IMG/VR virus record: IMGVR_UViG_3300027759_006101
Span: 124,001-188,000 of that record
Direction: 5' to 3' (one strand)
Length of the DNA stretch: 64,000 nt
The position numbers were made by a program, and so were the translations under genes. Below are positions 1 through 64,000 of this stretch, piece by piece. The notes beneath the pieces are model-generated. The model saw only the letters and a program-made list of their open reading frames with translations, was not told where the DNA came from and did no database searches. How positions within the stretch are numbered: the first letter of the stretch is position 1; the number at the start of each line of letters is the position of its first letter.

Positions 1-41
1 TTCTTGTGATTGGCTTGCCTTCCATTAAAGAATCTAATACT

Positions 42-266
42 TCAGTGAATTTCATCTACTATCTCCCAATCATCTTCAAGAAAATCACCACTATCAAGAG
101 CATCAAAAATACTAACATAGCTCTCAAATTTAGGATCATTTGGAACATATTCTGGGACTTCTTTGACATCAGAAAAATAAGCCCTGCACTTTATATCAGG
201 CTCCCAAGATTTTCGCCTTAATGTAAAGCCATCTTCTAATTTATCTAATGCTTCTTTACCAGTCAT
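42..266 (-). CDS. DUF2829/Tad2-like small protein
   Basis: Pattern MT.KEAL..L..G..LRRKSW ... DFLEDDWEIV matches the DUF2829 consensus (ALxxLKxGKKVxRxGW...DxLAxDWxIV). Confidence 0.65.
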   Translation of the reverse strand: MTGKEALDKLEDGFTLRRKSWEPDIKCRAYFSDVKEVPEYVPNDPKFESYVSIFDALDSGDFLEDDWEIVDEIH

Positions 267-481
267 TCTTCAATAACTTTCTTAAAAATATATTTTGCTT
301 TCATTGGCAAAATAAGATATTGAACTGTAAGCCATTCTGTGACGCCTGATTTATGTTTTACTTTATTTTGAATTTCGTTATCTTTAACACGCCAAGCTGT
401 AACGTTTGTACCGTCATCAATAGCTAAATAATATCCATCATTTAGTTTTTCAACAACATCAATAGGGATAGGTAGGCTCAT
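263..481 (-). CDS. hypothetical phage protein
   Basis: Overlaps neighbours in a tight minus-strand operon. Confidence 0.6.
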   Translation of the reverse strand: MSLPIPIDVVEKLNDGYYLAIDDGTNVTAWRVKDNEIQNKVKHKSGVTEWLTVQYLILPMKAKYIFKKVIEE

Positions 482-737
482 TTTGTTTCCTGAAAGTTTC
501 TCTTACATTTTTATCCCAAAGTAATTCAGACGCAAAACCAATAGTACCAGAATCAAAATGAACCCAGACAGTTTTACCATCATCAGATAGACTTACTTCA
601 ATAATATCATCTTTATCGTATTGAAATTCTTCACAAAAAATAGATGCTATTTCGTGTAAATATTTTCTGAATCTGACAAAACTATAGATACGACCCTTAA
701 CATATTCTTCACTATAAATTCTTTGATCAGTTTGCAT
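459..737 (-). CDS. hypothetical phage protein
   Basis: 92-aa ORF coupled to neighbours. Confidence 0.65.
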   Translation of the reverse strand: MQTDQRIYSEEYVKGRIYSFVRFRKYLHEIASIFCEEFQYDKDDIIEVSLSDDGKTVWVHFDSGTIGFASELLWDKNVRETFRKQNEPTYPY

Positions 738-915
738 AAGTGTACCTAACCAGTAAACTAACGATAAATAATAACAAAGATATAATAATTAAGAGCTTAG
801 TATTCATTTCAATAAAAGATTTGTCTTTTTCGAAAATAATTTTCCACACTCCAGCCATAAAGTAACCAACTAAAATAAAACATATAAAAGATAATGCTAA
901 TAAAAGAATAGTCAT
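727..915 (-). CDS. small two-TM membrane protein
   Basis: Two hydrophobic segments. Confidence 0.55.
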   Translation of the reverse strand: MTILLLALSFICFILVGYFMAGVWKIIFEKDKSFIEMNTKLLIIISLLLFIVSLLVRYTYAN

Positions 916-972
916 AAAAAAATCCCTATAAACAGTATACTGCCTATAAGGATTTTGTCAAGAAAATATATT

Positions 973-1161
973 TTAGACAAGTTGCCAAGTGTCTACTTTT
1001 ACATCTTCATCATTTAGATTTTTCTGCACCCAATTTGAGTTGCTGTCAAATTTCTTCATAATCTTGTTATCTTCAAACTTTATATAAACAAAATCAGAAT
1101 TTACAGGTCTTTTTGCAACAGAGCCATTCTTCACAGAAACCCACACATCATAAAAAGTCAT
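973..1161 (-). CDS. divergent DUF2829/Tad2-like protein
   Basis: MTF.DV..SVKNG.VAKR ... DVKVDTWQLV. Confidence 0.5.
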   Translation of the reverse strand: MTFYDVWVSVKNGSVAKRPVNSDFVYIKFEDNKIMKKFDSNSNWVQKNLNDEDVKVDTWQLV

Positions 1162-1202
1162 TTGTATCCACCTCTATTAGTATATTTTCAGAACAACACC
1201 TA

Positions 1203-2048
1203 CTAACCTTTCCTGTGTTCTTCTTGTATTTTATTTACTTCAGCTACAACATCCACAACTTCCCAATCATCAGCAATTAAATCTAAATAAATAATTTTAC
1301 CATATCTAGAATATTTACCGACACCCCAATCAGGATGCCAACTTTTACGTCTAATTGTTTTTCCCGCATTTAAATCGTCCAAAACATCTTTGAATGATTT
1401 ACTCTGCACCACCACCCAATCCTCAGCAAAAAGATCTACTGTGGTTATTGTAGATTCAGCATGGTCATATTTTTTAGGAAATAATGTAAGACTAGGATTG
1501 CCTTCTCTTGACATCATTTTGCCGTGCTCCAACATTTTTACAGCCCAATTAATATCTCTTTTAAGTTCTATATTATTTGTCTTAAGAAAACTATCAAAGC
1601 TACTTCCTATATGTTTATTCTCAACAGCATAAGGTAAATAATCTTCACCTAGATCTAAAGTATATGGGAAATTAGTCTTATCCAACTTAGCAGCTTTCCA
1701 AGTTTTGTCTTTATTTTGATGATGTGTAAAGTCTTTAACTTCAGCACCCCATTGTTTGGTTTCATAATAATATTTGTATGTCTTACCATTTACATAAGCA
1801 AAACCATACATTTGCCAGTTTGTACCATTTGAACGAGGATCTTCTTCTGCTAATAAACCATGGTAAATGTAGCATTCATGTTTTTGCATCATATCCATAG
1901 CAGCTGGAGTGTTATATTCACAATTTTCAATATTGCAATCGTAAATTTTACTCACACCCTTGACATTCATACTTTTACCTGTACGCTTCTCAAACTCACG
2001 AATTTTGTTGTGATAATAATCTTTTTGATTTTTAGGCGAGTTATCCAT
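1203..2048 (-). CDS. protein with two C-terminal DUF2829-like domains
   Basis: WAVKMLEHGKMMSREG..DLFAEDWVVV followed by FKDVLDDLNAGKTIRRKSW..DLIADDWEVV. Confidence 0.6.
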   Translation of the reverse strand: MDNSPKNQKDYYHNKIREFEKRTGKSMNVKGVSKIYDCNIENCEYNTPAAMDMMQKHECYIYHGLLAEEDPRSNGTNWQMYGFAYVNGKTYKYYYETKQWGAEVKDFTHHQNKDKTWKAAKLDKTNFPYTLDLGEDYLPYAVENKHIGSSFDSFLKTNNIELKRDINWAVKMLEHGKMMSREGNPSLTLFPKKYDHAESTITTVDLFAEDWVVVQSKSFKDVLDDLNAGKTIRRKSWHPDWGVGKYSRYGKIIYLDLIADDWEVVDVVAEVNKIQEEHRKG

Positions 2049-2121
2049 ATCTTATGATACCATAAAAAAATGAACTTGTAAGAATTTCTTACAAGTTCAT
2101 TAGGATAAAGAAAACTAATAA

Positions 2122-4818
2122 CTAAAACAATTTTACATTAGGAAAGCTTGTCAATACTTCAAATCCCATATTGTCCCAGTGTCTTTCATCAGCAAAAGGT
2201 CTGAAGTTGATCCAATATGCATTGTCTGGATTCCAAGTTCTTTGTTCACCAATTTCGTTCCATGTATGGTAAATCAAGTGAGTATAGTTGACATTGATTT
2301 CTTCAAATGGGAAATCAACTGGCAATGGAGAATCAGCTACTAAATATCCATCTTCAACAACTACTACTCTATTTTTTGAAACATATAAATCAAATTGAAC
2401 TCTTCTGTCCAATCCCTGCCAAGTTCTATTTAGGGGATAATCTCTTCTTTCAACACTTGGTCTAAAGAATATTTCACCCTCGTATTTACCAGAAATAGCA
2501 TTCATAGTAGATCTGTAAATGATTGCTCCTGAACGATTAGAAGAATAAGCATCCATCAATTTATTCAATGATGCTTTTGATGTTTCTTTAATCCACCAAT
2601 TATTAGGATTAAAATCAATGTCATCAATCATCTTGAATGTTCCTGGTGTCCATTCATATTCAGCAGCACCACCAAATTCAGCAAATCTAATCCAGCCAGA
2701 TTTAGGAGAATAATTTGATTCTAAATTGAAAGCTGGAAATTTATTGCTATCAAAAAACTTAGAAGATAATTTGACATTAACATCATTACCATTTTGAACT
2801 ACAGAGTTAGCAACAAATGTACCAACCTTATATTCAGTGAGATGATTAACACTTCTATAAGGAGCTGGGTAAGAATAAATACTTTCTCTATCAGCAAACT
2901 TCACTGGTACTCTAAATGATTTTCTTGAACCATCTGTATTGTAGCCAGTGTCAACATTCATAGAGTGCCCACCAGCGCCAATCGCCCATCTAAATAATTT
3001 ACCTGATTTTGTATTCTGTCCAATTTTATCTGCTGCTTTTCCAGAATATACAATTTCTCCAGCAGGTAATAAAAGAATATCGCACCATCTTCTGCCACTA
3101 AAATGGGGATCAACTTCAAATGTTAGGTGTAACACTTTGTCTCCAGATATATTTGCAGTTTTCTTTGGGCTCATCAACATTACACCATTGCTTACGTGAG
3201 AAGGTGTAGATGACTGTCCTAAAGTTCCACCATCATATATTGTATCCATGAAGTGAGAACCCATTAAGAATACAGTTGAAGCAGATGTATCAAGATCATC
3301 TAAGAAGAATGACCATTTATCATTTTCATACCATCTTAGAATGACATCACTTTTGTTCCAATATTGCCAATTTCTTCCAAATCTTTGTTCAACCACATCC
3401 ATCTTTTGTGGCATTTGAACAATAGGTTTGAAGTCTCTAAAGTTGTCAAAGAAAACTTGTTCACCAGTTAAGGTTTTTTGTATCGTGATTACTTTGTATG
3501 GTGCTGATTTTGCAAGCACTATTGGATTATTAGATGGATCACCGTGTCCATTAACACCAACATGAACTTCGCCACTTGGACCACTTGCACCAGGTCCAAT
3601 GACACCATCAATTTGTTGATATGGTCCAAACTTATCTAATGCTTCAACAATTAGATTATATGATTGATTACTTACCAAACCATTCATCTCAACCATATTG
3701 TAGCCAGAAGAATATTTGACTGAATTTGGATTGTTTTCTACATAAACTTTGTAGTCAACAGCGCCTGGAACTAAATCAAACTTCACAACAACACTGTCAT
3801 CATTAGGAGTATATCCAGTAATATTGACAGGAGTTGAGATTGGTTCAAGTGGACCAAATCTAGTTATAATGTCTGCTGCTGGACCGAATGTTTCTTGTGT
3901 TGTAAAATGATTTCTATTCACAGAAGCAATAACATATCTATAAGTTTTGCCAGAGATAACATCTTTGTCTATGTAATATTGAGACCATAAATTAGATGCA
4001 ATTAGTTTTCCATCTCTATAAATATTATATGCGCCAGGAGCATCTTGGCCATATACTTGTTGATCTTGCCATTTGATGAAGTTTCTTGGCTTGCCATTAT
4101 TCCATTCTGCAGCAGTGACATATTTTCCAGGAGTTGATGGTGGTCTTGTAGTCCATCCAAAATTATAATTAGGAGCAAAGTCACCTCTTGCTAAACTTAA
4201 AGCAGAAGGAAAAGATTCTAATCCATTTTTGTCAACAGCAGTAACTGTATATGTCCAGCCTTCACCAAATATAAGCTGGCTTACTGTAAATGAATTAGTA
4301 TTGGAAGAACCAATCTTTTGACTATATCTATAAATATTATAAGATACAGCATCAGAATTAGCGTCCCAAACCAATTGATCATAAGCACCATAATTCCATA
4401 ATCCAAATGTTCTTAAGTTAGTGGGAGCTTCGGGATTCTTAAGATCTAATAAAGGAATAATCGCAGTAGATTTATTTGATAATTGTAAATATCCTGATGG
4501 GACTACACCACAAACATAGTAATCCCATTTTTCCTGATACTTTACATTTCTGTCAATAAAAATATTCTCGTTATTTGTAAGTTTGGCATAAGGTTTATTG
4601 TAATCAGGCTTCACACCTTGGCCAACTCTATATACAAAATAGCGAGTACATTTGGGTATTAAATCCCAACGCATCTTGACATGATAATTACTAGGAGTAC
4701 CAACGCAATAGCATAATTCTACTTGCGTTGAAAAGTTTTTTACTTGTGGTGGTTTTTGCCCCAGCGCACAAGAAATAAAGGTGTATAAAAACACAAATAA
4801 AACAATAGCTTTCTTCAT
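2122..4818 (-). CDS. large secreted fibronectin type III domain protein
   Basis: N-terminal signal peptide; repeated FN3 motifs (LVWDA..SYNIYR..YTVTAVD..GLES; YNIYRDG..YIDKDV.SGKTYRYVI). Confidence 0.7.
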   Translation of the reverse strand: MKKAIVLFVFLYTFISCALGQKPPQVKNFSTQVELCYCVGTPSNYHVKMRWDLIPKCTRYFVYRVGQGVKPDYNKPYAKLTNNENIFIDRNVKYQEKWDYYVCGVVPSGYLQLSNKSTAIIPLLDLKNPEAPTNLRTFGLWNYGAYDQLVWDANSDAVSYNIYRYSQKIGSSNTNSFTVSQLIFGEGWTYTVTAVDKNGLESFPSALSLARGDFAPNYNFGWTTRPPSTPGKYVTAAEWNNGKPRNFIKWQDQQVYGQDAPGAYNIYRDGKLIASNLWSQYYIDKDVISGKTYRYVIASVNRNHFTTQETFGPAADIITRFGPLEPISTPVNITGYTPNDDSVVVKFDLVPGAVDYKVYVENNPNSVKYSSGYNMVEMNGLVSNQSYNLIVEALDKFGPYQQIDGVIGPGASGPSGEVHVGVNGHGDPSNNPIVLAKSAPYKVITIQKTLTGEQVFFDNFRDFKPIVQMPQKMDVVEQRFGRNWQYWNKSDVILRWYENDKWSFFLDDLDTSASTVFLMGSHFMDTIYDGGTLGQSSTPSHVSNGVMLMSPKKTANISGDKVLHLTFEVDPHFSGRRWCDILLLPAGEIVYSGKAADKIGQNTKSGKLFRWAIGAGGHSMNVDTGYNTDGSRKSFRVPVKFADRESIYSYPAPYRSVNHLTEYKVGTFVANSVVQNGNDVNVKLSSKFFDSNKFPAFNLESNYSPKSGWIRFAEFGGAAEYEWTPGTFKMIDDIDFNPNNWWIKETSKASLNKLMDAYSSNRSGAIIYRSTMNAISGKYEGEIFFRPSVERRDYPLNRTWQGLDRRVQFDLYVSKNRVVVVEDGYLVADSPLPVDFPFEEINVNYTHLIYHTWNEIGEQRTWNPDNAYWINFRPFADERHWDNMGFEVLTSFPNVKLF

Positions 4819-4912
4819 TTTAATACCTCCCCAGGTTTATTTTTTAAGATGAGAGCTATTGTTTTATTCTTTTTTTTACTAACAGCAAACTTGTAGATAT
4901 ATCCTTGATTGA

Positions 4913-5638
4913 CTATCTGTAAGCGATGAATCCAAAGTGTTCAATGTCTTCATACAGATTGTAACCGTGAAATTTAAATTTCTGTGTAAGTTCAGCATAA
5001 TTTTGCTGCATAGATTTGCCATTGATGTGAGCAGTGTGATGACACTCTACCCAGTATCTTCCAACTTTATCCTTGAGTTGTTCTATTAACTCATCAGTAA
5101 AGATGTTGACTTCTTCTCCTTCAATATCCATCTTACAAACGTCTAAGAAATCAATATTGTTTGCTTCAAGGAATGATGGAAGTGTGAATGTTCTAACAAC
5201 TAACTGAATTTTAGTGTTACCTGCTGGAGCTCTGTTGTGAATTGTTGACTGCCCTGTTGCTTCTGGAAAAAAATAAAAATTAGTTGAACCATCTTGTGTT
5301 GAGATAGCACAATTATGAATTTTTACATTGTCAACTTCTTTTGAAAATTCCTTAATTGTTCTGCATAATACTGAACTTGGCTCAATTGCGTGAACAGTTT
5401 TGCATTTAGGGGAACAATAAAGTGAAAAAAGACCACCATTAGAACCAATATCCAAAACTGTAAGATTTTCTGATAAACCATCAAACAGTTGGTCAAAAAT
5501 ATATTTAGATGAACTAATAAATGGTAAATATTTGCTTTCTGGAGAAGCAAATTCATCTAAAATTCTTTTAGTGACATCATTGTATGATAATTCTAAATCA
5601 GAATCATCTATTCTCTTAATTAAATAAAAATCTTCCAT
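4913..5638 (-). CDS. FkbM-family SAM methyltransferase
   Basis: VLDIGSNGGLFS, AIEP and KMDIEGEE motifs. Confidence 0.85.
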   Translation of the reverse strand: MEDFYLIKRIDDSDLELSYNDVTKRILDEFASPESKYLPFISSSKYIFDQLFDGLSENLTVLDIGSNGGLFSLYCSPKCKTVHAIEPSSVLCRTIKEFSKEVDNVKIHNCAISTQDGSTNFYFFPEATGQSTIHNRAPAGNTKIQLVVRTFTLPSFLEANNIDFLDVCKMDIEGEEVNIFTDELIEQLKDKVGRYWVECHHTAHINGKSMQQNYAELTQKFKFHGYNLYEDIEHFGFIAYR

Positions 5639-5658
5639 AAATAAATTATACTCACAAT

Positions 5659-5892
5659 TTAGAGATTATCAAATTCCACTTCTTCGTAAATTTCCCAAAC
5701 AGGCCCAGCATTATCTAAAATATGTGTATGTAGTTTAATGAAATCTTCCCAGGAATAATAAAACAGATTTCCTAAACTGTCCATAAGTATTTCTTCATCC
5801 CTGTAAATGTAATAAGCTTCAGGCCATCTTTTGTATCTAACTTTTAAATTAAGCGCAATTAATGGACGAGTTATTTCACTAAATAATTTCAT
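5659..5892 (-). CDS. hypothetical protein (weak DUF2829-like pattern)
   Basis: KVRYKRWP...WEIYEE; coupled to the exonuclease gene. Confidence 0.5.
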   Translation of the reverse strand: MKLFSEITRPLIALNLKVRYKRWPEAYYIYRDEEILMDSLGNLFYYSWEDFIKLHTHILDNAGPVWEIYEEVEFDNL

Positions 5893-6439
5893 TTCTTGTT
5901 TTCTTTATGAGATTTACCAACACTCTTGCTGCATTGTAAGAGTCCCAATATGGATCATGCTTATCTCCATCAAACTTGCAACCCATTTCAGCCAAAGAAC
6001 GATCCAAACCATTGTTGTGAGATTTTCCAGAGAGCACAGAATACAACAATGATATATTTATGTATTCATTTGAGAATGGATATTTACAATCTTTATCCCT
6101 ACATTCATAATGCATGAACTCATTGTCATTTCCCCAAGCTGCACAAGGAAAAGATTTAGTTTTGAACTTATCCGAAATACTCTTGCACATAAATTCAAAT
6201 TCAACACCATTTTCAGCTTGCTCTTTAGTAATACCTGTAATACGTGTGCAATATTCAGAAATTTCACTTCTTACAGGCTTGCACACCATATGAAACTTAT
6301 CAGAAATTGCTAAAGTCTTGAGGTCTAAAATACAGGCCCCAAGACTTATCACCTCTCTCCACTTATAAGCATTGTCTCTTCCCTCCCAACACGTAGCTTC
6401 AAGGTCAAAAACAATGATTTTCTCACAACTAAACATCAA
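5879..6439 (-). CDS. DEDDh 3'-5' exonuclease (ERI1/KapD-like)
   Basis: VFDLEATCW, CTRITGIT, WGND and H..YWDSYN motifs. Confidence 0.85.
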   Translation of the reverse strand: MMFSCEKIIVFDLEATCWEGRDNAYKWREVISLGACILDLKTLAISDKFHMVCKPVRSEISEYCTRITGITKEQAENGVEFEFMCKSISDKFKTKSFPCAAWGNDNEFMHYECRDKDCKYPFSNEYINISLLYSVLSGKSHNNGLDRSLAEMGCKFDGDKHDPYWDSYNAARVLVNLIKKTRNEII

Positions 6440-6444
6440 AAATC

Positions 6445-7041
6445 CTATCTATGATCTAGTAAAACAAGATCATAATCCACACCAGTACCATTCCAATATT
6501 GATCCCTAAAGTTATCAATAGCCTCATAATATTCCGCTCTGTCATCAAACCTTATTATTATAGGCTCAGCTCCAAGATCAGTCAAGATTTTTTGTATTAG
6601 TAATCTTCCAGTTCTTCCATTGCCATCAATAAAAGGATGCACAACCTCAAAATAATGGTGTGAAAGTAAAGCAGCGTCTAAAGGGCTGATTTTATTATCA
6701 TTAGCAGAATCAATTAGTCTTTTGGTAAAGTCATACCAATTATCCATCAAATTAGGAATGACAACAGGATTCGGACATATGTCGTGACCAATCCACACAT
6801 CCACAGTTCTATATTGTCCAGAATTACCATTTTCAAAAAATGGAATATTCTTTGTCAAAAACCTATGCAAATCGAGAGGAGTGTGTTTCGTCAATTCCCA
6901 GCCTGAGGATAGTGCGAAATTTAAAGCACTCATATGATTATTATATAAGGTACAACCAGAATGAGTTCCCACATAACCAGGCTGAGGATCAATCAAATTA
7001 CTCTCATAAACAAATGTATGTTTCCAAGAATTACAAAACAT
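6445..7041 (-). CDS. Fic-family AMP transferase
   Basis: Canonical HPFIDGNGRTGR motif. Confidence 0.9.
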   Translation of the reverse strand: MFCNSWKHTFVYESNLIDPQPGYVGTHSGCTLYNNHMSALNFALSSGWELTKHTPLDLHRFLTKNIPFFENGNSGQYRTVDVWIGHDICPNPVVIPNLMDNWYDFTKRLIDSANDNKISPLDAALLSHHYFEVVHPFIDGNGRTGRLLIQKILTDLGAEPIIIRFDDRAEYYEAIDNFRDQYWNGTGVDYDLVLLDHR

Positions 7042-7135
7042 TTAAATACCTCATTTCTTAATACTTTTCGAAAGCAATTCTTATTATATCGCAGAATATA
7101 ATTAAGTGACACATTAATGTAAAGGAGAAAAATTT

Positions 7136-7330
7136 ATGTCCTTGTTATCAAAATTATTGAAGAAAACTGTAGGCATTCCAGAAGTTAATATCAACAAACT
7201 TCCTTTCGCAAACAAAATTGTCGGCGATTGGGAGAAAAAGTCTATGGAAGACTTAGTAAAACAATTACCAAAAGAAACTATCACTAGGCTAATAGAAGTT
7301 TGTAACTCAGAATTAAAATCTAGATTGTAA
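7136..7330 (+). CDS. hypothetical protein
   Basis: AAGGAG RBS upstream. Confidence 0.6.
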   Translation: MSLLSKLLKKTVGIPEVNINKLPFANKIVGDWEKKSMEDLVKQLPKETITRLIEVCNSELKSRL

Positions 7331-7480
7331 AAAATCAGTCTATCTCATTGAAGTAGTTTGGAGGGAAATTATGGACAATGACAAAAGACGTAAAGATGCT
7401 GTTTTTGTAATACTGTATAGCGTAGTGGGATATTTGCTTATTCTACTAGTAGCAAGATAAACTTTAAGTATAAGTAATCT

Positions 7481-8260
7481 ATGCACGAGTACTTAAATGA
7501 AGATTGTTTAACTTATATAAAATCATTAAAAGAAAATTCGATTGATCTTATTCTCACCGATCCGCCTTACTTTATTGGGTTTGATGGTGGTAAAGGATGG
7601 GATAAACAATGGAACTCAGATGATTCTTATTTAGATTGGTGCGAAAAATGGTCAAAAGAATGTGCCAGAGTACTCAAACCTAATAAGATGATGTGTGTAT
7701 TTGGAACCTTAAAATACAATACTTTTTTGCGTTATAGATTAGAAGTTTTAGATAAACTTCCAAACTTCTATCAACAACCAGAAATAATCTGGTCCTACAA
7801 TTGGGGCGGAAGAAGTAAAACAAACTTTGCTAGAAAACACGAATTTATTTGGTGCTACTCTAAAGAAAAAACTTTTACTTTTAATGCAGATAGTGTAAGA
7901 ACAGAAAGAAAACAAAAAGTTAATATCAGAACAGGAAAAGAATACGAACAAGGTACTATTCCAACTTGTGTCTGGGAAAAGAATAATCACACAACAAGCA
8001 AAGAATACTGCAATTGGCATCCTACTCAAAAACCAATAAGCATACTAGAAAGATTTATTCTCGCATATACAAATCCAGGAGAAACAGTACTAGACCTATT
8101 TAATGGCGCTGGATCCACTATGATAGCCTGCGAAAATACTGGAAGAAATTTCAAAGGATGCGAAATAGATACTGAGTATTATGAACTGTCAATTGCAAGA
8201 TATACAGAACTTACTGGCAAACAATATAACAATAACTTAATAAAATTACCAGGCAACTAA
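7481..8260 (+). CDS. N4/N6 DNA methyltransferase (beta class), orphan
   Basis: DPPY precedes HPTQKP and LDLFNGAGST. Confidence 0.9.
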   Translation: MHEYLNEDCLTYIKSLKENSIDLILTDPPYFIGFDGGKGWDKQWNSDDSYLDWCEKWSKECARVLKPNKMMCVFGTLKYNTFLRYRLEVLDKLPNFYQQPEIIWSYNWGGRSKTNFARKHEFIWCYSKEKTFTFNADSVRTERKQKVNIRTGKEYEQGTIPTCVWEKNNHTTSKEYCNWHPTQKPISILERFILAYTNPGETVLDLFNGAGSTMIACENTGRNFKGCEIDTEYYELSIARYTELTGKQYNNNLIKLPGN

Positions 8261-8344
8261 AACCAAAGCAAGGTATTATATATATAGAGCATTGAAGCCC
8301 TATCCATTTTCAGGATAGGGCTTTTTTATTTAGAGGAGATTATA

Positions 8345-8575
8345 ATGAAACTAAACTTTGAAAAAATATTTTTTTACTTTATGCTTGTAATTGTTAGTGG
8401 TAGTATTGGATATGCAATTAAACCAGAACCAGTGAAAGAAAATTCAAACTCATCTCAAATTAGAGAATGTGTTCAAGCTATGCATATGATGTCTGACGCA
8501 TCAAAGAAAAATTATTACACTTCAACAGCCAAATCAAAAAAACAAGTAGCTATAGAAAGGATGATGAGTAGATGA
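8345..8575 (+). CDS. small membrane-anchored protein (paralog A)
   Basis: N-terminal TM; C-terminus KKQVAIERMMSR resembles that of 8673..8903. Confidence 0.6.
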   Translation: MKLNFEKIFFYFMLVIVSGSIGYAIKPEPVKENSNSSQIRECVQAMHMMSDASKKNYYTSTAKSKKQVAIERMMSR

Positions 8576-8672
8576 TAAACAATTTTTCTTTATTCTGCTT
8601 CTTATATGCAGAAGAATTTGAACATAATCAATTAAACGAACTTATATCAAGTTTTTTCAGTTTCAAAAACAA

Positions 8673-8903
8673 ATGAAAAATAAACAAGATATGTTAGTAG
8701 GAATAATCACAATCATTGCAACAATAGTAGCAATGATTTTTTCCCTTAACTATACTTCAAAAGTCTTAACCGAAAATGCACACAGAAATACTGTCCCAAT
8801 AATAATAGATAAAAAAGATCCAAAATTCCAAATAAAAAACTGGGGAATGAATAGAACAAGGACAAAAAAAGACGCTGCAATAGAAAGAATGATGAGCAAA
8901 TAA
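8673..8903 (+). CDS. small membrane-anchored protein (paralog B)
   Basis: N-terminal TM; C-terminus KKDAAIERMMSK. Confidence 0.6.
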   Translation: MKNKQDMLVGIITIIATIVAMIFSLNYTSKVLTENAHRNTVPIIIDKKDPKFQIKNWGMNRTRTKKDAAIERMMSK

Positions 8904-8928
8904 ATACTTAATATGGTATTATGAGAAT

Positions 8929-9156
8929 ATGAACGCAAATCAATTCAAAAATCTCAGCTTAGTATGTTTAGTACTAGGCTTCGTCTCAATCGCTGGATCA
9001 ATCGCAATCTGGTACCTTACTGGCGGAAAATCAATGGAAGCACAAGCACACGGAGAAAGATTTGGAATCTTTGTCGGACTCTGGGCTCCAACATTTATGA
9101 TCCTCTCCAACCGATTTGATAGATATTCTGAAAGCAAGAATGATACAACAGCGTAA
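8929..9156 (+). CDS. small two-TM membrane protein
   Basis: Two TMs, ERFGIFVGLWAPTF. Confidence 0.65.
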   Translation: MNANQFKNLSLVCLVLGFVSIAGSIAIWYLTGGKSMEAQAHGERFGIFVGLWAPTFMILSNRFDRYSESKNDTTA

Positions 9157-9254
9157 ACTCGTAGATTTTATATTCGGACTAATCGTAGTAGTATCAACAA
9201 TTATTATCCTAAAAGTTGCTTGCGATTAATTTTTAGGTATAATAGTTTTGATGG

Positions 9255-9329
9255 TCCTCAGTAGCTCAGTGGTAGTTCAGCATTCGCCTGTTAAGCGAAA
9301 GGTCGTTGGTTCGATCCCAACCTGAGGAG
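9255..9329 (+). tRNA. tRNA-Asn(GTT)
   Basis: TCCTCAG/CTGAGGA acceptor, TTCGC-CTGTTAA-GCGAA anticodon arm, GGTTCGATCC T-arm; no encoded CCA. Confidence 0.9.
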
Positions 9330-9404
9330 TTCGATCCCTACTTATAAAGTAGGGATTTTCTTTTTAAAGGAATATATTTTCTTTTTTCAGTATAAACATA
9401 GTGG

Positions 9405-9938
9405 TTGAACAAAAATATAACAACCACTAGGAAAATGAAAATGAGAAAATGTTTGAATTGCGAAAAACAAGTCCCAAGATTGGCTTGGATTGATGGGAAA
9501 AAAAGAAATTTAAATAACAGAAAATATTGTTTTGAATGTTCACCATTTGGTCAACATAATACAAGAAAAATACACGATCCAGCTTCAGCTAGTACTCCAA
9601 TTTATGAATGTAGAATTTGCAGCAAAACTTATCAAGGTGGTCATGGTCAATCCAAAGGAGTTTGTTCATCTTGTAGAGTTTCTGCATCTAGAAGAAATAA
9701 AAAAACTGCTTTAATTGAATATAAAGGTGGGAAGTGTATAGTTTGCAATTATAATAATTGCCAACAAGCTTTGCAGTTCCATCACAAAGATCCAAACGAA
9801 AAAGAATTTGCAGTAGCTAACTCTGGTACATTGGATATTGAAAAATTAAAAGCAGAAGTTGATAAGTGTCTTTTAGTTTGTTCAAATTGCCACGTAGAAA
9901 TTCACGCTGGATTAGTTGACATAAGTAAATTTAGTTAG
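9405..9938 (+). CDS. HNH homing endonuclease with Zn ribbons
   Basis: Several CxxC; ALQFHHKDP...KCLLVCSNCHVEIH; lies between two tRNAs. Confidence 0.8.
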   Translation: MNKNITTTRKMKMRKCLNCEKQVPRLAWIDGKKRNLNNRKYCFECSPFGQHNTRKIHDPASASTPIYECRICSKTYQGGHGQSKGVCSSCRVSASRRNKKTALIEYKGGKCIVCNYNNCQQALQFHHKDPNEKEFAVANSGTLDIEKLKAEVDKCLLVCSNCHVEIHAGLVDISKFS

Positions 9939-9953
9939 TATAATCTTTGTAAT

Positions 9954-10026
9954 GGTCTGTTAGTCGAGTGGTTAAGATGCGTCCCTTTCACGGATGAGAT
10001 CAGGGGTTCGATCCCCCTACAGACTA
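9954..10026 (+). tRNA. tRNA-Glu(TTC)
   Basis: GGTCTGT/ACAGACT acceptor, CGTCC-CTTTCAC-GGATG, AGGGGTTCGATCCCCCT. Confidence 0.9.
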
Positions 10027-10048
10027 TTTTAATTTTTCGAGGCTTAAA

Positions 10049-10654
10049 ATGGATCATAAACAAAAATTAATTACAGATGGCTATACAATAATTGATAATA
10101 TTTTGCCATTAGAGCTTGCAAAATCTATTAATGCTGCATATCAAAATAACACTCAATGGGAATATATGGATCAAGTAAGACCAGATCATTACGGCCATGT
10201 ATTTAAGAGTGAGAATCCTAATTTACCACAAGAGGGAGAAGTTTACACAGCAAAATTTAATAGATCAGATATTTTGAGAAATTCTGATATTGTTAAAGAA
10301 GCTTTTGATAATTATTTTGGTCCATTACTTAAAGAATTATCTCCTTTTCCTGTTGACGATTTTGATACCAGGTGTTATAAATTAGAAGCTGGCGATCATT
10401 ACAGGACTCACTATGATGGTTATGCTGGAAAAATTAATATTATTTATTATGTGAATGATAATTGGAGATGGGACTGGGGTGGAATATTAAATATTTTATC
10501 ATCCCAGGACACAGATTATTGTTATCCGATCTTTCCAAAGTTTAATAGAGTAGTGCTTTTAAATAATCAAAGTTTTTCAGCTCCTCATTTTGTTAGCTCT
10601 GTAGAAAAGTTTGCTCTAAACCCAAGATATTCTATTGTATCTTTTAATAAATAG
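10049..10654 (+). CDS. 2OG-Fe(II) oxygenase (prolyl-hydroxylase-like)
   Basis: HYD...WDWGGIL...PKFNR...HFV...RYS triad pattern. Confidence 0.85.
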   Translation: MDHKQKLITDGYTIIDNILPLELAKSINAAYQNNTQWEYMDQVRPDHYGHVFKSENPNLPQEGEVYTAKFNRSDILRNSDIVKEAFDNYFGPLLKELSPFPVDDFDTRCYKLEAGDHYRTHYDGYAGKINIIYYVNDNWRWDWGGILNILSSQDTDYCYPIFPKFNRVVLLNNQSFSAPHFVSSVEKFALNPRYSIVSFNK

Positions 10655-10679
10655 AATTTCGAGGTATAATATTTTATAA

Positions 10680-10750
10680 TTTCCGGTCGTTCAATGGTAG
10701 GACAGAGGTTTTTGGTGCCTTTAATTGGAGTTCGAATCTCTACCGGAAAA
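10680..10750 (+). tRNA. tRNA-Gln(TTG)
   Basis: TTTCCGG/CCGGAAA acceptor, GAGGT-TTTTGGT-GCCTT, GAGTTCGAATCTC. Confidence 0.85.
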
Positions 10751-10757
10751 TTTACCA

Positions 10758-10828
10758 GCACTATTAGTTTAGGGGTAAAACATCACACTTGTAATGTGAC
10801 TTCAGGCGTTCGATTCGTCTATAGTGCT
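10758..10828 (+). tRNA. tRNA-Thr(TGT)
   Basis: GCACTAT/ATAGTGC acceptor, TCACA-CTTGTAA-TGTGA, GCGTTCGATTCGT. Confidence 0.88.
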
Positions 10829-11206
10829 CCTTCTCCTTTTCTGTGATATAATAAAGATATGAACGAAACAATTTTAATTTCAATTTTATTTGCTTTAGTG
10901 GCAATAATTTTCGTCTTGATATTTGTCGTAATTTTTCAGATTAAAAAAATCTTGAAGTCTTACAATAATAATTTTGAAACATTGAATAAGAAGACAGCGA
11001 AAATAGTGGAGTAGATATGAATTTTATAACTGTAACTTGGATTAACTGTTCTGTTATTTTTGTATCTGTTATGGCATTTTCTCTTTATTTTAATTTTCGA
11101 TTAAATAGATTGATAAAGATGCTTGACTCTATGATTACAGATCGACCAGAATGATTTTTAATCCCATCGAATTCGATGGGATTATTTTTTTAAGGTAAAA
11201 TAAATT

Positions 11207-11527
11207 ATGACTGAACGTGAGTGGGTTGAGAAGATAAAAAAAGAATGTGTCTTGAATGTTGGTAATTTTGACACTAGATATGCGATTCAATTAGTTGGGA
11301 GAAGTGGAAGTAAGTTAGGTATTGTTTCTTTGAATAAGCAGTTTATGAGTGTTGACATAATTGACAAACAAAAGTATGAGCGTTTTTATGATCAATTTTA
11401 CTCTAGAAGAAATAAAGAATCTCGTCCACCATTAGTTATAGATTATCATGTTGAACATAATATAACTAAGAATGGATTTAAGGTACTTTGGGACTTTTAT
11501 TATAAGAAAGTAAAGCTTAAATATTAA
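11207..11527 (+). CDS. hypothetical protein
   Basis: 106-aa ORF ending at a bidirectional terminator (AAAAGGGGAGC..GCTCCCCTTTT, ~11531-11555). Confidence 0.65.
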   Translation: MTEREWVEKIKKECVLNVGNFDTRYAIQLVGRSGSKLGIVSLNKQFMSVDIIDKQKYERFYDQFYSRRNKESRPPLVIDYHVEHNITKNGFKVLWDFYYKKVKLKY

Positions 11528-11554
11528 ATAAAAAGGGGAGCTCTGCTCCCCTTT

Positions 11555-12502
11555 TTATTGATTTCGATAATAGTCTAGAAGAAGTTGAACACTATCTTCT
11601 ATATTGTATTTAGGTTTCCAGTTTGTTTTTTCGTAAAACTTATCTACGCTTGGAATTTGTAATGTAACATCTACAGGTCTAAGTAAGTTAGGATCTTCTT
11701 TAGATATAATCTTGCAGTTAGCTTGTTTCTTCAATTCTTCTAAGAAATCACCAACTCTGACTGGAACTGTAGAGCCAATGTTGTAAGCTTCTCCAATTTC
11801 ACATTTTTCTGCAGCTACCCAATAAGCATCAACAACATCTCTTACATCTAAAAGAGTGCGAACAGAATCAAGATTACCGTGAAATAAAATATCCTGTTTC
11901 CCTCTTTCAATATCTACAATTTGTTTTGCAAAAGCACTTGAAAAAATGTCAGGTCTTCGTGGGTTAATATATCCAAAAGCACGAGTAATGACACAAGGAA
12001 TATCATAAGATCTTAAATATGATTTAACTAATTTCTCTTGTGTTAATTTACTAATTGCATAAACATTGACGGGGTCGATTGATTGAGTTTCTTTGATTGG
12101 AATCTCGTCTTCTTTAACTTGTCCGTATACTTCAGAAGTTCCGCAAAATTGAATCATTGGTTTCTGATTTAATATTCTCAATGCTTCTAGTAAATTTAAA
12201 GTTCCATTTACATTATTATTGAAAATTGAGCTAGGACTACTAAAAGAAAGTTTTACGTTAGCATTAGAAGCTAAGTGAAATATATAATCTGGCTGTGCAA
12301 CTTCAAGAGTTCTAATGACGCTTCCAAGATCATTCAGATCACATTCAAACATTTGTACTTTAGAAAAAACTCCTGACTTATTTTTTCTATCAGTATGCCA
12401 TCTTGAAATGCCTTGAATTTGTATGTTTAAAATGGTTGAAAGGTGCTCAGCTAAATAAGTTGCGCCACTACCATTAATTCCTGTAATAAGTGCTTTTTTC
12501 AT
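11555..12502 (-). CDS. gmd: GDP-mannose 4,6-dehydratase-like NDP-sugar dehydratase
   Basis: KALITGING.G.YLAE, TSEVYG, YAISK and LRPVDV; start placed at MKKAL. Confidence 0.8.
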   Translation of the reverse strand: MKKALITGINGSGATYLAEHLSTILNIQIQGISRWHTDRKNKSGVFSKVQMFECDLNDLGSVIRTLEVAQPDYIFHLASNANVKLSFSSPSSIFNNNVNGTLNLLEALRILNQKPMIQFCGTSEVYGQVKEDEIPIKETQSIDPVNVYAISKLTQEKLVKSYLRSYDIPCVITRAFGYINPRRPDIFSSAFAKQIVDIERGKQDILFHGNLDSVRTLLDVRDVVDAYWVAAEKCEIGEAYNIGSTVPVRVGDFLEELKKQANCKIISKEDPNLLRPVDVTLQIPSVDKFYEKTNWKPKYNIEDSVQLLLDYYRNQ

Positions 12503-12515
12503 AATGTTATTATAC

Positions 12516-12986
12516 TCAATCATCACATTCATTGTAATATCCGTTATCGTTAGGGCATATTACATTATCTTCTTCATTTGCTGCAAAATGACAATAAGAT
12601 AAATCTGAGTGAGCAATTAATAATTTCATCATTACTTCATACAAAATTGGGTCTGTGCAATATGGCGTATATATTTGCATTACTTTATCGTAATTGACAA
12701 GAATAAATTTCTTATCGTTTAAGCTGATAGTGAAAAATTTATTAAGTTCAGTTTCAACAAAAAATGCTTGTAATCCAGGAACATTTTTCTTTAGTGAAGC
12801 CCAATTTATTCCGATATTATTTTGTGCTGGAAAAATACTCTTGCCCCAATCTTTGAGACGTAAAATAAGTTCAACATCGTATGAAGATTGTCTTGGTAGA
12901 TTATAGATATCAATTATTTTCATTTCTATTTGCATTATACCTAATCTATGGTACGCTGTCCGTATGAAGCATACAATTACTATCAT
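12516..12986 (-). CDS. hypothetical protein (true start probably more internal)
   Basis: ORF upstream of gmd. Confidence 0.55.
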   Translation of the reverse strand: MIVIVCFIRTAYHRLGIMQIEMKIIDIYNLPRQSSYDVELILRLKDWGKSIFPAQNNIGINWASLKKNVPGLQAFFVETELNKFFTISLNDKKFILVNYDKVMQIYTPYCTDPILYEVMMKLLIAHSDLSYCHFAANEEDNVICPNDNGYYNECDD

Positions 12987-13146
12987 TGATGAGAACTTTG
13001 AAGAGAAAAGTCTTGAATTGACTTATGCTCAATTACAAGAACTTAATCGTTGGTTAAATATTTATTTAAACACAGGCAGAACGCTTGAATATAAGTTAGA
13101 CAAAAGGACTAAAAAAGTTATTGATGTAAAGCTTGCACAGATGTAA
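12964..13146 (+). CDS. hypothetical protein
   Basis: 60-aa ORF upstream of tRNA-Arg. Confidence 0.5.
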   Translation: MKHTITIIDENFEEKSLELTYAQLQELNRWLNIYLNTGRTLEYKLDKRTKKVIDVKLAQM

Positions 13147-13178
13147 GTTGTGGTATAATTAGAGAGTAAGAGAAATAC

Positions 13179-13250
13179 GGCTCCATAGTTAAATGGATAT
13201 AACACGGACCTTCTAAGTCCATATTTTAAGTTCGATTCTTAATGGAGCTA
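13179..13250 (+). tRNA. tRNA-Arg(TCT)
   Basis: GGCTCCA/TGGAGCT acceptor, GGAC-CTTCTAA-GTCC, TTAAGTTCGATTCTTAA. Confidence 0.88.
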
Positions 13251-13267
13251 CTATTTATACCCCCTAA

Positions 13268-13798
13268 TTATTTAGGGGGTATTTCTATTAATCTACCGTG
13301 AATTTCTCTATGGCAATTAGCACAAACTAAAAGACATTTATCAAGTTCTGACTTTACTTTTTCAAAAGAATACATTTTTGCGTGTCCCAAAGAAAAATCT
13401 TTTATAGAAGGATCTTTGTGATGAAATTCTAATGCACCATTGTATTTATCATAATTGCAAATTTGACAACACCCACCTTTGTAATCTATTGCCTTTTGCT
13501 TTAAATCTCTTTGCCTTTGAATAGATCTGATATTTTCACAAGATTTACAATTTGAAGAATATTGTTTTCGAGCTTCGTCTCTTTTTTTATAAAATTCATC
13601 TTTGTTTTTTTCTAATTTACAAATTGAACATTTTTTTGTTTTGCCTTCTTCAAGAGAATTTACAAGTAGATTTGTAGTATTGTGCGCTCTAAAAGGTGAA
13701 CACTCTAAACAAAATTTTCTATTACATATATTGTGTCTTTTGCCATCAATAACAATAATGTTTGGCAAATCATTATTACATTTTAAACATTTTTTCAT
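13268..13798 (-). CDS. HNH homing endonuclease (paralog of 9405..9938)
   Basis: RKFCLECSPF.HNT...YKGG.C..CNY...ALEFHHKDP...KCLLVCANCHREIH. Confidence 0.8.
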   Translation of the reverse strand: MKKCLKCNNDLPNIIVIDGKRHNICNRKFCLECSPFRAHNTTNLLVNSLEEGKTKKCSICKLEKNKDEFYKKRDEARKQYSSNCKSCENIRSIQRQRDLKQKAIDYKGGCCQICNYDKYNGALEFHHKDPSIKDFSLGHAKMYSFEKVKSELDKCLLVCANCHREIHGRLIEIPPK

Positions 13799-13893
13799 AA
13801 AACTATCTCCTATTAGCTTTATTATACAAAAATTTATTTTTTACCTTTGAGCTAAATATAAGATTTTTCTTGTTTAAAATGGAATAAAAATAT

Positions 13894-14271
13894 ATGTGGT
13901 ATAGGTATTCAATGGTTAGAAGAGTTAGCCTGGTAATATTGTTTGATGATGATAAGGTTTTGCTCGGTAAAAAACCTAGTGGATTTTGGATACCTGGAGG
14001 TCACGCTAACTCTGGCGAATCTTCAAAAGATGCTGCAATAAGAGAACTCAAAGAAGAGACTAATCTTGATTTATCTAATTTAAAATTATTTTATTCTAAG
14101 ATTACTGAAAATAAAATTGTAGATGTTTATGTGTGCAACGAATTTTCTGGAGAATCAAAGGCGGATGATGATTTAGAGGAAGTCCATTGGTTTAGTGTCA
14201 ACGAACTTCCTGAAATGCGATTAGATGGAAATGAATTAATTCAACAAGCTTACAAAGAAATATGTTTGTAA
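13894..14271 (+). CDS. Nudix hydrolase
   Basis: Nudix box PGGHANSGESSKDAAIRELKEETNL. Confidence 0.9.
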   Translation: MWYRYSMVRRVSLVILFDDDKVLLGKKPSGFWIPGGHANSGESSKDAAIRELKEETNLDLSNLKLFYSKITENKIVDVYVCNEFSGESKADDDLEEVHWFSVNELPEMRLDGNELIQQAYKEICL

Positions 14272-15284
14272 CCAACATATTCATAAAATTCTAAAAGCTC
14301 TTGTGCATTAAATCCTCGCATTCTTCCTTCATTTAGTAAGTTATTCTTTAATTCTTCTTTCCAAGTTTTGTAATTTGGACAATCTTGATCAAACCAATAA
14401 TTTTCCAGCAATTTGTAATTTATAGCAGTTATGTCGTGTGACTGGCCATATGGAAATTTATAAAATCTAAATGTATTTTTATAATTTGTAAAGTCTGTAT
14501 TGAAATATAATTGATTTCCCATTGCAGCTTGCGCAAAATTTATTTTATCTAAAACATAATCATCACAAAATAAATAAAAGAATAAAACTTCTGTCACCCA
14601 CCCCAAATAACCATAATTTCTTCCAGGGATTTGACCTAGCATTTTTTCATACTTTTCTTCAAAAGTAAGATTTTTTAACTCAGGATGAAACTTATTTATT
14701 TGACTTACAAAGAAAGGTGGAAATTTTATTGTTTTTTGAAAATTCATAAAATTTTCTGTATTATCAAGAAACAACATTTTTTTAAAAAAATCTTTGCCCT
14801 TCTCTAAAATTTTTTTTCTTGAAATAAAGAAATGGTCTCCAGGAAAAAAATAAAATATTGATTTAGATACGTTGTGTGTATTTATAAAATTGCATCCAAG
14901 CTCATTTGCAACTTCCACCATAGGCAATATCCTAGCCCAATCAAAAGCGTATTGAGTGTAAATAGCTCTTCCAAAACAAAGACTTCCCCAATCTGAAGTA
15001 AAAGTACTATCCATAGCTAAATGAATCTTGTGTACGTGAGCATCAGGATCGGATTGACAAGTTATCAAGTATTCTGGAAGATTATCCCAATTTTCTAAAA
15101 TCCAAGTTGAAAAAATTCCAGGAAAGCCAAAACTTGAATCCATTTTGATATCATCTTTATGCGGATTGTCACCAACACAAATTACAGTTTTTGGATATTT
15201 TATTTTGTCTATAAATTTACTTCTGTCTTCATCTTTGTAATATACTAAAACGTGTTTATCTTGCATTTTTTTCCTCTTGTTCAT
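14250..15284 (-). CDS. DUF3431-like putative glycan-modifying protein
   Basis: WDNLPEY..CQSDP..H and FFPGDHFFISRKKI resemble DUF3431. Confidence 0.5.
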   Translation of the reverse strand: MNKRKKMQDKHVLVYYKDEDRSKFIDKIKYPKTVICVGDNPHKDDIKMDSSFGFPGIFSTWILENWDNLPEYLITCQSDPDAHVHKIHLAMDSTFTSDWGSLCFGRAIYTQYAFDWARILPMVEVANELGCNFINTHNVSKSIFYFFPGDHFFISRKKILEKGKDFFKKMLFLDNTENFMNFQKTIKFPPFFVSQINKFHPELKNLTFEEKYEKMLGQIPGRNYGYLGWVTEVLFFYLFCDDYVLDKINFAQAAMGNQLYFNTDFTNYKNTFRFYKFPYGQSHDITAINYKLLENYWFDQDCPNYKTWKEELKNNLLNEGRMRGFNAQELLEFYEYVGYKHISL

Positions 15285-15447
15285 TATACATTTTACAAAG
15301 ATGTCTGATTGATGATAAAGAACATTACATTTGGAGGGCAGTAATGAAACTTAAATTATCACCAATGGAGTTGATAATTTGCTTAATGGTGATAACAACA
15401 CTATTAGCAATTTTTATTCCAATATTTCTTTTAGCTTGGTCAACATT

Positions 15448-15819
15448 CTAATTATCAACAATAGTATAAGAAATACAAGTTGTAGGAGGACCAAAACCTT
15501 GCAAATATCTTACTTTGACTGATTCAACAAATCTACTTGTGTCATCAGGAATAATTTCAGCTCTAACAAGAAGATCAACAATAGGCTTTACAATATTGTC
15601 TGGGTCGCTTCTCATTTTCCATTGTGTATCAGCAAGAATAAGAATTTCTATTTCTATTGGGTAATTTGTTGCTGGTAATAAATTATCTTTAATGATTAGG
15701 ACATTCTTTTCTATCCAATCATTATATTTTTTGCTTTTCACCATTTTTCCACGAGCAACAGGAGCATACATCTTATTTGCGGAAAATGGTTCTTGGATAG
15801 TACAAGATTTTTTAAGCAT
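15448..15819 (-). CDS. rusA: RusA-family Holliday junction resolvase
   Basis: PFSAN.MY, DPDNIVKPIVDLL..IIPDD. Confidence 0.8.
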   Translation of the reverse strand: MLKKSCTIQEPFSANKMYAPVARGKMVKSKKYNDWIEKNVLIIKDNLLPATNYPIEIEILILADTQWKMRSDPDNIVKPIVDLLVRAEIIPDDTSRFVESVKVRYLQGFGPPTTCISYTIVDN

Positions 15820-15861
15820 ATAAGATTTGTACAGAGATAGTATAGGTAATAAGAAAAAATT

Positions 15862-16947
15862 ATGTGGTATAAATTAGCACAACAATTACAACTTCCTGGG
15901 TTAGATATAGAACAATCCCAGCCAAAAATTAAAGAAAAACCAGAACCAAAAGATAAATCTCCAGAACTTTTAGAAACACAAAAAGAACCTCAAAGTTTAT
16001 TCTTTAGTGATTGGGCTAAAGGTCATTATGTGCCAGAGCAACCTGTCTATCACGGAACAACACACGAATTTGATAGATTCGATATTGACAAAGGTTCAAT
16101 GAGTAATTATTTTGGTCCAGCATTTTATTTTACTAGTGATGAAGAAGATGCTTCAAAAAATTACACTGGTACTGGGCCTGATCAAGAAAGAAACATTGAA
16201 AATCTTCAATATGATTTGCTTGATCAATATGGTGAAGACGAATATTATCTATGGAATTTATATAGCGATGATCCAAGATACAGTAAAGATTTCAATGAAG
16301 ATGGCAAACCATATAACCCAAATTATCTAGCAGAAAAAATTGCCAAAGATACAATTTTAGGACCAAATAAGCCTAGAGTAATTCCTGCTCACGTTAGAAT
16401 GAAAAACCCAATTCATCTGACTAGTTCACAAGATGCAGAACATCCTGAAAAAGTTTTCATTGATGATGTAGAAGGTAGTATGGATTTTTTAGGTAAAAGA
16501 ATCAATCCTTCTGACAACCATAATTTTAGTACAGTTATATCAAAACTTCATAATATTATAGTGGACTATTTGGATTTTGATATTGCTAATGAAATTTGTG
16601 AAGAATTAGTTCAAGAAAATTCTGTTGGGTTTGATGAAGAAATTTCAGCATCTTCAATAATTATGGACTTGATTAAAAAATTAGAGTTTTGGGACCGGGA
16701 TCAAGATACACATTTTAAAGGTGATATTGTCAAAAGATTTGTAAATTCATTAGGATACGATAGCATTGTTATGGATCCTAATGAATTTTTCAGAATGTAC
16801 TCTCAAAAAAGACCAATCAAGCATTTCATCACTTGGAATCCTGAAAACATTAAACACGCCAGAGAAAATATAGAGTTTGACCCAGGGAATCCAGTTATCA
16901 CTGCAATGAGTGGTAAAATTAATTTATGGAAGAATTCTTTGCTGTAG
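15862..16947 (+). CDS. ADP-ribosyltransferase-like protein (ART-PolyVal-like)
   Basis: VYHGT..FDRFD..FGPAFYFT..A..Y, MKNP, GYDSIV and C-terminal PENIK..FDPGNP. Confidence 0.65.
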   Translation: MWYKLAQQLQLPGLDIEQSQPKIKEKPEPKDKSPELLETQKEPQSLFFSDWAKGHYVPEQPVYHGTTHEFDRFDIDKGSMSNYFGPAFYFTSDEEDASKNYTGTGPDQERNIENLQYDLLDQYGEDEYYLWNLYSDDPRYSKDFNEDGKPYNPNYLAEKIAKDTILGPNKPRVIPAHVRMKNPIHLTSSQDAEHPEKVFIDDVEGSMDFLGKRINPSDNHNFSTVISKLHNIIVDYLDFDIANEICEELVQENSVGFDEEISASSIIMDLIKKLEFWDRDQDTHFKGDIVKRFVNSLGYDSIVMDPNEFFRMYSQKRPIKHFITWNPENIKHARENIEFDPGNPVITAMSGKINLWKNSLL

Positions 16948-17288
16948 TTTTCATCGAGTGTATGATGGAAAATAATAGATGTTTTTCAGAAAAAGATTTT
17001 TATAATTTACTCAAAACACAAAGGTTGGATTCTTCAAAAATAAATTTCAATGAAGTAATGAAAGAATTTCTTACAGAATTTGAATTAACATCATATGAAA
17101 AAATTGATAATATTTGGCAGCCTAAAGGAAAATTTATTTCTCACAAAGCAATTTCAAATATAATAGATGAATTAGATTTACATTTAGAAGTTGAAAATTC
17201 ATTAGGTGGATTTTACGAAACAAGTTGTGATGTAGTGCAAAAAATCAATAATTATCTTTGGTTGTGTGAAAAAGAAGCTCTCCAATAA
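16926..17288 (+). CDS. hypothetical protein
   Basis: 120-aa ORF coupled to the previous gene. Confidence 0.55.
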   Translation: MEEFFAVVFIECMMENNRCFSEKDFYNLLKTQRLDSSKINFNEVMKEFLTEFELTSYEKIDNIWQPKGKFISHKAISNIIDELDLHLEVENSLGGFYETSCDVVQKINNYLWLCEKEALQ

Positions 17289-17334
17289 AGGGGGGCTTAT
17301 TTTTTTGATAGAAACATAATGTGAGGAACTAAAA

Positions 17335-17688
17335 ATGAAAAATCATTTGAAATTATTCAAACTTTCACAAAGGCTTGATAAAAATAATTTATATTCACTA
17401 GCTGACAAAATTGATAGATTGGCGCAAAACCAAACTAAAAATTTTGAGAATAAACAGCAAGCTACAGATTATATAAAGAATTTAGGTATGCCAAGCTTTT
17501 CTCAAAATATGGATAAAGCTGCTGATGAAGGCGTTACAATTAATGGTATTTCTATCAAGAACGATCCAGAAATGCAGAAATTATACAAAGATAGTTTATC
17601 ATCAGGAGGCGCAGTTGCAATGCCAGCAATGGCACCAATGCCTATGCCTATGCCAGCACCAATGCCTTCAGTTCCGCCCGTAGTTTAA
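17335..17688 (+). CDS. leader-family protein (divergent) with Met/Pro-rich tail
   Basis: LSQRLDKNNLYSLADKIDRLAQ resembles the shared leader; AMPAMAPMPMPMP tail. Confidence 0.6.
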   Translation: MKNHLKLFKLSQRLDKNNLYSLADKIDRLAQNQTKNFENKQQATDYIKNLGMPSFSQNMDKAADEGVTINGISIKNDPEMQKLYKDSLSSGGAVAMPAMAPMPMPMPAPMPSVPPVV

Positions 17689-17764
17689 TTCGCATCCCAA
17701 ACCAAAAAAAACAGGGGCTACTTTTTCAAAGCCCCTGTTTTTTTTGGTTATTGGTCTGCTTTAA

Positions 17765-18073
17765 TTACTTCGATAGAGGATCGTTTCGACGGCCACCTTC
17801 ACGACGATCATTAGCTGGAAGAGTTGTCTTTGTTACAAGCTTTAACCCGTCAACACTAAATTGATAAAGAGTGTTGCCAGAAAGAACATAAACAAAATTA
17901 CCAGATGCAGCAACAGAAGCAGCACCACCACCTGCTCTCATCCCAACACCCTGACCAAGAGGGAATGGAGTTTGACCTGGGCGTGGAGCTTCTTGAATTC
18001 CACCTGGAACCTGTGCAAATGCTAGCCCGAAAACAGCCAATGAAGCTGCAAGAGAAACCAAAATTTTATTCAT
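17765..18073 (-). CDS. small secreted protein
   Basis: Signal peptide ending AFA-Q; beta-strand motif FVYVLSGNTLYQF. Confidence 0.65.
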   Translation of the reverse strand: MNKILVSLAASLAVFGLAFAQVPGGIQEAPRPGQTPFPLGQGVGMRAGGGAASVAASGNFVYVLSGNTLYQFSVDGLKLVTKTTLPANDRREGGRRNDPLSK

Positions 18074-18189
18074 AATTTTTACCTCTGTTCAATAGACGAA
18101 CAATGTTATTATATGTTCAATAAATGAGTAAAAGATTAAGATAGATCTATAACAAAAAAAAGATCTACTTTCGTAGATCTTTTTTAGAA

Positions 18190-19086
18190 TTATCTTACTT
18201 GAAATCCGTTTTGATCAAGTACTGGAAGATTGCCAGCAGTATATACTTGTTTACCCCAGAGGAAATTATTTGGATTTACTGTGGTTTCAAATCTCATAAA
18301 CTTTGAGTGGCCATCTGCAAAAGTATAATTTGCGCCACCTGTATGTCTGTCAGCTTGAATGTATGCAATTTGTAAAGCACCACCAGCATATCCAGATGAT
18401 TTGCAAGTAGCCCAGGCACTTGCAGCCAAAGATGGAGTGACTGCATAAACTGCTGACAGACTTGGCGCAAACTGTGATAAATCTTCACCCTTCCAAGTTC
18501 CGCCACTCACACTAGTCATAAATGCATTAGTACTTCTGTGGCTCTTGTTTACATAACCACCAGAAGAAGTACCAGCATTAGAAGTGTCATTAATACAAGC
18601 TAATGTATTTGTCATCTCTGCTACTACAATTGTATCTGCTGCAAACTCAATAGCTGAAACAGAAGCAACATTAGCAGGATCAATGCTTCTACGCTTTCTT
18701 GGTAATACGGAAGCATTAGCAACATAAGAAATTCTTGGTGCTTGTAAATCTAAACCTGGGTTAGTAGGAACAATTCCCTTATTTGGATCTGATGGACAAA
18801 CAAATACTGACCAATTCTTTACGTATGGATTAATAAGTCCTGACCATTGATTATATCCATTAGTACCGTTGGAATCATTTGTATACCAGTATGCTTGTGG
18901 ATAAGTTTCATCATAGTCTTGAGCATACATAGTAATACCAAGTCCCATTTGCTTGGTGTTTGAAAGGCAGGATGCAGAACGAGCCTTTTCACGAGCTTGG
19001 GCAAAAACAGGGAAGAGAATTGCAGCCAAAATAGCGATGATTGCAATGACAACGAGTAATTCAATAAGAGTAAACGCTTTTTTCAT
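18190..19086 (-). CDS. prepilin-type N-terminal cleavage/methylation protein with H-X9-DG C-terminus (DUF1559)
   Basis: [39 protein letters not shown]; C-terminal [14 protein letters not shown]. Confidence 0.92.
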
Positions 19087-19208
19087 ATTAGTTTCCTTTT
19101 AGAAATCTTGTTATTATTATTCCGCTTAATAAAAAGACGTATATTAAGGTTTTAGACAAAATTCTTAACATAAAGGAACAGTCTTCTTTTATTCCCTATA
19201 ATAAAAAT

Positions 19209-19694
19209 ATGAATTACAAAATCAAACTCAAACAAAAAAAATATTTGTTCTTAGATATTGATGGAGTATTGAATTCATTTGATGATTATAATATGACAGG
19301 TAATGAATTCATAAAAAACTTAAAGAATATTTCATTTATTACTAGCAAAAAACAAATGTCTATATTGAATAACATAGTAGAAGAATATAATCCCACAATA
19401 ATATTATCATCATACTGGAGAACAAGATATTCTTTAGAAGAATTGAATAATATATTTAGGGAAAATGGTTTTGTGGGCAAGATATCTGGAATTACTAGCA
19501 AAGAGGGCGAAGAACACAAAGATAGGTGGAATCAAATCAAACTATATATAGATAAAAATAAAGTTAAAGATTATATTATATTAGATGATGAAGAAATAAC
19601 CAGAACAGAGAGAAAAATAAATAACTTTGTAAAAACAAATTCTTATGAAGGTTTGACAGAAAAACATTTAAAAGATATAGGAAAAATCTGGTAG
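19209..19694 (+). CDS. HAD-superfamily protein (HAD_SAK_2-like)
   Basis: FLDIDGVLN, ILSSYWR, YIILDDE and GLT motifs. Confidence 0.8.
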   Translation: MNYKIKLKQKKYLFLDIDGVLNSFDDYNMTGNEFIKNLKNISFITSKKQMSILNNIVEEYNPTIILSSYWRTRYSLEELNNIFRENGFVGKISGITSKEGEEHKDRWNQIKLYIDKNKVKDYIILDDEEITRTERKINNFVKTNSYEGLTEKHLKDIGKIW

Positions 19695-19700
19695 GACAAT

Positions 19701-21011
19701 ATGGCAAAATTTATTCGTGCAAGTAAAAAATTTATCAAGATATCTCAGAGTGAAGAAAAATATTATCATGGCACAACTACTGGTGAAAATGATTCAATTC
19801 TTAAAAGTATTATATCTTCAGGCATAGACCCAAAAATTGCACAAGGATTTGGGCAAGGAGCTGGGTTTTATGTTTTCAATAGCATAAATCAAGCTAAAAG
19901 GCAAGCTATGTCACTTAATAGTTTCTTTAGTGGCAGTGAAGTAACATTTGAATATGTGGGAAACCCAGATACTATACCAGGTGGATATCCAATGGTGGTT
20001 TCACTTCCAGTTGATTTAAAATCAGAAACATTTGATTTAGATTATGAGTCATTGCCACGATTTGGATTTTTTATAATAAGAGAAATGTACGACTTGATAA
20101 AAACTTTGCCGCAAGATGCTTTTGCTGAATTGGATCTTTTGGGAAATAGGCCCTCCGCAATACCGGAGCACACTACTATAGATTCTTCTTTATTAGGCGA
20201 TGGTGAAATAATAAGATTGAGGTCAAAACCAAAACCTATTCAAAAACAAAAACGCACACGTAAACAAAAAATAGCATTTTATGTCAAAGACACGCTAAAA
20301 GAATATGAGACTGGAGATGTCGGAACTGGTTATACTTATCATAAAATTTTAGAAGTTCTTAAAAAATATTTTCCAGAGGAATTCAAGAAAGCAGAAGAAA
20401 AAGTTTTTGAAATTTTAAAACCTCTTGAAAATTATGATTATAAATCAGACCATCCCGATGTGGATTGGAAATATGGGACTCAACCTGTAGCTTTTAAATA
20501 TAACGGAAAATACAATATTCATATCGACCCAGCTTTAGACATTATGGTTTACTTTAACAATAATTGGATAAGTGGTCAAGAATATATGCAGCAAAAGGAT
20601 TCTACTAACAATACTGAAAATAGCACATCAGATTCTCAGAACACAAAGACATCAAGGAATAAAAATATGGCAAAATTTATCAAGACAGCATTATTAGAAG
20701 TAAGAGAAAGAACTGAACAGCAAGAAGTTCAATTAGAAGAAGTAAGAACTGGTGAAACATATACTTCTCTTTATGACGCATTACAGAAACAACATAAAAC
20801 TGTAGATGCTCAGACACTTTGTGAACTCTTTACTCCTCTCCATAAAAATACAAACTACAATTCATTAGAAGAAGCTTTAGGTAATAAGGCGGGTTTGTAT
20901 GGTAGAAAAAACGAAGAATTAGCAGAAAAATCATTCTCAGAAATATTAGAAGAAATTGAAAAAGGTTTCCCAGAAGAAATTCTTGAGTTACAATTAAGAA
21001 ATAAGAAATAA
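19701..21011 (+). CDS. ADP-ribosyltransferase-like protein, apparent fusion of two ORFs
   Basis: YYHGTT...GFGQGAGFYV; internal second MAKFIK start near 20667. Confidence 0.5.
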   Translation: MAKFIRASKKFIKISQSEEKYYHGTTTGENDSILKSIISSGIDPKIAQGFGQGAGFYVFNSINQAKRQAMSLNSFFSGSEVTFEYVGNPDTIPGGYPMVVSLPVDLKSETFDLDYESLPRFGFFIIREMYDLIKTLPQDAFAELDLLGNRPSAIPEHTTIDSSLLGDGEIIRLRSKPKPIQKQKRTRKQKIAFYVKDTLKEYETGDVGTGYTYHKILEVLKKYFPEEFKKAEEKVFEILKPLENYDYKSDHPDVDWKYGTQPVAFKYNGKYNIHIDPALDIMVYFNNNWISGQEYMQQKDSTNNTENSTSDSQNTKTSRNKNMAKFIKTALLEVRERTEQQEVQLEEVRTGETYTSLYDALQKQHKTVDAQTLCELFTPLHKNTNYNSLEEALGNKAGLYGRKNEELAEKSFSEILEEIEKGFPEEILELQLRNKK

Positions 21012-21218
21012 TTGGATTTATAGCTAATAGACAAAACTATTAGCTATAATAAATTTAACAGGTGTAATAAGATGAAAAATAAACTTTCAAAAGAACAACT
21101 TGATCTTTTAAATAAATTTAAAAACACAAAAGATAATAAAAGCGCTGCAAACTTAAATGAAAAAACTGAATCAAAAATTAATTCAGTTTCTCATAGACCA
21201 AACTTAAGAAGAAGCGGA

Positions 21219-21482
21219 TCAAGGGGTAAGTGACGGACTCCAATCTGGGCCTGCCAATACTTCCAAGAATTCTTCATAAGTGTAATACTGAGTTTTAGTA
21301 GTTAATGATTCAACACAGTTAGGTACAACTTGCCCCTGCCACTTTACAAATGTCTTTAATCCATCAACACTTAAACGCAAAGTGTCAGCAGATGTTTCAA
21401 GTACTTGTGTAAAATCAATCAAGGGTATTTCTGTAACGTGAAAAATAACAAATGTTCTGTCCATATTTTTATTATAAAACAA
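21219..21482 (-). CDS. conserved small phage protein
   Basis: IDFTQVLETSADTLRLSVDG.KTFVKW is typical of phage hypotheticals. Confidence 0.65.
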   Translation of the reverse strand: MFYNKNMDRTFVIFHVTEIPLIDFTQVLETSADTLRLSVDGLKTFVKWQGQVVPNCVESLTTKTQYYTYEEFLEVLAGPDWSPSLTP

Positions 21483-21535
21483 AAGGTAGGGTTAGTTCCT
21501 TCTTTGAATAAAAAAGAATGTTCGGGGACCAAATT

Positions 21536-22588
21536 ATGCATAAAAAAATAGTACTTAATAAATTGCAGAAAATTGCAAACTTATTTGATCAATGTCAACA
21601 TCACAATCAAGCAGACCAAATAACTCAAATAATGCATAAAATAGCGCAAATTGGTAGCGCTGGAATTTACAAGCCAAAAGGAAGCTCATTCCTAAGCTCA
21701 CAACCTGACTTGGCAATTATTGAAAGCAAAAATAATATTCCAAATGATTTATTATATTACGCCGCATCAGTAACACAAAGAACTAAAACCCCAAAATATG
21801 ATCAAGAAAATTTTGAAAAAACATTAGCAAAATTAAATTCTATTAAAAATAATCCTAAAGTAAAAGATAATTTTCCAAATATTTCAAGCAGTGTAGATTC
21901 TGCTATTGATTTGTTGAATTCAAAATCAAATCAATCTGGTGAAACTAAAACTAAAAGCACATATATAGAAAGATTACCTAGTTCAAAATTAGGAGACTAT
22001 GCTTCTCCAGCTGATACAACTTTTAAAACTCAAGATACTCCATTTGATGATTTAGGACAATTTTTAGATCCATATCAAAATCCGCTTTTGCAAATGGGCG
22101 GTGGTTTTGGCGATATTGTAGGCAATGATCCAGAAGATAAAGCAAAAGACTTTATAAAAAATAAATTTAATCAAGCAAGCTCAAAATCTAAAAGACAAGC
22201 CTCAATACTAATGATGGCTATAAAATTAAAAGAAGATTTAGAAGATGGAGTCAAAGCTTTATTTAATTATTATGATGAAAGAACTTTGATGAAATTATTA
22301 AAAGAATCAAATATTATAGAACAAAATGGTGATATTACAGCAAGACCATTTGATTATTCTGAACTTATTCAAAAATTATCACAGTTAGAACCAACTTCTC
22401 CGCCAGATATGCAAACAACTTCTGGAAATAATAGTTATGGCAGTCTGGAAGAAGTCAAACAAAATTTATTATCTACAGTAGAAACTATCGATAAATTTCA
22501 AGTGTCTATATCACACGCACACGATGTTCAAAGAGAACAACAAAGAGAATTAAATGATTTACAGGGTGATACTATTCCCGACGAATGA
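21536..22588 (+). CDS. leader-family protein
   Basis: MHKKIVLNKLQKIANLFD...ADQITQIMHKIAQ leader plus unique cargo. Confidence 0.75.
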   Translation: MHKKIVLNKLQKIANLFDQCQHHNQADQITQIMHKIAQIGSAGIYKPKGSSFLSSQPDLAIIESKNNIPNDLLYYAASVTQRTKTPKYDQENFEKTLAKLNSIKNNPKVKDNFPNISSSVDSAIDLLNSKSNQSGETKTKSTYIERLPSSKLGDYASPADTTFKTQDTPFDDLGQFLDPYQNPLLQMGGGFGDIVGNDPEDKAKDFIKNKFNQASSKSKRQASILMMAIKLKEDLEDGVKALFNYYDERTLMKLLKESNIIEQNGDITARPFDYSELIQKLSQLEPTSPPDMQTTSGNNSYGSLEEVKQNLLSTVETIDKFQVSISHAHDVQREQQRELNDLQGDTIPDE

Positions 22589-22801
22589 AACAAATCTACA
22601 ACAACTTATTACTAAGAAAATAAATAAACTGTAAAGAGCTATAGCAATCCTATAGCTCTTTCTTTTTTCCCAATTATATTTGTGTAAATAATATCCACTT
22701 GTCCACATCAACATAGCATACAAAAACCACTGGATTATAGTCTCACTATCAAAAGCCCAAAAAAAATAAAAACATAGTTGAATAAAAAATACAATTCTCA
22801 C
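22559..22801 (-). CDS. small membrane protein
   Basis: Three hydrophobic stretches. Confidence 0.45.
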   Translation of the reverse strand: MRIVFFIQLCFYFFWAFDSETIIQWFLYAMLMWTSGYYLHKYNWEKRKSYRIAIALYSLFIFLVISCCRFVSFVGNSITL

Positions 22802-22875
22802 AAGCTTATTATAAAAGGATAATTATCGATATATTTGTAAAAATAAATTAATCACCTTTGATAAGGAAAAAAAAT

Positions 22876-23784
22876 ATGAACAATAAACAAATTGTAGCTT
22901 CACTAAATCAAATTGCTAATGAACTTGATAGCAATGGACTTTATCAAGAAGCTAATGTTGTTACCAATGTTATGGTAAAAATTAGTCAATCTGACTTACA
23001 ATATTCTGGTTCTTCGAAGTATAAGCCGTATGCTAATTTAAGTCCTCAAAGTGTTAATGTCGGCAACGCTGCAGGAAGCACTGCGGGTTCATCAACGACT
23101 GATGAACAAACTTTCAATCAGGCTATTGAACATATAAAAACGCTTTTAAATATGGGCGAAAAAGAAGGAGCAAAAAGTATATTTTTCGATACTCTTGAAA
23201 AACTTACAGAACCTGCTCAACGTGAAAAGTTTAGAAATACGTACTATGAATTAACAGCTCCTTCAGCTTCTCCAAATGCACCAGTCACTAAGCCAAATGC
23301 ACCATCTACTCCAATTGGTACACCTAAGCCATCAGTGCCAGGTAAACCATCCCAGCCAAGTTCCAAACCTGGTATGCCATCCAACCCTGGTAGCTCAAAG
23401 CCTTCAGCACCAAAAAGCGCAGATGGGTTAGACAGATGGGTAAATAAAGCTGAAAATATTTATTCAGCTTGGGTAACAAAAGGGGCAAAGCCAGGTTCAT
23501 CAGCATTTGGATTGATCAAAGATGTTGTAGACTATATGCAAAATGTTAAATCAAGATTGCCATCATCTTTGCATAGCTCTGCAAATGCAAAAATAATCAA
23601 AGTACAAAAAATGATGCAAGATATATTTGATGGAATGCCAGACCCAACTAAGACTGTTGGAGTAATGCCTTATTATGGTGTAAGTGGAGTTAAGGGCAAA
23701 AGTGTTAATCCTTTTGCAGAGGGCGATCGTCTAGAAGGTAAAAAGCTAGATTATCAAGCCGACTACGAAAGTAAAAGATACTAA
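22876..23784 (+). CDS. leader-family protein with Pro/Ser-rich linker
   Basis: MNNKQIVASLNQIANELDSNGLYQEANVVTNVMVKISQ leader. Confidence 0.8.
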   Translation: MNNKQIVASLNQIANELDSNGLYQEANVVTNVMVKISQSDLQYSGSSKYKPYANLSPQSVNVGNAAGSTAGSSTTDEQTFNQAIEHIKTLLNMGEKEGAKSIFFDTLEKLTEPAQREKFRNTYYELTAPSASPNAPVTKPNAPSTPIGTPKPSVPGKPSQPSSKPGMPSNPGSSKPSAPKSADGLDRWVNKAENIYSAWVTKGAKPGSSAFGLIKDVVDYMQNVKSRLPSSLHSSANAKIIKVQKMMQDIFDGMPDPTKTVGVMPYYGVSGVKGKSVNPFAEGDRLEGKKLDYQADYESKRY

Positions 23785-23817
23785 TAAAAAAAGAGGAGCA
23801 AAGCTCCTCTTTTTTTA
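23785..23817. terminator. bidirectional rho-independent terminator (inverse near-copy at ~27653-27681)
   Basis: AAAAAAGAGGAGC-AAA-GCTCCTCTTTTTT between convergent genes. Confidence 0.8.
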
Positions 23818-23829
23818 TTTAAAATCAAA

Positions 23830-24243
23830 TTATAATAAAATTAATTTTTCAGCTCTAATTGTAAAGTATCTACTTAATAATTTTCCATTTTTAATTGAAC
23901 GTACAACTACAAAATCTTTTTCATCTGATACAAAATCATCACAAACTACGCCAAACTCTTCCTCGCCTTTTCCATCAATCCATTTTACTTTGGTGCCAAC
24001 AGTAAATTTTTTCTCTTCAACTAAACTCCAAACTTTGCTCAACTCTTCTACCTGCTCATCTGTCAATAATCTTAACTCGTTCAATTTATCCAACAAGTTT
24101 GATTGACTAACTTTGTAATTTGTTATCTGAGTGTCCAAATTATCATTAAGTTTTATTAACATTTTTCTATCATTATTTTGCTTCCATATGATAAAAAATA
24201 AAACCAAATTTATTAACACAGACAATACTAAAAAATAAATCAT
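23830..24243 (-). CDS. membrane-anchored coiled-coil protein
   Basis: N-terminal TM, heptads, SH3-like C-terminal part. Confidence 0.6.
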   Translation of the reverse strand: MIYFLVLSVLINLVLFFIIWKQNNDRKMLIKLNDNLDTQITNYKVSQSNLLDKLNELRLLTDEQVEELSKVWSLVEEKKFTVGTKVKWIDGKGEEEFGVVCDDFVSDEKDFVVVRSIKNGKLLSRYFTIRAEKLILL

Positions 24244-24482
24244 TTTTTTGCACCTTTTGATTGCTTGAAATTTTTAGCAAACTTTATCATTTCATTTACT
24301 TTTTGCTTACTATAAATTTCAGAGCCATAATTCTTCATCATTACATCAACTGTTTTAGAAAAATCTTTTGCCTTTGTTGATGAAGAATAAAAACTTTTTG
24401 CATCGCCGTGACAAGTCTTGCAATAATTATTATAGTCAATCTTAGAATCTAATAATATCAAAAAATAAATAATATTAATCAT
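24240..24482 (-). CDS. putative monoheme c-type cytochrome
   Basis: Hydrophobic N-terminus, YCKTCHG heme-binding motif, distal Met in TVDVMMKNYG. Confidence 0.55.
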   Translation of the reverse strand: MINIIYFLILLDSKIDYNNYCKTCHGDAKSFYSSSTKAKDFSKTVDVMMKNYGSEIYSKQKVNEMIKFAKNFKQSKGAKK

Positions 24483-25069
24483 ATTACTTCTCTCAAAACC
24501 TCATATATCAATTCCCAATTTTCTTTTCTTGTAGAATCACTCTTTGCATTGTTGAATATCTCTATAACCTTTCCATCATATTTTGCAGTTATATAAGTAT
24601 TGTTGTCAAATAAGCCATCTAACAAATTAAACTTTGTTTCATCATTACAGATAAAACCAACATAACCAATTACTTCGTATCTTCCAGAACAAATATCCCT
24701 AAATTCTTCATACAAAAATGGTAATTCCCAATTTGGGTCATAAAGATAATATTTGTTGCTGTTTTCGCAGTTATTCAACCATAAACCAGTAGTCCTAATT
24801 TTCTTCTGATCAGATAATAAATTTTTCCAAGCTTTCTTGCAAAAATTAAATGTCCTAGTATGACCCTCACAACTAGGTAATGTTTTAAAACCATTTTTAT
24901 TTAAGAAATTCACAATCTTGCTTATTGCCGGATCTAATGTTTCATCGAGTTCAGTAAAATTATAGTCAGAAATTACTCTTTCTTTATAATAGTACCAGTA
25001 ATTATGATCTTCACTGTAAAACCAATCATAATTTTTCAATTTATCAACAGTAATAGGATTTATTCTCAT
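24479..25069 (-). CDS. conserved hypothetical protein (LNKxGxxTxxSCEGH family)
   Basis: LDPAI..IV.FLNKNGFKTLPSCEGH. Confidence 0.6.
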   Translation of the reverse strand: MRINPITVDKLKNYDWFYSEDHNYWYYYKERVISDYNFTELDETLDPAISKIVNFLNKNGFKTLPSCEGHTRTFNFCKKAWKNLLSDQKKIRTTGLWLNNCENSNKYYLYDPNWELPFLYEEFRDICSGRYEVIGYVGFICNDETKFNLLDGLFDNNTYITAKYDGKVIEIFNNAKSDSTRKENWELIYEVLREVI

Positions 25070-25151
25070 AATATATTTTTACTCATAACAAAACAAGATT
25101 CCTAAAAGGACCTTAAGAGAAATAGATAAAATAATAAATATGGAGTAAATT

Positions 25152-25934
25152 ATGAACAAAAGACAAATAGTAACAGCATTAAGTAATATTGCTAACACTC
25201 TTGACAATAATCGCCTTTATCCAGAAGCTAATATTCTTACCAAAGTAATGAATAAATTAGCACAAGAAGATTCAAAACCAGAATATGATTATACTAAAGA
25301 AAGACTATATAATACTTTATCTGATTTTGGTAAAGAGTATGTAGCAGATAGAAATAGGGAAAATCCTATTACATCTTATAAGGAATTTGATGCTGCTATT
25401 TATCATGCTTTTCAATCACCTAATCCAAGAATAAGTGAAATGATGTTCCTAAGCCCATTTGAACAAAGCCAAAATGTTTTCACACAAATAAATCCAGATG
25501 TCTCAGAACTACTAAGAGGTATGTTTATGATTGACAGAGGGATTGACAATGATAAAACATTCCAAAGCTTCAAAGGTTCTATATATCCTGCACTAAAGAA
25601 AAAAATGCAAGAAAGACCAAGCACTGAAACTCTTGATTTGACCACTGGAATTGTACCTTTTGGAAGAAAAACAACTAATAAAAGTAATGAATATCATAAA
25701 CTTTTGAGAAGAGCAAAATCATTACTCAAAAAAGCTGCTGGTGAATATTGGAATCAATCTGGCGCACAATCTTCTATGGACAATTTACTCCGATACATTA
25801 TAGATGATAGTTATAATTCAGAATATAGAGATGAAGCTTATAGTATCATGGAAGAAGCGCAAAGATTACATGATCAATTAAAATCAGATGAAGCTAATAT
25901 GCCAAAATATACAATAGATGTACCAAAATTTTAA
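25152..25934 (+). CDS. leader-family protein
   Basis: MNKRQIVTALSNIANTLDNNRLYPEANILTKVMNKLAQ. Confidence 0.8.
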   Translation: MNKRQIVTALSNIANTLDNNRLYPEANILTKVMNKLAQEDSKPEYDYTKERLYNTLSDFGKEYVADRNRENPITSYKEFDAAIYHAFQSPNPRISEMMFLSPFEQSQNVFTQINPDVSELLRGMFMIDRGIDNDKTFQSFKGSIYPALKKKMQERPSTETLDLTTGIVPFGRKTTNKSNEYHKLLRRAKSLLKKAAGEYWNQSGAQSSMDNLLRYIIDDSYNSEYRDEAYSIMEEAQRLHDQLKSDEANMPKYTIDVPKF

Positions 25935-25944
25935 GGAAAAAATA

Positions 25945-26415
25945 ATGAATAAAAGACAAATTATAGCGTCCCTCAACAAGATTGCTAATGAACTCGACAC
26001 AGCAAAGCTTTACACAGAAGCAAACACAGTAACCAAAGTTATGTCCAAGATCGCTATGGACGGAAACGATGAATATGGCAGTATGGAAGATATGGGTTAT
26101 TGCCCAGAATGCGAAGAATTCACTCTAATAGACGGAAAATGTGAACAATGCGGTCATGGCGAAGATGAAGATTATCCAAACCGTAATCTTACAAATAGAT
26201 TAGATGAAATTAGCAGTATGATGGATATGCATGGAAATCATCCTGCTGACAAACTTCGTGAAGATTACTCCAAAGATTATAATAACCCAACATTTTCAGA
26301 AATGAAAGATGTGTTCAGAGATTTAGATGAATTAGTTGTAGAAAATATGACGATGAATAGAGAACAAAGAAAAAGATACGAAGAAATTAAAAAGCAAATA
26401 ATGAATGCTTTTTGA
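25945..26415 (+). CDS. leader-family protein, acidic Zn-ribbon cargo
   Basis: Leader followed by YCPECEE..CEQCG. Confidence 0.8.
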   Translation: MNKRQIIASLNKIANELDTAKLYTEANTVTKVMSKIAMDGNDEYGSMEDMGYCPECEEFTLIDGKCEQCGHGEDEDYPNRNLTNRLDEISSMMDMHGNHPADKLREDYSKDYNNPTFSEMKDVFRDLDELVVENMTMNREQRKRYEEIKKQIMNAF

Positions 26416-26479
26416 TAATTTGAACTACTAAAATAAGTGGCAATAACATTTTGTCACTTATTTTTTTAAGGAAAATAAA

Positions 26480-26956
26480 ATGAATAAAAAATACATACTT
26501 ACATCACTATATAAAATAGCTAATACACTTGACAATGATGGTCTCTACAAAGAAGCTAACACAGTAACTAAAATTATGTCCAGATTAGCCATCGATGAAA
26601 ATGATGAATATAATACAGAAGATTATTTTCCATATGGCGATCCAGACGAAGATCCAGACGAATTCTTAAACGAAGACGAAGATGAAAGAGACGATTGCTG
26701 TCCAAAATGTGGTAATTGCGACGAAAGAGAAGGCAGCACAATAGTTATGGAAAGATTTAGCAATGGAGAAATTCATTATTGTTCTAAAGGATCCTGTGAC
26801 TATAATTATTGGAGTGATGCAGAAGAAGGCGTAAAACCTCCAATTTGCCCTATCTGCAAAGGAAGAGACTTCTTATTTGACGATTACTCCAACCCTCTCG
26901 CTCAATTTGAATGCGAATCTTGCTCAACAGTATTTGTTGACGGATCTGAGGCTTAG
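26480..26956 (+). CDS. leader-family protein, acidic double Zn-ribbon cargo
   Basis: Leader, D/E-rich tract, CPKC..C/CPIC..CESC. Confidence 0.8.
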   Translation: MNKKYILTSLYKIANTLDNDGLYKEANTVTKIMSRLAIDENDEYNTEDYFPYGDPDEDPDEFLNEDEDERDDCCPKCGNCDEREGSTIVMERFSNGEIHYCSKGSCDYNYWSDAEEGVKPPICPICKGRDFLFDDYSNPLAQFECESCSTVFVDGSEA

Positions 26957-26958
26957 AA

Positions 26959-27291
26959 ATGAACAAGAAACAAATTGTTGCATCATTGAACAATATTGCT
27001 AACGTTTTAGATAATACAGGATTATATAAAGAAGCTAACACAATAACTGAAATTATGTCCAGGTTAGCTATGGACAAAAACGATGAATACAATACAGAAG
27101 ATTATGGTTATTGTCCTGATTGCGGCGATTGGATTGGAGATTATGATTATTGCATAGAATGCGATTGGAACGTTGAAAAAGATGACGATGGACCAGATTT
27201 TGGTGATATAGATTTTTATGATTTTATAGACGAAGATTTTGGTGAAGAAGAAACGCCAACAAAATATACACCTGAAAAACCTGGAAAATAA
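26959..27291 (+). CDS. leader-family protein, acidic Zn-ribbon cargo
   Basis: Leader, YCPDCG..CIEC, D/E-rich tail. Confidence 0.8.
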   Translation: MNKKQIVASLNNIANVLDNTGLYKEANTITEIMSRLAMDKNDEYNTEDYGYCPDCGDWIGDYDYCIECDWNVEKDDDGPDFGDIDFYDFIDEDFGEEETPTKYTPEKPGK

Positions 27292-27293
27292 AA

Positions 27294-27650
27294 ATGAATA
27301 AAAGACAAATTATCGCATCCTTAAATGAAATTGCTAACCAATTAGATATTTCGAATTTGCACTCTGAAGCTAATACTATAACCAAAGTTATGGTAAAATT
27401 AGCCGAAGAGGAAAAAATGAAAACCAAACACTCAGAAGAAGAACTCCAAGAAGCAATGTCCGAACAAGGCATTGAAAAAGCATTCGAAACTTATAAAGAA
27501 AAAGGTGGAAGCGCAAGCAAAGAATCATACTCATCACAATGGAAATCACTCATAGGAAGAATGATTGATGGATTCACAAACAATATGGGCGTTTCAATTG
27601 CTGAAGAAAAATATAAAAGAAAAAATCCATTCTGGGATCCAAGAGACTAA
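27294..27650 (+). CDS. leader-family protein
   Basis: MNKRQIIASLNEIANQLDISNLHSEANTITKVMVKLAE. Confidence 0.8.
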   Translation: MNKRQIIASLNEIANQLDISNLHSEANTITKVMVKLAEEEKMKTKHSEEELQEAMSEQGIEKAFETYKEKGGSASKESYSSQWKSLIGRMIDGFTNNMGVSIAEEKYKRKNPFWDPRD

Positions 27651-27679
27651 TTAAAAAGAGGAGCTTTGCTCCTCTTTTT

Positions 27680-28708
27680 TTATCCCAATTTTTTCCTAGT
27701 TTGATCACTAGCTACCTTTATGTGAGCAAGCCAATCTAACATATGACCTAAAGCTACAGATGCTTTTAAACAATTCATTTGCAAAGTTCCTGAATTACTC
27801 ATCAAATGGTTAAAACTATCATAAAATGTTTTACTTATTCTTCTGCCACGTAATACACCAGAAACATCGTGGGGATCTTCATATACTAAATCAACTAACT
27901 CAACAATATCTTGAGGCTTTATACGCTCTCTATAATACTTAAGAGCATTATCCCTGATTTGTTCATGAGTTAAATCTTCATTCTTTCTCATCAATTCAAT
28001 TACATATTTATGTAAATCTCTAATCTTAGGATTCTTTTCAAATAAGAATTCTAAAGATGGATTTATAACTCTTTTCTTAATAACTTTCAACCCAGACTTA
28101 TCTTCTTCGTCTCCAGATTCCTCAAATAAATACTTGGCAATCGGCGCACCATAAAAATATGCCATAAAAGTCCACTTATTATCTATATCTAAACCTGCAA
28201 ACTCTTTCAATCCCTTTGCTAGAGTATTGAAAATCATTACAGAATTTGCAATAAAACCATACAACCCATCAATTTTTCTAATACCACTAATAAACTCTTC
28301 AACACGCTCACGAGGATCTTCTATAACCTTTACTTTATTGCACAAACTTATAAAATTTTTAGTGTCCTCAATTACCCAATTAGCACTAGTAAAACGCAAT
28401 AAAATAAAATTAATCCACTTCAACGTATGACCCTGCTCAATTGTTCCCAAAATACCCTCAAGAGCAGGTACAACTTCCCCAATAATTAATAACAACTTTT
28501 CAGCATAATCTACTATAAATGGAGAATCAGGATCTAAACCACCAAATTGCAAAACATTATCAATCTCATCTCTATCTTCGTGAAATTTTGTAACCGATTT
28601 ATGAAGAGGGCGATCAGTGAGAGGTTTTGAATCAACGCCCTCCACAGATGTTTCTACCGGACTAAAACCTTTCAAATTAGATAAATCAATAGCTTCTCTA
28701 TACCACAT
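27680..28708 (-). CDS. hypothetical protein (MWY N-terminus)
   Basis: 342-aa ORF; TATATATGT directly before the ATG. Confidence 0.7.
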   Translation of the reverse strand: MWYREAIDLSNLKGFSPVETSVEGVDSKPLTDRPLHKSVTKFHEDRDEIDNVLQFGGLDPDSPFIVDYAEKLLLIIGEVVPALEGILGTIEQGHTLKWINFILLRFTSANWVIEDTKNFISLCNKVKVIEDPRERVEEFISGIRKIDGLYGFIANSVMIFNTLAKGLKEFAGLDIDNKWTFMAYFYGAPIAKYLFEESGDEEDKSGLKVIKKRVINPSLEFLFEKNPKIRDLHKYVIELMRKNEDLTHEQIRDNALKYYRERIKPQDIVELVDLVYEDPHDVSGVLRGRRISKTFYDSFNHLMSNSGTLQMNCLKASVALGHMLDWLAHIKVASDQTRKKLG

Positions 28709-28831
28709 ACATATATAATACTAGAAAACAATCAGTCTCCCCTAAACTCTGATAAAAGTCTGACAAACATAAAAGTAACAGAGATTATAAAACCTTTGTC
28801 AGAAACTTTATCAGAAATAAGGCCCAAAAAC

Positions 28832-29145
28832 TATATACTAATTACAGGGCAAAAAGGATGGTTATTCTCAGGGGAAAACGGAAAAAATTAACCACCCCCC
28901 CCTACTCTTCTGGGCCAAATTTAGGGGAGAAAAATAAATATATATAATAGGGCAAAAAGGATGTCTAATATTTTGGGCAAAGGGATTTCTTTTACCACCC
29001 CCCCCCACACTCCCACCAAAAATTAGGGGTAAGAATATTCCTACAAAAATTTATATATATAATAGGGCAAAAAGGATGGTTATATCTGGGGGAAAACTGT
29101 TTTTCTTACCACCCCCCCTATGTTTCCCAAAATATAGCCCACGAT
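28832..29145. repeat. three imperfect ~105-115-bp direct repeats with poly-C tracts (candidate origin or genome-end region)
   Basis: AGGGCAAAAAGGATG at 28846, 28949 and 29064, each followed 44-45 bp later by ACCACCCCCC (28891, 28994, 29108); non-coding. Confidence 0.8.
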
Positions 29146-29245
29146 TTGTTCGCATATGGCCTTTTTTTTGACGGGGGGAGCGGGAACCCAACGATTATTC
29201 TAACATACCCCCCCCACCAGCTAAATAGTAAAGGAGAGAGTAGTC

Positions 29246-29632
29246 TTATAAACAATAACGAACAAGTGCTTCACTCATACATACTAAACTCAAAGCAGCA
29301 AGACTAGTATACTTATCATCTCTAACTATAGGATGGTCTAAGTAACAGACATCTTCTCTATACTTGGTCTTCCATATGAACAAGGCTACTTCTCTCTCAA
29401 CAATGATAATAGTACCTAATTGTCTATCAGGTAATTCTATTACACTATCATAGCGTATAGGGTTAAACTGTATACCATCTTTGACCACAGGTTCTGATTT
29501 AGTAGCTTTTAGCTTACACGATAAACCATAGGGCATAATAGTTTCCCATTTGCCATCTATCATCAACGCTACAACATGATCCGTCTTATTTATTATCTTT
29601 GCCATTCTTCCAAGCCATATACCAAAATACAA
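29246..29632 (-). CDS. conserved phage hypothetical protein
   Basis: IINKTDH..LPD...GTIIIV pattern. Confidence 0.6.
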   Translation of the reverse strand: MYFGIWLGRMAKIINKTDHVVALMIDGKWETIMPYGLSCKLKATKSEPVVKDGIQFNPIRYDSVIELPDRQLGTIIIVEREVALFIWKTKYREDVCYLDHPIVRDDKYTSLAALSLVCMSEALVRYCL

Positions 29633-29664
29633 ACAGCCACATAATCAAACATACAAATAATACG

Positions 29665-29979
29665 TTAGTTACAATGATTAGTAAAGAGTTCATAGGATCC
29701 ACCTGTTTGCTTGTTCGCTATATCAATCATTTCATCCCAACTGGCTGTATATCCTATCATTCCCGACAACGCTGTAGACACTGTTTCATAACTACGTCCG
29801 ATCTTTTCACTTACAAAAACAGCTAACCGTCCATTATTAGTTGTTTTAGCATGTTTACCAGTTAATGGATTAACATATAACCATACGTCAGAGATCATAT
29901 TATCATAATCTACAGGGTACAATTCTGGATCTGCATTGTTCATATATCTTTTATAAAATATCTTGACATGTATATACAA
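29665..29979 (-). CDS. hypothetical protein (likely start ~29943)
   Basis: ORF divergent from 29997. Confidence 0.5.
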   Translation of the reverse strand: MYIHVKIFYKRYMNNADPELYPVDYDNMISDVWLYVNPLTGKHAKTTNNGRLAVFVSEKIGRSYETVSTALSGMIGYTASWDEMIDIANKQTGGSYELFTNHCN

Positions 29980-29991
29980 TATGATATAATA
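29963..29991 (+). promoter_or_regulatory. sigma70-type promoter, leaderless transcript
   Basis: TTGACA-N17-TATAAT with a TG extension, about 6 nt before ATG 29997; no SD. Confidence 0.8.
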
Positions 29992-29996
29992 CTTGT

Positions 29997-30197
29997 ATGG
30001 AAAACACTACAATCTCCCAATTCGTAAGCGACAACGTAGAAGGCGATCCAGCATTCAAAGGATACGTTGTCAGTGAGTTGAAGGATCTGGTAAAACAGAA
30101 TCCTACAATGTCACTTTCAGAGTTGCTTCAGGATGCAACGGAATCTGCCCTAGAACAATGGGATACAGACCAATATACAGACTACTACCAAGAGTAG
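29997..30197 (+). CDS. small acidic protein (MENTT start)
   Basis: Own promoter and terminator. Confidence 0.7.
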   Translation: MENTTISQFVSDNVEGDPAFKGYVVSELKDLVKQNPTMSLSELLQDATESALEQWDTDQYTDYYQE

Positions 30198-30342
30198 TCT
30201 GTACACAGCCCTTGACATTTGTCAAGGGCTTTATTATTTATTTTTTTATGCAAAGTGTTTATAGGAATGGTAAATACCATTCCTGAAAAAATTTGTCAAA
30301 TAAATTTTTTTACTTGACAAGATATTGGATATGTGGTAAGAC

Positions 30343-30537
30343 CTACATCTCCATTGCTTTTGCTTTTGCTCTTTCTTTGGCAGTTTGTGATTCTGCAAGT
30401 ATACGGTCTGCTTCAGCAAGGGTAAACTGATTCTTGACGCTGTTTTTAAGCATCCTATGCAGAATCTCCACATATGCTTTCTGCATTCCAACTTCCATGG
30501 CGAGTTCTGTGATGTGTTTCATTTCGTTCATGTACAT
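30343..30537 (-). CDS. hypothetical cassette protein
   Basis: Own minus-strand promoter. Confidence 0.6.
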   Translation of the reverse strand: MYMNEMKHITELAMEVGMQKAYVEILHRMLKNSVKNQFTLAEADRILAESQTAKERAKAKAMEM

Positions 30538-30637
30538 AATATATCACTTTGTATATATTATTGCAAGGCTTATTTAGTTAATAGATCATACATAAATAAG
30601 TATTGCAAAAGTGCATATTGTGCTGTAATATATAGAC

Positions 30638-30832
30638 ATGAACAAAGATACAAAAGTAGAACTAGAGTTTTCCACCAATCGTTTCTGGGAACTCTCCATG
30701 TCCGACCTTGGTTATACCGAAGGTATGACAGAAGAAGAATTCAATGCAAAGATTGCAGACTTCATCAACTCTGACGACTTTGAAACCAGGTACATACCTG
30801 AAACCAATGAACTGAAAGTCTACGCAGAGTAG
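30638..30832 (+). CDS. small acidic cassette protein
   Basis: Leaderless promoter, family A terminator. Confidence 0.7.
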   Translation: MNKDTKVELEFSTNRFWELSMSDLGYTEGMTEEEFNAKIADFINSDDFETRYIPETNELKVYAE

Positions 30833-31043
30833 ACTTATCATATCTCTTGACGAAAGTCAAGAGATATTTATTTAATTTATTTTTTGTTGTTTATCTTTAG
30901 GCACGGTAAATACCGTGCCTATAAAATTTTGTCAAATTTATTTTTACTACCACAGTCCAGACCCGTTGTCAAGAAAATAATTGTTTTTAGTTAATAACTA
31001 AATAAGTATTGCAATGTGATATAACTTGCTGTAATATATAGAC

Positions 31044-31511
31044 ATGGAAAACACTACTATGCAACTCTGGGAAGTCAAGGGCTTCGAGTCTTCTGCTGTC
31101 AAGGCTCTGCTCATCGGTAAGACCGCCAACGGTCAGGATTGTATTGGATGCGCTTGGGACGCAAACACTCTCTACGTTTACGCCTATGAAGGTATCGTAG
31201 ACACCTTCATGTACTACATGGAAAGATTCAATTCTGTAGGCAAGGCTATGGCATTCACCAAGTTGAAGGATGGTATGGAAGAAGGATTGTACTTTTCCCC
31301 TTACGCTTCCGGTAGAAAACTGCAAAACCATAACCAACTGTATGTCTTGCGCCGTTATGAGATGAAAAGTGCTATGACGGCTCACATTGTAGTACATCAA
31401 AACGTGTGCTTTGATACACCTGAGAATGCTATCAAAAACCTCATCTCATCTGGTGACCTTGAGGCAGAGCGTAGTTACTTTGTAGACTGTATGGCAAGAC
31501 GGGTAGTCTAA
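31044..31511 (+). CDS. cassette protein (MENTT start)
   Basis: Upstream sequence nearly the same as that of 30638. Confidence 0.75.
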   Translation: MENTTMQLWEVKGFESSAVKALLIGKTANGQDCIGCAWDANTLYVYAYEGIVDTFMYYMERFNSVGKAMAFTKLKDGMEEGLYFSPYASGRKLQNHNQLYVLRRYEMKSAMTAHIVVHQNVCFDTPENAIKNLISSGDLEAERSYFVDCMARRVV

Positions 31512-31664
31512 CCACTACCATATCCCTTGGCAAATGTCAAGGGATATTTATTTAAATATTTTTTTTGCAATCTATCTTAAGGTACGGTATTTACCGTACC
31601 TGAAAAATCTTGTCAAATAAATTTATTTTCTTGCATAGTATATACAATATGATATACTAACCCT

Positions 31665-31919
31665 ATGAGCAAAGTATACAGAATGATTCTTGGTCAAGAC
31701 CCTAACAGCACTAGACCTATTGGCACTGAGAAAACGCTTAAGGAAGCCAAAGAATATATCCTATCAAGGGCTTATAATAATGACTATTGTGCTATTTACG
31801 TAGCAGACAATGAGAATCCGGCTGGTGAATTGGTAGGACGTTGGATTATAAAGAATAAGAAACTTACATCGTTTGAAAAAAAATCAAAGCCAATTGATTA
31901 TAAAAAACAAATCTTTTGA
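31665..31919 (+). CDS. hypothetical cassette protein
   Basis: TTGCAT-N17-TATACT leaderless promoter. Confidence 0.7.
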   Translation: MSKVYRMILGQDPNSTRPIGTEKTLKEAKEYILSRAYNNDYCAIYVADNENPAGELVGRWIIKNKKLTSFEKKSKPIDYKKQIF

Positions 31920-31949
31920 CAGTTATATAAAAGGTGATATAATAACAGT

Positions 31950-32210
31950 ATGAACGATTACAACGGTTGGAAAAATGAAACTACTTGGACTGTCAATATC
32001 TTATTTATGGAAACTATTGAACAGCTGATAAAAGATGGATACGAGCTTGATGAAGTAGCCACACATATTTATCGTAAACTTGGCGCAGATGAAATGAATT
32101 GGTACGGTAGTCAGATTTTTGCAAGTGCGTGGAAGCAAATTGACTGGTGGACGCTTGTTGCCAGAGCAAAAGAAAATGTAGAAAAAGATGCTGTAAGTAT
32201 TGCAGAGTGA
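31950..32210 (+). CDS. conserved phage protein (YNGWxNxxTW motif)
   Basis: YNGWKNETTWTV...IDW. Confidence 0.75.
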   Translation: MNDYNGWKNETTWTVNILFMETIEQLIKDGYELDEVATHIYRKLGADEMNWYGSQIFASAWKQIDWWTLVARAKENVEKDAVSIAE

Positions 32211-32234
32211 TATAAATAAGGATACTATATAGAC

Positions 32235-32333
32235 ATGAACAATTTAGTACATTCTCTTCTCGTAGGTGCTGGTCTTTTGGTTCTTATGCTGGGTTTGCTT
32301 TCAACCCTAACATTGAACAAGCCAGCTGAATAA
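32235..32333 (+). CDS. 32-aa single-TM peptide (below ORF track cutoff)
   Basis: MNNLVHSLLVGAGLLVLMLGLLSTLTLNKPAE; TATATAGAC-ATG context as at 30638 and 31044. Confidence 0.6.
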   Translation: MNNLVHSLLVGAGLLVLMLGLLSTLTLNKPAE

Positions 32334-32467
32334 ATAAATCCCAAGAATTTTTCTTGGGATTTATCTTTAGGTCTGGTAGAGACCAGACCTTTAAAATATT
32401 GTCAAATTTATTTATTTTCTTGACAGGTATATACTTTATGATATACTGACTGAGTAAGGAAAAAGAT

Positions 32468-32758
32468 ATGGAAATTAAAACTACTGACTACGGTGTTTGC
32501 AAAGTGTCTAAAGGTTATTACCCTAGCAATGGTAATATGTGGTTAATTCTCACTGATGCTGATGGACAGCAAGTGACAGTTATTACCTCTAACATCATTC
32601 CTATGGCAGATGGTGAATTCTGTGGAAACATTACCAACATTGGCAAAATTCTGTGGAATGATATTCTTGCTTCTGGTCTTATCGAAGAGACTGGTGAGTT
32701 GGTTCAGTCAGGATTTGTCCAATTTCCTGTATGCAAGCTGGTCAAAGAACTAGCATAA
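32468..32758 (+). CDS. DUF4313-like protein
   Basis: GLIEETG..VQSGFVQFPV motif. Confidence 0.6.
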   Translation: MEIKTTDYGVCKVSKGYYPSNGNMWLILTDADGQQVTVITSNIIPMADGEFCGNITNIGKILWNDILASGLIEETGELVQSGFVQFPVCKLVKELA

Positions 32759-32909
32759 CTTCTACAACAAAGATAAATCTCAAGAAAAATTCTTGAGATT
32801 TATCTTTAGGTCTGGTATTTACCAGACCTTTATTTTTTTGTCAAATTTATTTATTTTCTTGACAGGTATATACAGTGTGATATACTATTCTTGTAAGGGA
32901 GTTAGACAG

Positions 32910-33131
32910 ATGACATATTCAGAATACATTGCGAAGTGTGAAGTCGCAAAGACAGCGTTTCAGTGCAATGTTACATCTTCACTTATAGTTGATAATGCAA
33001 CACCAGAAAAACGGTTGGAGTGGATTGCCGAAGACCTTGCAAAACTTAATGCAGAGTTGGAAGTGATTGGTAAGGCGTTTGATGAACAGGATGAGGTTGG
33101 TGACCCGTTTGTAGGCTTGGAGGCAAAGTAA
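32910..33131 (+). CDS. cassette protein A1
   Basis: GGGAG SD; paralog of 33533..33745 (WIAED/WIADD, GDPFV). Confidence 0.7.
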   Translation: MTYSEYIAKCEVAKTAFQCNVTSSLIVDNATPEKRLEWIAEDLAKLNAELEVIGKAFDEQDEVGDPFVGLEAK

Positions 33132-33391
33132 TGGCTGTTGAGACTATTGGTTATTGGAACGCTTCTTACATCTTTGAAAGTATTGAGTTGAAAGATGATG
33201 AGCAGGAGCAGTTTTTGGAAAAGTTCACTACAGGTGATGATCACACTTCATTGACATTGGTAAGCAGATACAAGTTTTTTACAATGTTGAAAGACTTTGT
33301 GAAGAATCTTGATGATCAGGAGCCACAAGAAGCAGTACTGGCAGTTCAACACTGGTATCCTGAAGCCAAGTATGTTAACGTAGAAGCATAA
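33131..33391 (+). CDS. cassette protein B1
   Basis: Paralog of 33745..34014. Confidence 0.7.
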   Translation: MAVETIGYWNASYIFESIELKDDEQEQFLEKFTTGDDHTSLTLVSRYKFFTMLKDFVKNLDDQEPQEAVLAVQHWYPEAKYVNVEA

Positions 33392-33532
33392 AAAGAAGAT
33401 AAATCCCAAGAAAAAATCTTGGGATTTATCTTTAGGTATGTGAATTACATACCTAAATTTTTTTGTCAAATATATTTATTTTCTTGACAGGTATATACAA
33501 TGTGATATACTATTCTTGTAAGGGAGTTAGAT

Positions 33533-33745
33533 ATGAACATTCAAGATTACGACAAAGTGAGAGCCACAGTTCTCAACGCATTGTACTGTAGCGTACAGTC
33601 TGCATTGGAGATGAACTATGTATCGGAAACCTGCAAGTTACACTGGATTGCAGATGACTTCAAAGTTGCAAAAGACAAGTTGCAAAAGATTGAAGAAGAG
33701 ATGCGAGTTTTGCTTGGAGACCCGTTTGTAGAAGAGGTAAAGTAA
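33533..33745 (+). CDS. cassette protein A2
   Basis: Paralog of 32910..33131. Confidence 0.7.
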   Translation: MNIQDYDKVRATVLNALYCSVQSALEMNYVSETCKLHWIADDFKVAKDKLQKIEEEMRVLLGDPFVEEVK

Positions 33746-34014
33746 TGGAAACAGTAGACTTTGTAAACGCAACGGAATTTTTTGATGGAATGGAACTTGG
33801 TCATGGTGAATCAGACGAGTTCCTTAGCAAGTTCACATATGGTGATATCCGCACTACATTCACCTTGGTAAGCCGTGGAACATTCCTTTCATATCTTAAG
33901 ACCTTCATTACTGATTGTGAAGACATCTATGAGAAAGATGTTGTGATGGAAGCATTGAGAGATTACAATCTTTCAGTTGATGTTCGCATTAAGTATGTAA
34001 ACATCGAAGCGTAA
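33745..34014 (+). CDS. cassette protein B2
   Basis: FL.KFT.GD..TLVSR..F...KYVN.EA shared with B1. Confidence 0.7.
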   Translation: METVDFVNATEFFDGMELGHGESDEFLSKFTYGDIRTTFTLVSRGTFLSYLKTFITDCEDIYEKDVVMEALRDYNLSVDVRIKYVNIEA

Positions 34015-34108
34015 TAAATAAATCCCAAGAAAAATTCTTGGGATTTATCTTTAGTTATGGTATAACCATAACTGAAAAAATTTGCAAGAAAAAAATCTTG
34101 CAATCTTT

Positions 34109-34327
34109 TCAGAAAGTTAATGGTCTTGTTTTAATAACCAATTCCATATCTTCAATATCACCTTGAGGAACGAATGTGCAAAAATTCTCAAAACACTCGC
34201 AATAAGGTGCCCAACCATTCCACCCTTTACATGATGGTTTACAATTGGTGCTTTCAAACTTATGCCATCTCTCTTCAGCCAGCAAAGCCGACCAAAGAGA
34301 GAGAGCCTTTTGCCTGTAATTGTTCAT
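34109..34327 (-). CDS. small Cys-containing protein
   Basis: Last gene of a 3-gene coupled operon. Confidence 0.6.
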   Translation of the reverse strand: MNNYRQKALSLWSALLAEERWHKFESTNCKPSCKGWNGWAPYCECFENFCTFVPQGDIEDMELVIKTRPLTF

Positions 34328-34563
34328 TTAAGTCTGTAACTCTTGTCTAGTCTTAATTCTATCACACCATTGTTGTCTTCGGTAGCACCACGGTAAACAT
34401 TATCGCCAACACGAACATAACAACGTACAAAGTTTCCAAATTGTTCCCAGAATAATGGTTTGCGCATCTTGCTGTATCGTTTACCATTATGAATTCCAAC
34501 GACTTGAATCTTGCTGTCAGTTACCCAACGTGTACCACCATTGTTCAAGTAATAATGCGCCAT
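34324..34563 (-). CDS. hypothetical protein
   Basis: Coupled ORF. Confidence 0.6.
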   Translation of the reverse strand: MAHYYLNNGGTRWVTDSKIQVVGIHNGKRYSKMRKPLFWEQFGNFVRCYVRVGDNVYRGATEDNNGVIELRLDKSYRLK

Positions 34564-34763
34564 TACTTATTAACTCCTCTTTGCGTGTAAAAGTTATTGC
34601 CATCGCACAGAATCCATTCTGTGCAGTACTTGGATGCATAGTACTCGCCCAAGTCGATTGGGTCACGTCCTGATGCAAGAAGGATTCCATTGTAGTGTGC
34701 AGTGTAGAGCATCTTTGGCACACGGCTCTTGAATTTTACGATTACCTTGTCTGTAGTGTTCAT
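34563..34763 (-). CDS. hypothetical protein
   Basis: Leaderless promoter upstream. Confidence 0.6.
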   Translation of the reverse strand: MNTTDKVIVKFKSRVPKMLYTAHYNGILLASGRDPIDLGEYYASKYCTEWILCDGNNFYTQRGVNK

Positions 34764-34871
34764 AGCAATAGTATATCATCTTGTGTATAGGATGCAAGAT
34801 ATATCTTTTAAAAATAGTTCTTGACACCCTATATAATAAGTGTTATACTTAAGCAGTAAGGAGTTAGAACA

Positions 34872-35075
34872 ATGGATTATATTGAAGCGGAGTTGGAAGC
34901 AAGAATTTTTCCTAGCGTTGATGTTGACCCAATGGATTATATGACGGATGAGGAACTGGATGAACAGTTCGACAATGAACCAGATTGTGATGACCAATGG
35001 GCTGATGCAAACGCTTTGGCATCAGCAGGCTGGGGAACTGATGAAGACTACGGTGGAGGCGATATCGAATGGTGA
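34872..35075 (+). CDS. very acidic small phage protein
   Basis: ALASAGWGTDEDYG; TTGACA promoter, AAGGAG SD. Confidence 0.75.
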   Translation: MDYIEAELEARIFPSVDVDPMDYMTDEELDEQFDNEPDCDDQWADANALASAGWGTDEDYGGGDIEW

Positions 35076-35219
35076 TATCATATCCCTTGACAAAAGTCAA
35101 GGGATATTTTTATTTAACAATATTCGTAAGGAATGGTATTTACCATTCCTATAAAAAAACCTCAAGAAAAATTCCTGAGGTTTTTTTTGGAAGTAATGCA
35201 AGCCCAAGTTTATTATACG

Positions 35220-35597
35220 TTAATAAACCCTTGATGTATGGCAAATTACAACATCACCAAACAAATGCACATTATCTCTCTTACAAAGTTTTTGGTAAAT
35301 TGCACTTGCTATCATGTTATAGTTACCAATCTCTACATCATCCTTGAACTTTGTTTTAAGCTGTCCTTCTTCATCACAAATGAAAATCACGGATTCATCA
35401 CCTGTGTATGCGATTTCAAAGTAATCGTAGTTAGCATCTGACTTGATTTTGTCAATATCAAAGTACTGGTTGCCATCTATAACTTTGTCAAATTCACGTT
35501 CCTTGATATCACCCTCTATAGAAATATAAAAGCCTCTGATGTTGTTGCGTACTTCTTCAAGAATACGCTCAATGTTTACCAATGCTACAATGTTCAT
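35220..35597 (-). CDS. DUF3846-like protein
   Basis: ICDEEGQLK..N.IAS..LFGDVVI. Confidence 0.6.
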   Translation of the reverse strand: MNIVALVNIERILEEVRNNIRGFYISIEGDIKEREFDKVIDGNQYFDIDKIKSDANYDYFEIAYTGDESVIFICDEEGQLKTKFKDDVEIGNYNMIASAIYQKLCKRDNVHLFGDVVICHTSRVY

Positions 35598-35743
35598 AAC
35601 TAACTCCTTACACTATGATTATATCAGGCTGTATATATTGTGCAATATATTTTAAATATTTGACAAAATTTTATAGGTACGGTATTTACCGTACCTTAAG
35701 ATAGTTCACAATAAAAAAATTCCCCATTTCTGGGGAACTTTTT

Positions 35744-36088
35744 TTACTTTGCGTAGTCAGTGCTTTGTCTGGTAGTGCTTCGGAACATTTCAGCTACTTT
35801 GAACGCTTCAGACAAGTATGCATGAATTGCACTAGTCAAAGCCAAAGATGATATGTTATTATCAGTGAGGGTTTTGATTGGCATAGAATATTTCAATTCT
35901 GTGTCATCATTGAGAAAATGGTATACATCTGCTTCTATAGCATCCATTGTTGGACTTATGACTATATCAATAACACCATTGCCATGTGCTACACTTAAGA
36001 CTATGTCTTTTTGACCAAATTCTATCGCTTGCTTTACAAACTCTTCGGTAGTGTCAACGCTCTTAAAACCGTTCTTAGAGAACAACAT
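35744..36088 (-). CDS. hypothetical protein
   Basis: Likely start MLFSK. Confidence 0.55.
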   Translation of the reverse strand: MLFSKNGFKSVDTTEEFVKQAIEFGQKDIVLSVAHGNGVIDIVISPTMDAIEADVYHFLNDDTELKYSMPIKTLTDNNISSLALTSAIHAYLSEAFKVAEMFRSTTRQSTDYAK

Positions 36089-36410
36089 ATTTGTATTGCT
36101 TCTTTCCTTGTAACTCTCTTGATGATTGTACCATAACCATCCACATAGTAGACAACAAACTAACTGTAGCAAGACCTGCTACAAACATCATTGTGGTGTC
36201 AATGTTGCCACCCAAGATGTATTCAATAATCATAGAAAATGGCGTGAGCAACAAAACGCTACACGTCATAACTGTTATACACTCAAGCAATGTATATAGT
36301 GCTTTAGGCATATGCTTTGTAATCTGCCAAAAAGCAACAATGCCACCAGTGTAAAGAAAAACCTGTATTGTTCTATTAATAATCTCTTCTGTCATCCTGC
36401 TACCTCCCAA
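36075..36410 (-). CDS. three-TM membrane protein
   Basis: Hydrophobic segments. Confidence 0.6.
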   Translation of the reverse strand: MGGSRMTEEIINRTIQVFLYTGGIVAFWQITKHMPKALYTLLECITVMTCSVLLLTPFSMIIEYILGGNIDTTMMFVAGLATVSLLSTMWMVMVQSSRELQGKKQYKYVVL

Positions 36411-36613
36411 TCTTCTGCCAATACATCTTCAGTCTTTAAAGTATAACAAGCCCAAAAACTCATTTCTTCACCAGTAGACCAAACACATTTAAATTTAAGT
36501 TCTGATTCTTCTAGTTTTACCAAGATAACATTAGTAGAATTAGGATTCCACTTTTTGCTTCTTGTGATAGTCTTACCATCACGGAGCATTGGCAATACCT
36601 GTTCAAGTTTCAT
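36392..36613 (-). CDS. DUF2829/Tad2-like protein
   Basis: LEQVLPMLRDGKTITRSKKW...EDVLAEDWEV. Confidence 0.65.
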   Translation of the reverse strand: MKLEQVLPMLRDGKTITRSKKWNPNSTNVILVKLEESELKFKCVWSTGEEMSFWACYTLKTEDVLAEDWEVAG

Positions 36614-36682
36614 AGAGTAAGTATATCATCTATCATATACTTGTCAATAAGAATTTTTGCCCCATTTTTACTGGGGCATTAT

Positions 36683-36964
36683 TCAAAAATTATTCTCTTG
36701 CTTAATAACTTCTAATTTATTTAATAATTCTTCAGGGTATTCTTCTAATATATCTGCTAACTTAACTAAATTAGATGCTGTAGGAATTCTCTTACCATTA
36801 AGCCAGTTACTTACTTGTGGCTGTTTGACTCCCATCATCTCTGCAATTTCTACCTGTGTAAATTTAGTCATTATAACACTTTTTTTCTTCAATGTGTCTT
36901 GAATAATATTTACCTCTTCATTGGTATAGTTGGTATAGTTGGTGTTAAAAAGAATTTTTTTCAT
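36683..36964 (-). CDS. XRE-family HTH regulator
   Basis: TQVEIAEMMGVKQPQVSNWLNGKRIP..NLVKLADIL. Confidence 0.88.
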   Translation of the reverse strand: MKKILFNTNYTNYTNEEVNIIQDTLKKKSVIMTKFTQVEIAEMMGVKQPQVSNWLNGKRIPTASNLVKLADILEEYPEELLNKLEVIKQENNF

Positions 36965-37117
36965 AGAGAAACCTTTCTGTTGTTGTTACATCCTGTAGTA
37001 TATCACATCGTACATATGATTAATTTTGAGTAAAAATTTTTTTTGATAAAATTTTGAAGTTATGGTAATACCATAACTAAAGATAAATCCCAAGATTTTT
37101 CTTGGGATTCTTTTAGT

Positions 37118-37450
37118 TTATTCGCCAGCAGTTACATATTCAGCTGACCAGTCAATTTTTGCATCGTCACTCCAATGTGCTGGTAAGTTTGATTCTACAA
37201 AGAATGCAAACGTTTGGGAATCAGTGTCTTCAGTATCCCAATAAACAGCCGCTTCAAAGTAAGTACCGAAGTCATGGCTTTCACGCTTGATACCAAAATA
37301 AGCGTTTTCAGGGATGTTAACAAACCGTTCTTTTAAAAGGTTGACAAACTTGAAAACTTCATTACGCATTTCAGTGTAGTCAACTTCTGGGCTAACTTGG
37401 ATGCATTCTTCTTCAAATGGAACTGGTCCAAGGGTCATAAAATCTCTCAT
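37118..37450 (-). CDS. conserved acidic phage protein
   Basis: LGPVP.EE.C.QV...HDFGTY.E; AAGGAG SD. Confidence 0.7.
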   Translation of the reverse strand: MRDFMTLGPVPFEEECIQVSPEVDYTEMRNEVFKFVNLLKERFVNIPENAYFGIKRESHDFGTYFEAAVYWDTEDTDSQTFAFFVESNLPAHWSDDAKIDWSAEYVTAGE

Positions 37451-37802
37451 ATCAAACTCCTTACACCAATAGTATAACACAAATTATATAAGATGCAAAT
37501 TTAAAAAATATATTTGACAAAAATTTATAGGCACGGTAAATACCGTGCCTTAAGTAAAATGTCAAAAAAATAGGAGGCCTAAGCCTCCTTGTCTTCATCT
37601 TTGAACTTATCATCCAAACAACTCTGGCATCCAACCCACCATTTATCATTGTAGCTCCAGCACTTACCTTGACCTGGCTGAACCACTACTTTGCACCAAC
37701 AGCACTTCTTAGCATACAAGTTCTTCATAACAACCTCCACAGTAAATATACCAGATTGTATATATAATGTCAAGAAAAATACCCCATCTCTGGGGTATTT
37801 AT

Positions 37803-38075
37803 TTAATCCATGATGTTGGCTAATCGGTCTTCTTTGGTTTTGAAGTGACCAGAAAGCCAACCTTCACGCTTTGGCTCTACATTCTCTGCCTGTGTGACAA
37901 GCGATAGTTGGTGCTTGTAAACTTCCTCAAGAGCAGATATTTGTGTTGCGATTTGATTTGCCACTTTACTGTCGATACGCATCATATCCATCTGAATGTC
38001 CTTGAGAGAAACAATCTGATTGCGTGTACAAAACAAAATCTCACGAAGCCTATCCGAATTCCTTGTAGTTCTCAT
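37803..38075 (-). CDS. hypothetical protein
   Basis: AAGGAGG SD. Confidence 0.65.
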   Translation of the reverse strand: MRTTRNSDRLREILFCTRNQIVSLKDIQMDMMRIDSKVANQIATQISALEEVYKHQLSLVTQAENVEPKREGWLSGHFKTKEDRLANIMD

Positions 38076-38196
38076 AACTACCTCCTTACTTACAAAGAGA
38101 GTATATCAAGTAGTATATGACGTGTCAAGTATTATTTAATTTGAATACTCAGGTGTCACACGATATAATACCTTATCAATTGAAGGGTATAGGACG

Positions 38197-38574
38197 ATGG
38201 TTTGCTACAACACAGAATGGGAAAACCCACTTTATTGGTTTGACAAGTTACTAACTTACACGGAACACGCTGAATTACGTACGATTGAAAGAGATTTGCC
38301 TTTAGTAGATTTTCTTCCACTAGAATCAAAGTTTCTGTATCGCACCCTTAAGAGGGATGTCTATTCAATGACATTTGAGACTGTAGTGAATCACAAAAGA
38401 ATGGAAATTGCAATCAATTCGTTAGGTTACGTTATGACTGTGTATCCTGTGCTAATCACCAAAGCTGACAAGTTTCAATATAAGTATAAGCAATATCTTG
38501 GTGCATTCAAGCAACCTGATGATTATTGCCCGCCAGTCATCAGCGATTTCAATTTCTTGGAAGGAACAATATGA
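38197..38574 (+). CDS. hypothetical protein
   Basis: 125-aa ORF with promoter. Confidence 0.6.
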   Translation: MVCYNTEWENPLYWFDKLLTYTEHAELRTIERDLPLVDFLPLESKFLYRTLKRDVYSMTFETVVNHKRMEIAINSLGYVMTVYPVLITKADKFQYKYKQYLGAFKQPDDYCPPVISDFNFLEGTI

Positions 38575-38816
38575 TAGGTATAATTAAGTTAGAGTTTGGT
38601 ATGTTCAATCTTTATATAAGAGATGTTTGTGTAGTTTCAACAACTACTATGGCAGGCATCAAACACGCAATCAAAAAACACGGATTGCAAGGATATACAT
38701 ATGCAACAGGGTGAAAACCCTGTTTTTTTATTTGACAAATTTTTTAAGGTATGGCATTTACCATACCTTAAATTTTATGCAAGAAAAATCCCAAGAATTC
38801 TCTTGGGATTTATTAT

Positions 38817-39125
38817 TTATTCAGATTCCTCTAGCAACTTTCTCTCTTTTGCTTTGTGTCTGAAGAATGTAGACCTTGATACATTTAATTTTTTCATTGC
38901 TTCACCAGAGGTAGAACCATTATAGATGCATTCTTTGATATCAGATTTTTCAGCTCTATTAGGTGATTTTTTTGCAAGGGGAATTTTTTTTGCGATGTTA
39001 AATTCTCTTTCAATTAAGAATTTAACTGTTTCCTCAGATGTTAAATCTTTGTTTAATTGAAAAGATAACTTTCGTCTTACAACATCAAGTTCTTCTACAT
39101 TTACTTGCACTTCAATACTACTCAT
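38817..39125 (-). CDS. HTH protein (resolvase-type C-terminal HTH)
   Basis: GEAMKKLNVSRSTFFRH. Confidence 0.7.
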   Translation of the reverse strand: MSSIEVQVNVEELDVVRRKLSFQLNKDLTSEETVKFLIEREFNIAKKIPLAKKSPNRAEKSDIKECIYNGSTSGEAMKKLNVSRSTFFRHKAKERKLLEESE

Positions 39126-39266
39126 TTTCGGAACCTTTCTTGTGCTTCTGCTTTCTGGAGTACTTTGACTTGTCCTTGAAAGTACTTGGACGCATCTGAC
39201 TTGCTCGCATCATTTCTGTGCCTGATGCGATAGCCAGTTCTTCAATAAACTTCTTGAATTTTTTCA

Positions 39267-39527
39267 TCATGCTACCTCTATCTTTCCGTTATTGTCTGCT
39301 TGATTGTTGAATTTTTCAACAAGTGCATTGTATTCATTTTCGTAAATGGTATACAATGTCTTAAACCGTCTTTGATATTTAGTCTCTGATAATCTTTTTG
39401 CCATATACTTGACAGATTGTTCACACAGGCTTTTCTTCAGGTCAAAACCAGTGACATCCTCTATCAATAGTTCATAATGGTGATGATTGAACCATCGCTC
39501 TGTATTGTTCCAAAGTACTGTTCTCAT
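39267..39527 (-). CDS. hypothetical protein
   Basis: Leaderless cassette ORF. Confidence 0.6.
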   Translation of the reverse strand: MRTVLWNNTERWFNHHHYELLIEDVTGFDLKKSLCEQSVKYMAKRLSETKYQRRFKTLYTIYENEYNALVEKFNNQADNNGKIEVA

Positions 39528-39589
39528 AGCACTAATATACCAAAGATTATATACGTGTGCAAGTATTATTTTTCTGATATAATAACGGC

Positions 39590-39832
39590 ATGGGAATATT
39601 TAGCATACTCGGTTTGATGGAAGAGACAAAGAATACAGTCCTTTCTCGTGGGCATAATGTGAAAAATTGGCTTATTCTGGGAAATGATTGTTATGCCTTG
39701 GAATGTGCTGATTGTAAGAAATCTGTGATGATTAAAGAAAATCCACTACCAAACGAAATCAAAGTAGGTGGAGAAGCTGCAACAGTAAATTGTGTCAAGC
39801 CAGTGAAAGAAAAAAAGTTGAGGAAAAAATAA
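39590..39832 (+). CDS. small Zn-binding protein
   Basis: RGH..W...CADC...C. Confidence 0.6.
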   Translation: MGIFSILGLMEETKNTVLSRGHNVKNWLILGNDCYALECADCKKSVMIKENPLPNEIKVGGEAATVNCVKPVKEKKLRKK

Positions 39833-40073
39833 AGGGATGGTAAGTACCATCCCTGAAAATAAATCCCAAGAAAATTCTTGGGATTTATTTATTTAAGAAT
39901 GTTTTTGTCTTACGTACTTTTCAATAGTACAAGCGATTGTAAAGAAGCCACAAGCCATAAAAGCAAAAGGCAAAATAAATAGAGTTAGCATTAGATATAT
40001 CCACTTCATTGTCGTTACCTAATTATACCATTATAATATAAATAATCAAGCCCCTTTTTACAGGGGCTTTGCT

Positions 40074-40328
40074 TTAGTTTACTTCCAGCAGTTCATTGCC
40101 AACAGGAATGATATGCTTTACACCATTACGGTCTAATTCAGCCTTGTATAGAGTGTCATAAAGAGGAGTATTTTCCTTACGAGCATTACGATACGCAACT
40201 TGATAAGCGGCTTGTTTGCAAGTGCCATTCCAAATGATGCTTGAAGAATTCTTGCTCTTCTCAAGAACATAGTAAGTGCTTGTGCCATCTACTGTAAGAT
40301 GGCGGGTGATTTCGATATGCTTGTTCAT
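40074..40328 (-). CDS. hypothetical protein
   Basis: Leaderless cassette ORF. Confidence 0.65.
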   Translation of the reverse strand: MNKHIEITRHLTVDGTSTYYVLEKSKNSSSIIWNGTCKQAAYQVAYRNARKENTPLYDTLYKAELDRNGVKHIIPVGNELLEVN

Positions 40329-40451
40329 AGCAATATATTACCTCAGTTATAAAGACAATGCAAGAAAATAAATTTATTTGCGAAATAACTTTAGTTATGG
40401 TATTACCATAACTAGAATAAACCCTCAAGAAAATTCTTAGAGGATTTATTT

Positions 40452-40720
40452 GGATTTGTGGCTAGCTGGATTTCAACCAGTACGTAACACAAGGGCAGTT
40501 CTTTCGATGGTCTCTGCCTACGATGATGCCCGTGTCCTAAAAGGAGCATAGCACCCAACCACAAATCATTACACTTGGATAGATTGTTTGCGTCAACCAT
40601 CTCCAAGGTTTCAGTAAAAGATTGTGGACTTAACCACTCCAAGGTTGCTACCCTTATTTGAATCTCGCAATAGATTCTAGCCGTTCTGGTCTTTTACTGT
40701 AATGCGGATACTGACCCACA
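40452..40720 (-). ncRNA. candidate structured non-coding RNA with a tRNA-like 3' domain
   Basis: Own promoter (TTGTGC-N17-TATTAT) and terminator; nested helices whose G-U pairs work only on the minus strand; T-arm-like CTGG-TTGAAAT-CCAG. Confidence 0.6.
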
Positions 40721-40823
40721 CCAATATAATACACTATCTATGGGTAAAGCACAAGAACTATTTAAACTATTTTTAGATGAGAATTTTCTTGCAATCATAT
40801 AATACAGATGATATATTACAGGT

Positions 40824-41189
40824 ATGGAAAACACTACTGCAAAACGAATGGTAATGAGAGTTCGACTTGAGGATGTTAGCGATAGGTCATCCTGTATTGC
40901 ATATGTAGGTCAAGGTACTTGGTTTGATGGCAAGCACTTTATCGTAACACAATACAAAGCAAACCCATCAGTCTATTATTTCTTTGTTTACAATGACCAG
41001 ATTCCTTATAATTACTTTGGAGATTTCAAAGGCTCCTATGGTAAAGAAATCTGGACTGCAAATCCTGACAATGGTGAAATGGCTGGAACCACTTATATTT
41101 ACAGCCCAAGTTTAGACCGCTTGTATAAGCCTTTTAGCCCAAATCCAAATTGGGATAATTCACCAGCATTCATTTTTGAAATGAAGTAG
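40824..41189 (+). CDS. cassette protein (MENTT start)
   Basis: Leaderless promoter, family A terminator. Confidence 0.7.
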   Translation: MENTTAKRMVMRVRLEDVSDRSSCIAYVGQGTWFDGKHFIVTQYKANPSVYYFFVYNDQIPYNYFGDFKGSYGKEIWTANPDNGEMAGTTYIYSPSLDRLYKPFSPNPNWDNSPAFIFEMK

Positions 41190-41513
41190 CCTATATCATA
41201 TCCCTTGACGAAAGTCAAGGGATATATTTTTATTTGACAAATTTTTACAGGTGTGTGATTTACACACCTAAAGATAAATCCCAAGATTTTTCTTGGGATT
41301 TATTTTAAAACTCTTCTTGAACTTCTATACCATTATCATCACAATATTGGTATATTTCTTTCTTTCTTTTTTCATCTCTTCTCATTACGAGCTGATTTGC
41401 AGAGTCAAATAATAAGTAACTGTTTCTACTTTTGCGTACAAACCAGATGACAATAGGGTAATCATCTAATAACATAATCAAGCTTGGAGGGACATAGTCC
41501 CTCCATTCCTTTC

Positions 41514-41825
41514 CTACAAAATTTCTACAGAACCTGTCTTACGGTTTTCTTCATAGTAAACAGTGGTCATCTGGTCACTGTCATCAATAGTCAAAGTATC
41601 AGCATAAACTGTACTTTCTTCGTGGATTTCATTGTAGTCAATATCTGCTTCGTTGTCAATCACAGCCTGAACAAAATGAGGATTGAGTTCATCCCACTGG
41701 GCTTTGGTGAACTTCTTAAAGTTTGCTGGGTCAAGACCAGCCTCTTCACAGCACTCATTGAACACGTCTTCGTCAATCACCAAATGATAATTAACTTCGA
41801 AAGAACCTTCGATTGAAATTTCCAT
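41514..41825 (-). CDS. acidic hypothetical protein
   Basis: AAGGAG SD, TTGACA promoter. Confidence 0.7.
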   Translation of the reverse strand: MEISIEGSFEVNYHLVIDEDVFNECCEEAGLDPANFKKFTKAQWDELNPHFVQAVIDNEADIDYNEIHEESTVYADTLTIDDSDQMTTVYYEENRKTGSVEIL

Positions 41826-41977
41826 ATCCTAACTCCTTACACGAATAGTATAACACATATTGTATAGATGTCAAGAAAATAAATATATTTGACAAGTTTT
41901 TTAAGGAATGGTATTTACCATTCCTTAAGTTTATTTTCAACAAAAAAAAGAGGGCTTTTTAGCCCTCTTTTGCACAA

Positions 41978-42319
41978 TTATGCTTCTTCTTTCGCTTCCA
42001 AAGCACGAATGATATACTTCATCTGGTCTACTTCTGCTTTGATACGAGATTCATTGGCACGAGCTGTCTCTAATAGATATTCTGCTTCACGCTTTGCAAC
42101 AATCAGGTCTTGGGTCTTTTCAGAAACCTTAGCATTTCGTGCTTCTGCATTGCTTCCAAGTTCTTTTGCATCAACATTACGATAGATGAGATTTACTGCA
42201 TCTTCAAGAGCATAAACGCTCTTCTTAAACTGAATGTTCGATTCTGCTGTCTTGTCGATTGCAGAGGTGTATTGACCAACAGCACTCATGAATAGATTGA
42301 TAACTTCTTTTTTCGTCAT
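41978..42319 (-). CDS. coiled-coil protein
   Basis: GSNAEARNA motif, heptads; start MTKKE after AAGGAG. Confidence 0.7.
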   Translation of the reverse strand: MTKKEVINLFMSAVGQYTSAIDKTAESNIQFKKSVYALEDAVNLIYRNVDAKELGSNAEARNAKVSEKTQDLIVAKREAEYLLETARANESRIKAEVDQMKYIIRALEAKEEA

Positions 42320-42422
42320 TTCAGACTCCTTGGTTTGATGACTTATTATATCATCATGTATATGGTGTGCAAGTAAAATAAAAATATTTGACAAAAAAAA
42401 TTAGGGATGATATTTATCATCC

Positions 42423-42776
42423 CTAGAATGGTTTGTAAGAATAATTTCCTTCATAGTATGTTTTAAATCTATCCCAAATGTCATCACCTATGTTACGTGG
42501 AATATTAATAGTGAAGACTGTTCCAAACGCTTCGCAAACTGCATAGTATTTCTTCCCGTTAGTCCATAAGATACATCCAGCGCCTTCGGGAAACTTCATT
42601 CTAATTCCAATTCTATCTGTCAAATGAGGTTTTAAGATATTATTATCTGTAAACTCTCCATTTTGATAAATTGCTGTTACTATTTCTTTCATTGTATGGG
42701 AGGGCTCAAAAATGGCATTTTTCAGTATCATAGGTACTCTAGTTTGTTTTGGCCTATCAATTCTATTTATACTCAA
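42423..42776 (-). CDS. hypothetical protein
   Basis: Operon member. Confidence 0.55.
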   Translation of the reverse strand: MSINRIDRPKQTRVPMILKNAIFEPSHTMKEIVTAIYQNGEFTDNNILKPHLTDRIGIRMKFPEGAGCILWTNGKKYYAVCEAFGTVFTINIPRNIGDDIWDRFKTYYEGNYSYKPF

Positions 42777-42794
42777 AAAAGAAGATGACCAAGC

Positions 42795-43307
42795 CTAAAG
42801 CTTGGTCAATACTTCCAATTTACTTTTAGTGTAAGGGTCATTGGGGAAACGTGCAAGAGTCATTTTGCAATATCCAATGGCTCTTATTTTATCACCAGAT
42901 TTTTCACACACACTAATAAGAGAATGATGAGTGCTTTTCGGAGCATCTTTCCATCTAATTGCAGATTCATAATATCTAATTGCCAACTTCAAATCTACAT
43001 ACATAATACGATAGAACTGACCAAGGTATTCATAAGCACGATAACCATTTGGATTAAGAGAAAGATAGCGTTTTGCGAACTTTTCTGCTTGGAATAGCCA
43101 CACTGTATCTTGCTTGTTGATTGCCATACTCCACATAAGCCAAATCATATTTTCCCAAGAATCAGCATCGTGGTAATCATGCATCAACACTTCTTTATAA
43201 AGTGAAATTATACGTGGGTAATCGCCTTCCTTAGTTTCAGAAACACCATGCCATAATGTTTCAATTGTCTTTTTCAGATACTTTATTTTCTGTTCAAGAG
43301 TTTGCAT
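42795..43307 (-). CDS. TPR-repeat protein
   Basis: AYEYLGQFY..AIRYYESAI; helical repeats ending ..PND. Confidence 0.75.
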   Translation of the reverse strand: MQTLEQKIKYLKKTIETLWHGVSETKEGDYPRIISLYKEVLMHDYHDADSWENMIWLMWSMAINKQDTVWLFQAEKFAKRYLSLNPNGYRAYEYLGQFYRIMYVDLKLAIRYYESAIRWKDAPKSTHHSLISVCEKSGDKIRAIGYCKMTLARFPNDPYTKSKLEVLTKL

Positions 43308-43635
43308 TTTTCTCTAACTCCAATTCTTCATTATCCATCAGGTATTCTTTGTAAATTGCTTGTCTAACTAAATGACATATATCAACATTCTTTGCAAAGT
43401 TCACCAAAATATTTTCTCTCTGGTATCCTTCAAAAATTGTTCTGCGCTTCTTCTGTGAATTGTCCCACTCATATATAAAGAAGTGCATCGAATTCTTCAT
43501 ATCAGAGAAGGCATACTCTACCATATAAGTGCCATCAACATTAATAAATGCATCAAAGCCTGAAATTACATCAGAACCTTTAAGTTCGTATCCTGTACCT
43601 GTTTTTGAAAAGTAAATCCACACTGTAGGTTCCAT
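43294..43635 (-). CDS. hypothetical protein
   Basis: Coupled ORF. Confidence 0.6.
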   Translation of the reverse strand: MEPTVWIYFSKTGTGYELKGSDVISGFDAFINVDGTYMVEYAFSDMKNSMHFFIYEWDNSQKKRRTIFEGYQRENILVNFAKNVDICHLVRQAIYKEYLMDNEELELEKNANS

Positions 43636-43638
43636 AGT

Positions 43639-44094
43639 TTAGTTTACCATGTTTTCTTGGTGCTTGATAAATTGATTTTGAATAGTGTCGATAAAACGTA
43701 CATCAAAATTTAATGATTGAAATTCTACTGGCTTTGTTCCATCTAAATTTTCGTGATGCCCAGTAAAGTAAAAGTAATCTTTGTCTATGTGTAATTTAGC
43801 ATACTTAAATTTCTTTGCTGTTCCTGATTTAAAATTGTGCTTAAATACATAAGTGAATTTTTGCTGTTCAATATCTGGGACGCAGATGATTCTACGGATA
43901 GTGTGAAATGCGCCTTGTAGTAATTTCACATTATCAGTATCAAGTTTAAAGGCAAGTGGTTTGTTTTTGGGTATATCTGTGAGGTTCTCTTTAATATCAG
44001 AGAAGAATTCTGGGTCATACTCCATAGAGAAATAGCCAAATAAAGTTGTGTCTTCACTTGCTGACGCTTCGAAGGAAATAATCATAACAGACAT
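43639..44094 (-). CDS. hypothetical protein
   Basis: Likely start MSVMII; the longer call would run through the 44151 element. Confidence 0.55.
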   Translation of the reverse strand: MSVMIISFEASASEDTTLFGYFSMEYDPEFFSDIKENLTDIPKNKPLAFKLDTDNVKLLQGAFHTIRRIICVPDIEQQKFTYVFKHNFKSGTAKKFKYAKLHIDKDYFYFTGHHENLDGTKPVEFQSLNFDVRFIDTIQNQFIKHQENMVN

Positions 44095-44251
44095 ATTATA
44101 TCTGTTATATGATGAAATTTCAAGAGAAAAAAATATTGCAAAGATTTTACAGGTATGGTGGTCACCATACCTTCGATAAAGTTGCAAAAATAATTTGACA
44201 GCTTGACTTGACAAAAAAAAAGCCCCCTCCCGAAGGAGGGGGCTTGGTGGT

Positions 44252-45676
44252 CTATTCGACCACCTCGCCGAGGCTCTCAGTGAACTTGCTCAGTACCAGT
44301 TTGGCAATTTTCAACTCTTCAGGTCGAAAGGTTGCAAGAACGTGCTTCCTTGCCTTGAGGACATCACTGCGGTATCCCTTTGTAAGGCTACGCCATTTGT
44401 CCACATAGGTGTACGATGCATTCTTATTGCGATACTGGTCGTATTCCTTGGGCATCTGGTAACACCATAGTGCGATGTCGGCAACTGAATCATTGGTCAA
44501 GTCTATCTCTGTCTTGATTTGGTTTACATTGAAATCCTTGTCAAGGTTAGAGGAAACCTCAATGGTGATTCGCACTCTTGAAGCACGACCATGGCTGTCG
44601 GCAAACACTACCCAAGAACGGCTCTCTCTCGAAATAGTGGTCTTTCGCTTGCCAATTGTACCGTTGGCATAACCATCAATGTACGCTTCGATTGCCTTGT
44701 TACCAATTGCAGGGTGCATAGGACGGCACTTGCTGTCTAGGTGCAATCGACCATCACGGTAGAAATACACACCAGAGTTTTGGTTATTCACAGGGCGATT
44801 GTACACATCCTTGGGCAATAGTTTGCACTCGGAACGCTCTGGCAAAAGGAACACAGACACCTTCACATCCTCATTGCCAACGTGGAACACCTTGGATTGA
44901 ACAGGAGTTTGTCGTAGCATTGGGTCTAAAGGCTTGACTACCTGAAGAGTTGCATAAGTCAGACCGACCTTAAGAGATGCACCCTTTTCGATACGCTTTT
45001 GGTATACCTCACCAAGTTGCGCCCCGATGCTAGTAAGGTTCTTTAAACCATTCGGGTTAAAGTTCAGTCCATTCTTAAGGAATGAGGAGGCTTCGTCTTT
45101 CAGGTTATGAACCACAACGATAGTACCGTGGTTCATAAAGTTGCCATTCTCATCTGTGACCTCTTTCCAAATTGAAAGGGCTGGGTCATCAGGATTGATG
45201 CGAGAGTGGCACTTGCGTACGGACACGTTCCAATCGTCCATTGCTTTCATATTGCTCTGGTTGTATTCCATTGCGTGAATGCACTCATCTTCGCATTTCA
45301 TGATGACGGTAGAATGACCAGTGGTTGAGAACTTGGATACAAAGTTCTTCCATCCCGAACCATTCTTGCCAAGGTTAGGTGATACAATGGTGCTTACCTT
45401 TTTGGTAGTCCAGCCTTCGCTTGCCATCATATGCATAATGGATGGTGTCAAAGCCTTCTTGCCATTGTCTGCAACAACGAGAACCTTCTTGCCATTATAG
45501 GTTGAAAGATATACACTGATTTGTGTAGCACCGCTATCGAATGAGTTGTCGATAGGCTCTAGAAGAGCGGAATTAAGTGTGTGACCAGAGTTCTGGTTAC
45601 GGGTGAATGAAACGGTTGGTTCCACTGAACGAATCTCGTTCAAGGGTGTAAGGTCTTCAAACATTGTCTTCTCCAA
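44252..45676 (-). CDS. GHKL (MORC/HATPase_c_3-like) ATPase domain protein
   Basis: ALLEPIDNSFDSGA, VADNG, LGKNGSGWK, HGTIVVV; GVYFYRDGRL. Confidence 0.75.
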   Translation of the reverse strand: MEKTMFEDLTPLNEIRSVEPTVSFTRNQNSGHTLNSALLEPIDNSFDSGATQISVYLSTYNGKKVLVVADNGKKALTPSIMHMMASEGWTTKKVSTIVSPNLGKNGSGWKNFVSKFSTTGHSTVIMKCEDECIHAMEYNQSNMKAMDDWNVSVRKCHSRINPDDPALSIWKEVTDENGNFMNHGTIVVVHNLKDEASSFLKNGLNFNPNGLKNLTSIGAQLGEVYQKRIEKGASLKVGLTYATLQVVKPLDPMLRQTPVQSKVFHVGNEDVKVSVFLLPERSECKLLPKDVYNRPVNNQNSGVYFYRDGRLHLDSKCRPMHPAIGNKAIEAYIDGYANGTIGKRKTTISRESRSWVVFADSHGRASRVRITIEVSSNLDKDFNVNQIKTEIDLTNDSVADIALWCYQMPKEYDQYRNKNASYTYVDKWRSLTKGYRSDVLKARKHVLATFRPEELKIAKLVLSKFTESLGEVVE

Positions 45677-45948
45677 ACAACAGTTAAGGGCTTTTCCTTA
45701 CTGACAAAGATAGTATAAGGCATACTTTAAAAGTGTGCAATAGAAATCGGGAGATATGTAACAAAAAAAGTTACCTATTTTAGAGCTGAAAAAAATATTT
45801 TGACAAATTTATAAAGGTGTGGTCTTTACCACACCTTAAGATAATTGTTAAATAAAAAACAGGCAAGTGGAGGGGTCTTGCCTGTTTTTTATTGCCTTAT
45901 TTGACTAAGGTCTGATAATATTATACATAATATTCAACGCAGATGCAC

Positions 45949-46203
45949 TTAGATTAAGAACTCTGTATTTGTTTTTTCTGAAATAATTTTGAATGTTTCA
46001 ATAAATCCATGATATTCAGGATTGCAGCAATAAAATTCCCTATTATTAGAATTACTAAATTTCAATAGATTCACTACCAGCTCCTGAAATTCATTTTCAG
46101 TTAGGTCTAGTTCTTTGAGAATTTTTGCACGGCTTTCTACATTTGTTGTTTGGTCAATAATGTAGATAAACCGTGCTATGTTTTTACGTAGATTGATAGT
46201 CAT
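45949..46203 (-). CDS. hypothetical protein
   Basis: Coupled to 46203..46550. Confidence 0.55.
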   Translation of the reverse strand: MTINLRKNIARFIYIIDQTTNVESRAKILKELDLTENEFQELVVNLLKFSNSNNREFYCCNPEYHGFIETFKIISEKTNTEFLI

Positions 46204-46550
46204 TAATAAAAAGCAACCAAGTAATGACCAGCATCAGCGTGAAGTCTAAACATCCTAGCAAGGTCTTTAAACTCTTGCTCTTCAATATCATAGTTTTGGA
46301 TGTAAGAATCTCGCCATTCAGTTTCTTCCAAGTCAGTTGCCATCTGCTTTACAGTTTCGTTTGAAATTTTGGAAGTTTTTGGGTCGCCATACAAACAAAC
46401 ACCAGTGACATCTTCTACAAAACGAGCATAAACTTTACCACGAAATGAAGAGTTTCCATTGTCAGAACATAGACCGCCACAGATGCAAAAATCGCCTTCT
46501 ACCATAGCGTCTTCGTTGTCATTTTTTTTCCAAAGGTTATCAAGTCCCAT
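46203..46550 (-). CDS. conserved phage protein (MGLD start)
   Basis: MGLD...SFRGKVY; AAGGAG SD. Confidence 0.65.
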   Translation of the reverse strand: MGLDNLWKKNDNEDAMVEGDFCICGGLCSDNGNSSFRGKVYARFVEDVTGVCLYGDPKTSKISNETVKQMATDLEETEWRDSYIQNYDIEEQEFKDLARMFRLHADAGHYLVAFY

Positions 46551-47121
46551 ATCGCTCTCCTTATGTGTATATAATAACGCATATATTGGGAGTTGTCAAA
46601 TAAAAATATCCCTCTTACTGAAAAGAGGGATATTTGTTGGCCTGCTAGATTATTGACTTAAGGGCAATATACCTATCAACATCTGGATGGTAAAAACAGA
46701 AATTTTTCTTTTTTTACTCCGTGAGAACCAAACTAGTTTCTTATTACTAAAAATGTTAAGAGTAAACCTTTTTAATTAAGAATTGCAAAATCATAACCAT
46801 CAGACCACTTGACAAAATTCTTCTTAATGACTGGGTCTGTAATACTATCAATAATCTTATTGATATTGATTTCATTAGCTAAAAAAGCATTCTTACCAAT
46901 AGCATCCTTGACAGCCTGGTAAGACTTGTCATCAAACTTCTTACGGAAATTAGAGAGGTGAATTTTCTTCAATTCATTTACCTTGAAACTTTATTTTGCA
47001 TTTTCATGCATAAGTATTTTATGAAAAAATTTGACAATTGTCAATAGGCATTGTACTACAATGCCTTAAGTATTTTGTCAAGATTATTCTCCCCTCCACT
47101 TCTGGAGGGGAGATAGTCAGG

Positions 47122-47607
47122 TTAGACTGTGACTGCGGATGGAAGGCTTTGCTTCAACAAGTCAATCAAAACCGCAACAGCATACTCACTGTTGACCTTG
47201 TGCGTCTTGATAAAGTCCGCAATGTATTCACTGCTTGCATTAGACTTTACTAGAATGTCAACAACCTCTTCAGGTGTAAAAGCCTTCAACTGGCTAGGCT
47301 TTGGCAAAGGTAGTTGACCAGCCGTTTCTTGACGTGATACCCGGTTCTTTGCCCAAGTTGCCCTAATCTTAGCATTGACCGCAGATTGGTTTCGGTTAGA
47401 CACCATTACGGAACACTTGACTTTGGTGTATTCCTCTTTGGTGTAACCCAAGAACTCATGGGCTGAGGTATACTCGGAGTAACGCTTAGGGTCAGCGTGA
47501 AAACTGAGACCTTCTGCCTTGACAGCATCGGAGTACTGTTTAATCGTCTTGAACTTACTGCCCATTGCATAGGACTTTGCATAACTGTACGGGTAAATAT
47601 CTTCCAT
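47122..47607 (-). CDS. protein with integrase-repeat-like N-terminal unit
   Basis: YSYAK...FKTIKQY...DP..Y.EY....EFLG. Confidence 0.5.
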   Translation of the reverse strand: MEDIYPYSYAKSYAMGSKFKTIKQYSDAVKAEGLSFHADPKRYSEYTSAHEFLGYTKEEYTKVKCSVMVSNRNQSAVNAKIRATWAKNRVSRQETAGQLPLPKPSQLKAFTPEEVVDILVKSNASSEYIADFIKTHKVNSEYAVAVLIDLLKQSLPSAVTV

Positions 47608-47808
47608 TTGGCTTCTCTCAACTAAGAACTAACTATGTTGTTCTTACACCAGTAGTATAACCTAACTACTATATGTTGTCAACAAACTATGCTATATATT
47701 TTAGAATATATTTTTTATTTGCATAAAAATTTCAGGAATGGTAATTACCATTCCTAGAGCTTATTGACAAAAAATTTTAGGATACACTTCATTGTGTATC
47801 CTAATTGT

Positions 47809-48141
47809 TTATTGACCAAGACCGAATATCTGTTTGATTATGTTACTAATCTTCCAGAATTTAACGGGCTTTTCTTCGTGGACGTTCTGGTCTTCTTGGA
47901 CAATTGAATCAATTTTACCAAGATAGTGAGCAGTACCAACCCACTCACCACGACGAGTATATACTTGATATGGATTGGTAGATAAACCATATGGCTTCTC
48001 TTCTCTCACCCATTCAGTATATTCTCTCATTGATTTGAATTTATACTTTTTGACAATAAGTCTGGCTTCATTATATGGAAGAACAAAATTCCATTCAGGA
48101 TTGCCAACCTTACGCTTATCCGAATCAACTGTTACACTCAT
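47809..48141 (-). CDS. stand-alone integrase-repeat-unit-like protein
   Basis: LPYNEAR..VKKYKFKS.REY.EW...P.QVY..RGEWVG..HYLG. Confidence 0.55.
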   Translation of the reverse strand: MSVTVDSDKRKVGNPEWNFVLPYNEARLIVKKYKFKSMREYTEWVREEKPYGLSTNPYQVYTRRGEWVGTAHYLGKIDSIVQEDQNVHEEKPVKFWKISNIIKQIFGLGQ

Positions 48142-48342
48142 TGTATGGCTTCCTTTCATTGATAGTATACTCGGATAATATATACATTGTCAACGTATTG
48201 GGAACACCAAAACAAATATTTTTAATAATAAAATCAGGCATTGTATACTCAATGCCTGAAAATAAAATGCAAATAAAAAATCCCTTCCAGAAAACACTAC
48301 TAAACTGGAAGGGATGAGACTCAATCTGTTTTATTATTTATC

Positions 48343-48633
48343 CTACCCCAAAGGCAAGTCAGATTGAGAAAACTTTAAATTGCCATACTCTTCTTGATAT
48401 GCTTGTATTGCTTCCAAGGCAAACTGATATCCATTAAGCTTATCCATAACTTGAGCATAAATATGATTGATACCGTAAAATTCCATCCACTCATTTTCAG
48501 TGTAATTAAAAGTGATGGTGACAGCAAAATTATTAAGACTTGTGCAAATCATCTGGTAACGCAGTTTGATTGGATATAATTTATTTAATTCATCCACTCT
48601 GTCTCTAATTTTATTTGCTTGTTCTAGTGTCAT
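48343..48633 (-). CDS. hypothetical protein
   Basis: Downstream of tRNA-Ser. Confidence 0.55.
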   Translation of the reverse strand: MTLEQANKIRDRVDELNKLYPIKLRYQMICTSLNNFAVTITFNYTENEWMEFYGINHIYAQVMDKLNGYQFALEAIQAYQEEYGNLKFSQSDLPLG

Positions 48634-48657
48634 AGTGTTTTATTTATTTATGGAATA

Positions 48658-48744
48658 AGGAAGAGACAGGATTCGAACCCGCACACCCCGTCAAGGGTGA
48701 GACCGCTTTCAAGGCGGTTGCAATACCATTCTGCTCACTCTTCC
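48658..48744 (-). tRNA. tRNA-Ser(TGA)
   Basis: GGAAGAG/CTCTTCC, ACCGC-CTTGAAA-GCGGT, long variable arm, GGGTTCGAATCC. Confidence 0.9.
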
Positions 48745-48754
48745 AATAGGTAAA

Positions 48755-48946
48755 TTATACCTCGTCTGCCATAAACTTGCTAATATCTTCACGGATTTCA
48801 ACAAGAACATCGTCAGATATATCTAACTTTTCAGCAAGCATATCAAATAATTCTGCATCAGCCAAGAGTAGTTTAAATCCCTCAAGAATGACCAGCAAAT
48901 CGTGTTCTGATTTGTCTGATAAATAGTTTAATGTATCGTTTGGCAT
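48755..48946 (-). CDS. small acidic protein
   Basis: 63-aa ORF with promoter. Confidence 0.55.
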   Translation of the reverse strand: MPNDTLNYLSDKSEHDLLVILEGFKLLLADAELFDMLAEKLDISDDVLVEIREDISKFMADEV

Positions 48947-49062
48947 AATATTTCTCTACAAACAATATATCATAAAGTTATAGCAGTGTCAAAAAAAATC
49001 CCCTCATATATTTCAATGAGGGGAGGAGTAGGACATGCAAAACACCAACCAACCAGAAACAA

Positions 49063-49135
49063 TGGGCGATGAGGGACTCGAACCCCCACTCAAGGGATTA
49101 TGAGTCCCCTGCTTTAACCATTAAGCTAATCGCCC
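49063..49135 (-). tRNA. tRNA(CAT), probably Ile2 (lysidine type)
   Basis: GGGCGAT/ATCGCCC; AGCAGGGGACTCATAATCCCTTG closely resembles enterobacterial Ile2 (AGCAGGCGACTCATAATCGCTTG). Confidence 0.85.
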
Positions 49136-49140
49136 CAAAA

Positions 49141-49203
49141 GGTGGAATGGGACTTACACCCATATCAAAGGTTTATTCCTCTGCTTTATTTAAGCTATCC
49201 ACC
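49141..49203 (-). pseudogene. degenerate tRNA-like cloverleaf
   Basis: GGTGGA/TCCACC, GCTT-AAATA-AAGC, AGAGG-AATAAA-CCTTT, ATGGG-TGTAAGT-CCCAT; non-canonical loops. Confidence 0.55.
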
Positions 49204-49452
49204 ATCAATAATTTCAAACCATTCGCCCTCAAAGAATCTTGATTTACATTTTTCGGTTTCTATTTCATAATGGTACTGAAAACCTGGATGCCATATAGAA
49301 GTATAACTGAAATAACCTTCGGAGCATTTATAAGTTCTAATGACATTCACTCCTTCTAAAAATTCATCTTTAATAACCTTATATTTACCCTTATATAGAT
49401 AAAGGGTTTGTGGTTTTACTGGAAAATCTACTTTTAGAAGAATGTCGTTCAT
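49195..49452 (-). CDS. hypothetical protein
   Basis: Likely start MNDILL. Confidence 0.5.
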   Translation of the reverse strand: MNDILLKVDFPVKPQTLYLYKGKYKVIKDEFLEGVNVIRTYKCSEGYFSYTSIWHPGFQYHYEIETEKCKSRFFEGEWFEIIDGG

Positions 49453-49590
49453 AATATTACCCAAGATGTGAGAAGAATGTAACGGGCATACGAACCATGT
49501 TATTTCCACTCTTCTCACATTTTTCCAGAATCACCACATTCTGAGTTTGTTCTTGATGCTGTAATCACCTTGAACAAATATAGCATATCA

Positions 49591-49827
49591 TTAATCTATG
49601 TAGTCCACAACAAGTTTTTTGGAAACTTCTTTGGTTCCATTATATGTTCTAATGAAATCAATATCACCCTCATCATTAATTTCAAGAACTAGAAATTTTG
49701 GCTCATACTTTTTTTCTTTAGTATGTTGTTCGATAAAGGCATTGAGATAACTGTAATTTTCAAAAGTCAATTTGATGATAATGTCAAAATCATCTGTGAC
49801 TTCATATAATACGTGTTTCATATACAA
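49591..49827 (-). CDS. hypothetical protein
   Basis: 78-aa ORF. Confidence 0.55.
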   Translation of the reverse strand: MYMKHVLYEVTDDFDIIIKLTFENYSYLNAFIEQHTKEKKYEPKFLVLEINDEGDIDFIRTYNGTKEVSKKLVVDYID

Positions 49828-49851
49828 GTGTACATTAAGAAAACACTATTG

Positions 49852-50448
49852 TCAAGGTTTATAATCTTTGGAGATTACTTTATTAAATTGCCTAGGGTCA
49901 TACCAATAGCATCCAACACAAGTGCCTGCATAATTAGACTCTCCAACAATCCATCCAAATGAATAACCAAGCCTTTTTGCATCGTATCTTTCATTTGTTT
50001 CCTCACACGTCTTACAATGAGTTCTCTTTGATAAATTTACGTTCCTCAATAATGGCTGAAAATCATCTTCATTTTGATTTTCTACGCTATTATAAGTATC
50101 AGAACTATATCGTCCGTCTTTATGGTCACACTCGATATTTTCTCCACCAACATCAACAACACGGCATCTTTGTTTTCTTATTGATTTGAAAATATCAGTT
50201 CGTATACGTTTTTCAATTGATGTTTCTCTATAACCATCAAGACGAATTCCTATAGTGCGATTTTTATCTTTTTCTCTATGAACAATGAAATCTTTTAATT
50301 GTCCATCAGAGCGGTTCCAATCTCCACCATTTTTAGTTTGGAATTCTACGCCGGGATATAAAGTTTCCAATTCACTATATAGCCAAAGACGAGTTTTACC
50401 ATCACTATCTGGTTGTGACGCTTGAAGAAACATTTGTACTTTTGTCAT
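49852..50448 (-). CDS. NlaIII/IceA1-like HNH restriction endonuclease
   Basis: FL...PD.DG.TR, NGG.W.R, IE.DHKDGR, DFQPL, KR..CK.C..T..R.DA and CVGCY.YDP match the IceA1/NlaIII pattern. Confidence 0.75.
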   Translation of the reverse strand: MTKVQMFLQASQPDSDGKTRLWLYSELETLYPGVEFQTKNGGDWNRSDGQLKDFIVHREKDKNRTIGIRLDGYRETSIEKRIRTDIFKSIRKQRCRVVDVGGENIECDHKDGRYSSDTYNSVENQNEDDFQPLLRNVNLSKRTHCKTCEETNERYDAKRLGYSFGWIVGESNYAGTCVGCYWYDPRQFNKVISKDYKP

Positions 50449-51139
50449 TTAATTTAGCGATTCTCTCTGTTGCTTTTGTGTAATAAGTTTCATCCAATTC
50501 ACAACCCATAAAGTTTCGTCCAGTGTTATAGCAAGCCACTGCACAAGAAGCAGAGCCAGCAAAACAATCCAAAACAGTATCGCCTTCATTGGAGTGTTTG
50601 GTAATTAAAGCTTGCAGTAAATTGAGAGGCTTTTGAGTAGGATGGAAACGGTCTCTCTCATGACAGATTGCAAACTCATAAATTCCCTTATCATATTGAG
50701 AATGAAATGTTGGTTTACTTCCTTTGATAGCAGTAAGGGCTATCTCTCTTGAATTGGTGAGATAATTAATCTTCGAATTGATAGGAACAGGATTTGTCTT
50801 TACCCATTCAATAAACCGGAGTTGCTTAAACTTGGCACTCTCAATCCAATTCTTAAGAGTCTCGATTTTCCACAAGTCATAGAAACAAATTAATGTTCCA
50901 CCTGGCTTGAGGATACGATAAGATTCTTCCATAACCTTATCAAGAACAAAGATTTCATTATCCCACTCTCCAAATTCATAGGACATCTTAAATCTTTCAA
51001 CACCCTTCTCTCCACAACTCTCGAATCCTGTTGCTCGTGAAATTGTATATGGTGGGTCAATCAAAACAAGATTTACTGATTTATCTGCAACACGAGGCAA
51101 AAAATCAAGACAAGATTCATTATTTAAAACGATAGACAT
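50405..51139 (-). CDS. N4/N6 DNA methyltransferase (beta class), likely cognate of the adjacent nuclease
   Basis: IDPPY, HPTQKP, VLDCFAGSAS; overlaps the nuclease start. Confidence 0.9.
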   Translation of the reverse strand: MSIVLNNESCLDFLPRVADKSVNLVLIDPPYTISRATGFESCGEKGVERFKMSYEFGEWDNEIFVLDKVMEESYRILKPGGTLICFYDLWKIETLKNWIESAKFKQLRFIEWVKTNPVPINSKINYLTNSREIALTAIKGSKPTFHSQYDKGIYEFAICHERDRFHPTQKPLNLLQALITKHSNEGDTVLDCFAGSASCAVACYNTGRNFMGCELDETYYTKATERIAKLNDKSTNVSSSVTTR

Positions 51140-51319
51140 TTGGCTTCCTCTTATTCATAATACGATATATCTTTAGGGTATGCAAGTTTAAAAAATTATT
51201 TGATCAATATTTTTAGGAATGGTATTTACCATTCCTTAAGAATAATTGCAAAAAAATCCCTCTTCCTATGAGCGAAGAAGAGGGATAGAACACAGAATTA
51301 TGAGCGGATTCTGTGTACT

Positions 51320-51814
51320 CTATTCTATCACAAGAAATTCAGTTGACAAGTCTTCTTTTTGGACAGGCTTTTCAGTGACAAAATAACTTTCTCGATTTAC
51401 CCAATGGCATCCAGAGATTACAACAAAGCAATCATCAGAATCAACCATTGTCCAAATGTTTTCTGGATTCTGCTTCTTTACAAATTCCCATTGGTCATCT
51501 TCAGAGTAATCGAAAGAACATCCCTCGAAACTAGTTTCCTCGAATTGATTCTTTAATGGTTTGTATTTCTCAACCCATTCATCATAGGTAAATACTCTCC
51601 TAAGAGAAAGAATATTCATCTCTGTCACTTCACAAATACCAACCTCATAATTGCCAATAAATGAATTAATATATTCTTCAGCAATCAATTTATCTTCGGT
51701 ATTGGTTGTTTGGATATACCCTTGCTTTTCAACATTTATAATTGGCTTACCGGGATATTTCCAACTAAACTTAACATTGACTTCGTAGGTTGGGGTAATA
51801 ATAGTGTTTTCCAT
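51320..51814 (-). CDS. phage protein (MENT start)
   Basis: IWTMVD...SG.HWVNR.YFVTEKP is typical of phage hypotheticals. Confidence 0.7.
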   Translation of the reverse strand: MENTIITPTYEVNVKFSWKYPGKPIINVEKQGYIQTTNTEDKLIAEEYINSFIGNYEVGICEVTEMNILSLRRVFTYDEWVEKYKPLKNQFEETSFEGCSFDYSEDDQWEFVKKQNPENIWTMVDSDDCFVVISGCHWVNRESYFVTEKPVQKEDLSTEFLVIE

Positions 51815-51914
51815 ACCTGTATTATATCATATGTTGTATGTACTGCAATAGGAAATCCCCTTCTTGTCGGAGAAGGGGATTGGTTTCACTTGTGGAGATA
51901 AGACAAGTGAAAAG

Positions 51915-51986
51915 TGGCTCCAGCAGAAGTCGAATCTGCACTCAAAATCTTAAAAGGATTCTGCTTTACCGTTAAGCTATGGAACC
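51915..51986 (-). tRNA. tRNA-Lys(TTT)
   Basis: GGTTCCA/TGGAGCC, GAATC-CTTTTAA-GATTT, GCAGATTCGACTTCTGC. Confidence 0.85.
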
Positions 51987-52116
51987 AAACTAAAAGAAAG
52001 AGGTTATGTGTTGCCTGTGATGGAGACTAGTTATCCAGAGCACAATTCCCACTTCACATTAAAAATTTCTTTCACGACAAGACTCAGATTACTCTTTTGT
52101 CTAACCTCTCTCAAAA

Positions 52117-52197
52117 TCCTCCAGACGAGATTCGAACTCGTAAGGCTTGCGCCAACGGATTTTAAGTCCGTCGTGTATACCGTTCCACCACCGGAGG
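52117..52197 (-). tRNA. tRNA-Leu(TAA)
   Basis: CCTCCGG/CTGGAGG, ACGGA-CTTAAAA-TCCGT, variable arm GGCGCAAGCC, GAGTTCGAATCTC. Confidence 0.9.
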
Positions 52198-52317
52198 ATA
52201 CGCTAATATTATACCATTAGGGTTAGCCGATTCAAGAACTATCTATACATTTATTTTTCTTTGACAAAAAAATAAAGGGATGGTATTCACCATCCCTTTT
52301 AAAATATACTAAATATT

Positions 52318-53067
52318 TTATCTAGTCCAAACCTCGAAACTGGCTCCAGAACCAGACATTCCAGTTATAGCAACACCTGAAACATATAAGTATCGTCTGT
52401 CAAGTGTTGTTAATTTTGCAGCATTTGTGTATGTGACAAGAATACCAGCAGTGTATGATAAAACAATAGCATCACTTCCGCCATCATTTGCTCTAACACA
52501 ACTTAAGCTAATTGTTCCAGTACTATTTGCTGCCCCGTATTTTCTTACTTCTAAAAGAGCACCAGCATTATCATATGTACCTGATGTTCCTGAAAATGTT
52601 CCAGCAGTATTTCTCTCGTGCAGCTTGTAAATCAATTCGTTATTGTAAGTTCTTCTATATATGTCTCTAAAGCTTGATAAGCCAGTGCCAGTTGATGTTG
52701 GTGTAGTTTGTACGAAATTTACTGTTCTACTAGTTGTTTTTGAATTAAAGTAATCTCTGAATGATTCTCCGACTACAGCATTGAAATATGAATTCAAAGC
52801 TCCTAAAGTCCCAGAATATACAGGATCAATGGTTGATGGCAAAGAAATTTCAGCACTTCTTAAAGCTTGTGAAAGTGTTAATGTAGAATCAGTATTTGCG
52901 TCAGTGCTGCTATTATCCCAAGAATCAATAATTAAGTCACGAGTTGTCTTGGTATATGAAGCAGCAGTCCCAGCTAAAAGCAACAATTCATCTTGAAATT
53001 GCTTATCAGCTAATCCCAAATTAATTGCAATACTTGTAAACACACCAGCTTGATAAACATACGGCAT
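52318..53067 (-). CDS. Thr/Ser/Gly-rich protein, possibly virion structural
   Basis: Low charge, beta-rich C-terminus. Confidence 0.55.
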   Translation of the reverse strand: MPYVYQAGVFTSIAINLGLADKQFQDELLLLAGTAASYTKTTRDLIIDSWDNSSTDANTDSTLTLSQALRSAEISLPSTIDPVYSGTLGALNSYFNAVVGESFRDYFNSKTTSRTVNFVQTTPTSTGTGLSSFRDIYRRTYNNELIYKLHERNTAGTFSGTSGTYDNAGALLEVRKYGAANSTGTISLSCVRANDGGSDAIVLSYTAGILVTYTNAAKLTTLDRRYLYVSGVAITGMSGSGASFEVWTR

Positions 53068-53229
53068 AAGTTTTTCCTCTATATGGATTTTCTTTTTTCT
53101 CTACCTCTAATCCTGTTTAAAAATATTTCTGATAAGTTTTTTTAGGAATGGTAAAGACCATTCCTCCAATAAAATGACAAAAAAATATCCCCCAAATTTC
53201 TTCGGGGGATTTTCTTGACAAAACCGAAA

Positions 53230-54375
53230 CTATGGGTTCAGTTCGTTGTAGATGCGCTTGACATCATCTTGGGTAGTATGATGAAGGAGTGTCTCAAAGG
53301 CAATCCGGGTCTGGTCATCATAGAAATCAAACTCACGTCTGATTGACATAGCCAAAGCCGGACGACGAGATGAGAACAGATGACCAACCAATTGGATAAG
53401 ATTGACCGTTTGCTTCGTCCAATCTACACTCTGAATCTTGTTGTCAAGAGGAAGAGTCAATTGGATTTCAGTCTTAGATTCCTCATCCTCATTCTCACAG
53501 TCGCAACAGTTTCCGCACTGTTCACACTCACAACACCAAGAATTGTATTCTGAATCGCAACCAGAGCAGAGGTCTTCTTCATCATCATCGTTCCAGATAT
53601 CAACATCATCATCTTGGTCAGTCTGGAAGCGTGAAGCATACAATGGGTCAGTGAGGTCGATTTCATACTCCCCAACTACCTTATACTTACAGGTGCGGAG
53701 TTTCTGGAATTCACAGTCGGTTGGAATGGATACAACGTCAGATGGATTGATTTCCACCAACATAATGTGACCATACCCACCTGAAAATTGCTTTGCATAT
53801 TCAATGGTTCCAGCGTGAAAGCCATATGAACATCCAATATTCTTATCATCGTCCACCTTGTTGCGTGGCATCTCAAGAACTGCATCTACAGTGTTGAGGA
53901 ACTTGCCAGAGTGCTTGTCGGTGTAATCTTCACGGACTGCTTTGTAAGCACAGAAATTGCCATTATCTGTGATAGGCAATGCACGATGCTCAAGGAAGGT
54001 GTACAATTCATCGACTGCACGTTTTGATGGATTGAGGTTTAACTTCAAGATAAACTTGAAGAGGTGTACACAATCCAACCCTGCCTCAAGGAACGAAAGC
54101 ACACGGGTTGCAAGAGTGGAGTGAACTGGCTCATCAAAGACGTAGAGGTTGCCATCCTTAACTTCAATGCCCTCATACTTGGCATAGAGGCTCTTAAGGC
54201 GCAATTCTGGATTGACAAAAGAGATGAATGCATCCCAGTCATTTACCTTATATGCTTCTAAAGCATTCGTGAACAATTTGTTTCCTGCGTTGATTGAATG
54301 GGACTTGCCATCCAATACTACAGTAATGAAACCTGATTGAGGGTCAGGATTTACAATACGGGCTGTAACGGTCAT
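53230..54375 (-). CDS. rIIB: rIIB-like protein
   Basis: ELY.FL...LPIT.NG.F.AYKAV..DY.D.HSG, MPR.KVDDD..CS.GFH, V.I.P.DVVSIP.D..K.R.C.Y.VV; downstream of rIIA. Confidence 0.85.
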   Translation of the reverse strand: MTVTARIVNPDPQSGFITVVLDGKSHSINAGNKLFTNALEAYKVNDWDAFISFVNPELRLKSLYAKYEGIEVKDGNLYVFDEPVHSTLATRVLSFLEAGLDCVHLFKFILKLNLNPSKRAVDELYTFLEHRALPITDNGNFCAYKAVREDYTDKHSGKFLNTVDAVLEMPRNKVDDDKNIGCSYGFHAGTIEYAKQFSGGYGHIMLVEINPSDVVSIPTDCEFQKLRTCKYKVVGEYEIDLTDPLYASRFQTDQDDDVDIWNDDDEEDLCSGCDSEYNSWCCECEQCGNCCDCENEDEESKTEIQLTLPLDNKIQSVDWTKQTVNLIQLVGHLFSSRRPALAMSIRREFDFYDDQTRIAFETLLHHTTQDDVKRIYNELNP

Positions 54376-54599
54376 AGTGTTTCTTTTTACCTTTATAACT
54401 GGAACGATATACCAGTTTACCATATCTACAATCATCTGCAAGCCAAACTCGAAAAATAAATAGTGCAAGCTCGAAAAAAATATTTTCTTGCATATATTTT
54501 TTAGGGATGGTAATTACCATCCCTTCGAAATTCTATCAAAAAAAAAGGAGGCTCGAAAGCCTCCTTTTCCTATTGGACTATTTGTTTTGAGGAAACCTA

Positions 54600-56708
54600 T
54601 TAGTCCAATAAGCCCTCACTTTTCAGATAATCTTGCGACTTAAGGTACTCATTGACAATATACCAGTACTTTTCGGTCGGAGATTCACTATAATGTGATG
54701 ATTTTTGTGAATATCCGAACAAATTACGCAAAATTGGGTATTTAATTAGGGTTTTATCTACTAATTCTATGCATTCATTGTAAATGTCAAGATACAAACC
54801 ATAACCTTGCTTCTTAAGGAATGAAACTCTTTCACCTTGGTTTGAAATGGACAAACCAGAACTGTAATACTCTGATATGATTTCCTTTAGACGGGTTAAG
54901 TCTCTGTCAGTGTCTACCATATTTTTTCTGAAGGCATATTGCCATTCATCAGACACATCAAGCGATATCAGATACTGATTGAATTTCATAATTTCTTCAT
55001 CGGTTTGATTGTAAAGCGACTGCTGGATGTAATCAGTTATCTCAATCCATCCAGAACCCAATTTTTCAATGTCGCAATACTTGACACCGTAAATGTTGTC
55101 ACATCTGATTCCTAATGTATGAGCATTGGACAGCAATTCTTTGAATGCTTCCATTGTCTTAATATTTGTACCATTAGGGTGTTTGGCTACAGGGAGGAAT
55201 CGCTTAATCTCAACATAGATTCCTTCGGATTGTTGGAGAGAAAGCGTGGTCGATTTCCAAGTGTTTCGCAAGGTGCTTTGATGGGGACAATAACTGTAGA
55301 CTTCGCTTGTGGCAAACGACCCAGCAGATTTGCCTGTGACCTTGCTGTATTGCAATGTTGATACATCGACAAAATTTGCACCCTGCCATTCTGGGTGGTT
55401 AACAATTGAATCGCAATCAGCCTTTGACGCAAAACGCAAAAGGAATCCCGACAACTTTGAATAACCAGAATTCATAATTCTCTGGCGAATCGAATTTTGA
55501 GGGACATTGCCATAGTAGGCAAATAAGGTTTGTCCCTCTACTATGTTCAGAGATGATGAATTTTTGAATGACGAACGTGCATCATTTCGGATTTCTTCTA
55601 TCTCCTTAATGGCAGGGTAATCTTTCCTGTAAAGAAGCATATTGGAATTTGTTCTATATGCTTTGCCACCATAGATTGAAATGAGATTAAAAACATCTCT
55701 TATCTGATTAGTGTTTTCAAATTCAAGAGCAAATTGATAGAAACTCTTGCATTCAGATAGTCTCTCATCAATTTGACCCTTGACTGTGGAATGAATTCCT
55801 TTCAGTGCCTCAAAGATATATTGTTTGGTCTTTGTATTCATTTCCAAAGATTCACGGGAGGCAGATGGAACAACACTACCTATCGGGGCATAGAGCTTAA
55901 CCTTTAGATTGCGGAAGCACTCTACAGTCTTGAATTCATCACTCGTCAAACCCAAATCATCAATGTGAAATGGATAGTTAACATTCCCCATTCTGACACA
56001 AGACTTTTGATTGAATCCCCAAGTGTGAATAGCATAGTCTTCAGTACTGACAACGAAAGATTTTTCGACCTGACGTTGCAACAAATTTACAACCCGGTCA
56101 TCATTCTTAACTATTGGCTGTGGGTTGAATTCTGCAAGGAACGAACCTGCTACCTCACGGAATTGGGACAGGTCGATTGTCTTAACAACGATATCAATTG
56201 CCAATCCAGTTTCAGATGTTGCTTCCTCAGATATCTTGGAAATCTTACCGATGTTGGTTTCATCAATATATGCGAGGTAAACTGACTTTACACCATTGTG
56301 ATATGACGTGATGGTGAAATCGTTTACATAACAGAATGCAGACTTGCTACCAAGACCCAACATTCCAACCTGCTCATTTGTTCCACGTTTGGTTGATTCG
56401 CCATACGAAACAAAGATATTGTAAACTTCAGACTCTGACAGACCCTTGCCAAAATCACGGATAGTCAAAGAATTCTTGAATGCTGTTGGGAATGATACCT
56501 CAATCGGTCGGCTTGGAATACCTGCATCAATGTGTGCGTCAAATGCATTTGTGCAGTATTCACGAATGATGGCAAGAGGCTTGTTGCTATACAACTGGTT
56601 GCGGAGAATGCCAAAGATATGACCAATGTTAGACTGCTTGACAGTAAAGAATGCTTCGGACTGGATGCCAGATGACTGGACTTGAATTGTCGATTCAGCG
56701 ATTTTCAT
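54600..56708 (-). CDS. rIIA: rIIA-like protein (N-terminal GHKL domain)
   Basis: LYSN..A.IREY.TNA.DAH, IRDFGKGLS, STKR..N..VG.LGLGSKSAF, PSASRESL. Confidence 0.88.
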   Translation of the reverse strand: MKIAESTIQVQSSGIQSEAFFTVKQSNIGHIFGILRNQLYSNKPLAIIREYCTNAFDAHIDAGIPSRPIEVSFPTAFKNSLTIRDFGKGLSESEVYNIFVSYGESTKRGTNEQVGMLGLGSKSAFCYVNDFTITSYHNGVKSVYLAYIDETNIGKISKISEEATSETGLAIDIVVKTIDLSQFREVAGSFLAEFNPQPIVKNDDRVVNLLQRQVEKSFVVSTEDYAIHTWGFNQKSCVRMGNVNYPFHIDDLGLTSDEFKTVECFRNLKVKLYAPIGSVVPSASRESLEMNTKTKQYIFEALKGIHSTVKGQIDERLSECKSFYQFALEFENTNQIRDVFNLISIYGGKAYRTNSNMLLYRKDYPAIKEIEEIRNDARSSFKNSSSLNIVEGQTLFAYYGNVPQNSIRQRIMNSGYSKLSGFLLRFASKADCDSIVNHPEWQGANFVDVSTLQYSKVTGKSAGSFATSEVYSYCPHQSTLRNTWKSTTLSLQQSEGIYVEIKRFLPVAKHPNGTNIKTMEAFKELLSNAHTLGIRCDNIYGVKYCDIEKLGSGWIEITDYIQQSLYNQTDEEIMKFNQYLISLDVSDEWQYAFRKNMVDTDRDLTRLKEIISEYYSSGLSISNQGERVSFLKKQGYGLYLDIYNECIELVDKTLIKYPILRNLFGYSQKSSHYSESPTEKYWYIVNEYLKSQDYLKSEGLLD

Positions 56709-56921
56709 AATAGGTTTCCTCACTAGAATATTACCATCTGTGTATATGGTGTGCAAGTACTATATTTGAAATAAAAAAAATTGACAAATTTTTTTAGGTC
56801 TGGTGTCTACCAGACCTGTCATAGAATGTCAAATTATTTTTTTAGCTGCATTTAAGCACAAATAAGGACGCTATAAGAGCATTTAGTGCAATTATAACGT
56901 CCTTATTGGAAGATTTGTGGG

Positions 56922-58238
56922 CTAAACGCCCACAAACTGGTATTGTCGTGAGACCTTTTCTTCCATTTGGTTTGCTCTAGCGTCAATTAGACCCCATCGC
57001 TTGGAAATCTCTTCCAATGAAGAATCAATGGATGGTGCAAGTATCTTGCTTGCTAAGGTTTCCATCTCTTCACGGGTTGCCCCGGTGTAATCTTGGGCAG
57101 AGCGGGTCAAGCCATTGATGATACCAAAGGCAGACTTTTCGTGAACATCGCCGTGGCGTTCGTGCAAGGAATCCAAGTAGCCCTTGTGCCAGAGTTTACC
57201 CTGTTCGATGGTCATCTTTTCATCCCTAGCCAACTGAGCAATTACAGCAACAGGGTTCTTAACCTTGACTTGCTTTGCATATCCTAACAAGGTCAACATA
57301 TCATTGCCTTGTGTCAATGCAACCTTGATTGCTTGGGTAACTTGCAATTGAAGGTCTCCAAGGTCAATCTTACCCATATGGCGTTGGTTGACGTTGATTT
57401 CTGAATTCATACGTCCCCATATCATACCATTGAGGCAGATTGCTCTAAACAGGAAAGGCGAAATCTTGAATGTTGAATTACGAATCTCACTGTTCTTGAA
57501 TGCAATGCCCACGCCATAGTCAGAGTCTGGTTCACTCTTCATATAGTCTGGCAAGAGGATGTTCCCATAGATATCATCACCATCATTGAAGAGGTGTGAA
57601 GCAAGAGCATCATTCAAAGATGGCAGAGCATTGGCTACCATTTCCATTGCTTCGTGATTGTCAATCACGCCGTATCGTTCTGATACAATAGCCCGGATAA
57701 CATCGTTACCATCATCATCGTGACGGATGCGGACATTAAAGGAACGCTTTTCCTTACCCTTGTTATTCCAGTCAGTTTCACGGCGGTCTAAGTCTGCATT
57801 GACAAACTTGACCAAGTCATCGTTGTATTCCCTTTCCTTGAGAAAGTTAACCATTGACGATGGAATGTCTGTGAACATACGTAAGGAATTGATACCTGAA
57901 TCGGTAAGAGGTGTACCGTCAATCAAGGTTTCAACATCCTTGAGGCGAATTTCTGATTCTGGCTTGATTACATCTACCTTGTTGGTCGATTGTGACTTAA
58001 TTGTTTCGATGAAATCGGCAAGCGGTGTACATTTAGCCTGCCATTGCTTGGCAACGTGGCGGTGTGATGCAGAGGACTGAAGCCCAATGGCATTCACCCA
58101 ATTACCACTAGCATCTTGCTTGGCTACAGCACCTTCACGGGGTTGAAGGGACTGGGCATTGGTGAAAACAGAGGTGTTTGGTGTGACCTTGACTGGTGCA
58201 TCGTCCAGTTCAAGGAACGATTTAGGTGTATTCGACAT
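56922..58238 (-). CDS. DUF932/DUF945-like protein
   Basis: IRAIVSERY..IDN, NSE, FR.ICLNGMI, H.G, INGLT. Confidence 0.7.
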   Translation of the reverse strand: MSNTPKSFLELDDAPVKVTPNTSVFTNAQSLQPREGAVAKQDASGNWVNAIGLQSSASHRHVAKQWQAKCTPLADFIETIKSQSTNKVDVIKPESEIRLKDVETLIDGTPLTDSGINSLRMFTDIPSSMVNFLKEREYNDDLVKFVNADLDRRETDWNNKGKEKRSFNVRIRHDDDGNDVIRAIVSERYGVIDNHEAMEMVANALPSLNDALASHLFNDGDDIYGNILLPDYMKSEPDSDYGVGIAFKNSEIRNSTFKISPFLFRAICLNGMIWGRMNSEINVNQRHMGKIDLGDLQLQVTQAIKVALTQGNDMLTLLGYAKQVKVKNPVAVIAQLARDEKMTIEQGKLWHKGYLDSLHERHGDVHEKSAFGIINGLTRSAQDYTGATREEMETLASKILAPSIDSSLEEISKRWGLIDARANQMEEKVSRQYQFVGV

Positions 58239-58435
58239 AACGGGTTGGCTTCCTTATCAAACAATGTGATACTGAATATTACCATCTGTGTATACTAGTT
58301 GCCACAAGTATTTTAAATATATTTTTGAATGCCAGGACTATCACAAAAGCTTGTTTTTGTCAAGAAAATAAAAAACTTGACAACTTTCTTAAGCCGGGGA
58401 AATCCCCGGCTTAAGAAAGTTCTTATATTTTAAAT

Positions 58436-59092
58436 TTACCATCCATCTGGAAAGTCTTCTACTTTGCAATAATAGTTTTGATACATATTGACGGGAGTAA
58501 CACCTGATAGCGGATATACTTTATCTGTCTGTGAAAGAATCCAAAATTCTCCCCTATTATAATTTTCAATATTATCTGGTGTAAGTTTTGGAAGATTCTT
58601 TATGTAATCTGAATTAGCCCACCAGAAATTTCCTTGGAAGTGTTTTGGTTCTTCCACGTAAAATCCGCCAGCTGAATCATTATCTTTTAAAGACTCTACG
58701 CATTCTTTCCATTTATTAATTACATATAAATCTAAATATCTAACCCAGGCCTCTACATTCTTTTTTACATCAGGGTTTGTGTAAGATAAACCTTTAGTGT
58801 GCAGATAGAGCATAGGAGTATTAGATTCATATTCATTTGCTTTTTTTAACATTAAGTTGAGAGTATCAGGTTCATTATTAAAAACAGCATTAGAGACAAT
58901 TCCGTATTCTATTTTTGAATACATATCTTTTAATTCATTTAAGAATTCAGAGTTAAATTCAATGTCTCCATATAATGTAAGATAAATCTTATTAGCACTA
59001 TCATAGAGGCCAGAAGATTTGAACTTTTTAAATTTATCAATAAGGATACGAGAATATCCAGATTTTAAATATACGTGAAAGAAAATGTCCAT
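58436..59092 (-). CDS. putative glycosyltransferase-like protein (LYLHTKG family)
   Basis: E..TL, MLYLHTKG, HFQGNFWWANSDYI, R..E.WI. Confidence 0.55.
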   Translation of the reverse strand: MDIFFHVYLKSGYSRILIDKFKKFKSSGLYDSANKIYLTLYGDIEFNSEFLNELKDMYSKIEYGIVSNAVFNNEPDTLNLMLKKANEYESNTPMLYLHTKGLSYTNPDVKKNVEAWVRYLDLYVINKWKECVESLKDNDSAGGFYVEEPKHFQGNFWWANSDYIKNLPKLTPDNIENYNRGEFWILSQTDKVYPLSGVTPVNMYQNYYCKVEDFPDGW

Positions 59093-59106
59093 ATATTTTT
59101 TTTACA

Positions 59107-59406
59107 TTATTCGGTGGAGATTATCATAGGAGTTCTAATTCCAAGATATCCACCTGCAATATTAAAATCTACCCATTCGAAAGCGTCCTCTTCTGCTTCG
59201 TCTTCAGAGATTGGATTTTCAGAGTCAGAGAGATATTCGTTTTTAAAATGTTCAACAAGTCTTTCATATGAGTAGATTGCAATTTCCACCCATTGTTCTT
59301 CTCTAATTACTTTAGCAGTACCGACGAGAGCTGAATCACAACCATCGTATGTAATTGCTCCATCAAGTGTTTCAATATATTCCCGGATAGTTTGTGTTTC
59401 AGTCAT
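59107..59406 (-). CDS. conserved phage protein
   Basis: DG.D.ALVG..AIYSY...EDA.EW.DFNI.G.YLG..TP. Confidence 0.7.
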   Translation of the reverse strand: MTETQTIREYIETLDGAITYDGCDSALVGTAKVIREEQWVEIAIYSYERLVEHFKNEYLSDSENPISEDEAEEDAFEWVDFNIAGGYLGIRTPMIISTE

Positions 59407-59959
59407 TGTATTCTTCCAAGTCTTTCGTATCAATAGCGATGGGCTCAAAGCCTAGTTTCTTTGCCTGATGTGCCTTGAGTGGTTTTCCGTCAACATACAC
59501 TGTAGGATATATCTTGATTTGTTTGCCATCTTTAGTCTCAAAGATACCATCTCTAACGTGTTTGATGCTGTCTGTTTTTGAGAAGATGCATTGGAAGGAT
59601 AATGTCCAATCGCTTTTGAATCCATCAAATTGTTCGCCAGTCCAAGAGTAATCGTCGTGATTTATCATATTATCAAAACGATATTGTGGTAATGAGAAAT
59701 CTTCTTCTAATATAACATTGATGCCGTCTACTCTATGTCGCTTTAAGAATAGTCTCAAATCACCGTCTTCTTCAATGAATACTTTATTGCGGTCTCTACG
59801 GGAAAACTTGCTGATGAGTTTTGAAATCTTTAGTTTACGCAGATAGGGCAATGTAGTTTGAACATAACCGTGACGTTCTGTAATGAAGTAAGTAAATTTC
59901 TTTTCTCCCTTAGGCACGTCATTATCAAGTATTAAGGTTGGGGTATTCTCTTCGGACAT
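59399..59959 (-). CDS. hypothetical protein
   Basis: Leaderless promoter upstream. Confidence 0.65.
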   Translation of the reverse strand: MSEENTPTLILDNDVPKGEKKFTYFITERHGYVQTTLPYLRKLKISKLISKFSRRDRNKVFIEEDGDLRLFLKRHRVDGINVILEEDFSLPQYRFDNMINHDDYSWTGEQFDGFKSDWTLSFQCIFSKTDSIKHVRDGIFETKDGKQIKIYPTVYVDGKPLKAHQAKKLGFEPIAIDTKDLEEYND

Positions 59960-60075
59960 AACGTATTATATCATATTGTCATAAAGGTGCAAAATATATT
60001 TTTTGTTTTTTAAATGAGTAATATCAAAGATATTACTAAAAAATATCCCAAAGAAAATTCTTTGGGATATTAGGT

Positions 60076-60387
60076 TCAATCAAGATTATCAGACCAGACA
60101 AAAGTGTGATAGATTTTAATACTAAATTCTTCACCCTCTTTATATTTCTTCTTGTCTCTTAGGTAAACAACAAACCAACCAGCAGTTCCAACAGAGAAGT
60201 AAGTTGACTTGCATTGTTTGCGGTTCTCTAGTACTGACTTATAAAGACTTTCAATTGTCTCTACTTCATTGAGAAATGTTTTATGTGGATGAATTCCAGT
60301 GTATTCTCTGATTGCCTTAACTCGGTCTTGGTAATCGCAAAGATATTGGAGTTCTTTATCCAATATCTTTCTTTCTTTATTTGTCAT
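60076..60387 (-). CDS. hypothetical protein
   Basis: Coupled operon. Confidence 0.6.
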   Translation of the reverse strand: MTNKERKILDKELQYLCDYQDRVKAIREYTGIHPHKTFLNEVETIESLYKSVLENRKQCKSTYFSVGTAGWFVVYLRDKKKYKEGEEFSIKIYHTFVWSDNLD

Positions 60388-60638
60388 TTTGGCTTCCTGT
60401 TAAAGAAATAGTAACTTCCTACTTTAGAATGTTCTATGCCTATTGTATCAAGATATGCGAAGAAATCAAATTTATTTTTCTCAATTATATTAACTCTTGG
60501 AAAGTCTGGGATATCTTCATTAATAAAATAAACATAACAGTGAGCTTTTGCATTCTCTGATATGTAAGTTTTTAAAGATACAAAATTCTTTATTGGGTCC
60601 AGTGCGGTTAAGAGAAAAATACTAATTAGAGCTATCAT
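60384..60638 (-). CDS. hypothetical protein
   Basis: Coupled operon. Confidence 0.55.
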   Translation of the reverse strand: MIALISIFLLTALDPIKNFVSLKTYISENAKAHCYVYFINEDIPDFPRVNIIEKNKFDFFAYLDTIGIEHSKVGSYYFFNRKPK

Positions 60639-61023
60639 AAAATTCCCTGTGCCTTTAGTGTATTAATATTTTCTAGAATCATCTGGTTGCGTCGGTTTCT
60701 TTCTTCTGCTAATTTTATTTGACAGAAGCTTGTGCAGAGATGTTGATGTTTTGTTCTATAAACTTCAACACTATCTAATTCAGCCACATAAGAATCATCT
60801 ATTTGATATATCTTATACGGCTCTACTTTGATTCTTGTCTTGATTAATCTTTTCAATTGCGTATCTTTCTGCTGCACGTCTTGTTTGTAATTGGAGCTGG
60901 ACATAGTTTTCGCAAGTCTTAACTGTCTTAGCTGTTTTTAAAGTATATCCAAATTGGTCTTTGACAGCATATCCCTCTTCCATTTTGTAAACATAGAATC
61001 CATCAGCCATATAGATAAATTTT

Positions 61024-61251
61024 TCAATCTTCAAAGTAGGCATCCTCATACTCGAAAATTCCAAGCTCATGAGATTTAAAATTTTCATCTGTTACAATTA
61101 TTTCTTTATCATCTGCTTCTAAACCAGCGATTAAGGAATATGTCTTATCATTGATTTTAAAAGAGTAGATTTGATTCTCGAAATCGTACTCATACTCTAC
61201 ATTGTCAGGAACAAAGATAGTGCCTGTGATTGAAAATTTAAATTCTTTCAT
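61024..61251 (-). CDS. small acidic protein (paralog of 62551 and 62787)
   Basis: F.ITGT..VPD...YEDA.FED. Confidence 0.6.
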   Translation of the reverse strand: MKEFKFSITGTIFVPDNVEYEYDFENQIYSFKINDKTYSLIAGLEADDKEIIVTDENFKSHELGIFEYEDAYFED

Positions 61252-61442
61252 TACTCTGCATCCTCAAAATAATCAGATTCAATAAGAGAGCTCGATTTTA
61301 GTTCTTCTACTATAGATGGGTCTTGATATAACCCTCGCATAAAAGCTCGAATAATTAAATCTTTTGTTTCATCATCATACTCGCTCGAAAGTTCATCTCT
61401 CAAACGGTCACTCATTGCTCGAATCCACTTAATGTTTTCCAT
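61251..61442 (-). CDS. small acidic protein
   Basis: Leaderless start. Confidence 0.6.
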   Translation of the reverse strand: MENIKWIRAMSDRLRDELSSEYDDETKDLIIRAFMRGLYQDPSIVEELKSSSLIESDYFEDAE

Positions 61443-61507
61443 AGCTGTATTATATCATCTCTAACATATAAGAAAGGGGAGACTCGAAAATCTCCCCTCG
61501 AAATAGT

Positions 61508-61729
61508 TTAGTCTTCTCCCTCGATTTCTCCACATAAGACAATCCGGCAAATATAACCAGAGAATGTATCTAGAGCGGGATGTACTACTTCATCAATATA
61601 ATCTAAAGATACTTCTGGGTTGAATTCATTTTTAGAATGTACAGCAATTACAACTTCAGTGTCTTGGCTATACTGTTCATATTTCTTTTCTAATTCTTGA
61701 AGTTTTAAAATTAGTTCTCTGAGTGTCAT
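61508..61729 (-). CDS. small phage protein (MTLRELI..LQ)
   Basis: Common phage N-terminus. Confidence 0.6.
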   Translation of the reverse strand: MTLRELILKLQELEKKYEQYSQDTEVVIAVHSKNEFNPEVSLDYIDEVVHPALDTFSGYICRIVLCGEIEGED

Positions 61730-62361
61730 TATATGCTTTCCTCAAACATATCAGACCATTCATCCCATCCGCCCCATTTACCATCTGCTACTGCTTCCTT
61801 AAATGTTTCATAGGAGCAGGTTTCCTCGAATTTACCATCTTCACAGGTAAACTCGTAATGGGTATCGTTTTCAATGGAGCCAGAAACCATCTCAAATGTA
61901 GCGTTAGGGTACAGTTTAGACAACTCTCTGACAAAGTGTTCAGGACAACCCCAAGGAGAGTCAAAACTAAAGGTAATTGTAAGAAGGTCATACTTAGCAG
62001 TTGGTCTTACAGCATCCCACTTAACACCCCAATTATTAAGGTTCCAAGAATACCAGTCATGATAACCTGTTTCCTCGAACGCTTTGATGTTTTGAATAAT
62101 CTCTTTAGCACGATGAACAACCCACTCATCATCACAAGTAGCAACTTCCTCTAATGTAAGAAAATTAGTATTCTTGTGCTTATTCACTTCATTGATATAA
62201 TCACCTGGAGCAAGATGAGGAGATGATGTTCCCTTTAAAACTTCAGGCATAGGGATGAAGGAGTTGAACAATCCTTCAAGATTGACTTTCTCTTTAAAAA
62301 CATTATACTCTTCCTGTGTTTGGAAAATACAGGTGAGTTCGTTCATTACCCAGTTAGGCAT
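61729..62361 (-). CDS. DUF1281/YubB ferredoxin-like protein
   Basis: MPNW..N.L, PMPE.L, DWY.W...NWG.KWD, FDSPW..P. Confidence 0.75.
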   Translation of the reverse strand: MPNWVMNELTCIFQTQEEYNVFKEKVNLEGLFNSFIPMPEVLKGTSSPHLAPGDYINEVNKHKNTNFLTLEEVATCDDEWVVHRAKEIIQNIKAFEETGYHDWYSWNLNNWGVKWDAVRPTAKYDLLTITFSFDSPWGCPEHFVRELSKLYPNATFEMVSGSIENDTHYEFTCEDGKFEETCSYETFKEAVADGKWGGWDEWSDMFEESI

Positions 62362-62550
62362 CTTTTGGCTTCTTTCTCGTACATCATAAATGTACAGGAT
62401 GTTATATCATCTACAACAGTGTATTGCCAGTAATTAAGGGATATATTTCTCTTGTAGAAATTATATCCCTTAAAGCTCTTATGATAGAAATTAAATGTTA
62501 CTTGGTCCCACTCTAAGTATTTAATTTCTGCAGCAAGTTGTTTTGCTGCA

Positions 62551-62790
62551 CTAGTCTTCAAAAAATTCTGCATCATCATAGCGCACATTAGTTATGCTAT
62601 GATTTTCCATTTCCTCGAATTGATGAACAATATCATATCCACCAGCACCAGCTTCAGCAACAATACACATTTGCAGCATATACATTATGTCATTGAATTC
62701 TAATGCATATAATTTACCAGCAACATCATAGTGCTTTATTACGTCATCAGGTATTTCCATTGTACCTGTAATTTTAAAATTGATTTTCAT
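62551..62790 (-). CDS. small acidic protein (paralog)
   Basis: FKITGTMEIPD...YDDAEFFED. Confidence 0.6.
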   Translation of the reverse strand: MKINFKITGTMEIPDDVIKHYDVAGKLYALEFNDIMYMLQMCIVAEAGAGGYDIVHQFEEMENHSITNVRYDDAEFFED

Positions 62791-63041
62791 TTGGCTTCCT
62801 CAAAATCAATATACTCTACATTTGATTCCATACTAATATTTTTTATCTCGAATTCCTCAATGCTAGAAATATCATTAGGAAATCTTAATAAGTCTTCTGG
62901 AAAGGATGGGTCAATTTCTATGCAATCAAAAGAAATTTCTGGATGAAAGAATACACCCTCTGCCTCGAAAACTGTATCGTGCAAAATAACACCATCAGGA
63001 ACAGTGAATTCTGCGACAACTGTAACACGCATCTTTTTCAT
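62787..63041 (-). CDS. small acidic protein (paralog)
   Basis: VTVVAEFTVPD...YIDFEE. Confidence 0.55.
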   Translation of the reverse strand: MKKMRVTVVAEFTVPDGVILHDTVFEAEGVFFHPEISFDCIEIDPSFPEDLLRFPNDISSIEEFEIKNISMESNVEYIDFEEAK

Positions 63042-63182
63042 ATTGGCTCTCTCTAATGTAATATATCATAAGAGACATAATAACGCAAACAATAAAAGCT
63101 TCTTTATTGGGAGGGAGAACGACATTGTTCTCCCTCTAATCGCTACAGGACAAGAAGCCAAAATCATCCTGTAGCAATCTTT

Positions 63183-63857
63183 TTAAAAATCAAAGTGCAA
63201 TTGATTCTCTAAACAAGAAGACCAATACCTCGAATTTTTATAACCTTGTTTGACATCCCAATAAATACATCTGGCTATATAATTGGGTGCTTTCATTTTC
63301 TCTGCTCGATAATGCCATTTTCTTTCGCCTTGTTCATACTCGGCAACATCTTTAGAGTTATCTTTCTTATATCCCTGTTCATTCATTCCAAGTAAACGGA
63401 GCATATGAACATCAAGACATACCGCTTGACATTTTTCTGGATAACATAATTCAAGAGCAAAACTTGTTTTTGCTAATCCAATTCCCCACAATTCAAGAGA
63501 GAGACGATTGCGAAACTTAAACCAGTTCTCTCTATTAGTCTTTTTAAACTTTTCTGGATTCGCCCAAAACTTACTCGAAAAGTCCCAAATATACTTTGTG
63601 CGCTGATTATGACAACCTGCTCTACCTATATATAATAAATGAGCAAGTTGGTCTTTATCACTAATCCAAGACTCGAAATTCTTGATATGATTGTATGCAC
63701 GAACATTACTTTCCCACGTAGTATGAATTGATGTATATGCGAACAACCATCTTTGGAAAAATTCTCCATCTGTCTGTGGAGCAATGTTATTCCAATACTC
63801 TTTATATCCATTCACCTTATGGCTATCAACACTCTCTAAAACACTCTGGAAGGTCAT
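63183..63857 (-). CDS. HhH-superfamily DNA glycosylase/lyase-like protein
   Basis: HhH LWGIGLAKTSFAL followed by VCLDVHMLR; Y...E. Confidence 0.7.
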   Translation of the reverse strand: MTFQSVLESVDSHKVNGYKEYWNNIAPQTDGEFFQRWLFAYTSIHTTWESNVRAYNHIKNFESWISDKDQLAHLLYIGRAGCHNQRTKYIWDFSSKFWANPEKFKKTNRENWFKFRNRLSLELWGIGLAKTSFALELCYPEKCQAVCLDVHMLRLLGMNEQGYKKDNSKDVAEYEQGERKWHYRAEKMKAPNYIARCIYWDVKQGYKNSRYWSSCLENQLHFDF

Positions 63858-64000
63858 TTTGGCTTCGACCCTTTCGTTTGATGTCTTATAGTATCAGATG
63901 TTTAAGGGTGTGTCAAAAGATTTTTTTCTTAATCTCGAAATAATGGTCATGAATTTTATTATATAATCGTTTTGAGATTGTTCTTGCATCGATACAAGAT

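What the first reader, a model, noticed from the sequence alone, without database searches (positions are those of the whole stretch)
30248..58420. Array of structure-conserved symmetric elements separating gene cassettes (candidate new system)
Seen: at least 27 elements, about one per kb, and none noticed in the first 30 kb. The form is TTGACA-N9-AGG-nnn-GGT-loop-ACC-n'n'n'-CCT-N9-TGTCAA. Complete examples are 37514-37565, 47031-47081 and 56781-56832. The nnn varies (AAT, CAC, TAC, TCT, TAT, GAT, TGT, CAT) and the partner arm always covaries. Even consensus positions change in compensated pairs (AGTTATGGT/ACCATAACT; AGGGATGAT/ATCATCCCT). The 9-bp spacers are A/T-rich, nearly fixed in length and mostly not complementary. 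Selection therefore appears to act on pairing and geometry rather than on a simple operator sequence. Known: integron attC sites are structure-defined hairpins with outer and inner boxes that bound gene cassettes, and T4-type phages have promoter/stem-loop (PeSL) cassettes that shuffle early genes. This motif is not attC (no GTTRRRY/RYYYAAC). Inference: hairpin or cruciform sites for cassette excision, inversion or acquisition in the early region, or signals for DNA entry. The cognate enzyme is not in the window.
Basis: partly seen in the sequence, partly recalled or inferred. Interest (0 to 1): 0.93.

Follow-up and report, generated by a model that had tools for sequence, protein, structure and literature searches.

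The report
Phage gene-cassette linkers with DNA palindrome
An uncultured 358-kb freshwater phage separates its small early-type genes with 27 copies of a terminator–palindrome–promoter linker; related phages have reshuffled the genes at these linkers, much like the known PeSL cassettes of T4-type phages, but the added perfectly paired DNA palindrome is unexplained.

Summary
There are 27 hairpin cores of the form AGGnnnGGT-loop-ACCnnnCCT between 30263 and 56817, and none elsewhere in the window. The strict hairpin-plus-box pattern occurs nowhere else in the 358-kb source contig. More than 140 related loci give 379 unique box-anchored copies.

The element is oriented with the genes. It reads: intrinsic terminator, TTTG-N12-palindrome-N8-TTGTCAAAT, AT-rich tract, strong sigma70-type promoter (TTGACA-N16-TGnTATAMT), Shine-Dalgarno (SD) sequence, ATG.

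Pairing covaries strictly as Watson-Crick pairs. There are no G·U intermediates, and loops flip to their reverse complement between orthologous copies. This points to a DNA-level palindrome in a mostly untranscribed spacer, not an RNA hairpin.

Relatives show massive cassette shuffling, inversion and loss or gain of whole linkers. Breakpoints are scattered over about 150 bp of the linker, and the hairpin travels with either neighbour about equally. This fits homologous or short-homology exchange, as in T4-type PeSLs. It does not fit attC-like site-specific recombination.

Verdict: a new variant of PeSL-type regulatory linkers. The function of the palindrome is unresolved; my best guess is a protein-bound boundary site.

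The parts
30263..30284 (+). E1 palindrome core AGGAATGGT-aaat-ACCATTCCT; TTGTCAAAT box at 30293
30899..30920 (+). E2 core (nnn CAC); box at 30929
31580..31601 (+). E3 core (TAC); box at 31610
32369..32390 (+). E4 core (TCT); box at 32399; promoter -35 at 32420
32808..32829 (+). E5 core (TCT), taken as the model linker
32775..32807 (+). E5 linker: intrinsic terminator of the upstream gene (aaatctcaag-loop-cttgagattt plus T-rich tail)
   Evidence: read from sequence
32838..32846 (+). E5 linker: TTGTCAAAT box, 8 nt after the palindrome
32859..32886 (+). E5 linker: sigma70-type promoter TTGACA-N16-TGaTATACT; SD aagggag and ATG at 32910 follow
33434..33454 (+). E6 core (3-nt loop, G.T at the closing pair)
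34053..34073 (+). E7 core AGTTATGGT-ata-ACCATAACT, at the point where + and - strand gene blocks converge
35129..35150 (-). E8 core (AAT); no promoter found downstream
35675..35696 (-). E9 core (TAC); box at 35659-35667
37058..37078 (-). E10 core AGTTATGGT; upstream of the XRE-type helix-turn-helix (HTH) gene 36686-36964
37529..37550 (-).
38747..38768 (-). E12 core (TAT, one U.G-type closing pair in the gene direction)
39833..39854 (-). E13 core (GAT)
40393..40413 (-). E14 core AGTTATGGT, just after the candidate ncRNA cassette
41249..41269 (-). E15 core (TGT); appears to face a + strand ORF (40824-41189) with a terminator-like hairpin on the far side
41904..41925 (-). E16 core (AAT); its whole 151-nt linker is absent in relatives L144 and L049
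42403..42424 (-). E17 core AGGGATGAT/ATCATCCCT; the upstream ORF appears to end in the palindrome; no terminator seen
44151..44172 (-). E18 core (TAT)
45815..45836 (-). E19 core (TGT)
47046..47066 (-).
47734..47755 (-). E21 core (AAT)
48236..48257 (-). E22 degenerate core (8 bp)
51215..51236 (-). E23 core (AAT)
52276..52297 (-). E24 core (GAT); no upstream terminator seen
53144..53165 (-). E25 core (AAT), downstream of rIIB
54503..54524 (-). E26 core (GAT), between rIIA and rIIB
56796..56817 (-).
54603..56756 (-). rIIA homologue (context: a gene that is early in T4, inside the array)
   Evidence: phrog_612, E 3e-89
53233..54468 (-). rIIB homologue (context)

Best explanation
The elements are the central block (H) of composite intergenic linkers that turn each small gene, or gene pair, of a hyperplastic early-type region into its own transcription unit. 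In the gene direction a linker reads: rho-independent terminator (T); H, which is TTTGnnA-N9-AGGnnnGGT-(3-4 nt)-ACCnnnCCT-N8-TTGTCAAAT; a 12-nt AT-rich tract; a strong sigma70-type promoter with extended -10 (P); an SD sequence; and the start codon. They are the counterpart of the PeSL (promoter-early stem-loop) cassettes of T4-type phages. Because about 100-150 bp of near-identical linker recurs about once per kb, it serves as portable homology. Recombination or copy-choice between linkers, in direct or inverted orientation, deletes, inserts, swaps and inverts cassettes while leaving each gene with working signals. Shown here: the anatomy, the orientation, the strict DNA-type covariation, the loop flip-flop, the tie of H to terminator-promoter junctions, the shuffling, and the scattered breakpoints. 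Inferred: that the region is early and read by host RNA polymerase; that exchange is homology-driven; and the role of the palindrome itself. My best guess for the palindrome is a DNA-level site: a dyad bound by a dimeric protein and/or a transient hairpin. Such a site would mark or insulate the boundary between a terminator and the next promoter, for example as a roadblock or a global operator centred near -75 of the promoter. In this reading its arms are kept identical by intrastrand template switching.
For: The -35 hexamer starts 28-30 nt after the palindrome in 117 of 182 detected promoters. Terminator stems end in three position classes (-8/-7; -22 to -18; -34 to -28). H is tied to T-P junctions: of 100 strong promoters with a terminator within about 100 nt upstream, 91 have H; of 143 without a terminator, only 13 have H. 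Strong promoters without H exist in the window. Within the window, 23-24 of 27 H follow a terminator by my reading of the flanks. On covariation, 99.2% of cells are paired against 86.9% in shuffles, and 140 cells show double-sided changes against 25. There are no one-sided (G.U-type) changes in the three variable pairs. Covariation is limited to the 9 bp, plus a weak 10th pair. As an internal control, a real structured RNA in the same genomes shows many G.U intermediates. Loop flip-flop: 28 of 87 orthologous pairs with identical stems but different loops are exact reverse complements, against about 6% expected, and they cover 10 distinct loop pairs. Shuffling: among copy pairs that share a flank, 237 share both, 241 only the upstream flank and 280 only the downstream flank. 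Breakpoints fall at about -55, -38, -8, +22, +42, +54 and +100. A population variant shows an inversion-type junction between E7 and E10, and a junction between E1 and E16. A whole linker is absent between the same two genes in L144 and L049. Where synteny is kept, H is present in 90 of 92 junctions. Context: rIIA and rIIB lie inside the array, and a Tad2-like anti-defence domain and an XRE-type HTH protein are among the cassette ORFs. The PeSL definition and behaviour are taken from PMC2839356 and PMC4122927.
Against: Nothing here explains why a linker needs a separate, sequence-conserved perfect palindrome. Classical PeSLs have only the terminator stem-loop, and rare T-P linkers without H exist in these phages too (9 of 100). 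No binding protein is identified. No transcript ends could be mapped, because RNA coverage was thin and contig-based. The loci were fetched because they contain an element, so presence/absence counts are biased. Only 64 kb of the 358-kb genome, plus 10 kb beyond one end, was inspected for enzymes. Relationship to T4-type phages is not established: rIIA is only 24-28% identical to any cultured phage and the family is widespread.
Confidence: 0.68

Rival explanations
1. Site-specific cassette recombination sites, integron-attC-like or HUH/IS200-like: the folded palindrome plus the TTGTCAAAT box is cut and joined by a dedicated enzyme encoded elsewhere in the genome.
For: The architecture resembles attC: an outer box pair, an unpaired 9-nt spacer, an inner stem and a loop. 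GTCAAAT is one mismatch from the attC consensus GTTRRRY (read from the sequence; consensus from my own knowledge). The hairpin plus a box 8 nt to its 3' side matches the geometry of HUH-nuclease substrates (established knowledge, not tested). Upstream-shared homology most often ends just after the box, at +40 to +49. Cassettes are heavily shuffled.
Against: Breakpoints are scattered, not fixed. The hairpin type goes with the downstream gene about as often as with the upstream gene (0.40 against 0.44), whereas attC stays with its upstream ORF. The outer boxes do not covary. There are no extrahelical bases, since stems are 99% perfect. Every cassette has its own promoter. No integrase, recombinase or HUH domain was found in the ORFs scanned or in the 10 kb beyond one end of the window.
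Confidence: 0.08
2. RNA-level hairpins: a second terminator, a 3'-end stabiliser, an RNase III-type processing site or a pause hairpin acting on read-through transcripts.
For: They lie between genes and fold stably. T7-type early regions use inter-genic processing hairpins (established knowledge). In the larger, less stringent set, G.T-type pairs slightly outnumber A.C-type pairs in the gene direction (about 40 against at least 22, mostly at the loop-closing pair).
Against: H lies after the terminator's T-run and before the next promoter, so it is mostly untranscribed. On both strands it is preceded by T and followed by A, the reverse of a terminator. In the curated alignment there are no G.U intermediates in the three variable pairs among 144 copies, whereas the neighbouring ncRNA has many. 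Loops invert freely. The stem is too short for RNase III. No listed RNA contig crossed an element, although coverage was poor and most records were not shown.
Confidence: 0.07
3. Selfish REP/MITE-like palindromic repeats that spread by insertion next to terminators, with no function for the phage.
For: They are short extragenic palindromes with covarying stems placed after terminators and at convergent junctions, as for REP/BIME elements (established knowledge). Copy number is high, and loops flip.
Against: The strict hairpin-plus-box pattern is confined to one 27-kb region of a 358-kb genome. The element is in fixed register with the promoter. H alone was never seen to be gained or lost: 90 of 92 syntenic junctions keep it, and the two exceptions lack the whole linker. 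AGG/GGT is conserved across 379 copies in diverged phages. No RAYT (REP-associated tyrosine transposase) or transposase was found.
Confidence: 0.06
4. Promoter-type sites: either two face-to-face sigma70 sites (TTGnnA-N17-TGG-T+loop+A) or N4-like hairpin promoters for a phage RNA polymerase.
For: The spacing from TTG to TGG to the loop is exactly the -35 / extended -10 / -10 geometry on both strands, and the first loop base is A in 82% of copies.
Against: The hexamer always ends in A where sigma70 needs T at -7. Loop sequences vary and invert. A canonical strong promoter follows 45 nt downstream. Roughly half of the copies have no detected downstream promoter, and several window copies face a convergent gene or terminator with no gene to drive. 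rIIA/rIIB and the sigma70-type promoters suggest use of the host polymerase.
Confidence: 0.04

Closest known systems
PeSL (promoter-early stem-loop) regulatory cassettes of T4-type phages (Arbiol et al. 2010, PMC2839356; Comeau et al. 2014, PMC4122927)
   Same: Both are small composite intergenic units. Each has a stem-loop terminator, an AT-rich tract, a near-consensus sigma70 promoter, an SD sequence and a start codon. Both are repeated many times in a hyperplastic region of small ORFans. Indels, replacements and rearrangements between relatives map to the units, with crossover points that vary within them.
   Different: Here a separate, sequence-conserved block sits between the terminator and the promoter: a 9-10-bp perfect palindrome (AGGnnnGGT/ACCnnnCCT) plus a TTGTCAAAT box. 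The palindrome shows strict Watson-Crick covariation and loop flip-flop. The host phage is an uncultured 358-kb freshwater phage that is not shown to be T4-type. Mini-circles were not tested.
Integron attC sites
   Same: Both are structure-conserved sites at cassette boundaries, with an outer box pair, unpaired spacers and an inner stem. The box GTCAAAT is one mismatch from GTTRRRY.
   Different: There are no extrahelical bases and no covarying R box. Cassettes carry their own promoters and terminators. The hairpin is not tied to the upstream ORF, breakpoints are not fixed, and no integrase was seen.
REP/BIME extragenic palindromes of enterobacteria
   Same: Both are short extragenic palindromes with compensatory stem changes, placed after transcription units and at convergent junctions. 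Both have DNA-level roles proposed (gyrase and IHF binding).
   Different: REPs are transcribed, imperfect, dispersed genome-wide and linked to RAYT transposases. These elements are perfect, confined to one region and in fixed register with a promoter.
Hairpin promoters of phage N4 virion RNA polymerase
   Same: Both are short DNA hairpins in an AT-rich context in an early region, with DNA-level structure.
   Different: N4 has three such promoters, with specific loop and stem bases and a start site just downstream. Here the loops are free to vary and invert, and a sigma70 promoter drives the gene.

Membership tests
PeSL-type composite terminator/promoter cassette | sigma70-like -35/-10 promoter with an AT-rich upstream tract, followed by an SD sequence and a start codon | tested here: met
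   TTGACA-N16-TGnTATAMT, aaggag and ATG follow most window copies by my reading. A conservative detector finds a promoter in 182 of 374 copies of the family.
PeSL-type composite terminator/promoter cassette | stem-loop just upstream of the promoter that can act as terminator of the preceding gene | tested here: met
   A GC-rich hairpin plus T-run lies upstream in 23-24 of 27 window copies (my reading) and in 235 of 374 by a conservative detector. Terminator function was not assayed.
PeSL-type composite terminator/promoter cassette | many copies concentrated in a hyperplastic region of small, mostly unknown genes | tested here: met
   There are 27 copies in 27 kb and none in the other 37 kb. 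The 53 ORFs called in the array are mostly under 150 aa, and few match any family.
PeSL-type composite terminator/promoter cassette | indel, replacement and rearrangement breakpoints between related phages fall in the elements, at variable points | tested here: met
PeSL-type composite terminator/promoter cassette | circular excision products (mini-circles) in infected cells or virions | not testable with these tools
   This needs inverse PCR or raw junction reads. The contig-based read-laying run showed one 'goes back' joint only.
PeSL-type composite terminator/promoter cassette | carried by a T4-type myovirus | tested here: inconclusive
   rIIA and rIIB are present, but they are only 24-28% identical to any cultured phage and the family is widespread. 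There is no nucleotide match to 50,697 phage records.
Integron attC | R''/R' core sites RYYYAAC / GTTRRRY that pair and covary | tested here: not met
   The box is GTCAAAT (one mismatch). The left box is TTTGnnA, and pairing between the outer boxes is no better than chance.
Integron attC | extrahelical bases in the folded bottom strand | tested here: not met
   Stems are 99.2% perfectly paired, with no bulges.
Integron attC | site belongs to the 3' end of its cassette, with the crossover at one fixed position | tested here: not met
   The hairpin type is linked to the upstream neighbour at 0.44 and to the downstream neighbour at 0.40. Breakpoints range from -55 to +100.
Integron attC | adjacent integron integrase and attI | tested here: inconclusive
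   None was found in the window ORFs scanned or in the 10 kb beyond one end. The rest of the 358-kb genome was not inspected.
Intrinsic (rho-independent) terminator | GC-rich stem followed by a U-run on the transcribed strand | tested here: not met
   On both strands the palindrome is preceded by T-rich and followed by A-rich sequence. A separate canonical terminator lies upstream.
Structured RNA element | compensatory changes that include G.U intermediates, and strand-specific constraint | tested here: not met
   There are 0 one-sided changes in the three variable pairs among 144 copies. Loops flip to their reverse complement. The contrast is the ncRNA control.
sigma70 promoter formed by TTGnnA-N17-(T+loop+A) | -10 hexamer with A at -11 and T at -7 | tested here: not met
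   The last base of the hexamer is A in 97% of copies, and the loops are variable.
REP/RAYT or MITE | presence/absence of the repeat alone at orthologous sites; dispersed copies; an associated transposase | tested here: not met
   H is kept at 90 of 92 syntenic junctions, and the two exceptions lack the whole linker. The strict pattern is confined to one region of the source contig. No transposase domain was found.

The most novel reading that the evidence does not exclude
The perfect palindrome is a dedicated DNA hairpin or cruciform site for a phage-encoded, structure-specific protein that has not been seen: a nickase or recombinase, or a boundary factor. That protein would actively drive or police cassette exchange. 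The array would then be a phage-borne cassette platform that works like an integron but carries self-expressed cassettes. The loop flip-flop and inversion junctions would be footprints of its action.
Probability: 0.12. Interest if true: 0.85.

Novelty: new variant of a known kind. Interest (0 to 1): 0.5.

Why it matters
It extends PeSL-type modular shuffling from cultured T4-type phages to a widespread group of uncultured freshwater large phages, and it does so with unusually clear population-level evidence of swaps, inversions and linker loss. It also isolates a small, sharply defined DNA palindrome that termination and promotion cannot explain. The palindrome has strict Watson-Crick covariation and flip-flop loops, and it lies in fixed register with early-type promoters. 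That makes the old question of whether a specific protein helps cassette exchange, or insulates cassettes, directly testable with a 56-bp oligonucleotide. The cassettes carry anti-defence-type genes such as a Tad2-like domain, so the linkers are likely to be the means by which these phages trade counter-defence genes.

Tried and rejected
1. Reading TTGACA-N17-loop as a sigma70 promoter, in either direction. Rejected because -7 is always A and the loops vary and invert.
2. T4 middle (MotA box) or late (TATAAATA) promoter readings. Rejected from my own knowledge of the consensus: the spacing is wrong for MotA, and only about 19% of loops give TAAATA.
3. RNA hairpin. Rejected, see the rival explanations.
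4. An extended lower stem between the outer boxes, as in attC or RNase III sites. There is no covariation beyond the 9-10 bp.
5. An 'address code', meaning exchange only between copies with the same nnn. The two linkage values sum to 0.84, which is what crossovers outside the hairpin predict, not the roughly 1.44 expected under this idea.
6. MITE-type insertion. No H-only indels were found.
7. A fixed terminator-to-palindrome distance, as needed for a strict roadblock-assisted terminator. Terminator stems fall in three position classes, so only the TTTG block is fixed.
8. Nucleotide and protein searches against cultured phages. No nucleotide match, no match for the 898-aa protein, and only remote rIIA matches.
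9. Rfam. Only tRNAs were found.
10. Metatranscriptome contigs. They were too sparse to map ends.
11. Scan of bacterial genomes. Only two short, probably mis-binned contigs were found, so there is no host clue.
12. Literature search for the motif in jumbo phages. Nothing relevant was found.

Full report
**What is there.** The window is part of a 358,344-bp viral contig from a freshwater lake (IMGVR_UViG_3300027759_006101, also Ga0209191_1000001). The exact core AGGNNNGGTNNNNACCNNNCCT occurs 18 times, against 0 expected, and in all 18 the nnn triplets are complementary although the pattern does not ask for it. A relaxed scan finds 27 cores between 30263 and 56817 and none in the other 37 kb. The strict core-plus-box pattern occurs 10 times in the window, against 0 expected. 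In the complete scan of viral contigs, all its matches on the 358-kb source contig fall inside the window.

**Orientation and anatomy.** Genes run on the + strand from 30.4 to 34.0 kb and on the - strand from 34.1 kb to beyond 58 kb. Turned to the gene direction, all copies read the same way. The order is: stop codon of the upstream gene; a GC-rich hairpin with a T-run (an intrinsic terminator); TTTGnnA-N9-AGGnnnGGT-loop-ACCnnnCCT; an A-rich 8 nt; TTGTCAAAT; about 12 AT-rich nt; cTTGACA-N16-TGnTATAMT; aaggag; ATG.

The other outer box is only TTTGnnA. A position profile of 285 copies from many phages shows this. I call the conserved block H, the terminator T and the promoter P.

When a promoter is present, H is in fixed register with it: the -35 hexamer starts 28-30 nt after the palindrome in 117 of 182 detected promoters. 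That places the palindrome centre near -75 and the box near -51. Terminator stems end in three position classes.

H is tied to terminator-promoter junctions. Of 100 strong promoters preceded by a terminator, 91 have H. Of 143 strong promoters without a terminator, 13 have H. The window itself has consensus promoters without H, for example at 29963, 31916, 36647 and 48992. Some H copies sit at convergent junctions with no promoter, such as E7. The array includes rIIA (54603-56756) and rIIB (53233-54468), each preceded by a linker. The cassette ORFs are mostly small and unknown. They include a Tad2-like domain, an XRE-type HTH protein (36686-36964), a TPR protein and an IceA-type nuclease/methylase pair.

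**Is the pairing selected, and at what level?** Scans of viral and metagenome contigs gave more than 140 loci, almost all from fresh water. I anchored only on the box and the outer AGG/CCT, which gave 379 unique copies. The six inner pairs are about 94% Watson-Crick, and all four pair types occur at position 4.

On a 144-copy alignment, 99.2% of cells pair, against 86.9% in shuffles and 34-42% with slid partners. There are 140 double-sided changes against 25 expected. In the three variable pairs there is not one one-sided (G.U-type) change. Covariation stops at the 9-bp stem, apart from a weak tenth pair, and the outer boxes and spacers do not covary.

Orthologous copies, defined as having the same flanking genes and the same stem, often differ by an exact reverse-complement of the loop. 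Examples are AAAT/ATTT, AAAA/TTTT, AGAC/GTCT, CTAA/TTAG, ATTC/GAAT and ACTG/CAGT. This holds for 28 of 87 such pairs, against about 6% expected.

A structured RNA found by chance in the same genomes provides a control. Its helices show many G.U intermediates. In addition, H lies after the terminator's T-run and before the next promoter. Taken together, this argues for a DNA-level palindrome that at least transiently pairs within a strand, since template switching or arm-to-arm exchange would explain the flips. It argues against an RNA hairpin. On both strands H is preceded by T and followed by A, so it is not a terminator. As single-stranded DNA it folds at about -9 to -14 kcal/mol.

**Do cassettes move at the elements?** Yes. 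BLAST of related loci against the window shows the same genes in a different order and orientation. Among pairs of copies that share at least one flanking gene, 237 share both, 241 share only the upstream gene and 280 share only the downstream gene. For several window junctions no relative keeps both neighbours; E3, E7 and E14 are examples.

A DNA variant in another lake sample carries two informative junctions. One joins the E10 spacer to the reverse complement of the E7 flank, which is an inversion-type junction between two AGTTATGGT copies. The other joins E16 to the reverse complement of the E1 flank; both of these are AGGAATGGT copies.

In L144 and L049 the genes 41517-41825 and 41981-42394 abut with an overlapping TAATG, and the whole 151-nt linker is missing. 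Where both neighbours are kept, H is present in 90 of 92 junctions, so H alone is not seen to come and go.

**How do they move?** Homology shared on the upstream side ends mostly at +40 to +59, just after the box, but also at +70 to +110. Homology shared on the downstream side starts anywhere from -80 to +29. Individual recent cases break at about -55, -38, -8, +22, +42, +54 and +100.

The hairpin type is the same in 72% of fully syntenic pairs, 44% of upstream-only pairs, 40% of downstream-only pairs and 12% of random pairs. Linkage to either neighbour decays gradually across the linker. The two arms are never separated.

An attC-like mechanism predicts that the hairpin stays with the upstream ORF and that the crossover is fixed. 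A recombinase cutting at the dyad centre predicts mismatched arms. Neither is seen. The pattern is that of homologous or short-homology exchange, or copy-choice, anywhere within a repeated linker. This is what was described for PeSLs, where crossovers were mapped to varying points within the motif. No recombinase, integrase or HUH domain was found in the window ORFs scanned or in the 10 kb beyond one end. The rest of the genome was not inspected.

**What the palindrome does.** This is not shown here. I tested and rejected a sigma70 or N4-type promoter, a terminator, an RNA element and a MITE (see the rival explanations). What remains is a DNA site with dyad symmetry over about 54 bp (TTTG-N12-palindrome-N12-CAAA) whose loop orientation is irrelevant. 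It marks terminator-promoter and convergent boundaries and keeps a fixed phase with the promoter.

The reading I favour is a boundary or operator site for a dimeric protein. This could be a phage factor such as the XRE-type protein encoded in the array, or a host factor. Its arms would be homogenised by intrastrand template switching. I hold this at modest confidence. A type II topoisomerase site, or a recombination-initiating hairpin, are other DNA-level possibilities that I could not test.

**Comparison and novelty.** The linkers meet every PeSL feature that sequence can test: composite terminator and promoter, enrichment in a hyperplastic region, and variable-point exchange between relatives. 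Mini-circles and T4-type ancestry remain untested. What is new is the H block and the scale and clarity of the shuffling in an uncultured freshwater lineage. I rate it a new variant of a known kind, with moderate interest. There is a 0.12 chance that H is the site of a dedicated structure-specific enzyme, which would be much more interesting.

**Limits.** Loci were fetched by the element pattern, so there is ascertainment bias. Pair counts are not phylogenetically independent. RNA evidence is contig-based and sparse. The 'early' timing and use of host RNA polymerase are inferred from promoter form and from rIIA/rIIB.

Noticed in passing
window 40420-40725, minus strand: A candidate structured non-coding RNA forms its own cassette, with promoter TTGTGC-N17-TATTAT upstream and a terminator at 40423-40451. 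RNA depth is 140-200x at 40597-40686 in two independent metatranscriptome runs, against 2-5x in neighbouring genes. There is no Rfam match at E<=1. The region is 77-95% conserved in at least 15 relatives. RNAalifold on 13 homologues gives 74 pairs, 20 of them with compensatory double changes. The ORFs listed there (TTG/GTG starts) are probably spurious.
   Followed up: partly
window 49852-51139, minus strand: An IceA-family protein (by my recollection NlaIII-like, a CATG nuclease family) overlaps an N6/N4 DNA methylase gene. This looks like a restriction-modification pair carried as a phage cassette.
   Followed up: no
window 30-58 kb cassette ORFs (alignment A1): One ORF has a Thoeris anti-defence Tad2-like domain (E 4e-9), and one has TPR repeats. 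A second GHKL-ATPase protein (44255-45676) lies in the array besides rIIA. I did not determine which ORF carries the Tad2-like domain.
   Followed up: no
window 34074-37057, seen in DNA run X8: A population variant joins the E10 spacer (at 37048) to the reverse complement of 34084-34113. This amounts to an inversion of a 3-kb block between two inverted AGTTATGGT copies, and it moves the point where the two gene blocks converge. Further 'opposite strand' joints link 39858 to 40382 and 41229 to 41927, with short sides.
   Followed up: partly
L144:1533-1573 and L049:6078-6513, compared with window 41826-41976: The whole terminator-H-promoter linker is absent between two conserved genes, which then overlap by TAATG. 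This is a clean gain or loss of a complete regulatory linker.
   Followed up: yes
window 1-30 kb and 58-64 kb: The accessory genes outside the array include two more DNA or FkbM-type methyltransferases, a Fic/DOC protein, an RNase T-type exonuclease, an ART-PolyVal ADP-ribosyltransferase domain, a HAD 'Swiss Army Knife' RNA-repair domain, a nucleotide-sugar epimerase and an Ogg-like glycosylase. There are nine tRNA genes in two clusters (9255-13251 on the + strand; 48658-52198 on the - strand).
   Followed up: no
L143 (Crocinitomicaceae MAG) and L144 (Nomurabacteria MAG): The only genome-collection matches are short contigs (4.3 and 2.5 kb) inside MAGs. They are most likely phage DNA binned by mistake and are not reliable host evidence. 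The SD sequences and TTGACA/TATAAT promoters argue against a Bacteroidota host.
   Followed up: no
window 32793-33131, 35747-36172, 41981-42394 and others: Several mechanically listed ORFs with TTG or GTG starts run through the linkers. The real starts are the ATG after the SD sequence, for example 32910 for the gene after E5.
   Followed up: partly

What the first reader, a model, noticed from the sequence alone, without database searches (positions are those of the whole stretch)
31565..56832. The elements have the geometry of two face-to-face sigma70 promoters sharing a broken -10 in the hairpin loop
Seen: from an outer TTGACA/TTGCAA box, exactly 17 bp lead to the palindrome centre, which reads (T/C)GG-TAWWTA (e.g. 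35660 TTGACA-17-TATTTA; 37514 TTGACA-17-TAAATA; 52261 TTGACA-17-TATTCA). This is an extended -10 lacking the conserved final T, and the arrangement occurs on both strands. The real cassette promoters lie separately nearby. Inference, as an alternative or addition to the recombination model: RNA polymerase traps or roadblocks that insulate cassettes, titrate host holoenzyme or pull DNA in during entry, or hairpin promoters needing a phage factor (cf. N4 virion RNAP hairpin promoters).
Basis: partly seen in the sequence, partly recalled or inferred. Interest (0 to 1): 0.7.

Follow-up and report, generated by a model that had tools for sequence, protein, structure and literature searches.

The report
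Mirrored half-promoter hairpins at phage cassette borders
An uncultivated 358-kb freshwater phage carries 25 copies of a ~52-bp palindromic element that looks like two upstream promoter halves fused head to head; it cannot be a working promoter, and it marks the borders where early-gene cassettes are reshuffled between related phages.

Summary
The window holds 25 copies (30263-56817) of a 21/22-nt hairpin, and there are none elsewhere in the 358-kb genome. TTG sits exactly 17 bp from the hairpin's central T-A on 43 of 50 flanks; 18 flanks read TTGACA. Chance copies of the same 22-mer in bacterial genomes lack these boxes.

Each half matches the parts of the phage's own early promoters that polymerase reads as double-stranded DNA: -35 TTG, a 17-bp spacer, TG at -15/-14, and T-12/A-11. 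The "-10" is only the closing pair plus 4-nt loop of a 9-bp stem. That stem pairs perfectly in 467 of 468 cells, with ten compensated variants. T-7 occurs in 0 of 183 half-sites, and the loop varies and occurs in both orientations, so a productive promoter is excluded.

The element is a separate module. Twelve consensus promoters lack it, and only 5 of 25 copies look like terminators. It lies between an upstream terminator and the real promoter in a region of genes without known families. Among relatives, its left and right flanks reassort at the hairpin.

The closest known system is the PeSL cassettes of T4-type phages. Polymerase docking remains plausible but untested. An N4-like hairpin promoter and an integron-like site are not supported.

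The parts
30248..30299 (+). A element (hairpin 30263-30284 plus both boxes)
   Evidence: Distal box ATGCAA, proximal box TTGACA
30884..30935 (+). A element (hairpin 30899-30920)
   Evidence: Boxes TTGTTG / TTGACA; no consensus promoter downstream
31565..31616 (+). A element (hairpin 31580-31601)
   Evidence: Boxes TTGCAA / TTGACA; real promoter at 31631-31658
32354..32405 (+). A element (hairpin 32369-32390), directly after B hairpin 32334-32364
   Evidence: Boxes TTGGGA / TTGACA; real promoter at 32420-32447
32793..32844 (+). A element (hairpin 32808-32829), directly after B hairpin 32769-32807
   Evidence: Boxes TTGAGA / TTGACA; T-rich tail, so terminator-like; real promoter at 32859-32886
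33419..33469 (+). A element (21-nt hairpin 33434-33454), after B hairpin 33396-33432
   Evidence: Boxes TTGGGA / TTGACA; real promoter at 33484-33511
34038..34088 (+). A element (21-nt hairpin 34053-34073) where the two gene blocks converge
   Evidence: Distal box TTGGGA; no promoter downstream
35114..35165 (-). A element (hairpin 35129-35150)
   Evidence: Boxes TTAACA / TTGAGG; flanked by C hairpin 35080-35107
35660..35711 (-).
   Evidence: Proximal TTGACA at 35660, distal TTGTGA; real promoter at 35618-35645
37043..37093 (-). A element (21-nt hairpin 37058-37078), next to B hairpin 37086-37109
   Evidence: Boxes TTGATA / TTGGGA
37514..37565 (-).
   Evidence: the outer boxes pair in the DNA fold; real promoter at 37471-37498
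38732..38783 (-). A element (hairpin 38747-38768; one mismatch, at the loop-closing pair)
   Evidence: Proximal TTGACA; B hairpin at 38786-38811
39818..39869 (-). A element (hairpin 39833-39854), next to B hairpin 39857-39890
   Evidence: Boxes TTGAGG / TTGGGA; T-rich tail
40378..40428 (-). A element (21-nt hairpin 40393-40413), after the terminator of the abundant RNA
   Evidence: Boxes TTGCGA / TTGAGG
41234..41284 (-). A element (21-nt hairpin 41249-41269), after B hairpin 41274-41303
   Evidence: Proximal TTGACA; followed by C hairpin 41198-41225
41889..41940 (-). A element (hairpin 41904-41925)
   Evidence: Boxes TTGACA / TTGAAA; real promoter at 41847-41874
42388..42439 (-). A element (hairpin 42403-42424), overlapping the stop codon of the upstream ORF
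   Evidence: Proximal TTGACA; T-rich tail, so terminator-like; real promoter at 42345-42372
44136..44187 (-). A element (hairpin 44151-44172)
   Evidence: Boxes TTGCAA / TTGCAA; central hexamer TGGTCA has no A-11
47031..47081 (-). A element (21-nt hairpin 47046-47066), TTGACA on both sides
47719..47770 (-). A element (hairpin 47734-47755)
   Evidence: Boxes TTGCAT / TTGTCA
51200..51251 (-). A element (hairpin 51215-51236)
   Evidence: Boxes TTGATC / TTGCAA; the loop is flipped in relative L013 although the flanks are near-identical
52261..52312 (-).
   Evidence: Proximal TTGACA; T-rich tail; real promoter at 52208-52235
53129..53180 (-). A element (hairpin 53144-53165)
   Evidence: Boxes CTGATA / TTGTCA
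54488..54539 (-). A element (hairpin 54503-54524)
   Evidence: Boxes TTGCAT / TTGATA; canonical terminator at 54543-54568
56781..56832 (-). A element (hairpin 56796-56817), TTGACA on both sides; last copy
29963..59992 (.). Span holding 21 of the 24 strict consensus extended -10 promoters of the whole genome (20 within G000 154-184 kb); 9 of them start 28-40 nt after an A hairpin, and 12 have no A element or box
32334..41303 (.). B hairpin family, a repeated two-way terminator-like stem with CCCAAGA / TCTTGGG arms: 32334-32364, 32769-32807, 33396-33432, 34018-34048, 37086-37109, 38786-38811, 39857-39890, 41274-41303. It abuts A so that its TTG lies at the distal box position.
30207..41225 (.). 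C hairpin family, with stem arms that contain CCCTTGAC: 30207-30230, 30840-30867, 31520-31547, 35080-35107, 41198-41225

Best explanation
The element is a discrete palindromic DNA module of about 52 bp that marks the borders of early-gene cassettes in a jumbo phage dependent on host polymerase.

Each half reads TTG(aca), 9 nt, AGG-N-A-Y-GG-TA. This copies the part of the phage's own sigma70/sigmaA-type early promoter that is read as duplex DNA: -35, a 17-bp spacer, TRTG at -17 to -14, and T-12/A-11. Two such halves are fused head to head at -11/-10. The apparent -10 is therefore the closing pair and 4-nt loop of a 9-bp hairpin, and it cannot support open-complex formation.

Shown here: the element sits between the terminator of one unit and the consensus promoter of the next. 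It is kept perfectly self-complementary through compensated changes. It is not needed by the promoters and is usually not a terminator. Its two flanks reassort at it among related phages.

Inferred: it works like the PeSL motifs of T4-type phages, as a conserved patch at which homologous recombination swaps whole cassettes without breaking genes. Its ability to form a hairpin or cruciform in AT-rich flanks next to strong promoters would focus breaks or strand exchange there. The promoter-like halves may also let host holoenzyme dock without firing, which would insulate neighbouring units. That second role is untested.
For: Placement and orientation: the order terminator, A, 9 nt, TGTCAA(AT), 14-15 nt AT-rich, -35, -16/17-, TGnTATAMT, ribosome-binding site is seen in the window and in 24 related viral loci.

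Base pairing: 89 of 94 boxed elements have 9 of 9 Watson-Crick stem pairs. Among 52 distinct 22-mers, 467 of 468 stem cells pair. There are ten different triplets at positions 4-6, all compensated (156 of 156, against a mean of 93 and maximum of 112 in shuffles). There are no G-T pairs in pairs 1-8, and mismatches occur only at the loop. As DNA the fold is a 9-bp stem with a 4-nt loop, z = -3.5 to -7.4.

Loop: it occurs in both orientations in the sense frame (AA 31, TT 22), independently of the flanks.

Independent module: 12 consensus promoters without a hairpin also lack the TGTCAA box, and only 5 of 25 elements have a T-rich tail.

Region: 20 of the genome's 24 strict consensus promoters, and 25 of 25 elements, lie in 154-184 kb. 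All 20 small ORFs tested have no Pfam family at the default threshold.

Shuffling: cassette order differs in relatives. Ends of homology blocks are about 3.5-fold enriched within 40 bp of a hairpin, 31% against 8.8% expected. Element 30263 has the left flank of L015 (60 of 60 identical) and the right flank of L016, with the hairpin as the shared piece. Element 31580 shows the same pattern.

PeSL features are taken from PMC2839356 and PMC4122927.
Against: No experiment or read data shows recombination happening at the hairpin itself. Any cassette border would show independent assortment of its flanks, and intergenic regions in general collect alignment ends.

The contig-level joints at the repeats are ambiguous, because the flanks are repeated.

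Plain homology does not explain why TTG is held at exactly 12 nt from the stem on both sides, or why AGG and GGTA are invariant. Some protein must read them. No recombinase or structure-specific nuclease was identified.

Hybrid, non-palindromic hairpins would be expected from crossovers between different variants, yet none is seen.
Confidence: 0.45

Rival explanations
1. Non-productive holoenzyme docking site. Host sigma70/sigmaA holoenzyme binds either half through -35, TRTG and T-12/A-11, but cannot open the DNA because the -10 lacks T-7 and is followed by a G+C-rich stem. Parked polymerase would insulate units, raise local polymerase concentration next to the real promoter 21 bp away, or catch polymerase released at the upstream terminator.
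For: Every duplex-read promoter determinant is present at the right spacing: TTG on 43 of 50 flanks, full TTGACA on 18, a sharp peak at one offset only, T 0.87 at -15, G 0.98 at -14, T 0.97 at -12 and A 0.85 at -11. The real promoters of the same phages show the same -17 to -14 pattern. The AT-rich stretch between the two back-to-back -35 boxes is A-rich on the strand that would serve the antisense site as an UP element. Elements with a 21-nt hairpin keep each box at the same distance from its own stem, which fits two independent half-sites rather than a rigid dimer.
Against: Binding was not tested. Recognition by polymerase does not explain why the unread stem positions 4-6 stay perfectly complementary. 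Five or six window elements have lost T-12/A-11 but keep pairing. Closed complexes are short-lived and are poor traps or roadblocks (established knowledge). The distal box is only TTGnnn and partly coincides with a terminator T-tract or the B stem.
Confidence: 0.25
2. Operator or structure-specific site for a phage or host DNA-binding protein, for example an early shut-off regulator or a cruciform-binding factor, that reads TTG, AGG and GGTA on each half.
For: There are invariant blocks inside and outside the stem with strict two-fold geometry. The site lies about 75 bp upstream of the start of strong early promoters. The element is restricted to the early region.
Against: No candidate protein was found; the 20 small ORFs tested are without families, apart from one weak helix-turn-helix hint. 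A dimer on linear duplex DNA would not require compensated changes at unread positions, nor tolerate the 21/22-nt variation. Half of the consensus early promoters have no such site.
Confidence: 0.15
3. A working promoter of unusual type: a supercoil-gated or two-way promoter giving short RNAs, or a hairpin promoter used with a phage factor (N4-like polymerase or one of the phage sigma factors).
For: Like N4 early promoters, the stem has conserved bases plus variable bases that only need to pair (PMC4496689). The phage encodes three to four sigma-like proteins. An antisense start would run straight into the two-way B hairpin and give a very short RNA that ordinary RNA libraries would miss.
Against: No PF00940 or PF00562 polymerase gene was found, and the 3479-aa ORF is a PKD/RCC1 repeat protein. 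The loop is variable and occurs in both orientations, unlike the conserved N4 loop. The half-site never occurs outside the palindromes, so it is not a general promoter for a phage sigma factor. T-7 is absent in 183 of 183 half-sites. No RNA signal was seen.
Confidence: 0.08
4. An RNA-level element: a back-up intrinsic terminator, attenuator or processing hairpin in read-through transcripts.
For: Five of 25 elements have a T-rich tail and were called terminator-like. At 42403 and 52276 the hairpin is the only structure after the upstream stop codon. RNA stem stability is -9 to -15 kcal/mol.
Against: Twenty of 25 elements are followed by an A-run, not a T-run, and separate terminators usually precede the element. 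There are no G-U pairs in about 750 stem pairs, which is unusual for a selected RNA helix. The symmetric TTG/CAA boxes and the free loop orientation are DNA-like features.
Confidence: 0.1

Closest known systems
PeSL (promoter-early stem-loop) cassettes of T4-type phages (PMC2839356, PMC4122927)
   Same: Both are repeated intergenic composite motifs of roughly 100 bp, with a consensus sigma70-type early promoter, an AT-rich stretch upstream of -35 and a stem-loop. Both are concentrated in a hyperplastic region of small genes without homologues, and flank cassettes that are inserted, deleted and reordered between relatives.
   Different: Here the stem-loop is a separate, sequence-conserved palindrome with its own flanking TTG boxes at fixed spacing. 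It is additional to an ordinary terminator, is usually not a terminator itself, and lies at a fixed ~75 bp upstream of the start. In PeSLs the stem-loops are G/C-tract terminators placed variably within or next to the promoter. The host phage is not T4-type by the one test made (no Gp23 match). Mini-circles were not shown.
Productive sigma70/sigmaA promoters with an extended -10 (TRTGn) element
   Same: -35 TTGACA, a 17-bp spacer, TG at -15/-14 and T-12/A-11.
   Different: T-7 is never present, -10 to -8 vary freely, and the discriminator is replaced by a G+C-rich stem arm. Both strands share one central hexamer.
N4 virion-polymerase hairpin promoters (PMC4496689)
   Same: A short DNA hairpin with conserved and merely pairing stem positions, in the early region of a phage; extrusion by supercoiling is conceivable.
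   Different: N4 has a 5-7-bp stem and a conserved 3-nt loop read by a 3500-aa virion polymerase. Here the stem is 9 bp, the 4-nt loop is variable and reversible, and no phage polymerase gene was found.
Engineered promoter regulated by superhelix-induced cruciform extrusion (Horwitz and Loeb 1988, recalled from memory, not checked here)
   Same: A palindrome spans core promoter elements, so that the linear and cruciform forms would differ in polymerase binding.
   Different: That system was an artificial construct with a working -10. A natural repeated family with a broken -10 has not, to my knowledge, been described.
Integron attC sites
   Same: Structured sites at cassette borders that are recognised by fold more than by sequence.
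   Different: attC sites are 57-141 nt, imperfect with extrahelical bases, and need an IntI tyrosine recombinase, and their cassettes lack promoters. Here the stems are perfect and 22 nt, no recombinase gene was found, and the cassettes carry their own promoters.

Membership tests
Productive sigma70/sigmaA promoter | -35 hexamer close to TTGACA | tested here: met
   TTG on 43 of 50 flanks and exact TTGACA on 18. Across relatives the proximal box is TTGACA in 49 of 72 and TTGATA in 14 of 72.
Productive sigma70/sigmaA promoter | Spacer of 17 +/- 1 bp to the -10 | tested here: met
   The spacer is exactly 17. Match to TTGACA peaks at one offset only (4.4 of 6, against 1.9 and 2.3 at the neighbouring offsets).
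Productive sigma70/sigmaA promoter | -10 hexamer with A-11 and T-7 | tested here: not met
   A-11 is present in 85% of half-sites, but T-7 in 0 of 183. Position 14 is A in 64 of 65 because it pairs with T9.
Productive sigma70/sigmaA promoter | Transcripts starting 5-9 nt downstream of the -10 | tested here: inconclusive
   Four lake RNA runs hold only 40466-40710. One other run holds low-depth contigs that could be DNA. Only contigs are available, so no 5' ends can be read.
PeSL cassettes | Repeated intergenic motif combining a sigma70-like early promoter, an AT-rich upstream region and a stem-loop | tested here: met
   definition from PMC2839356.
PeSL cassettes | Concentrated in hyperplastic regions rich in genes without homologues | tested here: met
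   All 25 elements and 20 of 24 consensus promoters lie in about 8% of the genome. None of 20 small ORFs has a Pfam family.
PeSL cassettes | The stem-loop acts as a transcription terminator or attenuator | tested here: inconclusive
   Only 5 of 25 elements have a T-rich tail, and separate B, C or canonical terminators usually precede the element. No functional assay was possible.
PeSL cassettes | Insertions, deletions and swaps between relatives have their junctions in the motif | tested here: met
   Cassettes are reordered in L005 and others. Block ends are enriched 3.5-fold near hairpins. Flanks reassort at the hairpin.
PeSL cassettes | Formation of cassette mini-circles | tested here: inconclusive
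   'Goes back' joints occur at hairpins in DNA contigs, but the joined flanks are repeated modules and the overlaps are short.
PeSL cassettes | Host phage is a T4-type myovirus | tested here: not met
   No Gp23 (PF07068) match. The control genomes could not ring for this family, so the test is weak.
N4-type hairpin promoter | Hairpin with conserved bases plus positions that only need to pair | tested here: met
   criterion from PMC4496689.
N4-type hairpin promoter | Conserved 3-nt loop read by the polymerase | tested here: not met
   The loop is 4 nt (3 nt in the 21-mers), has 24 different sequences among 52 distinct elements, and occurs in both orientations.
N4-type hairpin promoter | Phage-encoded (virion) single-subunit RNA polymerase | tested here: not met
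   No PF00940 match, although no control genome rang for this family. The largest ORF is a PKD/RCC1 repeat protein. A very divergent enzyme cannot be excluded.
Intrinsic terminator | G+C-rich stem followed directly by a T-tract | tested here: not met
   The stem criterion is met, but the tail has at least 5 T in 8 nt in only 5 of 25 elements in the sense direction and 1 of 25 antisense. The consensus tail is an A-run.
Integron attC or other site-specific recombination site | Cognate tyrosine or serine recombinase or HUH enzyme in the element | tested here: not met
   No PF00589, PF00239 or PF01797 match in the 89%-complete genome.

The most novel reading that the evidence does not exclude
The element is a purpose-built 'half promoter in a mirror': a high-affinity site that binds host holoenzyme only as a closed complex, and that toggles with a cruciform. 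Polymerase docking, or its attempt to melt at A-11, would be coupled to hairpin extrusion driven by the supercoiling that the neighbouring strong promoter generates. The phage would use this to insulate tandem early units, to hand polymerase released at the upstream terminator on to the next promoter, and to create the structure at which cassettes recombine. This would be a natural regulatory DNA device that needs both sigma recognition and intrastrand pairing.
Probability: 0.15. Interest if true: 0.8.

Novelty: new variant of a known kind. Interest (0 to 1): 0.5.

Why it matters
Jumbo phages from metagenomes have almost no experimentally grounded regulatory grammar. This work delimits a host-polymerase-dependent early region from sequence alone and defines its cassette borders. 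It also extends the PeSL idea of mobile promoter/terminator cassettes to an unrelated freshwater phage lineage.

The extra palindrome combines two normally separate constraints. One is the set of promoter determinants read as duplex DNA. The other is strict self-complementarity. That makes a sharp and inexpensive question for in vitro work: does holoenzyme bind a promoter that can never open, and does a cruciform switch that binding?

If the answer is yes, it would be a new kind of natural insulator or polymerase-handling element, and a compact part for synthetic circuits. If the answer is no, the element is still a useful marker for the borders at which accessory and anti-defence genes are exchanged among these phages.

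Tried and rejected
- Public phage records: no match to the region or to a large ORF.
- Transcript mapping: one run gave low-depth contigs across 35-41 kb that cannot be told from DNA. Four lake metatranscriptomes contained only 40466-40710. No molecule ends were reported. The RNA question therefore stays open.
- DNA joints at hairpins and promoter modules in other populations: not used as evidence, because the flanks are repeated, the overlaps were mostly under about 40 nt, and likeness was set at 90.
- N4-like model: rejected. No polymerase gene was found, and the giant ORFs are a repeat adhesin-like protein and a tail-fibre/virion protein.
- Site-specific recombination (integron, serine-recombinase crossover site, IS200/RAYT hairpin): no enzyme gene, and no hybrid half-sites.
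- Promoter for a phage sigma factor: the half-site never occurs alone anywhere in the genome.
- Pairing between the outer boxes: only TTG and A match across the two sides, with no covariation, so an outer helix is not selected. It forms only in the three two-sided copies.
- Host or bacterial origin of the hairpin: 41 hits in 596 Gb are singletons without boxes. The exception is one 2.5-kb lake contig binned as Candidatus Nomurabacteria, which is clearly a fragment of a related phage.
- Rfam: only tRNAs.
- A recent paper on large aquatic phages was checked and mentions no such repeats.

Full report
**Context.** The window is G000:C1:124001-188000 of a 358,269-bp IMG/VR virus record with about 33% G+C, estimated 89% complete. 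DNA runs that hold it are freshwater and lake metagenomes. The genome has three to four sigma-like genes. No single-subunit or multisubunit RNA polymerase gene was detected, and its largest ORF (3479 aa) is a PKD/RCC1 repeat protein. The phage should therefore depend on host polymerase. Genes run on the + strand from about 30 to 34 kb and on the - strand from 34.1 to at least 58 kb, converging near 34,050.

**The observation.** A composite pattern gives 16 matches against none in shuffles. Neither the palindrome nor its half-site occurs anywhere else in the genome.

The hexamer lying 9 nt outside the stem, 17 bp from the central T-A, begins with TTG on 43 of 50 flanks. It is TTGACA on 18 flanks in 15 elements. 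Over 98 distinct elements from the window and 24 related viral loci, the match to TTGACA is 4.4 of 6 at that offset and near background one base to either side.

A scan of bacterial genomes serves as a negative control. It returned about 38 unrelated copies of the same 22-mer, and these are ordinary A-run/T-run terminators without the boxes. The geometry is therefore real, specific and non-random.

It is less symmetric than "face to face" suggests. Only three elements carry TTGACA on both sides. In the others the full box lies on the side next to the real promoter and reads antisense to the genes. The other side is only TTGnnn, often the end of a T-run or part of the B hairpin.

**Anatomy in the direction of transcription.** The order is:
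- an upstream terminator (a repeated B hairpin, a repeated C hairpin or a canonical one);
- TTG, then 12 nt;
- the A hairpin, then 9 nt that are mostly an A-run followed by T;
- TGTCAA(AT), then 14-15 AT-rich nt;
- the -35 (TTGACA or TTGCAY), a 16- or 17-bp spacer, and TGnTATAMT;
- a ribosome-binding site or a leaderless start.

The hairpin centre lies about 75 bp upstream of the expected start.

Twenty of the 24 strict consensus extended -10 promoters in the whole genome fall in 154-184 kb, so this is the host-sigma-dependent early region. Twelve of these promoters have no hairpin, and they also have no TGTCAA box. The box therefore belongs to the palindromic element, not to the promoter. Conversely, several elements have no promoter behind them.

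**What the hairpin is.** Among 52 distinct 22-mers, pairs 1-9 are Watson-Crick in 467 of 468 cells. Positions 4-6 take ten different triplets, every one compensated (156 of 156 cells; shuffled arms give 93 on average and at most 112). No G-T pair occurs in pairs 1-8. Pair 10/13 is broken in 31% of elements, so the structure is a 9-bp stem with a 4-nt loop. The DNA fold gives the same structure.

Position 14 is A in 64 of 65 elements because it pairs with T9. T at -7 occurs in 0 of 183 half-sites. Positions 10-13 are the least conserved in the element. The loop occurs in both orientations relative to the genes (AA 31, TT 22). Five or six window copies have lost T-12/A-11 while keeping the stem. 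A productive sigma70-type promoter is excluded on this basis.

**How promoter-like the halves are.** Aligned at -12, the half-sites read T/G at -17, A 0.85 at -16, T 0.87 at -15, G 0.98 at -14, T 0.97 at -12 and A 0.85 at -11. The real promoters of the same phages show the TRTGnTA pattern at the same positions. Together with -35 TTG(ACA) and a strict 17-bp spacer, each half carries all the determinants that holoenzyme reads as duplex DNA, and none of those it reads after melting.

Elements with 21-nt hairpins keep each box at the same distance from its own stem. This fits two independent halves.

It is not evidence of binding. It also leaves unexplained why unread stem positions must stay complementary.

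**Evidence on function.**
- Only 5 of 25 copies have a T-rich tail in the sense direction and 1 of 25 antisense, so the element is not generally an intrinsic terminator.
- RNA data were uninformative.
- None of 20 small ORFs in the region has a Pfam family. Larger genes include an IceA/NlaIII-like nuclease with a methylase, and two HATPase_c_3 proteins.
- Relatives carry the same modules around different or reordered cassettes. In L005, for example, the unit at 41307-41920 lies between window positions 40352 and 40359.
- Ends of homology blocks are enriched about 3.5-fold within 40 bp of a hairpin.
- The two flanks of a hairpin assort independently. Element 30263 shares 60 of 60 left-flank bases with L015 but not its right flank, and shares its right flank and whole hairpin with L016 but not its left flank. 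Element 31580 behaves likewise. In L018 both flanks are kept while the hairpin and its 9-nt spacer are replaced.
- No tyrosine or serine recombinase and no Y1 transposase gene was found. General homologous recombination at the conserved module is therefore the economical reading.

**Comparison with known systems.** PeSLs of T4-type phages are composite early-promoter, AT-rich and stem-loop motifs in hyperplastic regions that mediate modular shuffling (PMC2839356, PMC4122927). The present modules meet those features.

They differ in having a discrete, sequence-conserved palindrome with flanking boxes in addition to an ordinary terminator. They also occur in a phage with no Gp23 match.

N4 hairpin promoters share the mix of conserved and merely pairing stem positions. 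They require a conserved loop and a virion polymerase, and both are absent here.

**Verdict.** The interpretation as a polymerase trap is plausible at the sequence level but untested. The hairpin-promoter variant is not supported. The best-supported role is a PeSL-like cassette-border module whose palindrome forms in DNA. I rate it a new variant of a known kind, of moderate interest.

Noticed in passing
window 40466-40710 (- strand); likely unit about 40430-40735: An abundant stable RNA without a convincing ORF. Four independent lake metatranscriptomes hold contigs 100% identical to this stretch and nothing else from 37-43 kb. A fifth run gives depth of about 170 here against 10 or less nearby. 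Twenty-four RNA runs from lakes, rivers and estuaries share words with it. It is preceded by a promoter-like site and followed by a B-like terminator. It has no Rfam match, and its fold z-score is -2.1.
   Followed up: partly
window 29963-59992, spacers of the real promoters: The spacers of the consensus early promoters are themselves conserved: an alternating TATATA(C) run at about -26 to -20, often as GTATATAC. This could be a second operator-like or DNA-flexibility feature.
   Followed up: no
window 40789-41189 (+) and related loci: Several cassette genes look leaderless, with the ATG 6-7 nt after the -10 (TGATATAAT-TACAGC-ATGGAAAAC type). One is a + strand gene embedded in the - strand block.
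   Followed up: no
window 30921-31040; also L004, L018, L022: Some A elements are followed not by the usual promoter but by another conserved ~90-nt motif (ACTACCACAGATC ... TTGTCAAGAAAATAA ... GTATTGCAAT) ahead of the 31044-31511 gene. Its role is unknown.
   Followed up: no
window 32334-41303 (B family) and 30207-41225 (C family): Two further repeated hairpin families lie in the same region. B is a two-way terminator-like stem that abuts A. C carries TTGAC inside its stem and occurs both before and after A.
   Followed up: partly
window 48658-52198 (- strand) and 9255-13251 (+ strand): Nine tRNA genes. Four of them (Ser, Met, Lys, Leu) lie inside the hairpin-bearing early region.
   Followed up: no
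window 49852-51139 (- strand): An IceA/NlaIII-like nuclease gene overlaps an N6/N4 DNA methylase gene, giving a likely restriction-modification pair carried by the phage. Two HATPase_c_3 proteins (44252-45676, 54600-56756) and a DUF932 protein (56922-58238) are nearby.
   Followed up: no
window 1203-2048 and 15862-16947: A weak Tad2-like (anti-Thoeris) domain match and an ART-PolyVal ADP-ribosyltransferase domain lie outside the hairpin region.
   Followed up: no
L061 (JAIOQC010000018.1, 2.5 kb, binned as Candidatus Nomurabacteria, Lac Pavin): This contig carries two complete A elements with boxes and matches window modules. It is probably a fragment of a related phage binned with a CPR genome. 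That is either a binning artefact or a faint host hint.
   Followed up: partly
G000 about 64.6, 69.1, 203.7 and 220.0 kb: Three to four ECF-like sigma factor genes in the phage genome. Their promoters were not sought.
   Followed up: no

What the first reader, a model, noticed from the sequence alone, without database searches (positions are those of the whole stretch)
40452..40720. A cassette carrying a ~270-nt structured RNA with a tRNA-like 3' domain
Seen: a GC-richer stretch with its own minus-strand promoter and terminator, next to element 40393. On the minus strand, the 3' domain is closed by GATTTGTGGTTGG/CTAGCCACAAATC (13 bp with two G-U pairs that are mismatches on the plus strand). 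It encloses a D-like loop, a long GACAC-GGGCA/TGCCC-TTGTGTT arm and a T-arm-like CTGG-TTGAAAT-CCAG. The 5' domain is a multibranch closed by CAGTAAAAGA/TCTTTTACTG with three hairpins, plus CATTACA/TGTAATG. Known: tmRNA and bacterial Y RNAs contain tRNA-mimic domains. Inference: an undescribed early phage ncRNA, possibly a decoy for anticodon nucleases or other host RNA-binding defences.
Basis: partly seen in the sequence, partly recalled or inferred. Interest (0 to 1): 0.72.

Follow-up and report, generated by a model that had tools for sequence, protein, structure and literature searches.

The report
New structured RNA of lake jumbo phages
This stretch is a real, separately transcribed and abundant ~270-nt non-coding RNA gene of an uncultured freshwater jumbo phage. 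It founds a previously undescribed RNA family with a portable 5' pseudoknotted domain and a cloverleaf-shaped 3' domain; its job is still unknown, most plausibly a tRNA-shaped decoy.

Summary
Window 40452-40722 (minus strand) is an independent gene for a highly structured RNA. It has no Rfam match. More than 120 homologues exist in freshwater phage contigs, 96 of them unique full-length sequences. The fold is backed by strong covariation: 22 of 80 pairs carry compensatory changes, and 0 of 500 shuffles reach that. Most copies have a conserved promoter and terminator. The overlapping 76-aa ORF is not conserved. In four lake metatranscriptomes, contigs cover only this RNA and the flanking 5 kb is silent.

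The 5' multibranch, the 12-13-bp closing stem and the T-arm-like hairpin are confirmed. The long GACAC-GGGCA/TGCCC-TTGTGTT arm and the CATTACA/TGTAATG helix are refuted.

The RNA is modular. The 5' domain is a four-way junction plus a hairpin joined by a covarying kissing loop. It also occurs alone as the leader of an 88-aa ORF in an unrelated 84-kb phage. In another phage it sits in front of a different 3' domain that scores 28.5 bits on the Rfam tRNA model (threshold 29). The window's own 3' domain is tRNA-like only in topology and in its T-loop motif.

The function was not shown. My best guess (about 0.3) is a stable early RNA that titrates a host factor recognising tRNA shape.

The parts
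40726..40754 (-). Promoter-like site: TTGTGC, 17 nt, TATTAT. It aligns with TTGCAT/TTGACA-N16-18-TAATAT of the homologues. The inferred start is near 40720.
   Evidence: Alignments. A promoter-like site is found in 71 of 85 unique upstream regions, 26 or 36-38 nt before P1. It falls below the threshold of the simple scan.
40700..40723 (-). 5'-terminal hairpin, variable in sequence and length among homologues (short and long forms). It is absent in the L007/L115 type.
   Evidence: Fold. In L003 and the long forms an entirely different sequence forms a hairpin in the same place.
40612..40699 (-). 5' domain core, a four-way junction. P1 is 40699-40691 with 40620-40612. The invariant junction ACCAGAACGGCUA is 40690-40678. 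P2 is 40677-40660 (loop AUUGCG). P3 is 40656-40640 (invariant 7-nt loop GUAGCAA). P4 is 40637-40624.
   Evidence: P1 has AU48/GC42 and GC76/AU18. All variable pairs of P2 change on both sides. P4 has GC76/AU17.
40574..40607 (-). P5 hairpin, with loop ACGCAAA at 40593-40587.
   Evidence: AU50/CG41, UA55/CG40, GC41/GU41/UA14.
40588..40670 (-). Span of the proposed 5-bp kissing loop, which pairs UUGCG of the P2 loop (40670-40666) with CGCAA of the P5 loop (40592-40588).
   Evidence: 100% standard pairs in 96 sequences. L007 has UUGUG with CACAA (change on both sides). L018 has U-G and L115 has G-U. Whether the pairing is within one molecule or between molecules is not known.
40453..40567 (-). 3' domain, a four-way junction. 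P6, the closing stem, is 40567-40555 with 40465-40453. P7 is 40553-40527. P8 is 40522-40483 (CGU/ACG, then GGCAG/CUGCC, with the invariant 15-nt loop AGACCAUCGAAAGAA at 40513-40499). P9, the T-arm-like hairpin, is 40480-40466 (loop UUGAAAU).
   Evidence: 21 sequences, 35 pairs, 96.5% paired, 13 pairs changed on both sides, 0 of 500 shuffles as high. One search found the P8 base pair G-C79/U-A12/A-U3/C-G1.
40416..40443 (-). Terminator-like hairpin (CCUCUAAG...CUUGAGGG) followed by UUUAUU.
   Evidence: Conserved. A terminator-like site is found in 72 of 82 unique downstream regions. RNA contigs stop before it, so the mature 3' end may lie near 40452.
40392..40414 (-). Neighbouring hairpin ('element 40393'). 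With the next promoter (40368-40335) it forms a stem-loop-plus-early-promoter unit in front of the 84-aa ORF (40328-40074). It is context, not part of the RNA.
   Evidence: 9 such promoter-like sites in the window against 1.8 expected; short repeats scattered over genome positions 154-176 kb.

Best explanation
Shown:
- Window 40452-40722 (minus strand) is an independent gene for an abundant, stable, non-coding RNA of about 270 nt.
- It belongs to a new family carried by uncultured freshwater jumbo phages.
- The RNA is built from autonomous modules: a variable 5' hairpin; a conserved 5' domain (a four-way junction plus a hairpin tied to it by a kissing loop); in some relatives an optional ~100-nt extra cloverleaf; and a 3' four-way-junction domain.
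- In that 3' domain a T-loop-type hairpin stacks directly on a 12-bp closing stem.

Inferred:
- The host RNA polymerase makes the RNA from a sigma-70-type promoter early in infection, and the RNA accumulates.
- The 5' domain is a portable module that gives stability, or binding to a host factor, to whatever follows it. That can be a tRNA-shaped domain of type A (this window), one of type B (L234), or an mRNA (L007/L115).
- The 3' domain presents a tRNA-like elbow and acceptor/T-type helix that cannot be charged (no free CCA end) or decoded (no anticodon loop).
- In that form it competes stoichiometrically for a host protein that recognises tRNA shape: a defence nuclease or transferase, or a tRNA-processing or translation factor.
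For: Real RNA gene:
- Covariation: 14 sequences, 80 pairs, 97.8% paired against 92.4% in shuffles, 22 pairs changed on both sides, 0/500. The 3' domain alone: 13 of 35 pairs. The 96 unique sequences agree.
- Many G-U pairs are legal only on the minus strand.
- Promoter and terminator are conserved.
- The ORF frame stays open in only 26 of 93 homologues, and 17 have a stop at codon 3.
- Contigs of four lake RNA libraries cover 40466-40709 only, while 5.5 kb around it is empty.

Modularity:
- L007 and L115 have the 5' domain alone in front of a ribosome-binding site and an 88-aa ORF. Compensatory changes keep P1, P2, P5 and the kissing loop.
- That phage (84 kb, 45% GC, complete) shares only about 9 proteins with this one.
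- L234 has the same 5' domain followed by a different 3' domain with a 12-bp stem, GG in a D-like loop and a GGUUCGAGG T-loop. It scores 28.5 bits, E 5.6e-4, on Rfam tRNA.
- An extra cloverleaf is inserted between the domains in at least 11 loci.

T-loop pattern: U-U-N-A-A-N-Y is conserved.

No phage partner: Rsr, RtcB, CCA-adding enzyme, SmpB and RNA ligase are all absent from the 358-kb genome. That points to a host partner.
Against: - No partner protein is known.
- The window's own 3' domain gets no tRNA hit at E<=10. Its covariance model does not pick up the nine real tRNAs of the window, nor the L234 domain (7 bits). tRNA mimicry here therefore rests on topology, on the T-loop motif and on analogy with L234.
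- The existence of a form with the 5' domain in front of an mRNA fits a cis-acting role at least as well.
- The invariant 15-nt loop and the invariant junctions suggest a specific function that a mere shape decoy does not explain.
- Strand and exact ends were not measured (contigs carry no direction).
- The genome record is 89% complete, so absent proteins are not proven absent.
Confidence: 0.3

Rival explanations
1. Cis-acting module. The 5' domain acts on its own transcript: as a 5' stabiliser, as a site that modifies the transcribing polymerase (antitermination in the manner of HK022 put RNA), or as a translational operator. The tRNA-shaped domain would be only a processing or 3'-protection signal. 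The 'RNA gene' would then be the stable remnant of a longer early transcript.
For: The 5' domain always lies right after a promoter. In L007/L115 it is the leader of an ORF. Genes downstream lie on the same strand. The module has been exchanged between unrelated phages.
Against: Most copies have their own terminator (72 of 82), and it is followed by a fresh promoter for the next gene. No read-through contigs were seen in four RNA libraries. Two different tRNA-shaped domains at the same place, both on 12-bp stems, suggest that the shape itself is selected.
Confidence: 0.2
2. Self-assembling RNA or scaffold. The complementary P2 and P5 loops pair between molecules, giving dimers, rings or cages, as in phi29 pRNA or the ROOL/GOLLD RNA-only assemblies. 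tRNA-shaped domains would be displayed on the assembly.
For: A 5-nt loop-loop complementarity is kept through changes on both sides. The RNA is abundant and stable. It is lake-derived and phage-borne like GOLLD (bioRxiv 10.1101/2024.12.08.627333, found).
Against: The two loops sit on adjacent helices of one molecule, so pairing within the molecule is the simpler reading. Nothing here separates the two. The RNA is much smaller than ROOL or GOLLD, and no Rfam match to them was found.
Confidence: 0.1
3. Decoy for an anticodon nuclease specifically.
For: The phage carries many tRNA genes, as phages facing tRNA-cutting defences often do (general knowledge). The RNA has tRNA-like topology. P3 in the 5' domain has a 5-bp stem and an invariant 7-nt loop with U at position 2 and A at position 6.
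Against: The arm at the anticodon position is not conserved between type A (15-nt loop) and type B (tetraloop). The P3 loop would give the anticodon AGC, which by general knowledge bacteria do not use. P3's invariance was partly imposed by the search pattern.
Confidence: 0.07
4. A ribozyme (self-cleaving or acting on tRNA-like substrates), or a very reduced relative of RNase P RNA or tmRNA.
For: Junctions and loops are invariant while stems covary, as in catalytic or ligand-binding RNAs. By my recollection, short strings resemble RNase P conserved regions.
Against: No Rfam ribozyme, RNase P or tmRNA hit at E<=10. ARAGORN finds no tmRNA. The order of the similar strings does not match RNase P. 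RNA contigs span both domains uncut.
Confidence: 0.05
5. Protein-coding: the 76-aa ORF (40642-40412, minus strand) is the functional product.
For: The ORF exists in the window.
Against: It has a TTG start and no evident ribosome-binding site. The frame is open in only 26 of 93 homologues, 17 have a stop at codon 3, and indels that are not multiples of three are common. A 110-nt insertion splits it in L002. Substitutions follow base-pairing.
Confidence: 0.01

Closest known systems
tRNA and the T-loop motif (Rfam RF00005)
   Same: Four-way junction. The last hairpin abuts the 3' strand of the closing stem. It has a 7-nt loop of pattern U-U-N-A-A-N-Y. The sister variant L234 scores 28.5 bits on the tRNA model and has GG in a D-like loop.
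   Different: The window's domain gets no tRNA hit. Its closing stem is 12 bp, not 7. It has no free 5' or CCA end and no 7-nt anticodon loop. The 'D' and 'anticodon' arms are much larger. It is fused to a 5' domain.
tmRNA and bacterial Y RNA (YrlA)
   Same: Stable non-coding RNAs that join a tRNA-mimicking module to another functional domain.
   Different: In tmRNA the tRNA-like part is formed by the two ends of the molecule and is charged. YrlA works with Rsr (Ro). No Rfam or ARAGORN match was found, and neither SmpB nor Rsr is encoded in the phage.
tRNA-like modules fused to other RNAs (MALAT1-mascRNA, gammaherpesvirus 68 tRNA-miRNA transcripts) and RNase P-processed phage RNAs (P1/P7 C4 RNA). 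The phage examples are recalled from memory; the eukaryotic ones came up (PMC8457004, PMC4337559).
   Same: A tRNA-shaped element sits 3' of another RNA module in one transcript.
   Different: Those elements serve as cleavage signals with free acceptor ends. Here the stem is extended to 12 bp, and RNA contigs span both domains.
GOLLD, ROOL and other large phage-associated structured RNAs of unknown function
   Same: Phage-borne, lake-derived and ornate, with covariation-supported folds and no known function.
   Different: No sequence or structure match. The RNA is two to three times smaller and its architecture differs.
PeSL cassettes (promoter-early stem-loops) of T4-type phages (PMC2839356, PMC4122927)
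   Same: The gene sits among small ORFs separated by stem-loop-plus-early-promoter units. Its position differs among relatives, as in PeSL-mediated module shuffling.
   Different: That concept explains how the cassette moves, not what the RNA does. This phage has no Pfam Gp23 match, so it is not shown to be T4-type.

Membership tests
tRNA (RF00005) | Score at or above the Rfam gathering threshold (29 bits), or a call by ARAGORN | tested here: not met
   The window's 3' domain gets no hit at E<=10. ARAGORN finds nothing at 40.4-40.7 kb. The L234 variant scores 28.5 bits, just under threshold, and ARAGORN finds nothing there either.
tRNA (RF00005) | 7-bp acceptor stem with free ends and a 3' CCA or discriminator; 7-nt anticodon loop | tested here: not met
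   The closing stem is 12-13 bp and embedded in a longer transcript. The tail after the stem is variable and has no CCA. The arm at the anticodon position has a 15-nt loop.
T-loop motif | 5-nt U-N-N-R-A turn in a 7-nt hairpin loop closed by a G-C pair, with first U and fifth A conserved | tested here: met
   The loop is UUGAAAU here. Across 96 sequences it is U(0.99) U(1.0) G/A A(1.0) A(1.0) N U/C, and the stem CUGG/CCAG is invariant. The three-dimensional fold was not tested.
tmRNA | tRNA-like domain made from the 5' and 3' ends, a tag reading frame, and detection by ARAGORN or Rfam | tested here: not met
   Searches give no match. The closing stem encloses only about 100 nt and the 5' domain lies outside it.
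Y RNA / YrlA | Rfam match and a linked Rsr (TROVE) gene | tested here: not met
   No Rfam match. No TROVE or RtcB in the 358-kb record.
RNase P RNA, GOLLD, ROOL, riboswitches, self-cleaving ribozymes (all Rfam 15 families) | Covariance-model match | tested here: not met
   No match at gathering thresholds in the window apart from 9 tRNAs. Nothing relevant at E<=10 in 40200-41000 or 40440-40580.
Independent ncRNA gene (generic) | Own promoter and terminator, a conserved structure with covariation, no conserved ORF, and a discrete transcript | tested here: met
   The transcript's strand and exact ends were not measured.
PeSL-type mobile regulatory cassette | Stem-loop followed by an early promoter flanking small variable genes, with module position differing between close relatives | tested here: met
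   Hairpin at 40414-40392 plus promoter at 40368-40335. The upstream neighbour is F1, F7 or F8 in different relatives. Short intergenic repeats are scattered over genome positions 154-176 kb.

The most novel reading that the evidence does not exclude
The 5' domain is a portable 'delivery' module that docks whatever follows it onto a central host machine such as the ribosome. It would boost translation when an ORF follows (L007/L115). In the jumbo phages it would place a non-chargeable, anticodon-less tRNA mimic into a tRNA site. That would be a phage RNA that reprograms or shields host translation, a functional cousin of tmRNA or of IRES tRNA mimicry. Nothing here excludes it, and nothing tests it.
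Probability: 0.08. Interest if true: 0.92.

Novelty: new variant of a known kind. Interest (0 to 1): 0.72.

Why it matters
Phage-encoded structured RNAs of this size with strong covariation are rare, and almost none has a known function. It is abundant enough to assemble from metatranscriptomes when its neighbours do not. It is also clearly modular: the same 5' domain precedes two unrelated tRNA-shaped domains or an mRNA, and it has crossed between unrelated phages. That combination gives a concrete handle on how phages use tRNA mimicry outside translation, on portable RNA modules, and on a host factor that they target. The family could go to Rfam as it stands.

Tried and rejected
- Rfam at gathering and at E<=10 on the region, on the 3' domain alone and on L234: only the near-threshold tRNA hit in L234.
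- BLAST against 50,697 deposited phage genomes, near and distant modes: no match. The nearest cultured relatives are below 30% identity on rIIA.
- The 121-aa neighbour gave no related loci.
- One viral scan was wasted on a pattern with one N too many. Two further degenerate patterns brought only chance matches, apart from L234 and L235.
- Of 87 matches to the 15-mer from the 3' loop, only family members were real. The type-A 3' domain never occurs without the 5' domain.
- The genome-contig scan gave 18 hits, and 17 were chance. L227 is a related phage fragment binned into a Crocinitomicaceae MAG, which is only weak evidence for the host.
- Candidate partner proteins in the phage (Rsr, RtcB, CCA-adding enzyme, SmpB, RNA ligase): none found.
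- Proteins shared with the 84-kb phage that also has the 5' domain: only dUTPase, a CHAP lysin, an SNase-type nuclease, Tad2-like proteins and a few unknowns. None is an evident RNA partner.
- Antisense targets of the invariant loops in the phage genome: none.
- A covariance model of the type-A 3' domain found neither real tRNAs nor the type-B domain.
- The neighbours' Pfam and PHROG matches are uninformative.
- The 2023 catalogue of 10,006 candidate viral structured RNAs (PMC10690425) could not be checked for this motif, because its supplements are not held.
- Complex prediction was not used. RNA-only predictions without a defined partner would not have decided anything.

Full report
**What the window is.** The window is positions 124001-188000 of a 358,269-bp virus record with 33.7% G+C. 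It has no close cultured relative. A 10-kb megablast and a distant blastn search against 50,697 phage records found nothing, and its rIIA-like protein is below 30% identical to any deposited phage. The same DNA occurs in freshwater and lake metagenomes. The window holds nine tRNA genes in two clusters. The finding lies in a run of small minus-strand ORFs of unknown function.

**Checking the observation.** The stretch is modestly G+C-richer than its surroundings, at 43%. As RNA, the minus strand of 40440-40730 folds to -86.2 kcal/mol (z -2.97, 0 of 200 shuffles as good). The plus strand does not stand out (z -0.88). Rfam 15 has no family for it, either at gathering thresholds or at E<=10. ARAGORN sees no tRNA or tmRNA there. 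The genome holds one copy.

**Homologues.** A neighbouring 84-aa protein led to two related contigs, and exact-pattern scans led to many more. Nearly all are from lakes and other fresh water. That gives 96 unique full-length sequences, falling into 65 clusters below 96% identity. Carrier contigs reach 300-358 kb, so the family belongs to a clade of jumbo phages. Of 18 hits in bacterial genomes, 17 are chance. The remaining one is a 4.3-kb fragment of a related phage (80% identical) binned into a Crocinitomicaceae MAG.

**Structure of the 5' part.**
- RNAalifold on 12 sequences gave 72 pairs, 17 of them with compensatory changes.
- On 14 sequences the refined structure has 80 pairs and 97.8% of cells paired, against 92.4% in shuffles.
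- 22 pairs change on both sides, against 13.3 +/- 1.8 in shuffles (0 of 500 reach it). Sliding the partners by 1-3 columns drops pairing to 33-44%.
- The 96-sequence set agrees.
- The parts are: a variable 5' hairpin; P1 (9 bp) closing a four-way junction with P2, P3 and P4; then P5.
- The P2 loop (UUGCG) and the P5 loop (CGCAA) are complementary in every sequence. L007 has UUGUG with CACAA, L018 has a U-G pair and L115 a G-U pair. I read this as a kissing loop.
- The junction ACCAGAACGGCUA and the loops are nearly invariant. The invariance of the P3 loop was partly imposed by my search patterns; that of the others was not.

**Structure of the 3' domain.**
- It is a four-way junction. P6 has 12 robust pairs; the outermost 13th pair is standard in only 68% of homologues.
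- The arms are P7, P8 and P9.
- P8 has a 3-bp base found by mutual information (G-C 79, U-A 12, A-U 3, C-G 1), an internal loop, a 5-bp stem and an invariant 15-nt loop.
- P9 (CUGG-UUGAAAU-CCAG) directly abuts the 3' strand of P6.
- On 21 diverse sequences, 96.5% of cells pair and 13 of 35 pairs change on both sides (0 of 500 shuffles).
Changes in GGGCA are matched in UGCU, not in UGCCC.
- Frequent G-U pairs, for example U-G in 66-78 sequences at two positions, would be A-C on the other strand. So the RNA is the minus strand.

**It is a gene for an RNA, not a protein.**
- A promoter-like TTGACA/TTGCAT-N16-18-TAATAT site lies 26 or 36-38 nt before P1 in 71 of 85 unique upstream regions. The two spacings match the short and long 5' hairpins.
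- A terminator-like hairpin with a T run follows in 72 of 82 downstream regions.
- The frame of the 76-aa ORF stays open in only 26 of 93 homologues, and 17 have a stop at codon 3. A 110-nt insertion cuts it in L002.

**Expression.** Six lake metatranscriptomes hold 0.3-0.6 of the sampled words of a 421-nt query. Four of these runs were laid on 5.5 kb of the window, and each gave one contig of 203-240 nt on the RNA itself.
- X10: 40469-40708.
- X11: 40466-40697.
- X13: 40494-40696.
- X20: 40488-40709.

Nothing else lies on the flanks, except two pieces near 38.9-39.1 kb in X20, 9-10% divergent from the window. The X20 copy differs at seven positions, including the paired changes 40537/40538 with 40542/40543 in P7. 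The silent flanks argue against DNA contamination. Contigs have no direction and fall about 13 nt short of both predicted ends. That fits a mature RNA of roughly 40452-40722 with the terminator trimmed, but this is inference.

**Modularity.**
- The gene's position differs among relatives. It may follow a 149-156-aa ORF (PHROG 1987), sit back to back with a 121-127-aa ORF, or follow a third ORF.
- The region is full of stem-loop-plus-promoter units and short intergenic repeats. These resemble the PeSL cassettes that shuffle modules in T4-type phages (PMC2839356, PMC4122927).
- At least 11 loci carry an extra ~100-nt domain between the two halves. It is itself a stem closing three hairpins.
- L007 and L115 have only the 5' domain, directly after a promoter and directly before a ribosome-binding site and an 88-aa ORF. 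Compensatory changes keep every helix.
- That virus is a complete 84-kb genome of 45% G+C. It shares only about nine proteins with this phage: dUTPase, a CHAP lysin, an SNase-type nuclease, Tad2-like proteins and a few unknowns.
- L234 (also L185) has the same 5' domain followed by a different 3' domain. That domain has a 12-bp stem, a D-like arm with GG, a 4-bp arm with a tetraloop and a GGUUCGAGG T-loop.
- The L234 domain scores 28.5 bits (E 5.6e-4) over the whole Rfam tRNA model, whose threshold is 29.

**How tRNA-like is the window's own domain?** By models it is not. It gets no tRNA hit at E<=10. A covariance model built from it finds only itself (137 bits). It misses the window's nine tRNAs and gives L234 only 7 bits. 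By architecture it is: a four-way junction, a T-loop-type 7-nt loop (U-U-N-A-A-N-Y) on a hairpin flush with the closing stem, and a 12-bp stem of the same length as in the near-tRNA variant. So 'tRNA-like' is a supported analogy, not membership.

**Function.**
- No phage-encoded partner was found. Rsr, RtcB, CCA-adding enzyme, SmpB and RNA ligase are all absent, in a record that is 89% complete.
- The invariant loops have no antisense targets in the genome.
- High abundance points to a stoichiometric role.
- The constant 5' module with interchangeable 3' cargo points to a portable module that gives stability or host-factor binding.
- Two unrelated tRNA-shaped cargos on equal stems point to selection for tRNA shape without charging or decoding.
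- I therefore favour a stable early decoy or sponge for a host factor that reads tRNA shape (about 0.3).
- The rivals are a cis-acting leader (0.2), a self-assembling RNA (0.1), the specific anticodon-nuclease decoy (0.07), a ribozyme or reduced RNase P/tmRNA relative (0.05), and coding (0.01).
- None of these mechanisms was tested here.

**Novelty.** Nothing in Rfam 15 matches. Literature searches found no description. A 2023 catalogue of 10,006 unnamed candidate viral RNAs may contain it, but its supplements could not be read. It is a new RNA family. In kind, it is a new variant of the tRNA-mimicking, phage-borne structured RNAs.

Noticed in passing
window 40392-40414, 40335-40368, and similar sites at 30944-30977, 34059-34092, 37745-37778, 44095-44128, 58335-58368: Repeated stem-loop and TTTTCTTG(A/C)-type promoter units lie between the small minus-strand ORFs (9 sites against 1.8 expected). 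Short 70-140-nt intergenic repeats are scattered over genome positions 154-176 kb. They look like PeSL-type shuffling cassettes.
   Followed up: partly
L002:3084-3193, L016, L108, L127, L170 and others: An optional ~100-nt domain is inserted exactly between the 5' and 3' domains. It is a stem closing three hairpins, and one loop contains UUGCAACC, reminiscent of the P3 loop.
   Followed up: partly
L013:13100-13130, L099, L133, L205: A 27-30-nt extra hairpin (CUAG-UGAAAA-CUAG) is inserted in the 3' internal loop of P8, just before the T-arm-like hairpin. That is where a tRNA would carry a long variable arm.
   Followed up: no
L008 and L020, between the closing stem and the terminator: An insertion of about 70 nt with its own G+C-rich hairpin lies between P6 and the terminator. 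The 3' tail is therefore another variable site.
   Followed up: no
L184:4732-5036 (-) and L184:2-128 (+): One metagenome contig carries a full copy of the RNA and, at its very end, a second partial copy in the opposite orientation. This may be a real duplication or an assembly artefact.
   Followed up: no
window about 51-266 and 1251-1394 (genome 124051-124266, 125251-125394), and just before the window (genome 123825-124055): Several small ORFs are similar to Tad2-like (DUF2829, Thoeris anti-defence) proteins of the 84-kb phage G001. They were found by tblastn, and the Pfam hit is on the G001 proteins.
   Followed up: partly
window 54600-56756 (-), 44252-45676 (-), 56922-58238 (-), 15862-16947 (+): An rIIA-like protein (HATPase_c_3), a second HATPase_c_3 protein, a DUF932 protein and a protein with an ART-PolyVal ADP-ribosyltransferase domain.
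   Followed up: partly
window 9255-13251 (+) and 48658-52198 (-): Two tRNA clusters: Asn, Glu, Gln, Thr and Arg on the plus strand; Ser, Met, Lys and Leu on the minus strand. The RNA gene lies between them, adjacent to neither.
   Followed up: no
window 38916-39145: In one 2025 freshwater metatranscriptome (X20), two contigs 9-10% divergent from the window (21 and 12 differing letters) cover the 102-aa ORF with a weak HTH match (38817-39125, minus strand). It is the only other transcribed piece seen in the 5.5 kb examined.
   Followed up: no
L227 (contig DORI01000184.1): A 4.3-kb fragment, 80% identical to window 39-43.6 kb and containing the RNA, is binned in a Crocinitomicaceae MAG (UBA8924). 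This could be a host hint or a binning artefact. The sigma-70-type promoters argue against a Bacteroidota host.
   Followed up: partly
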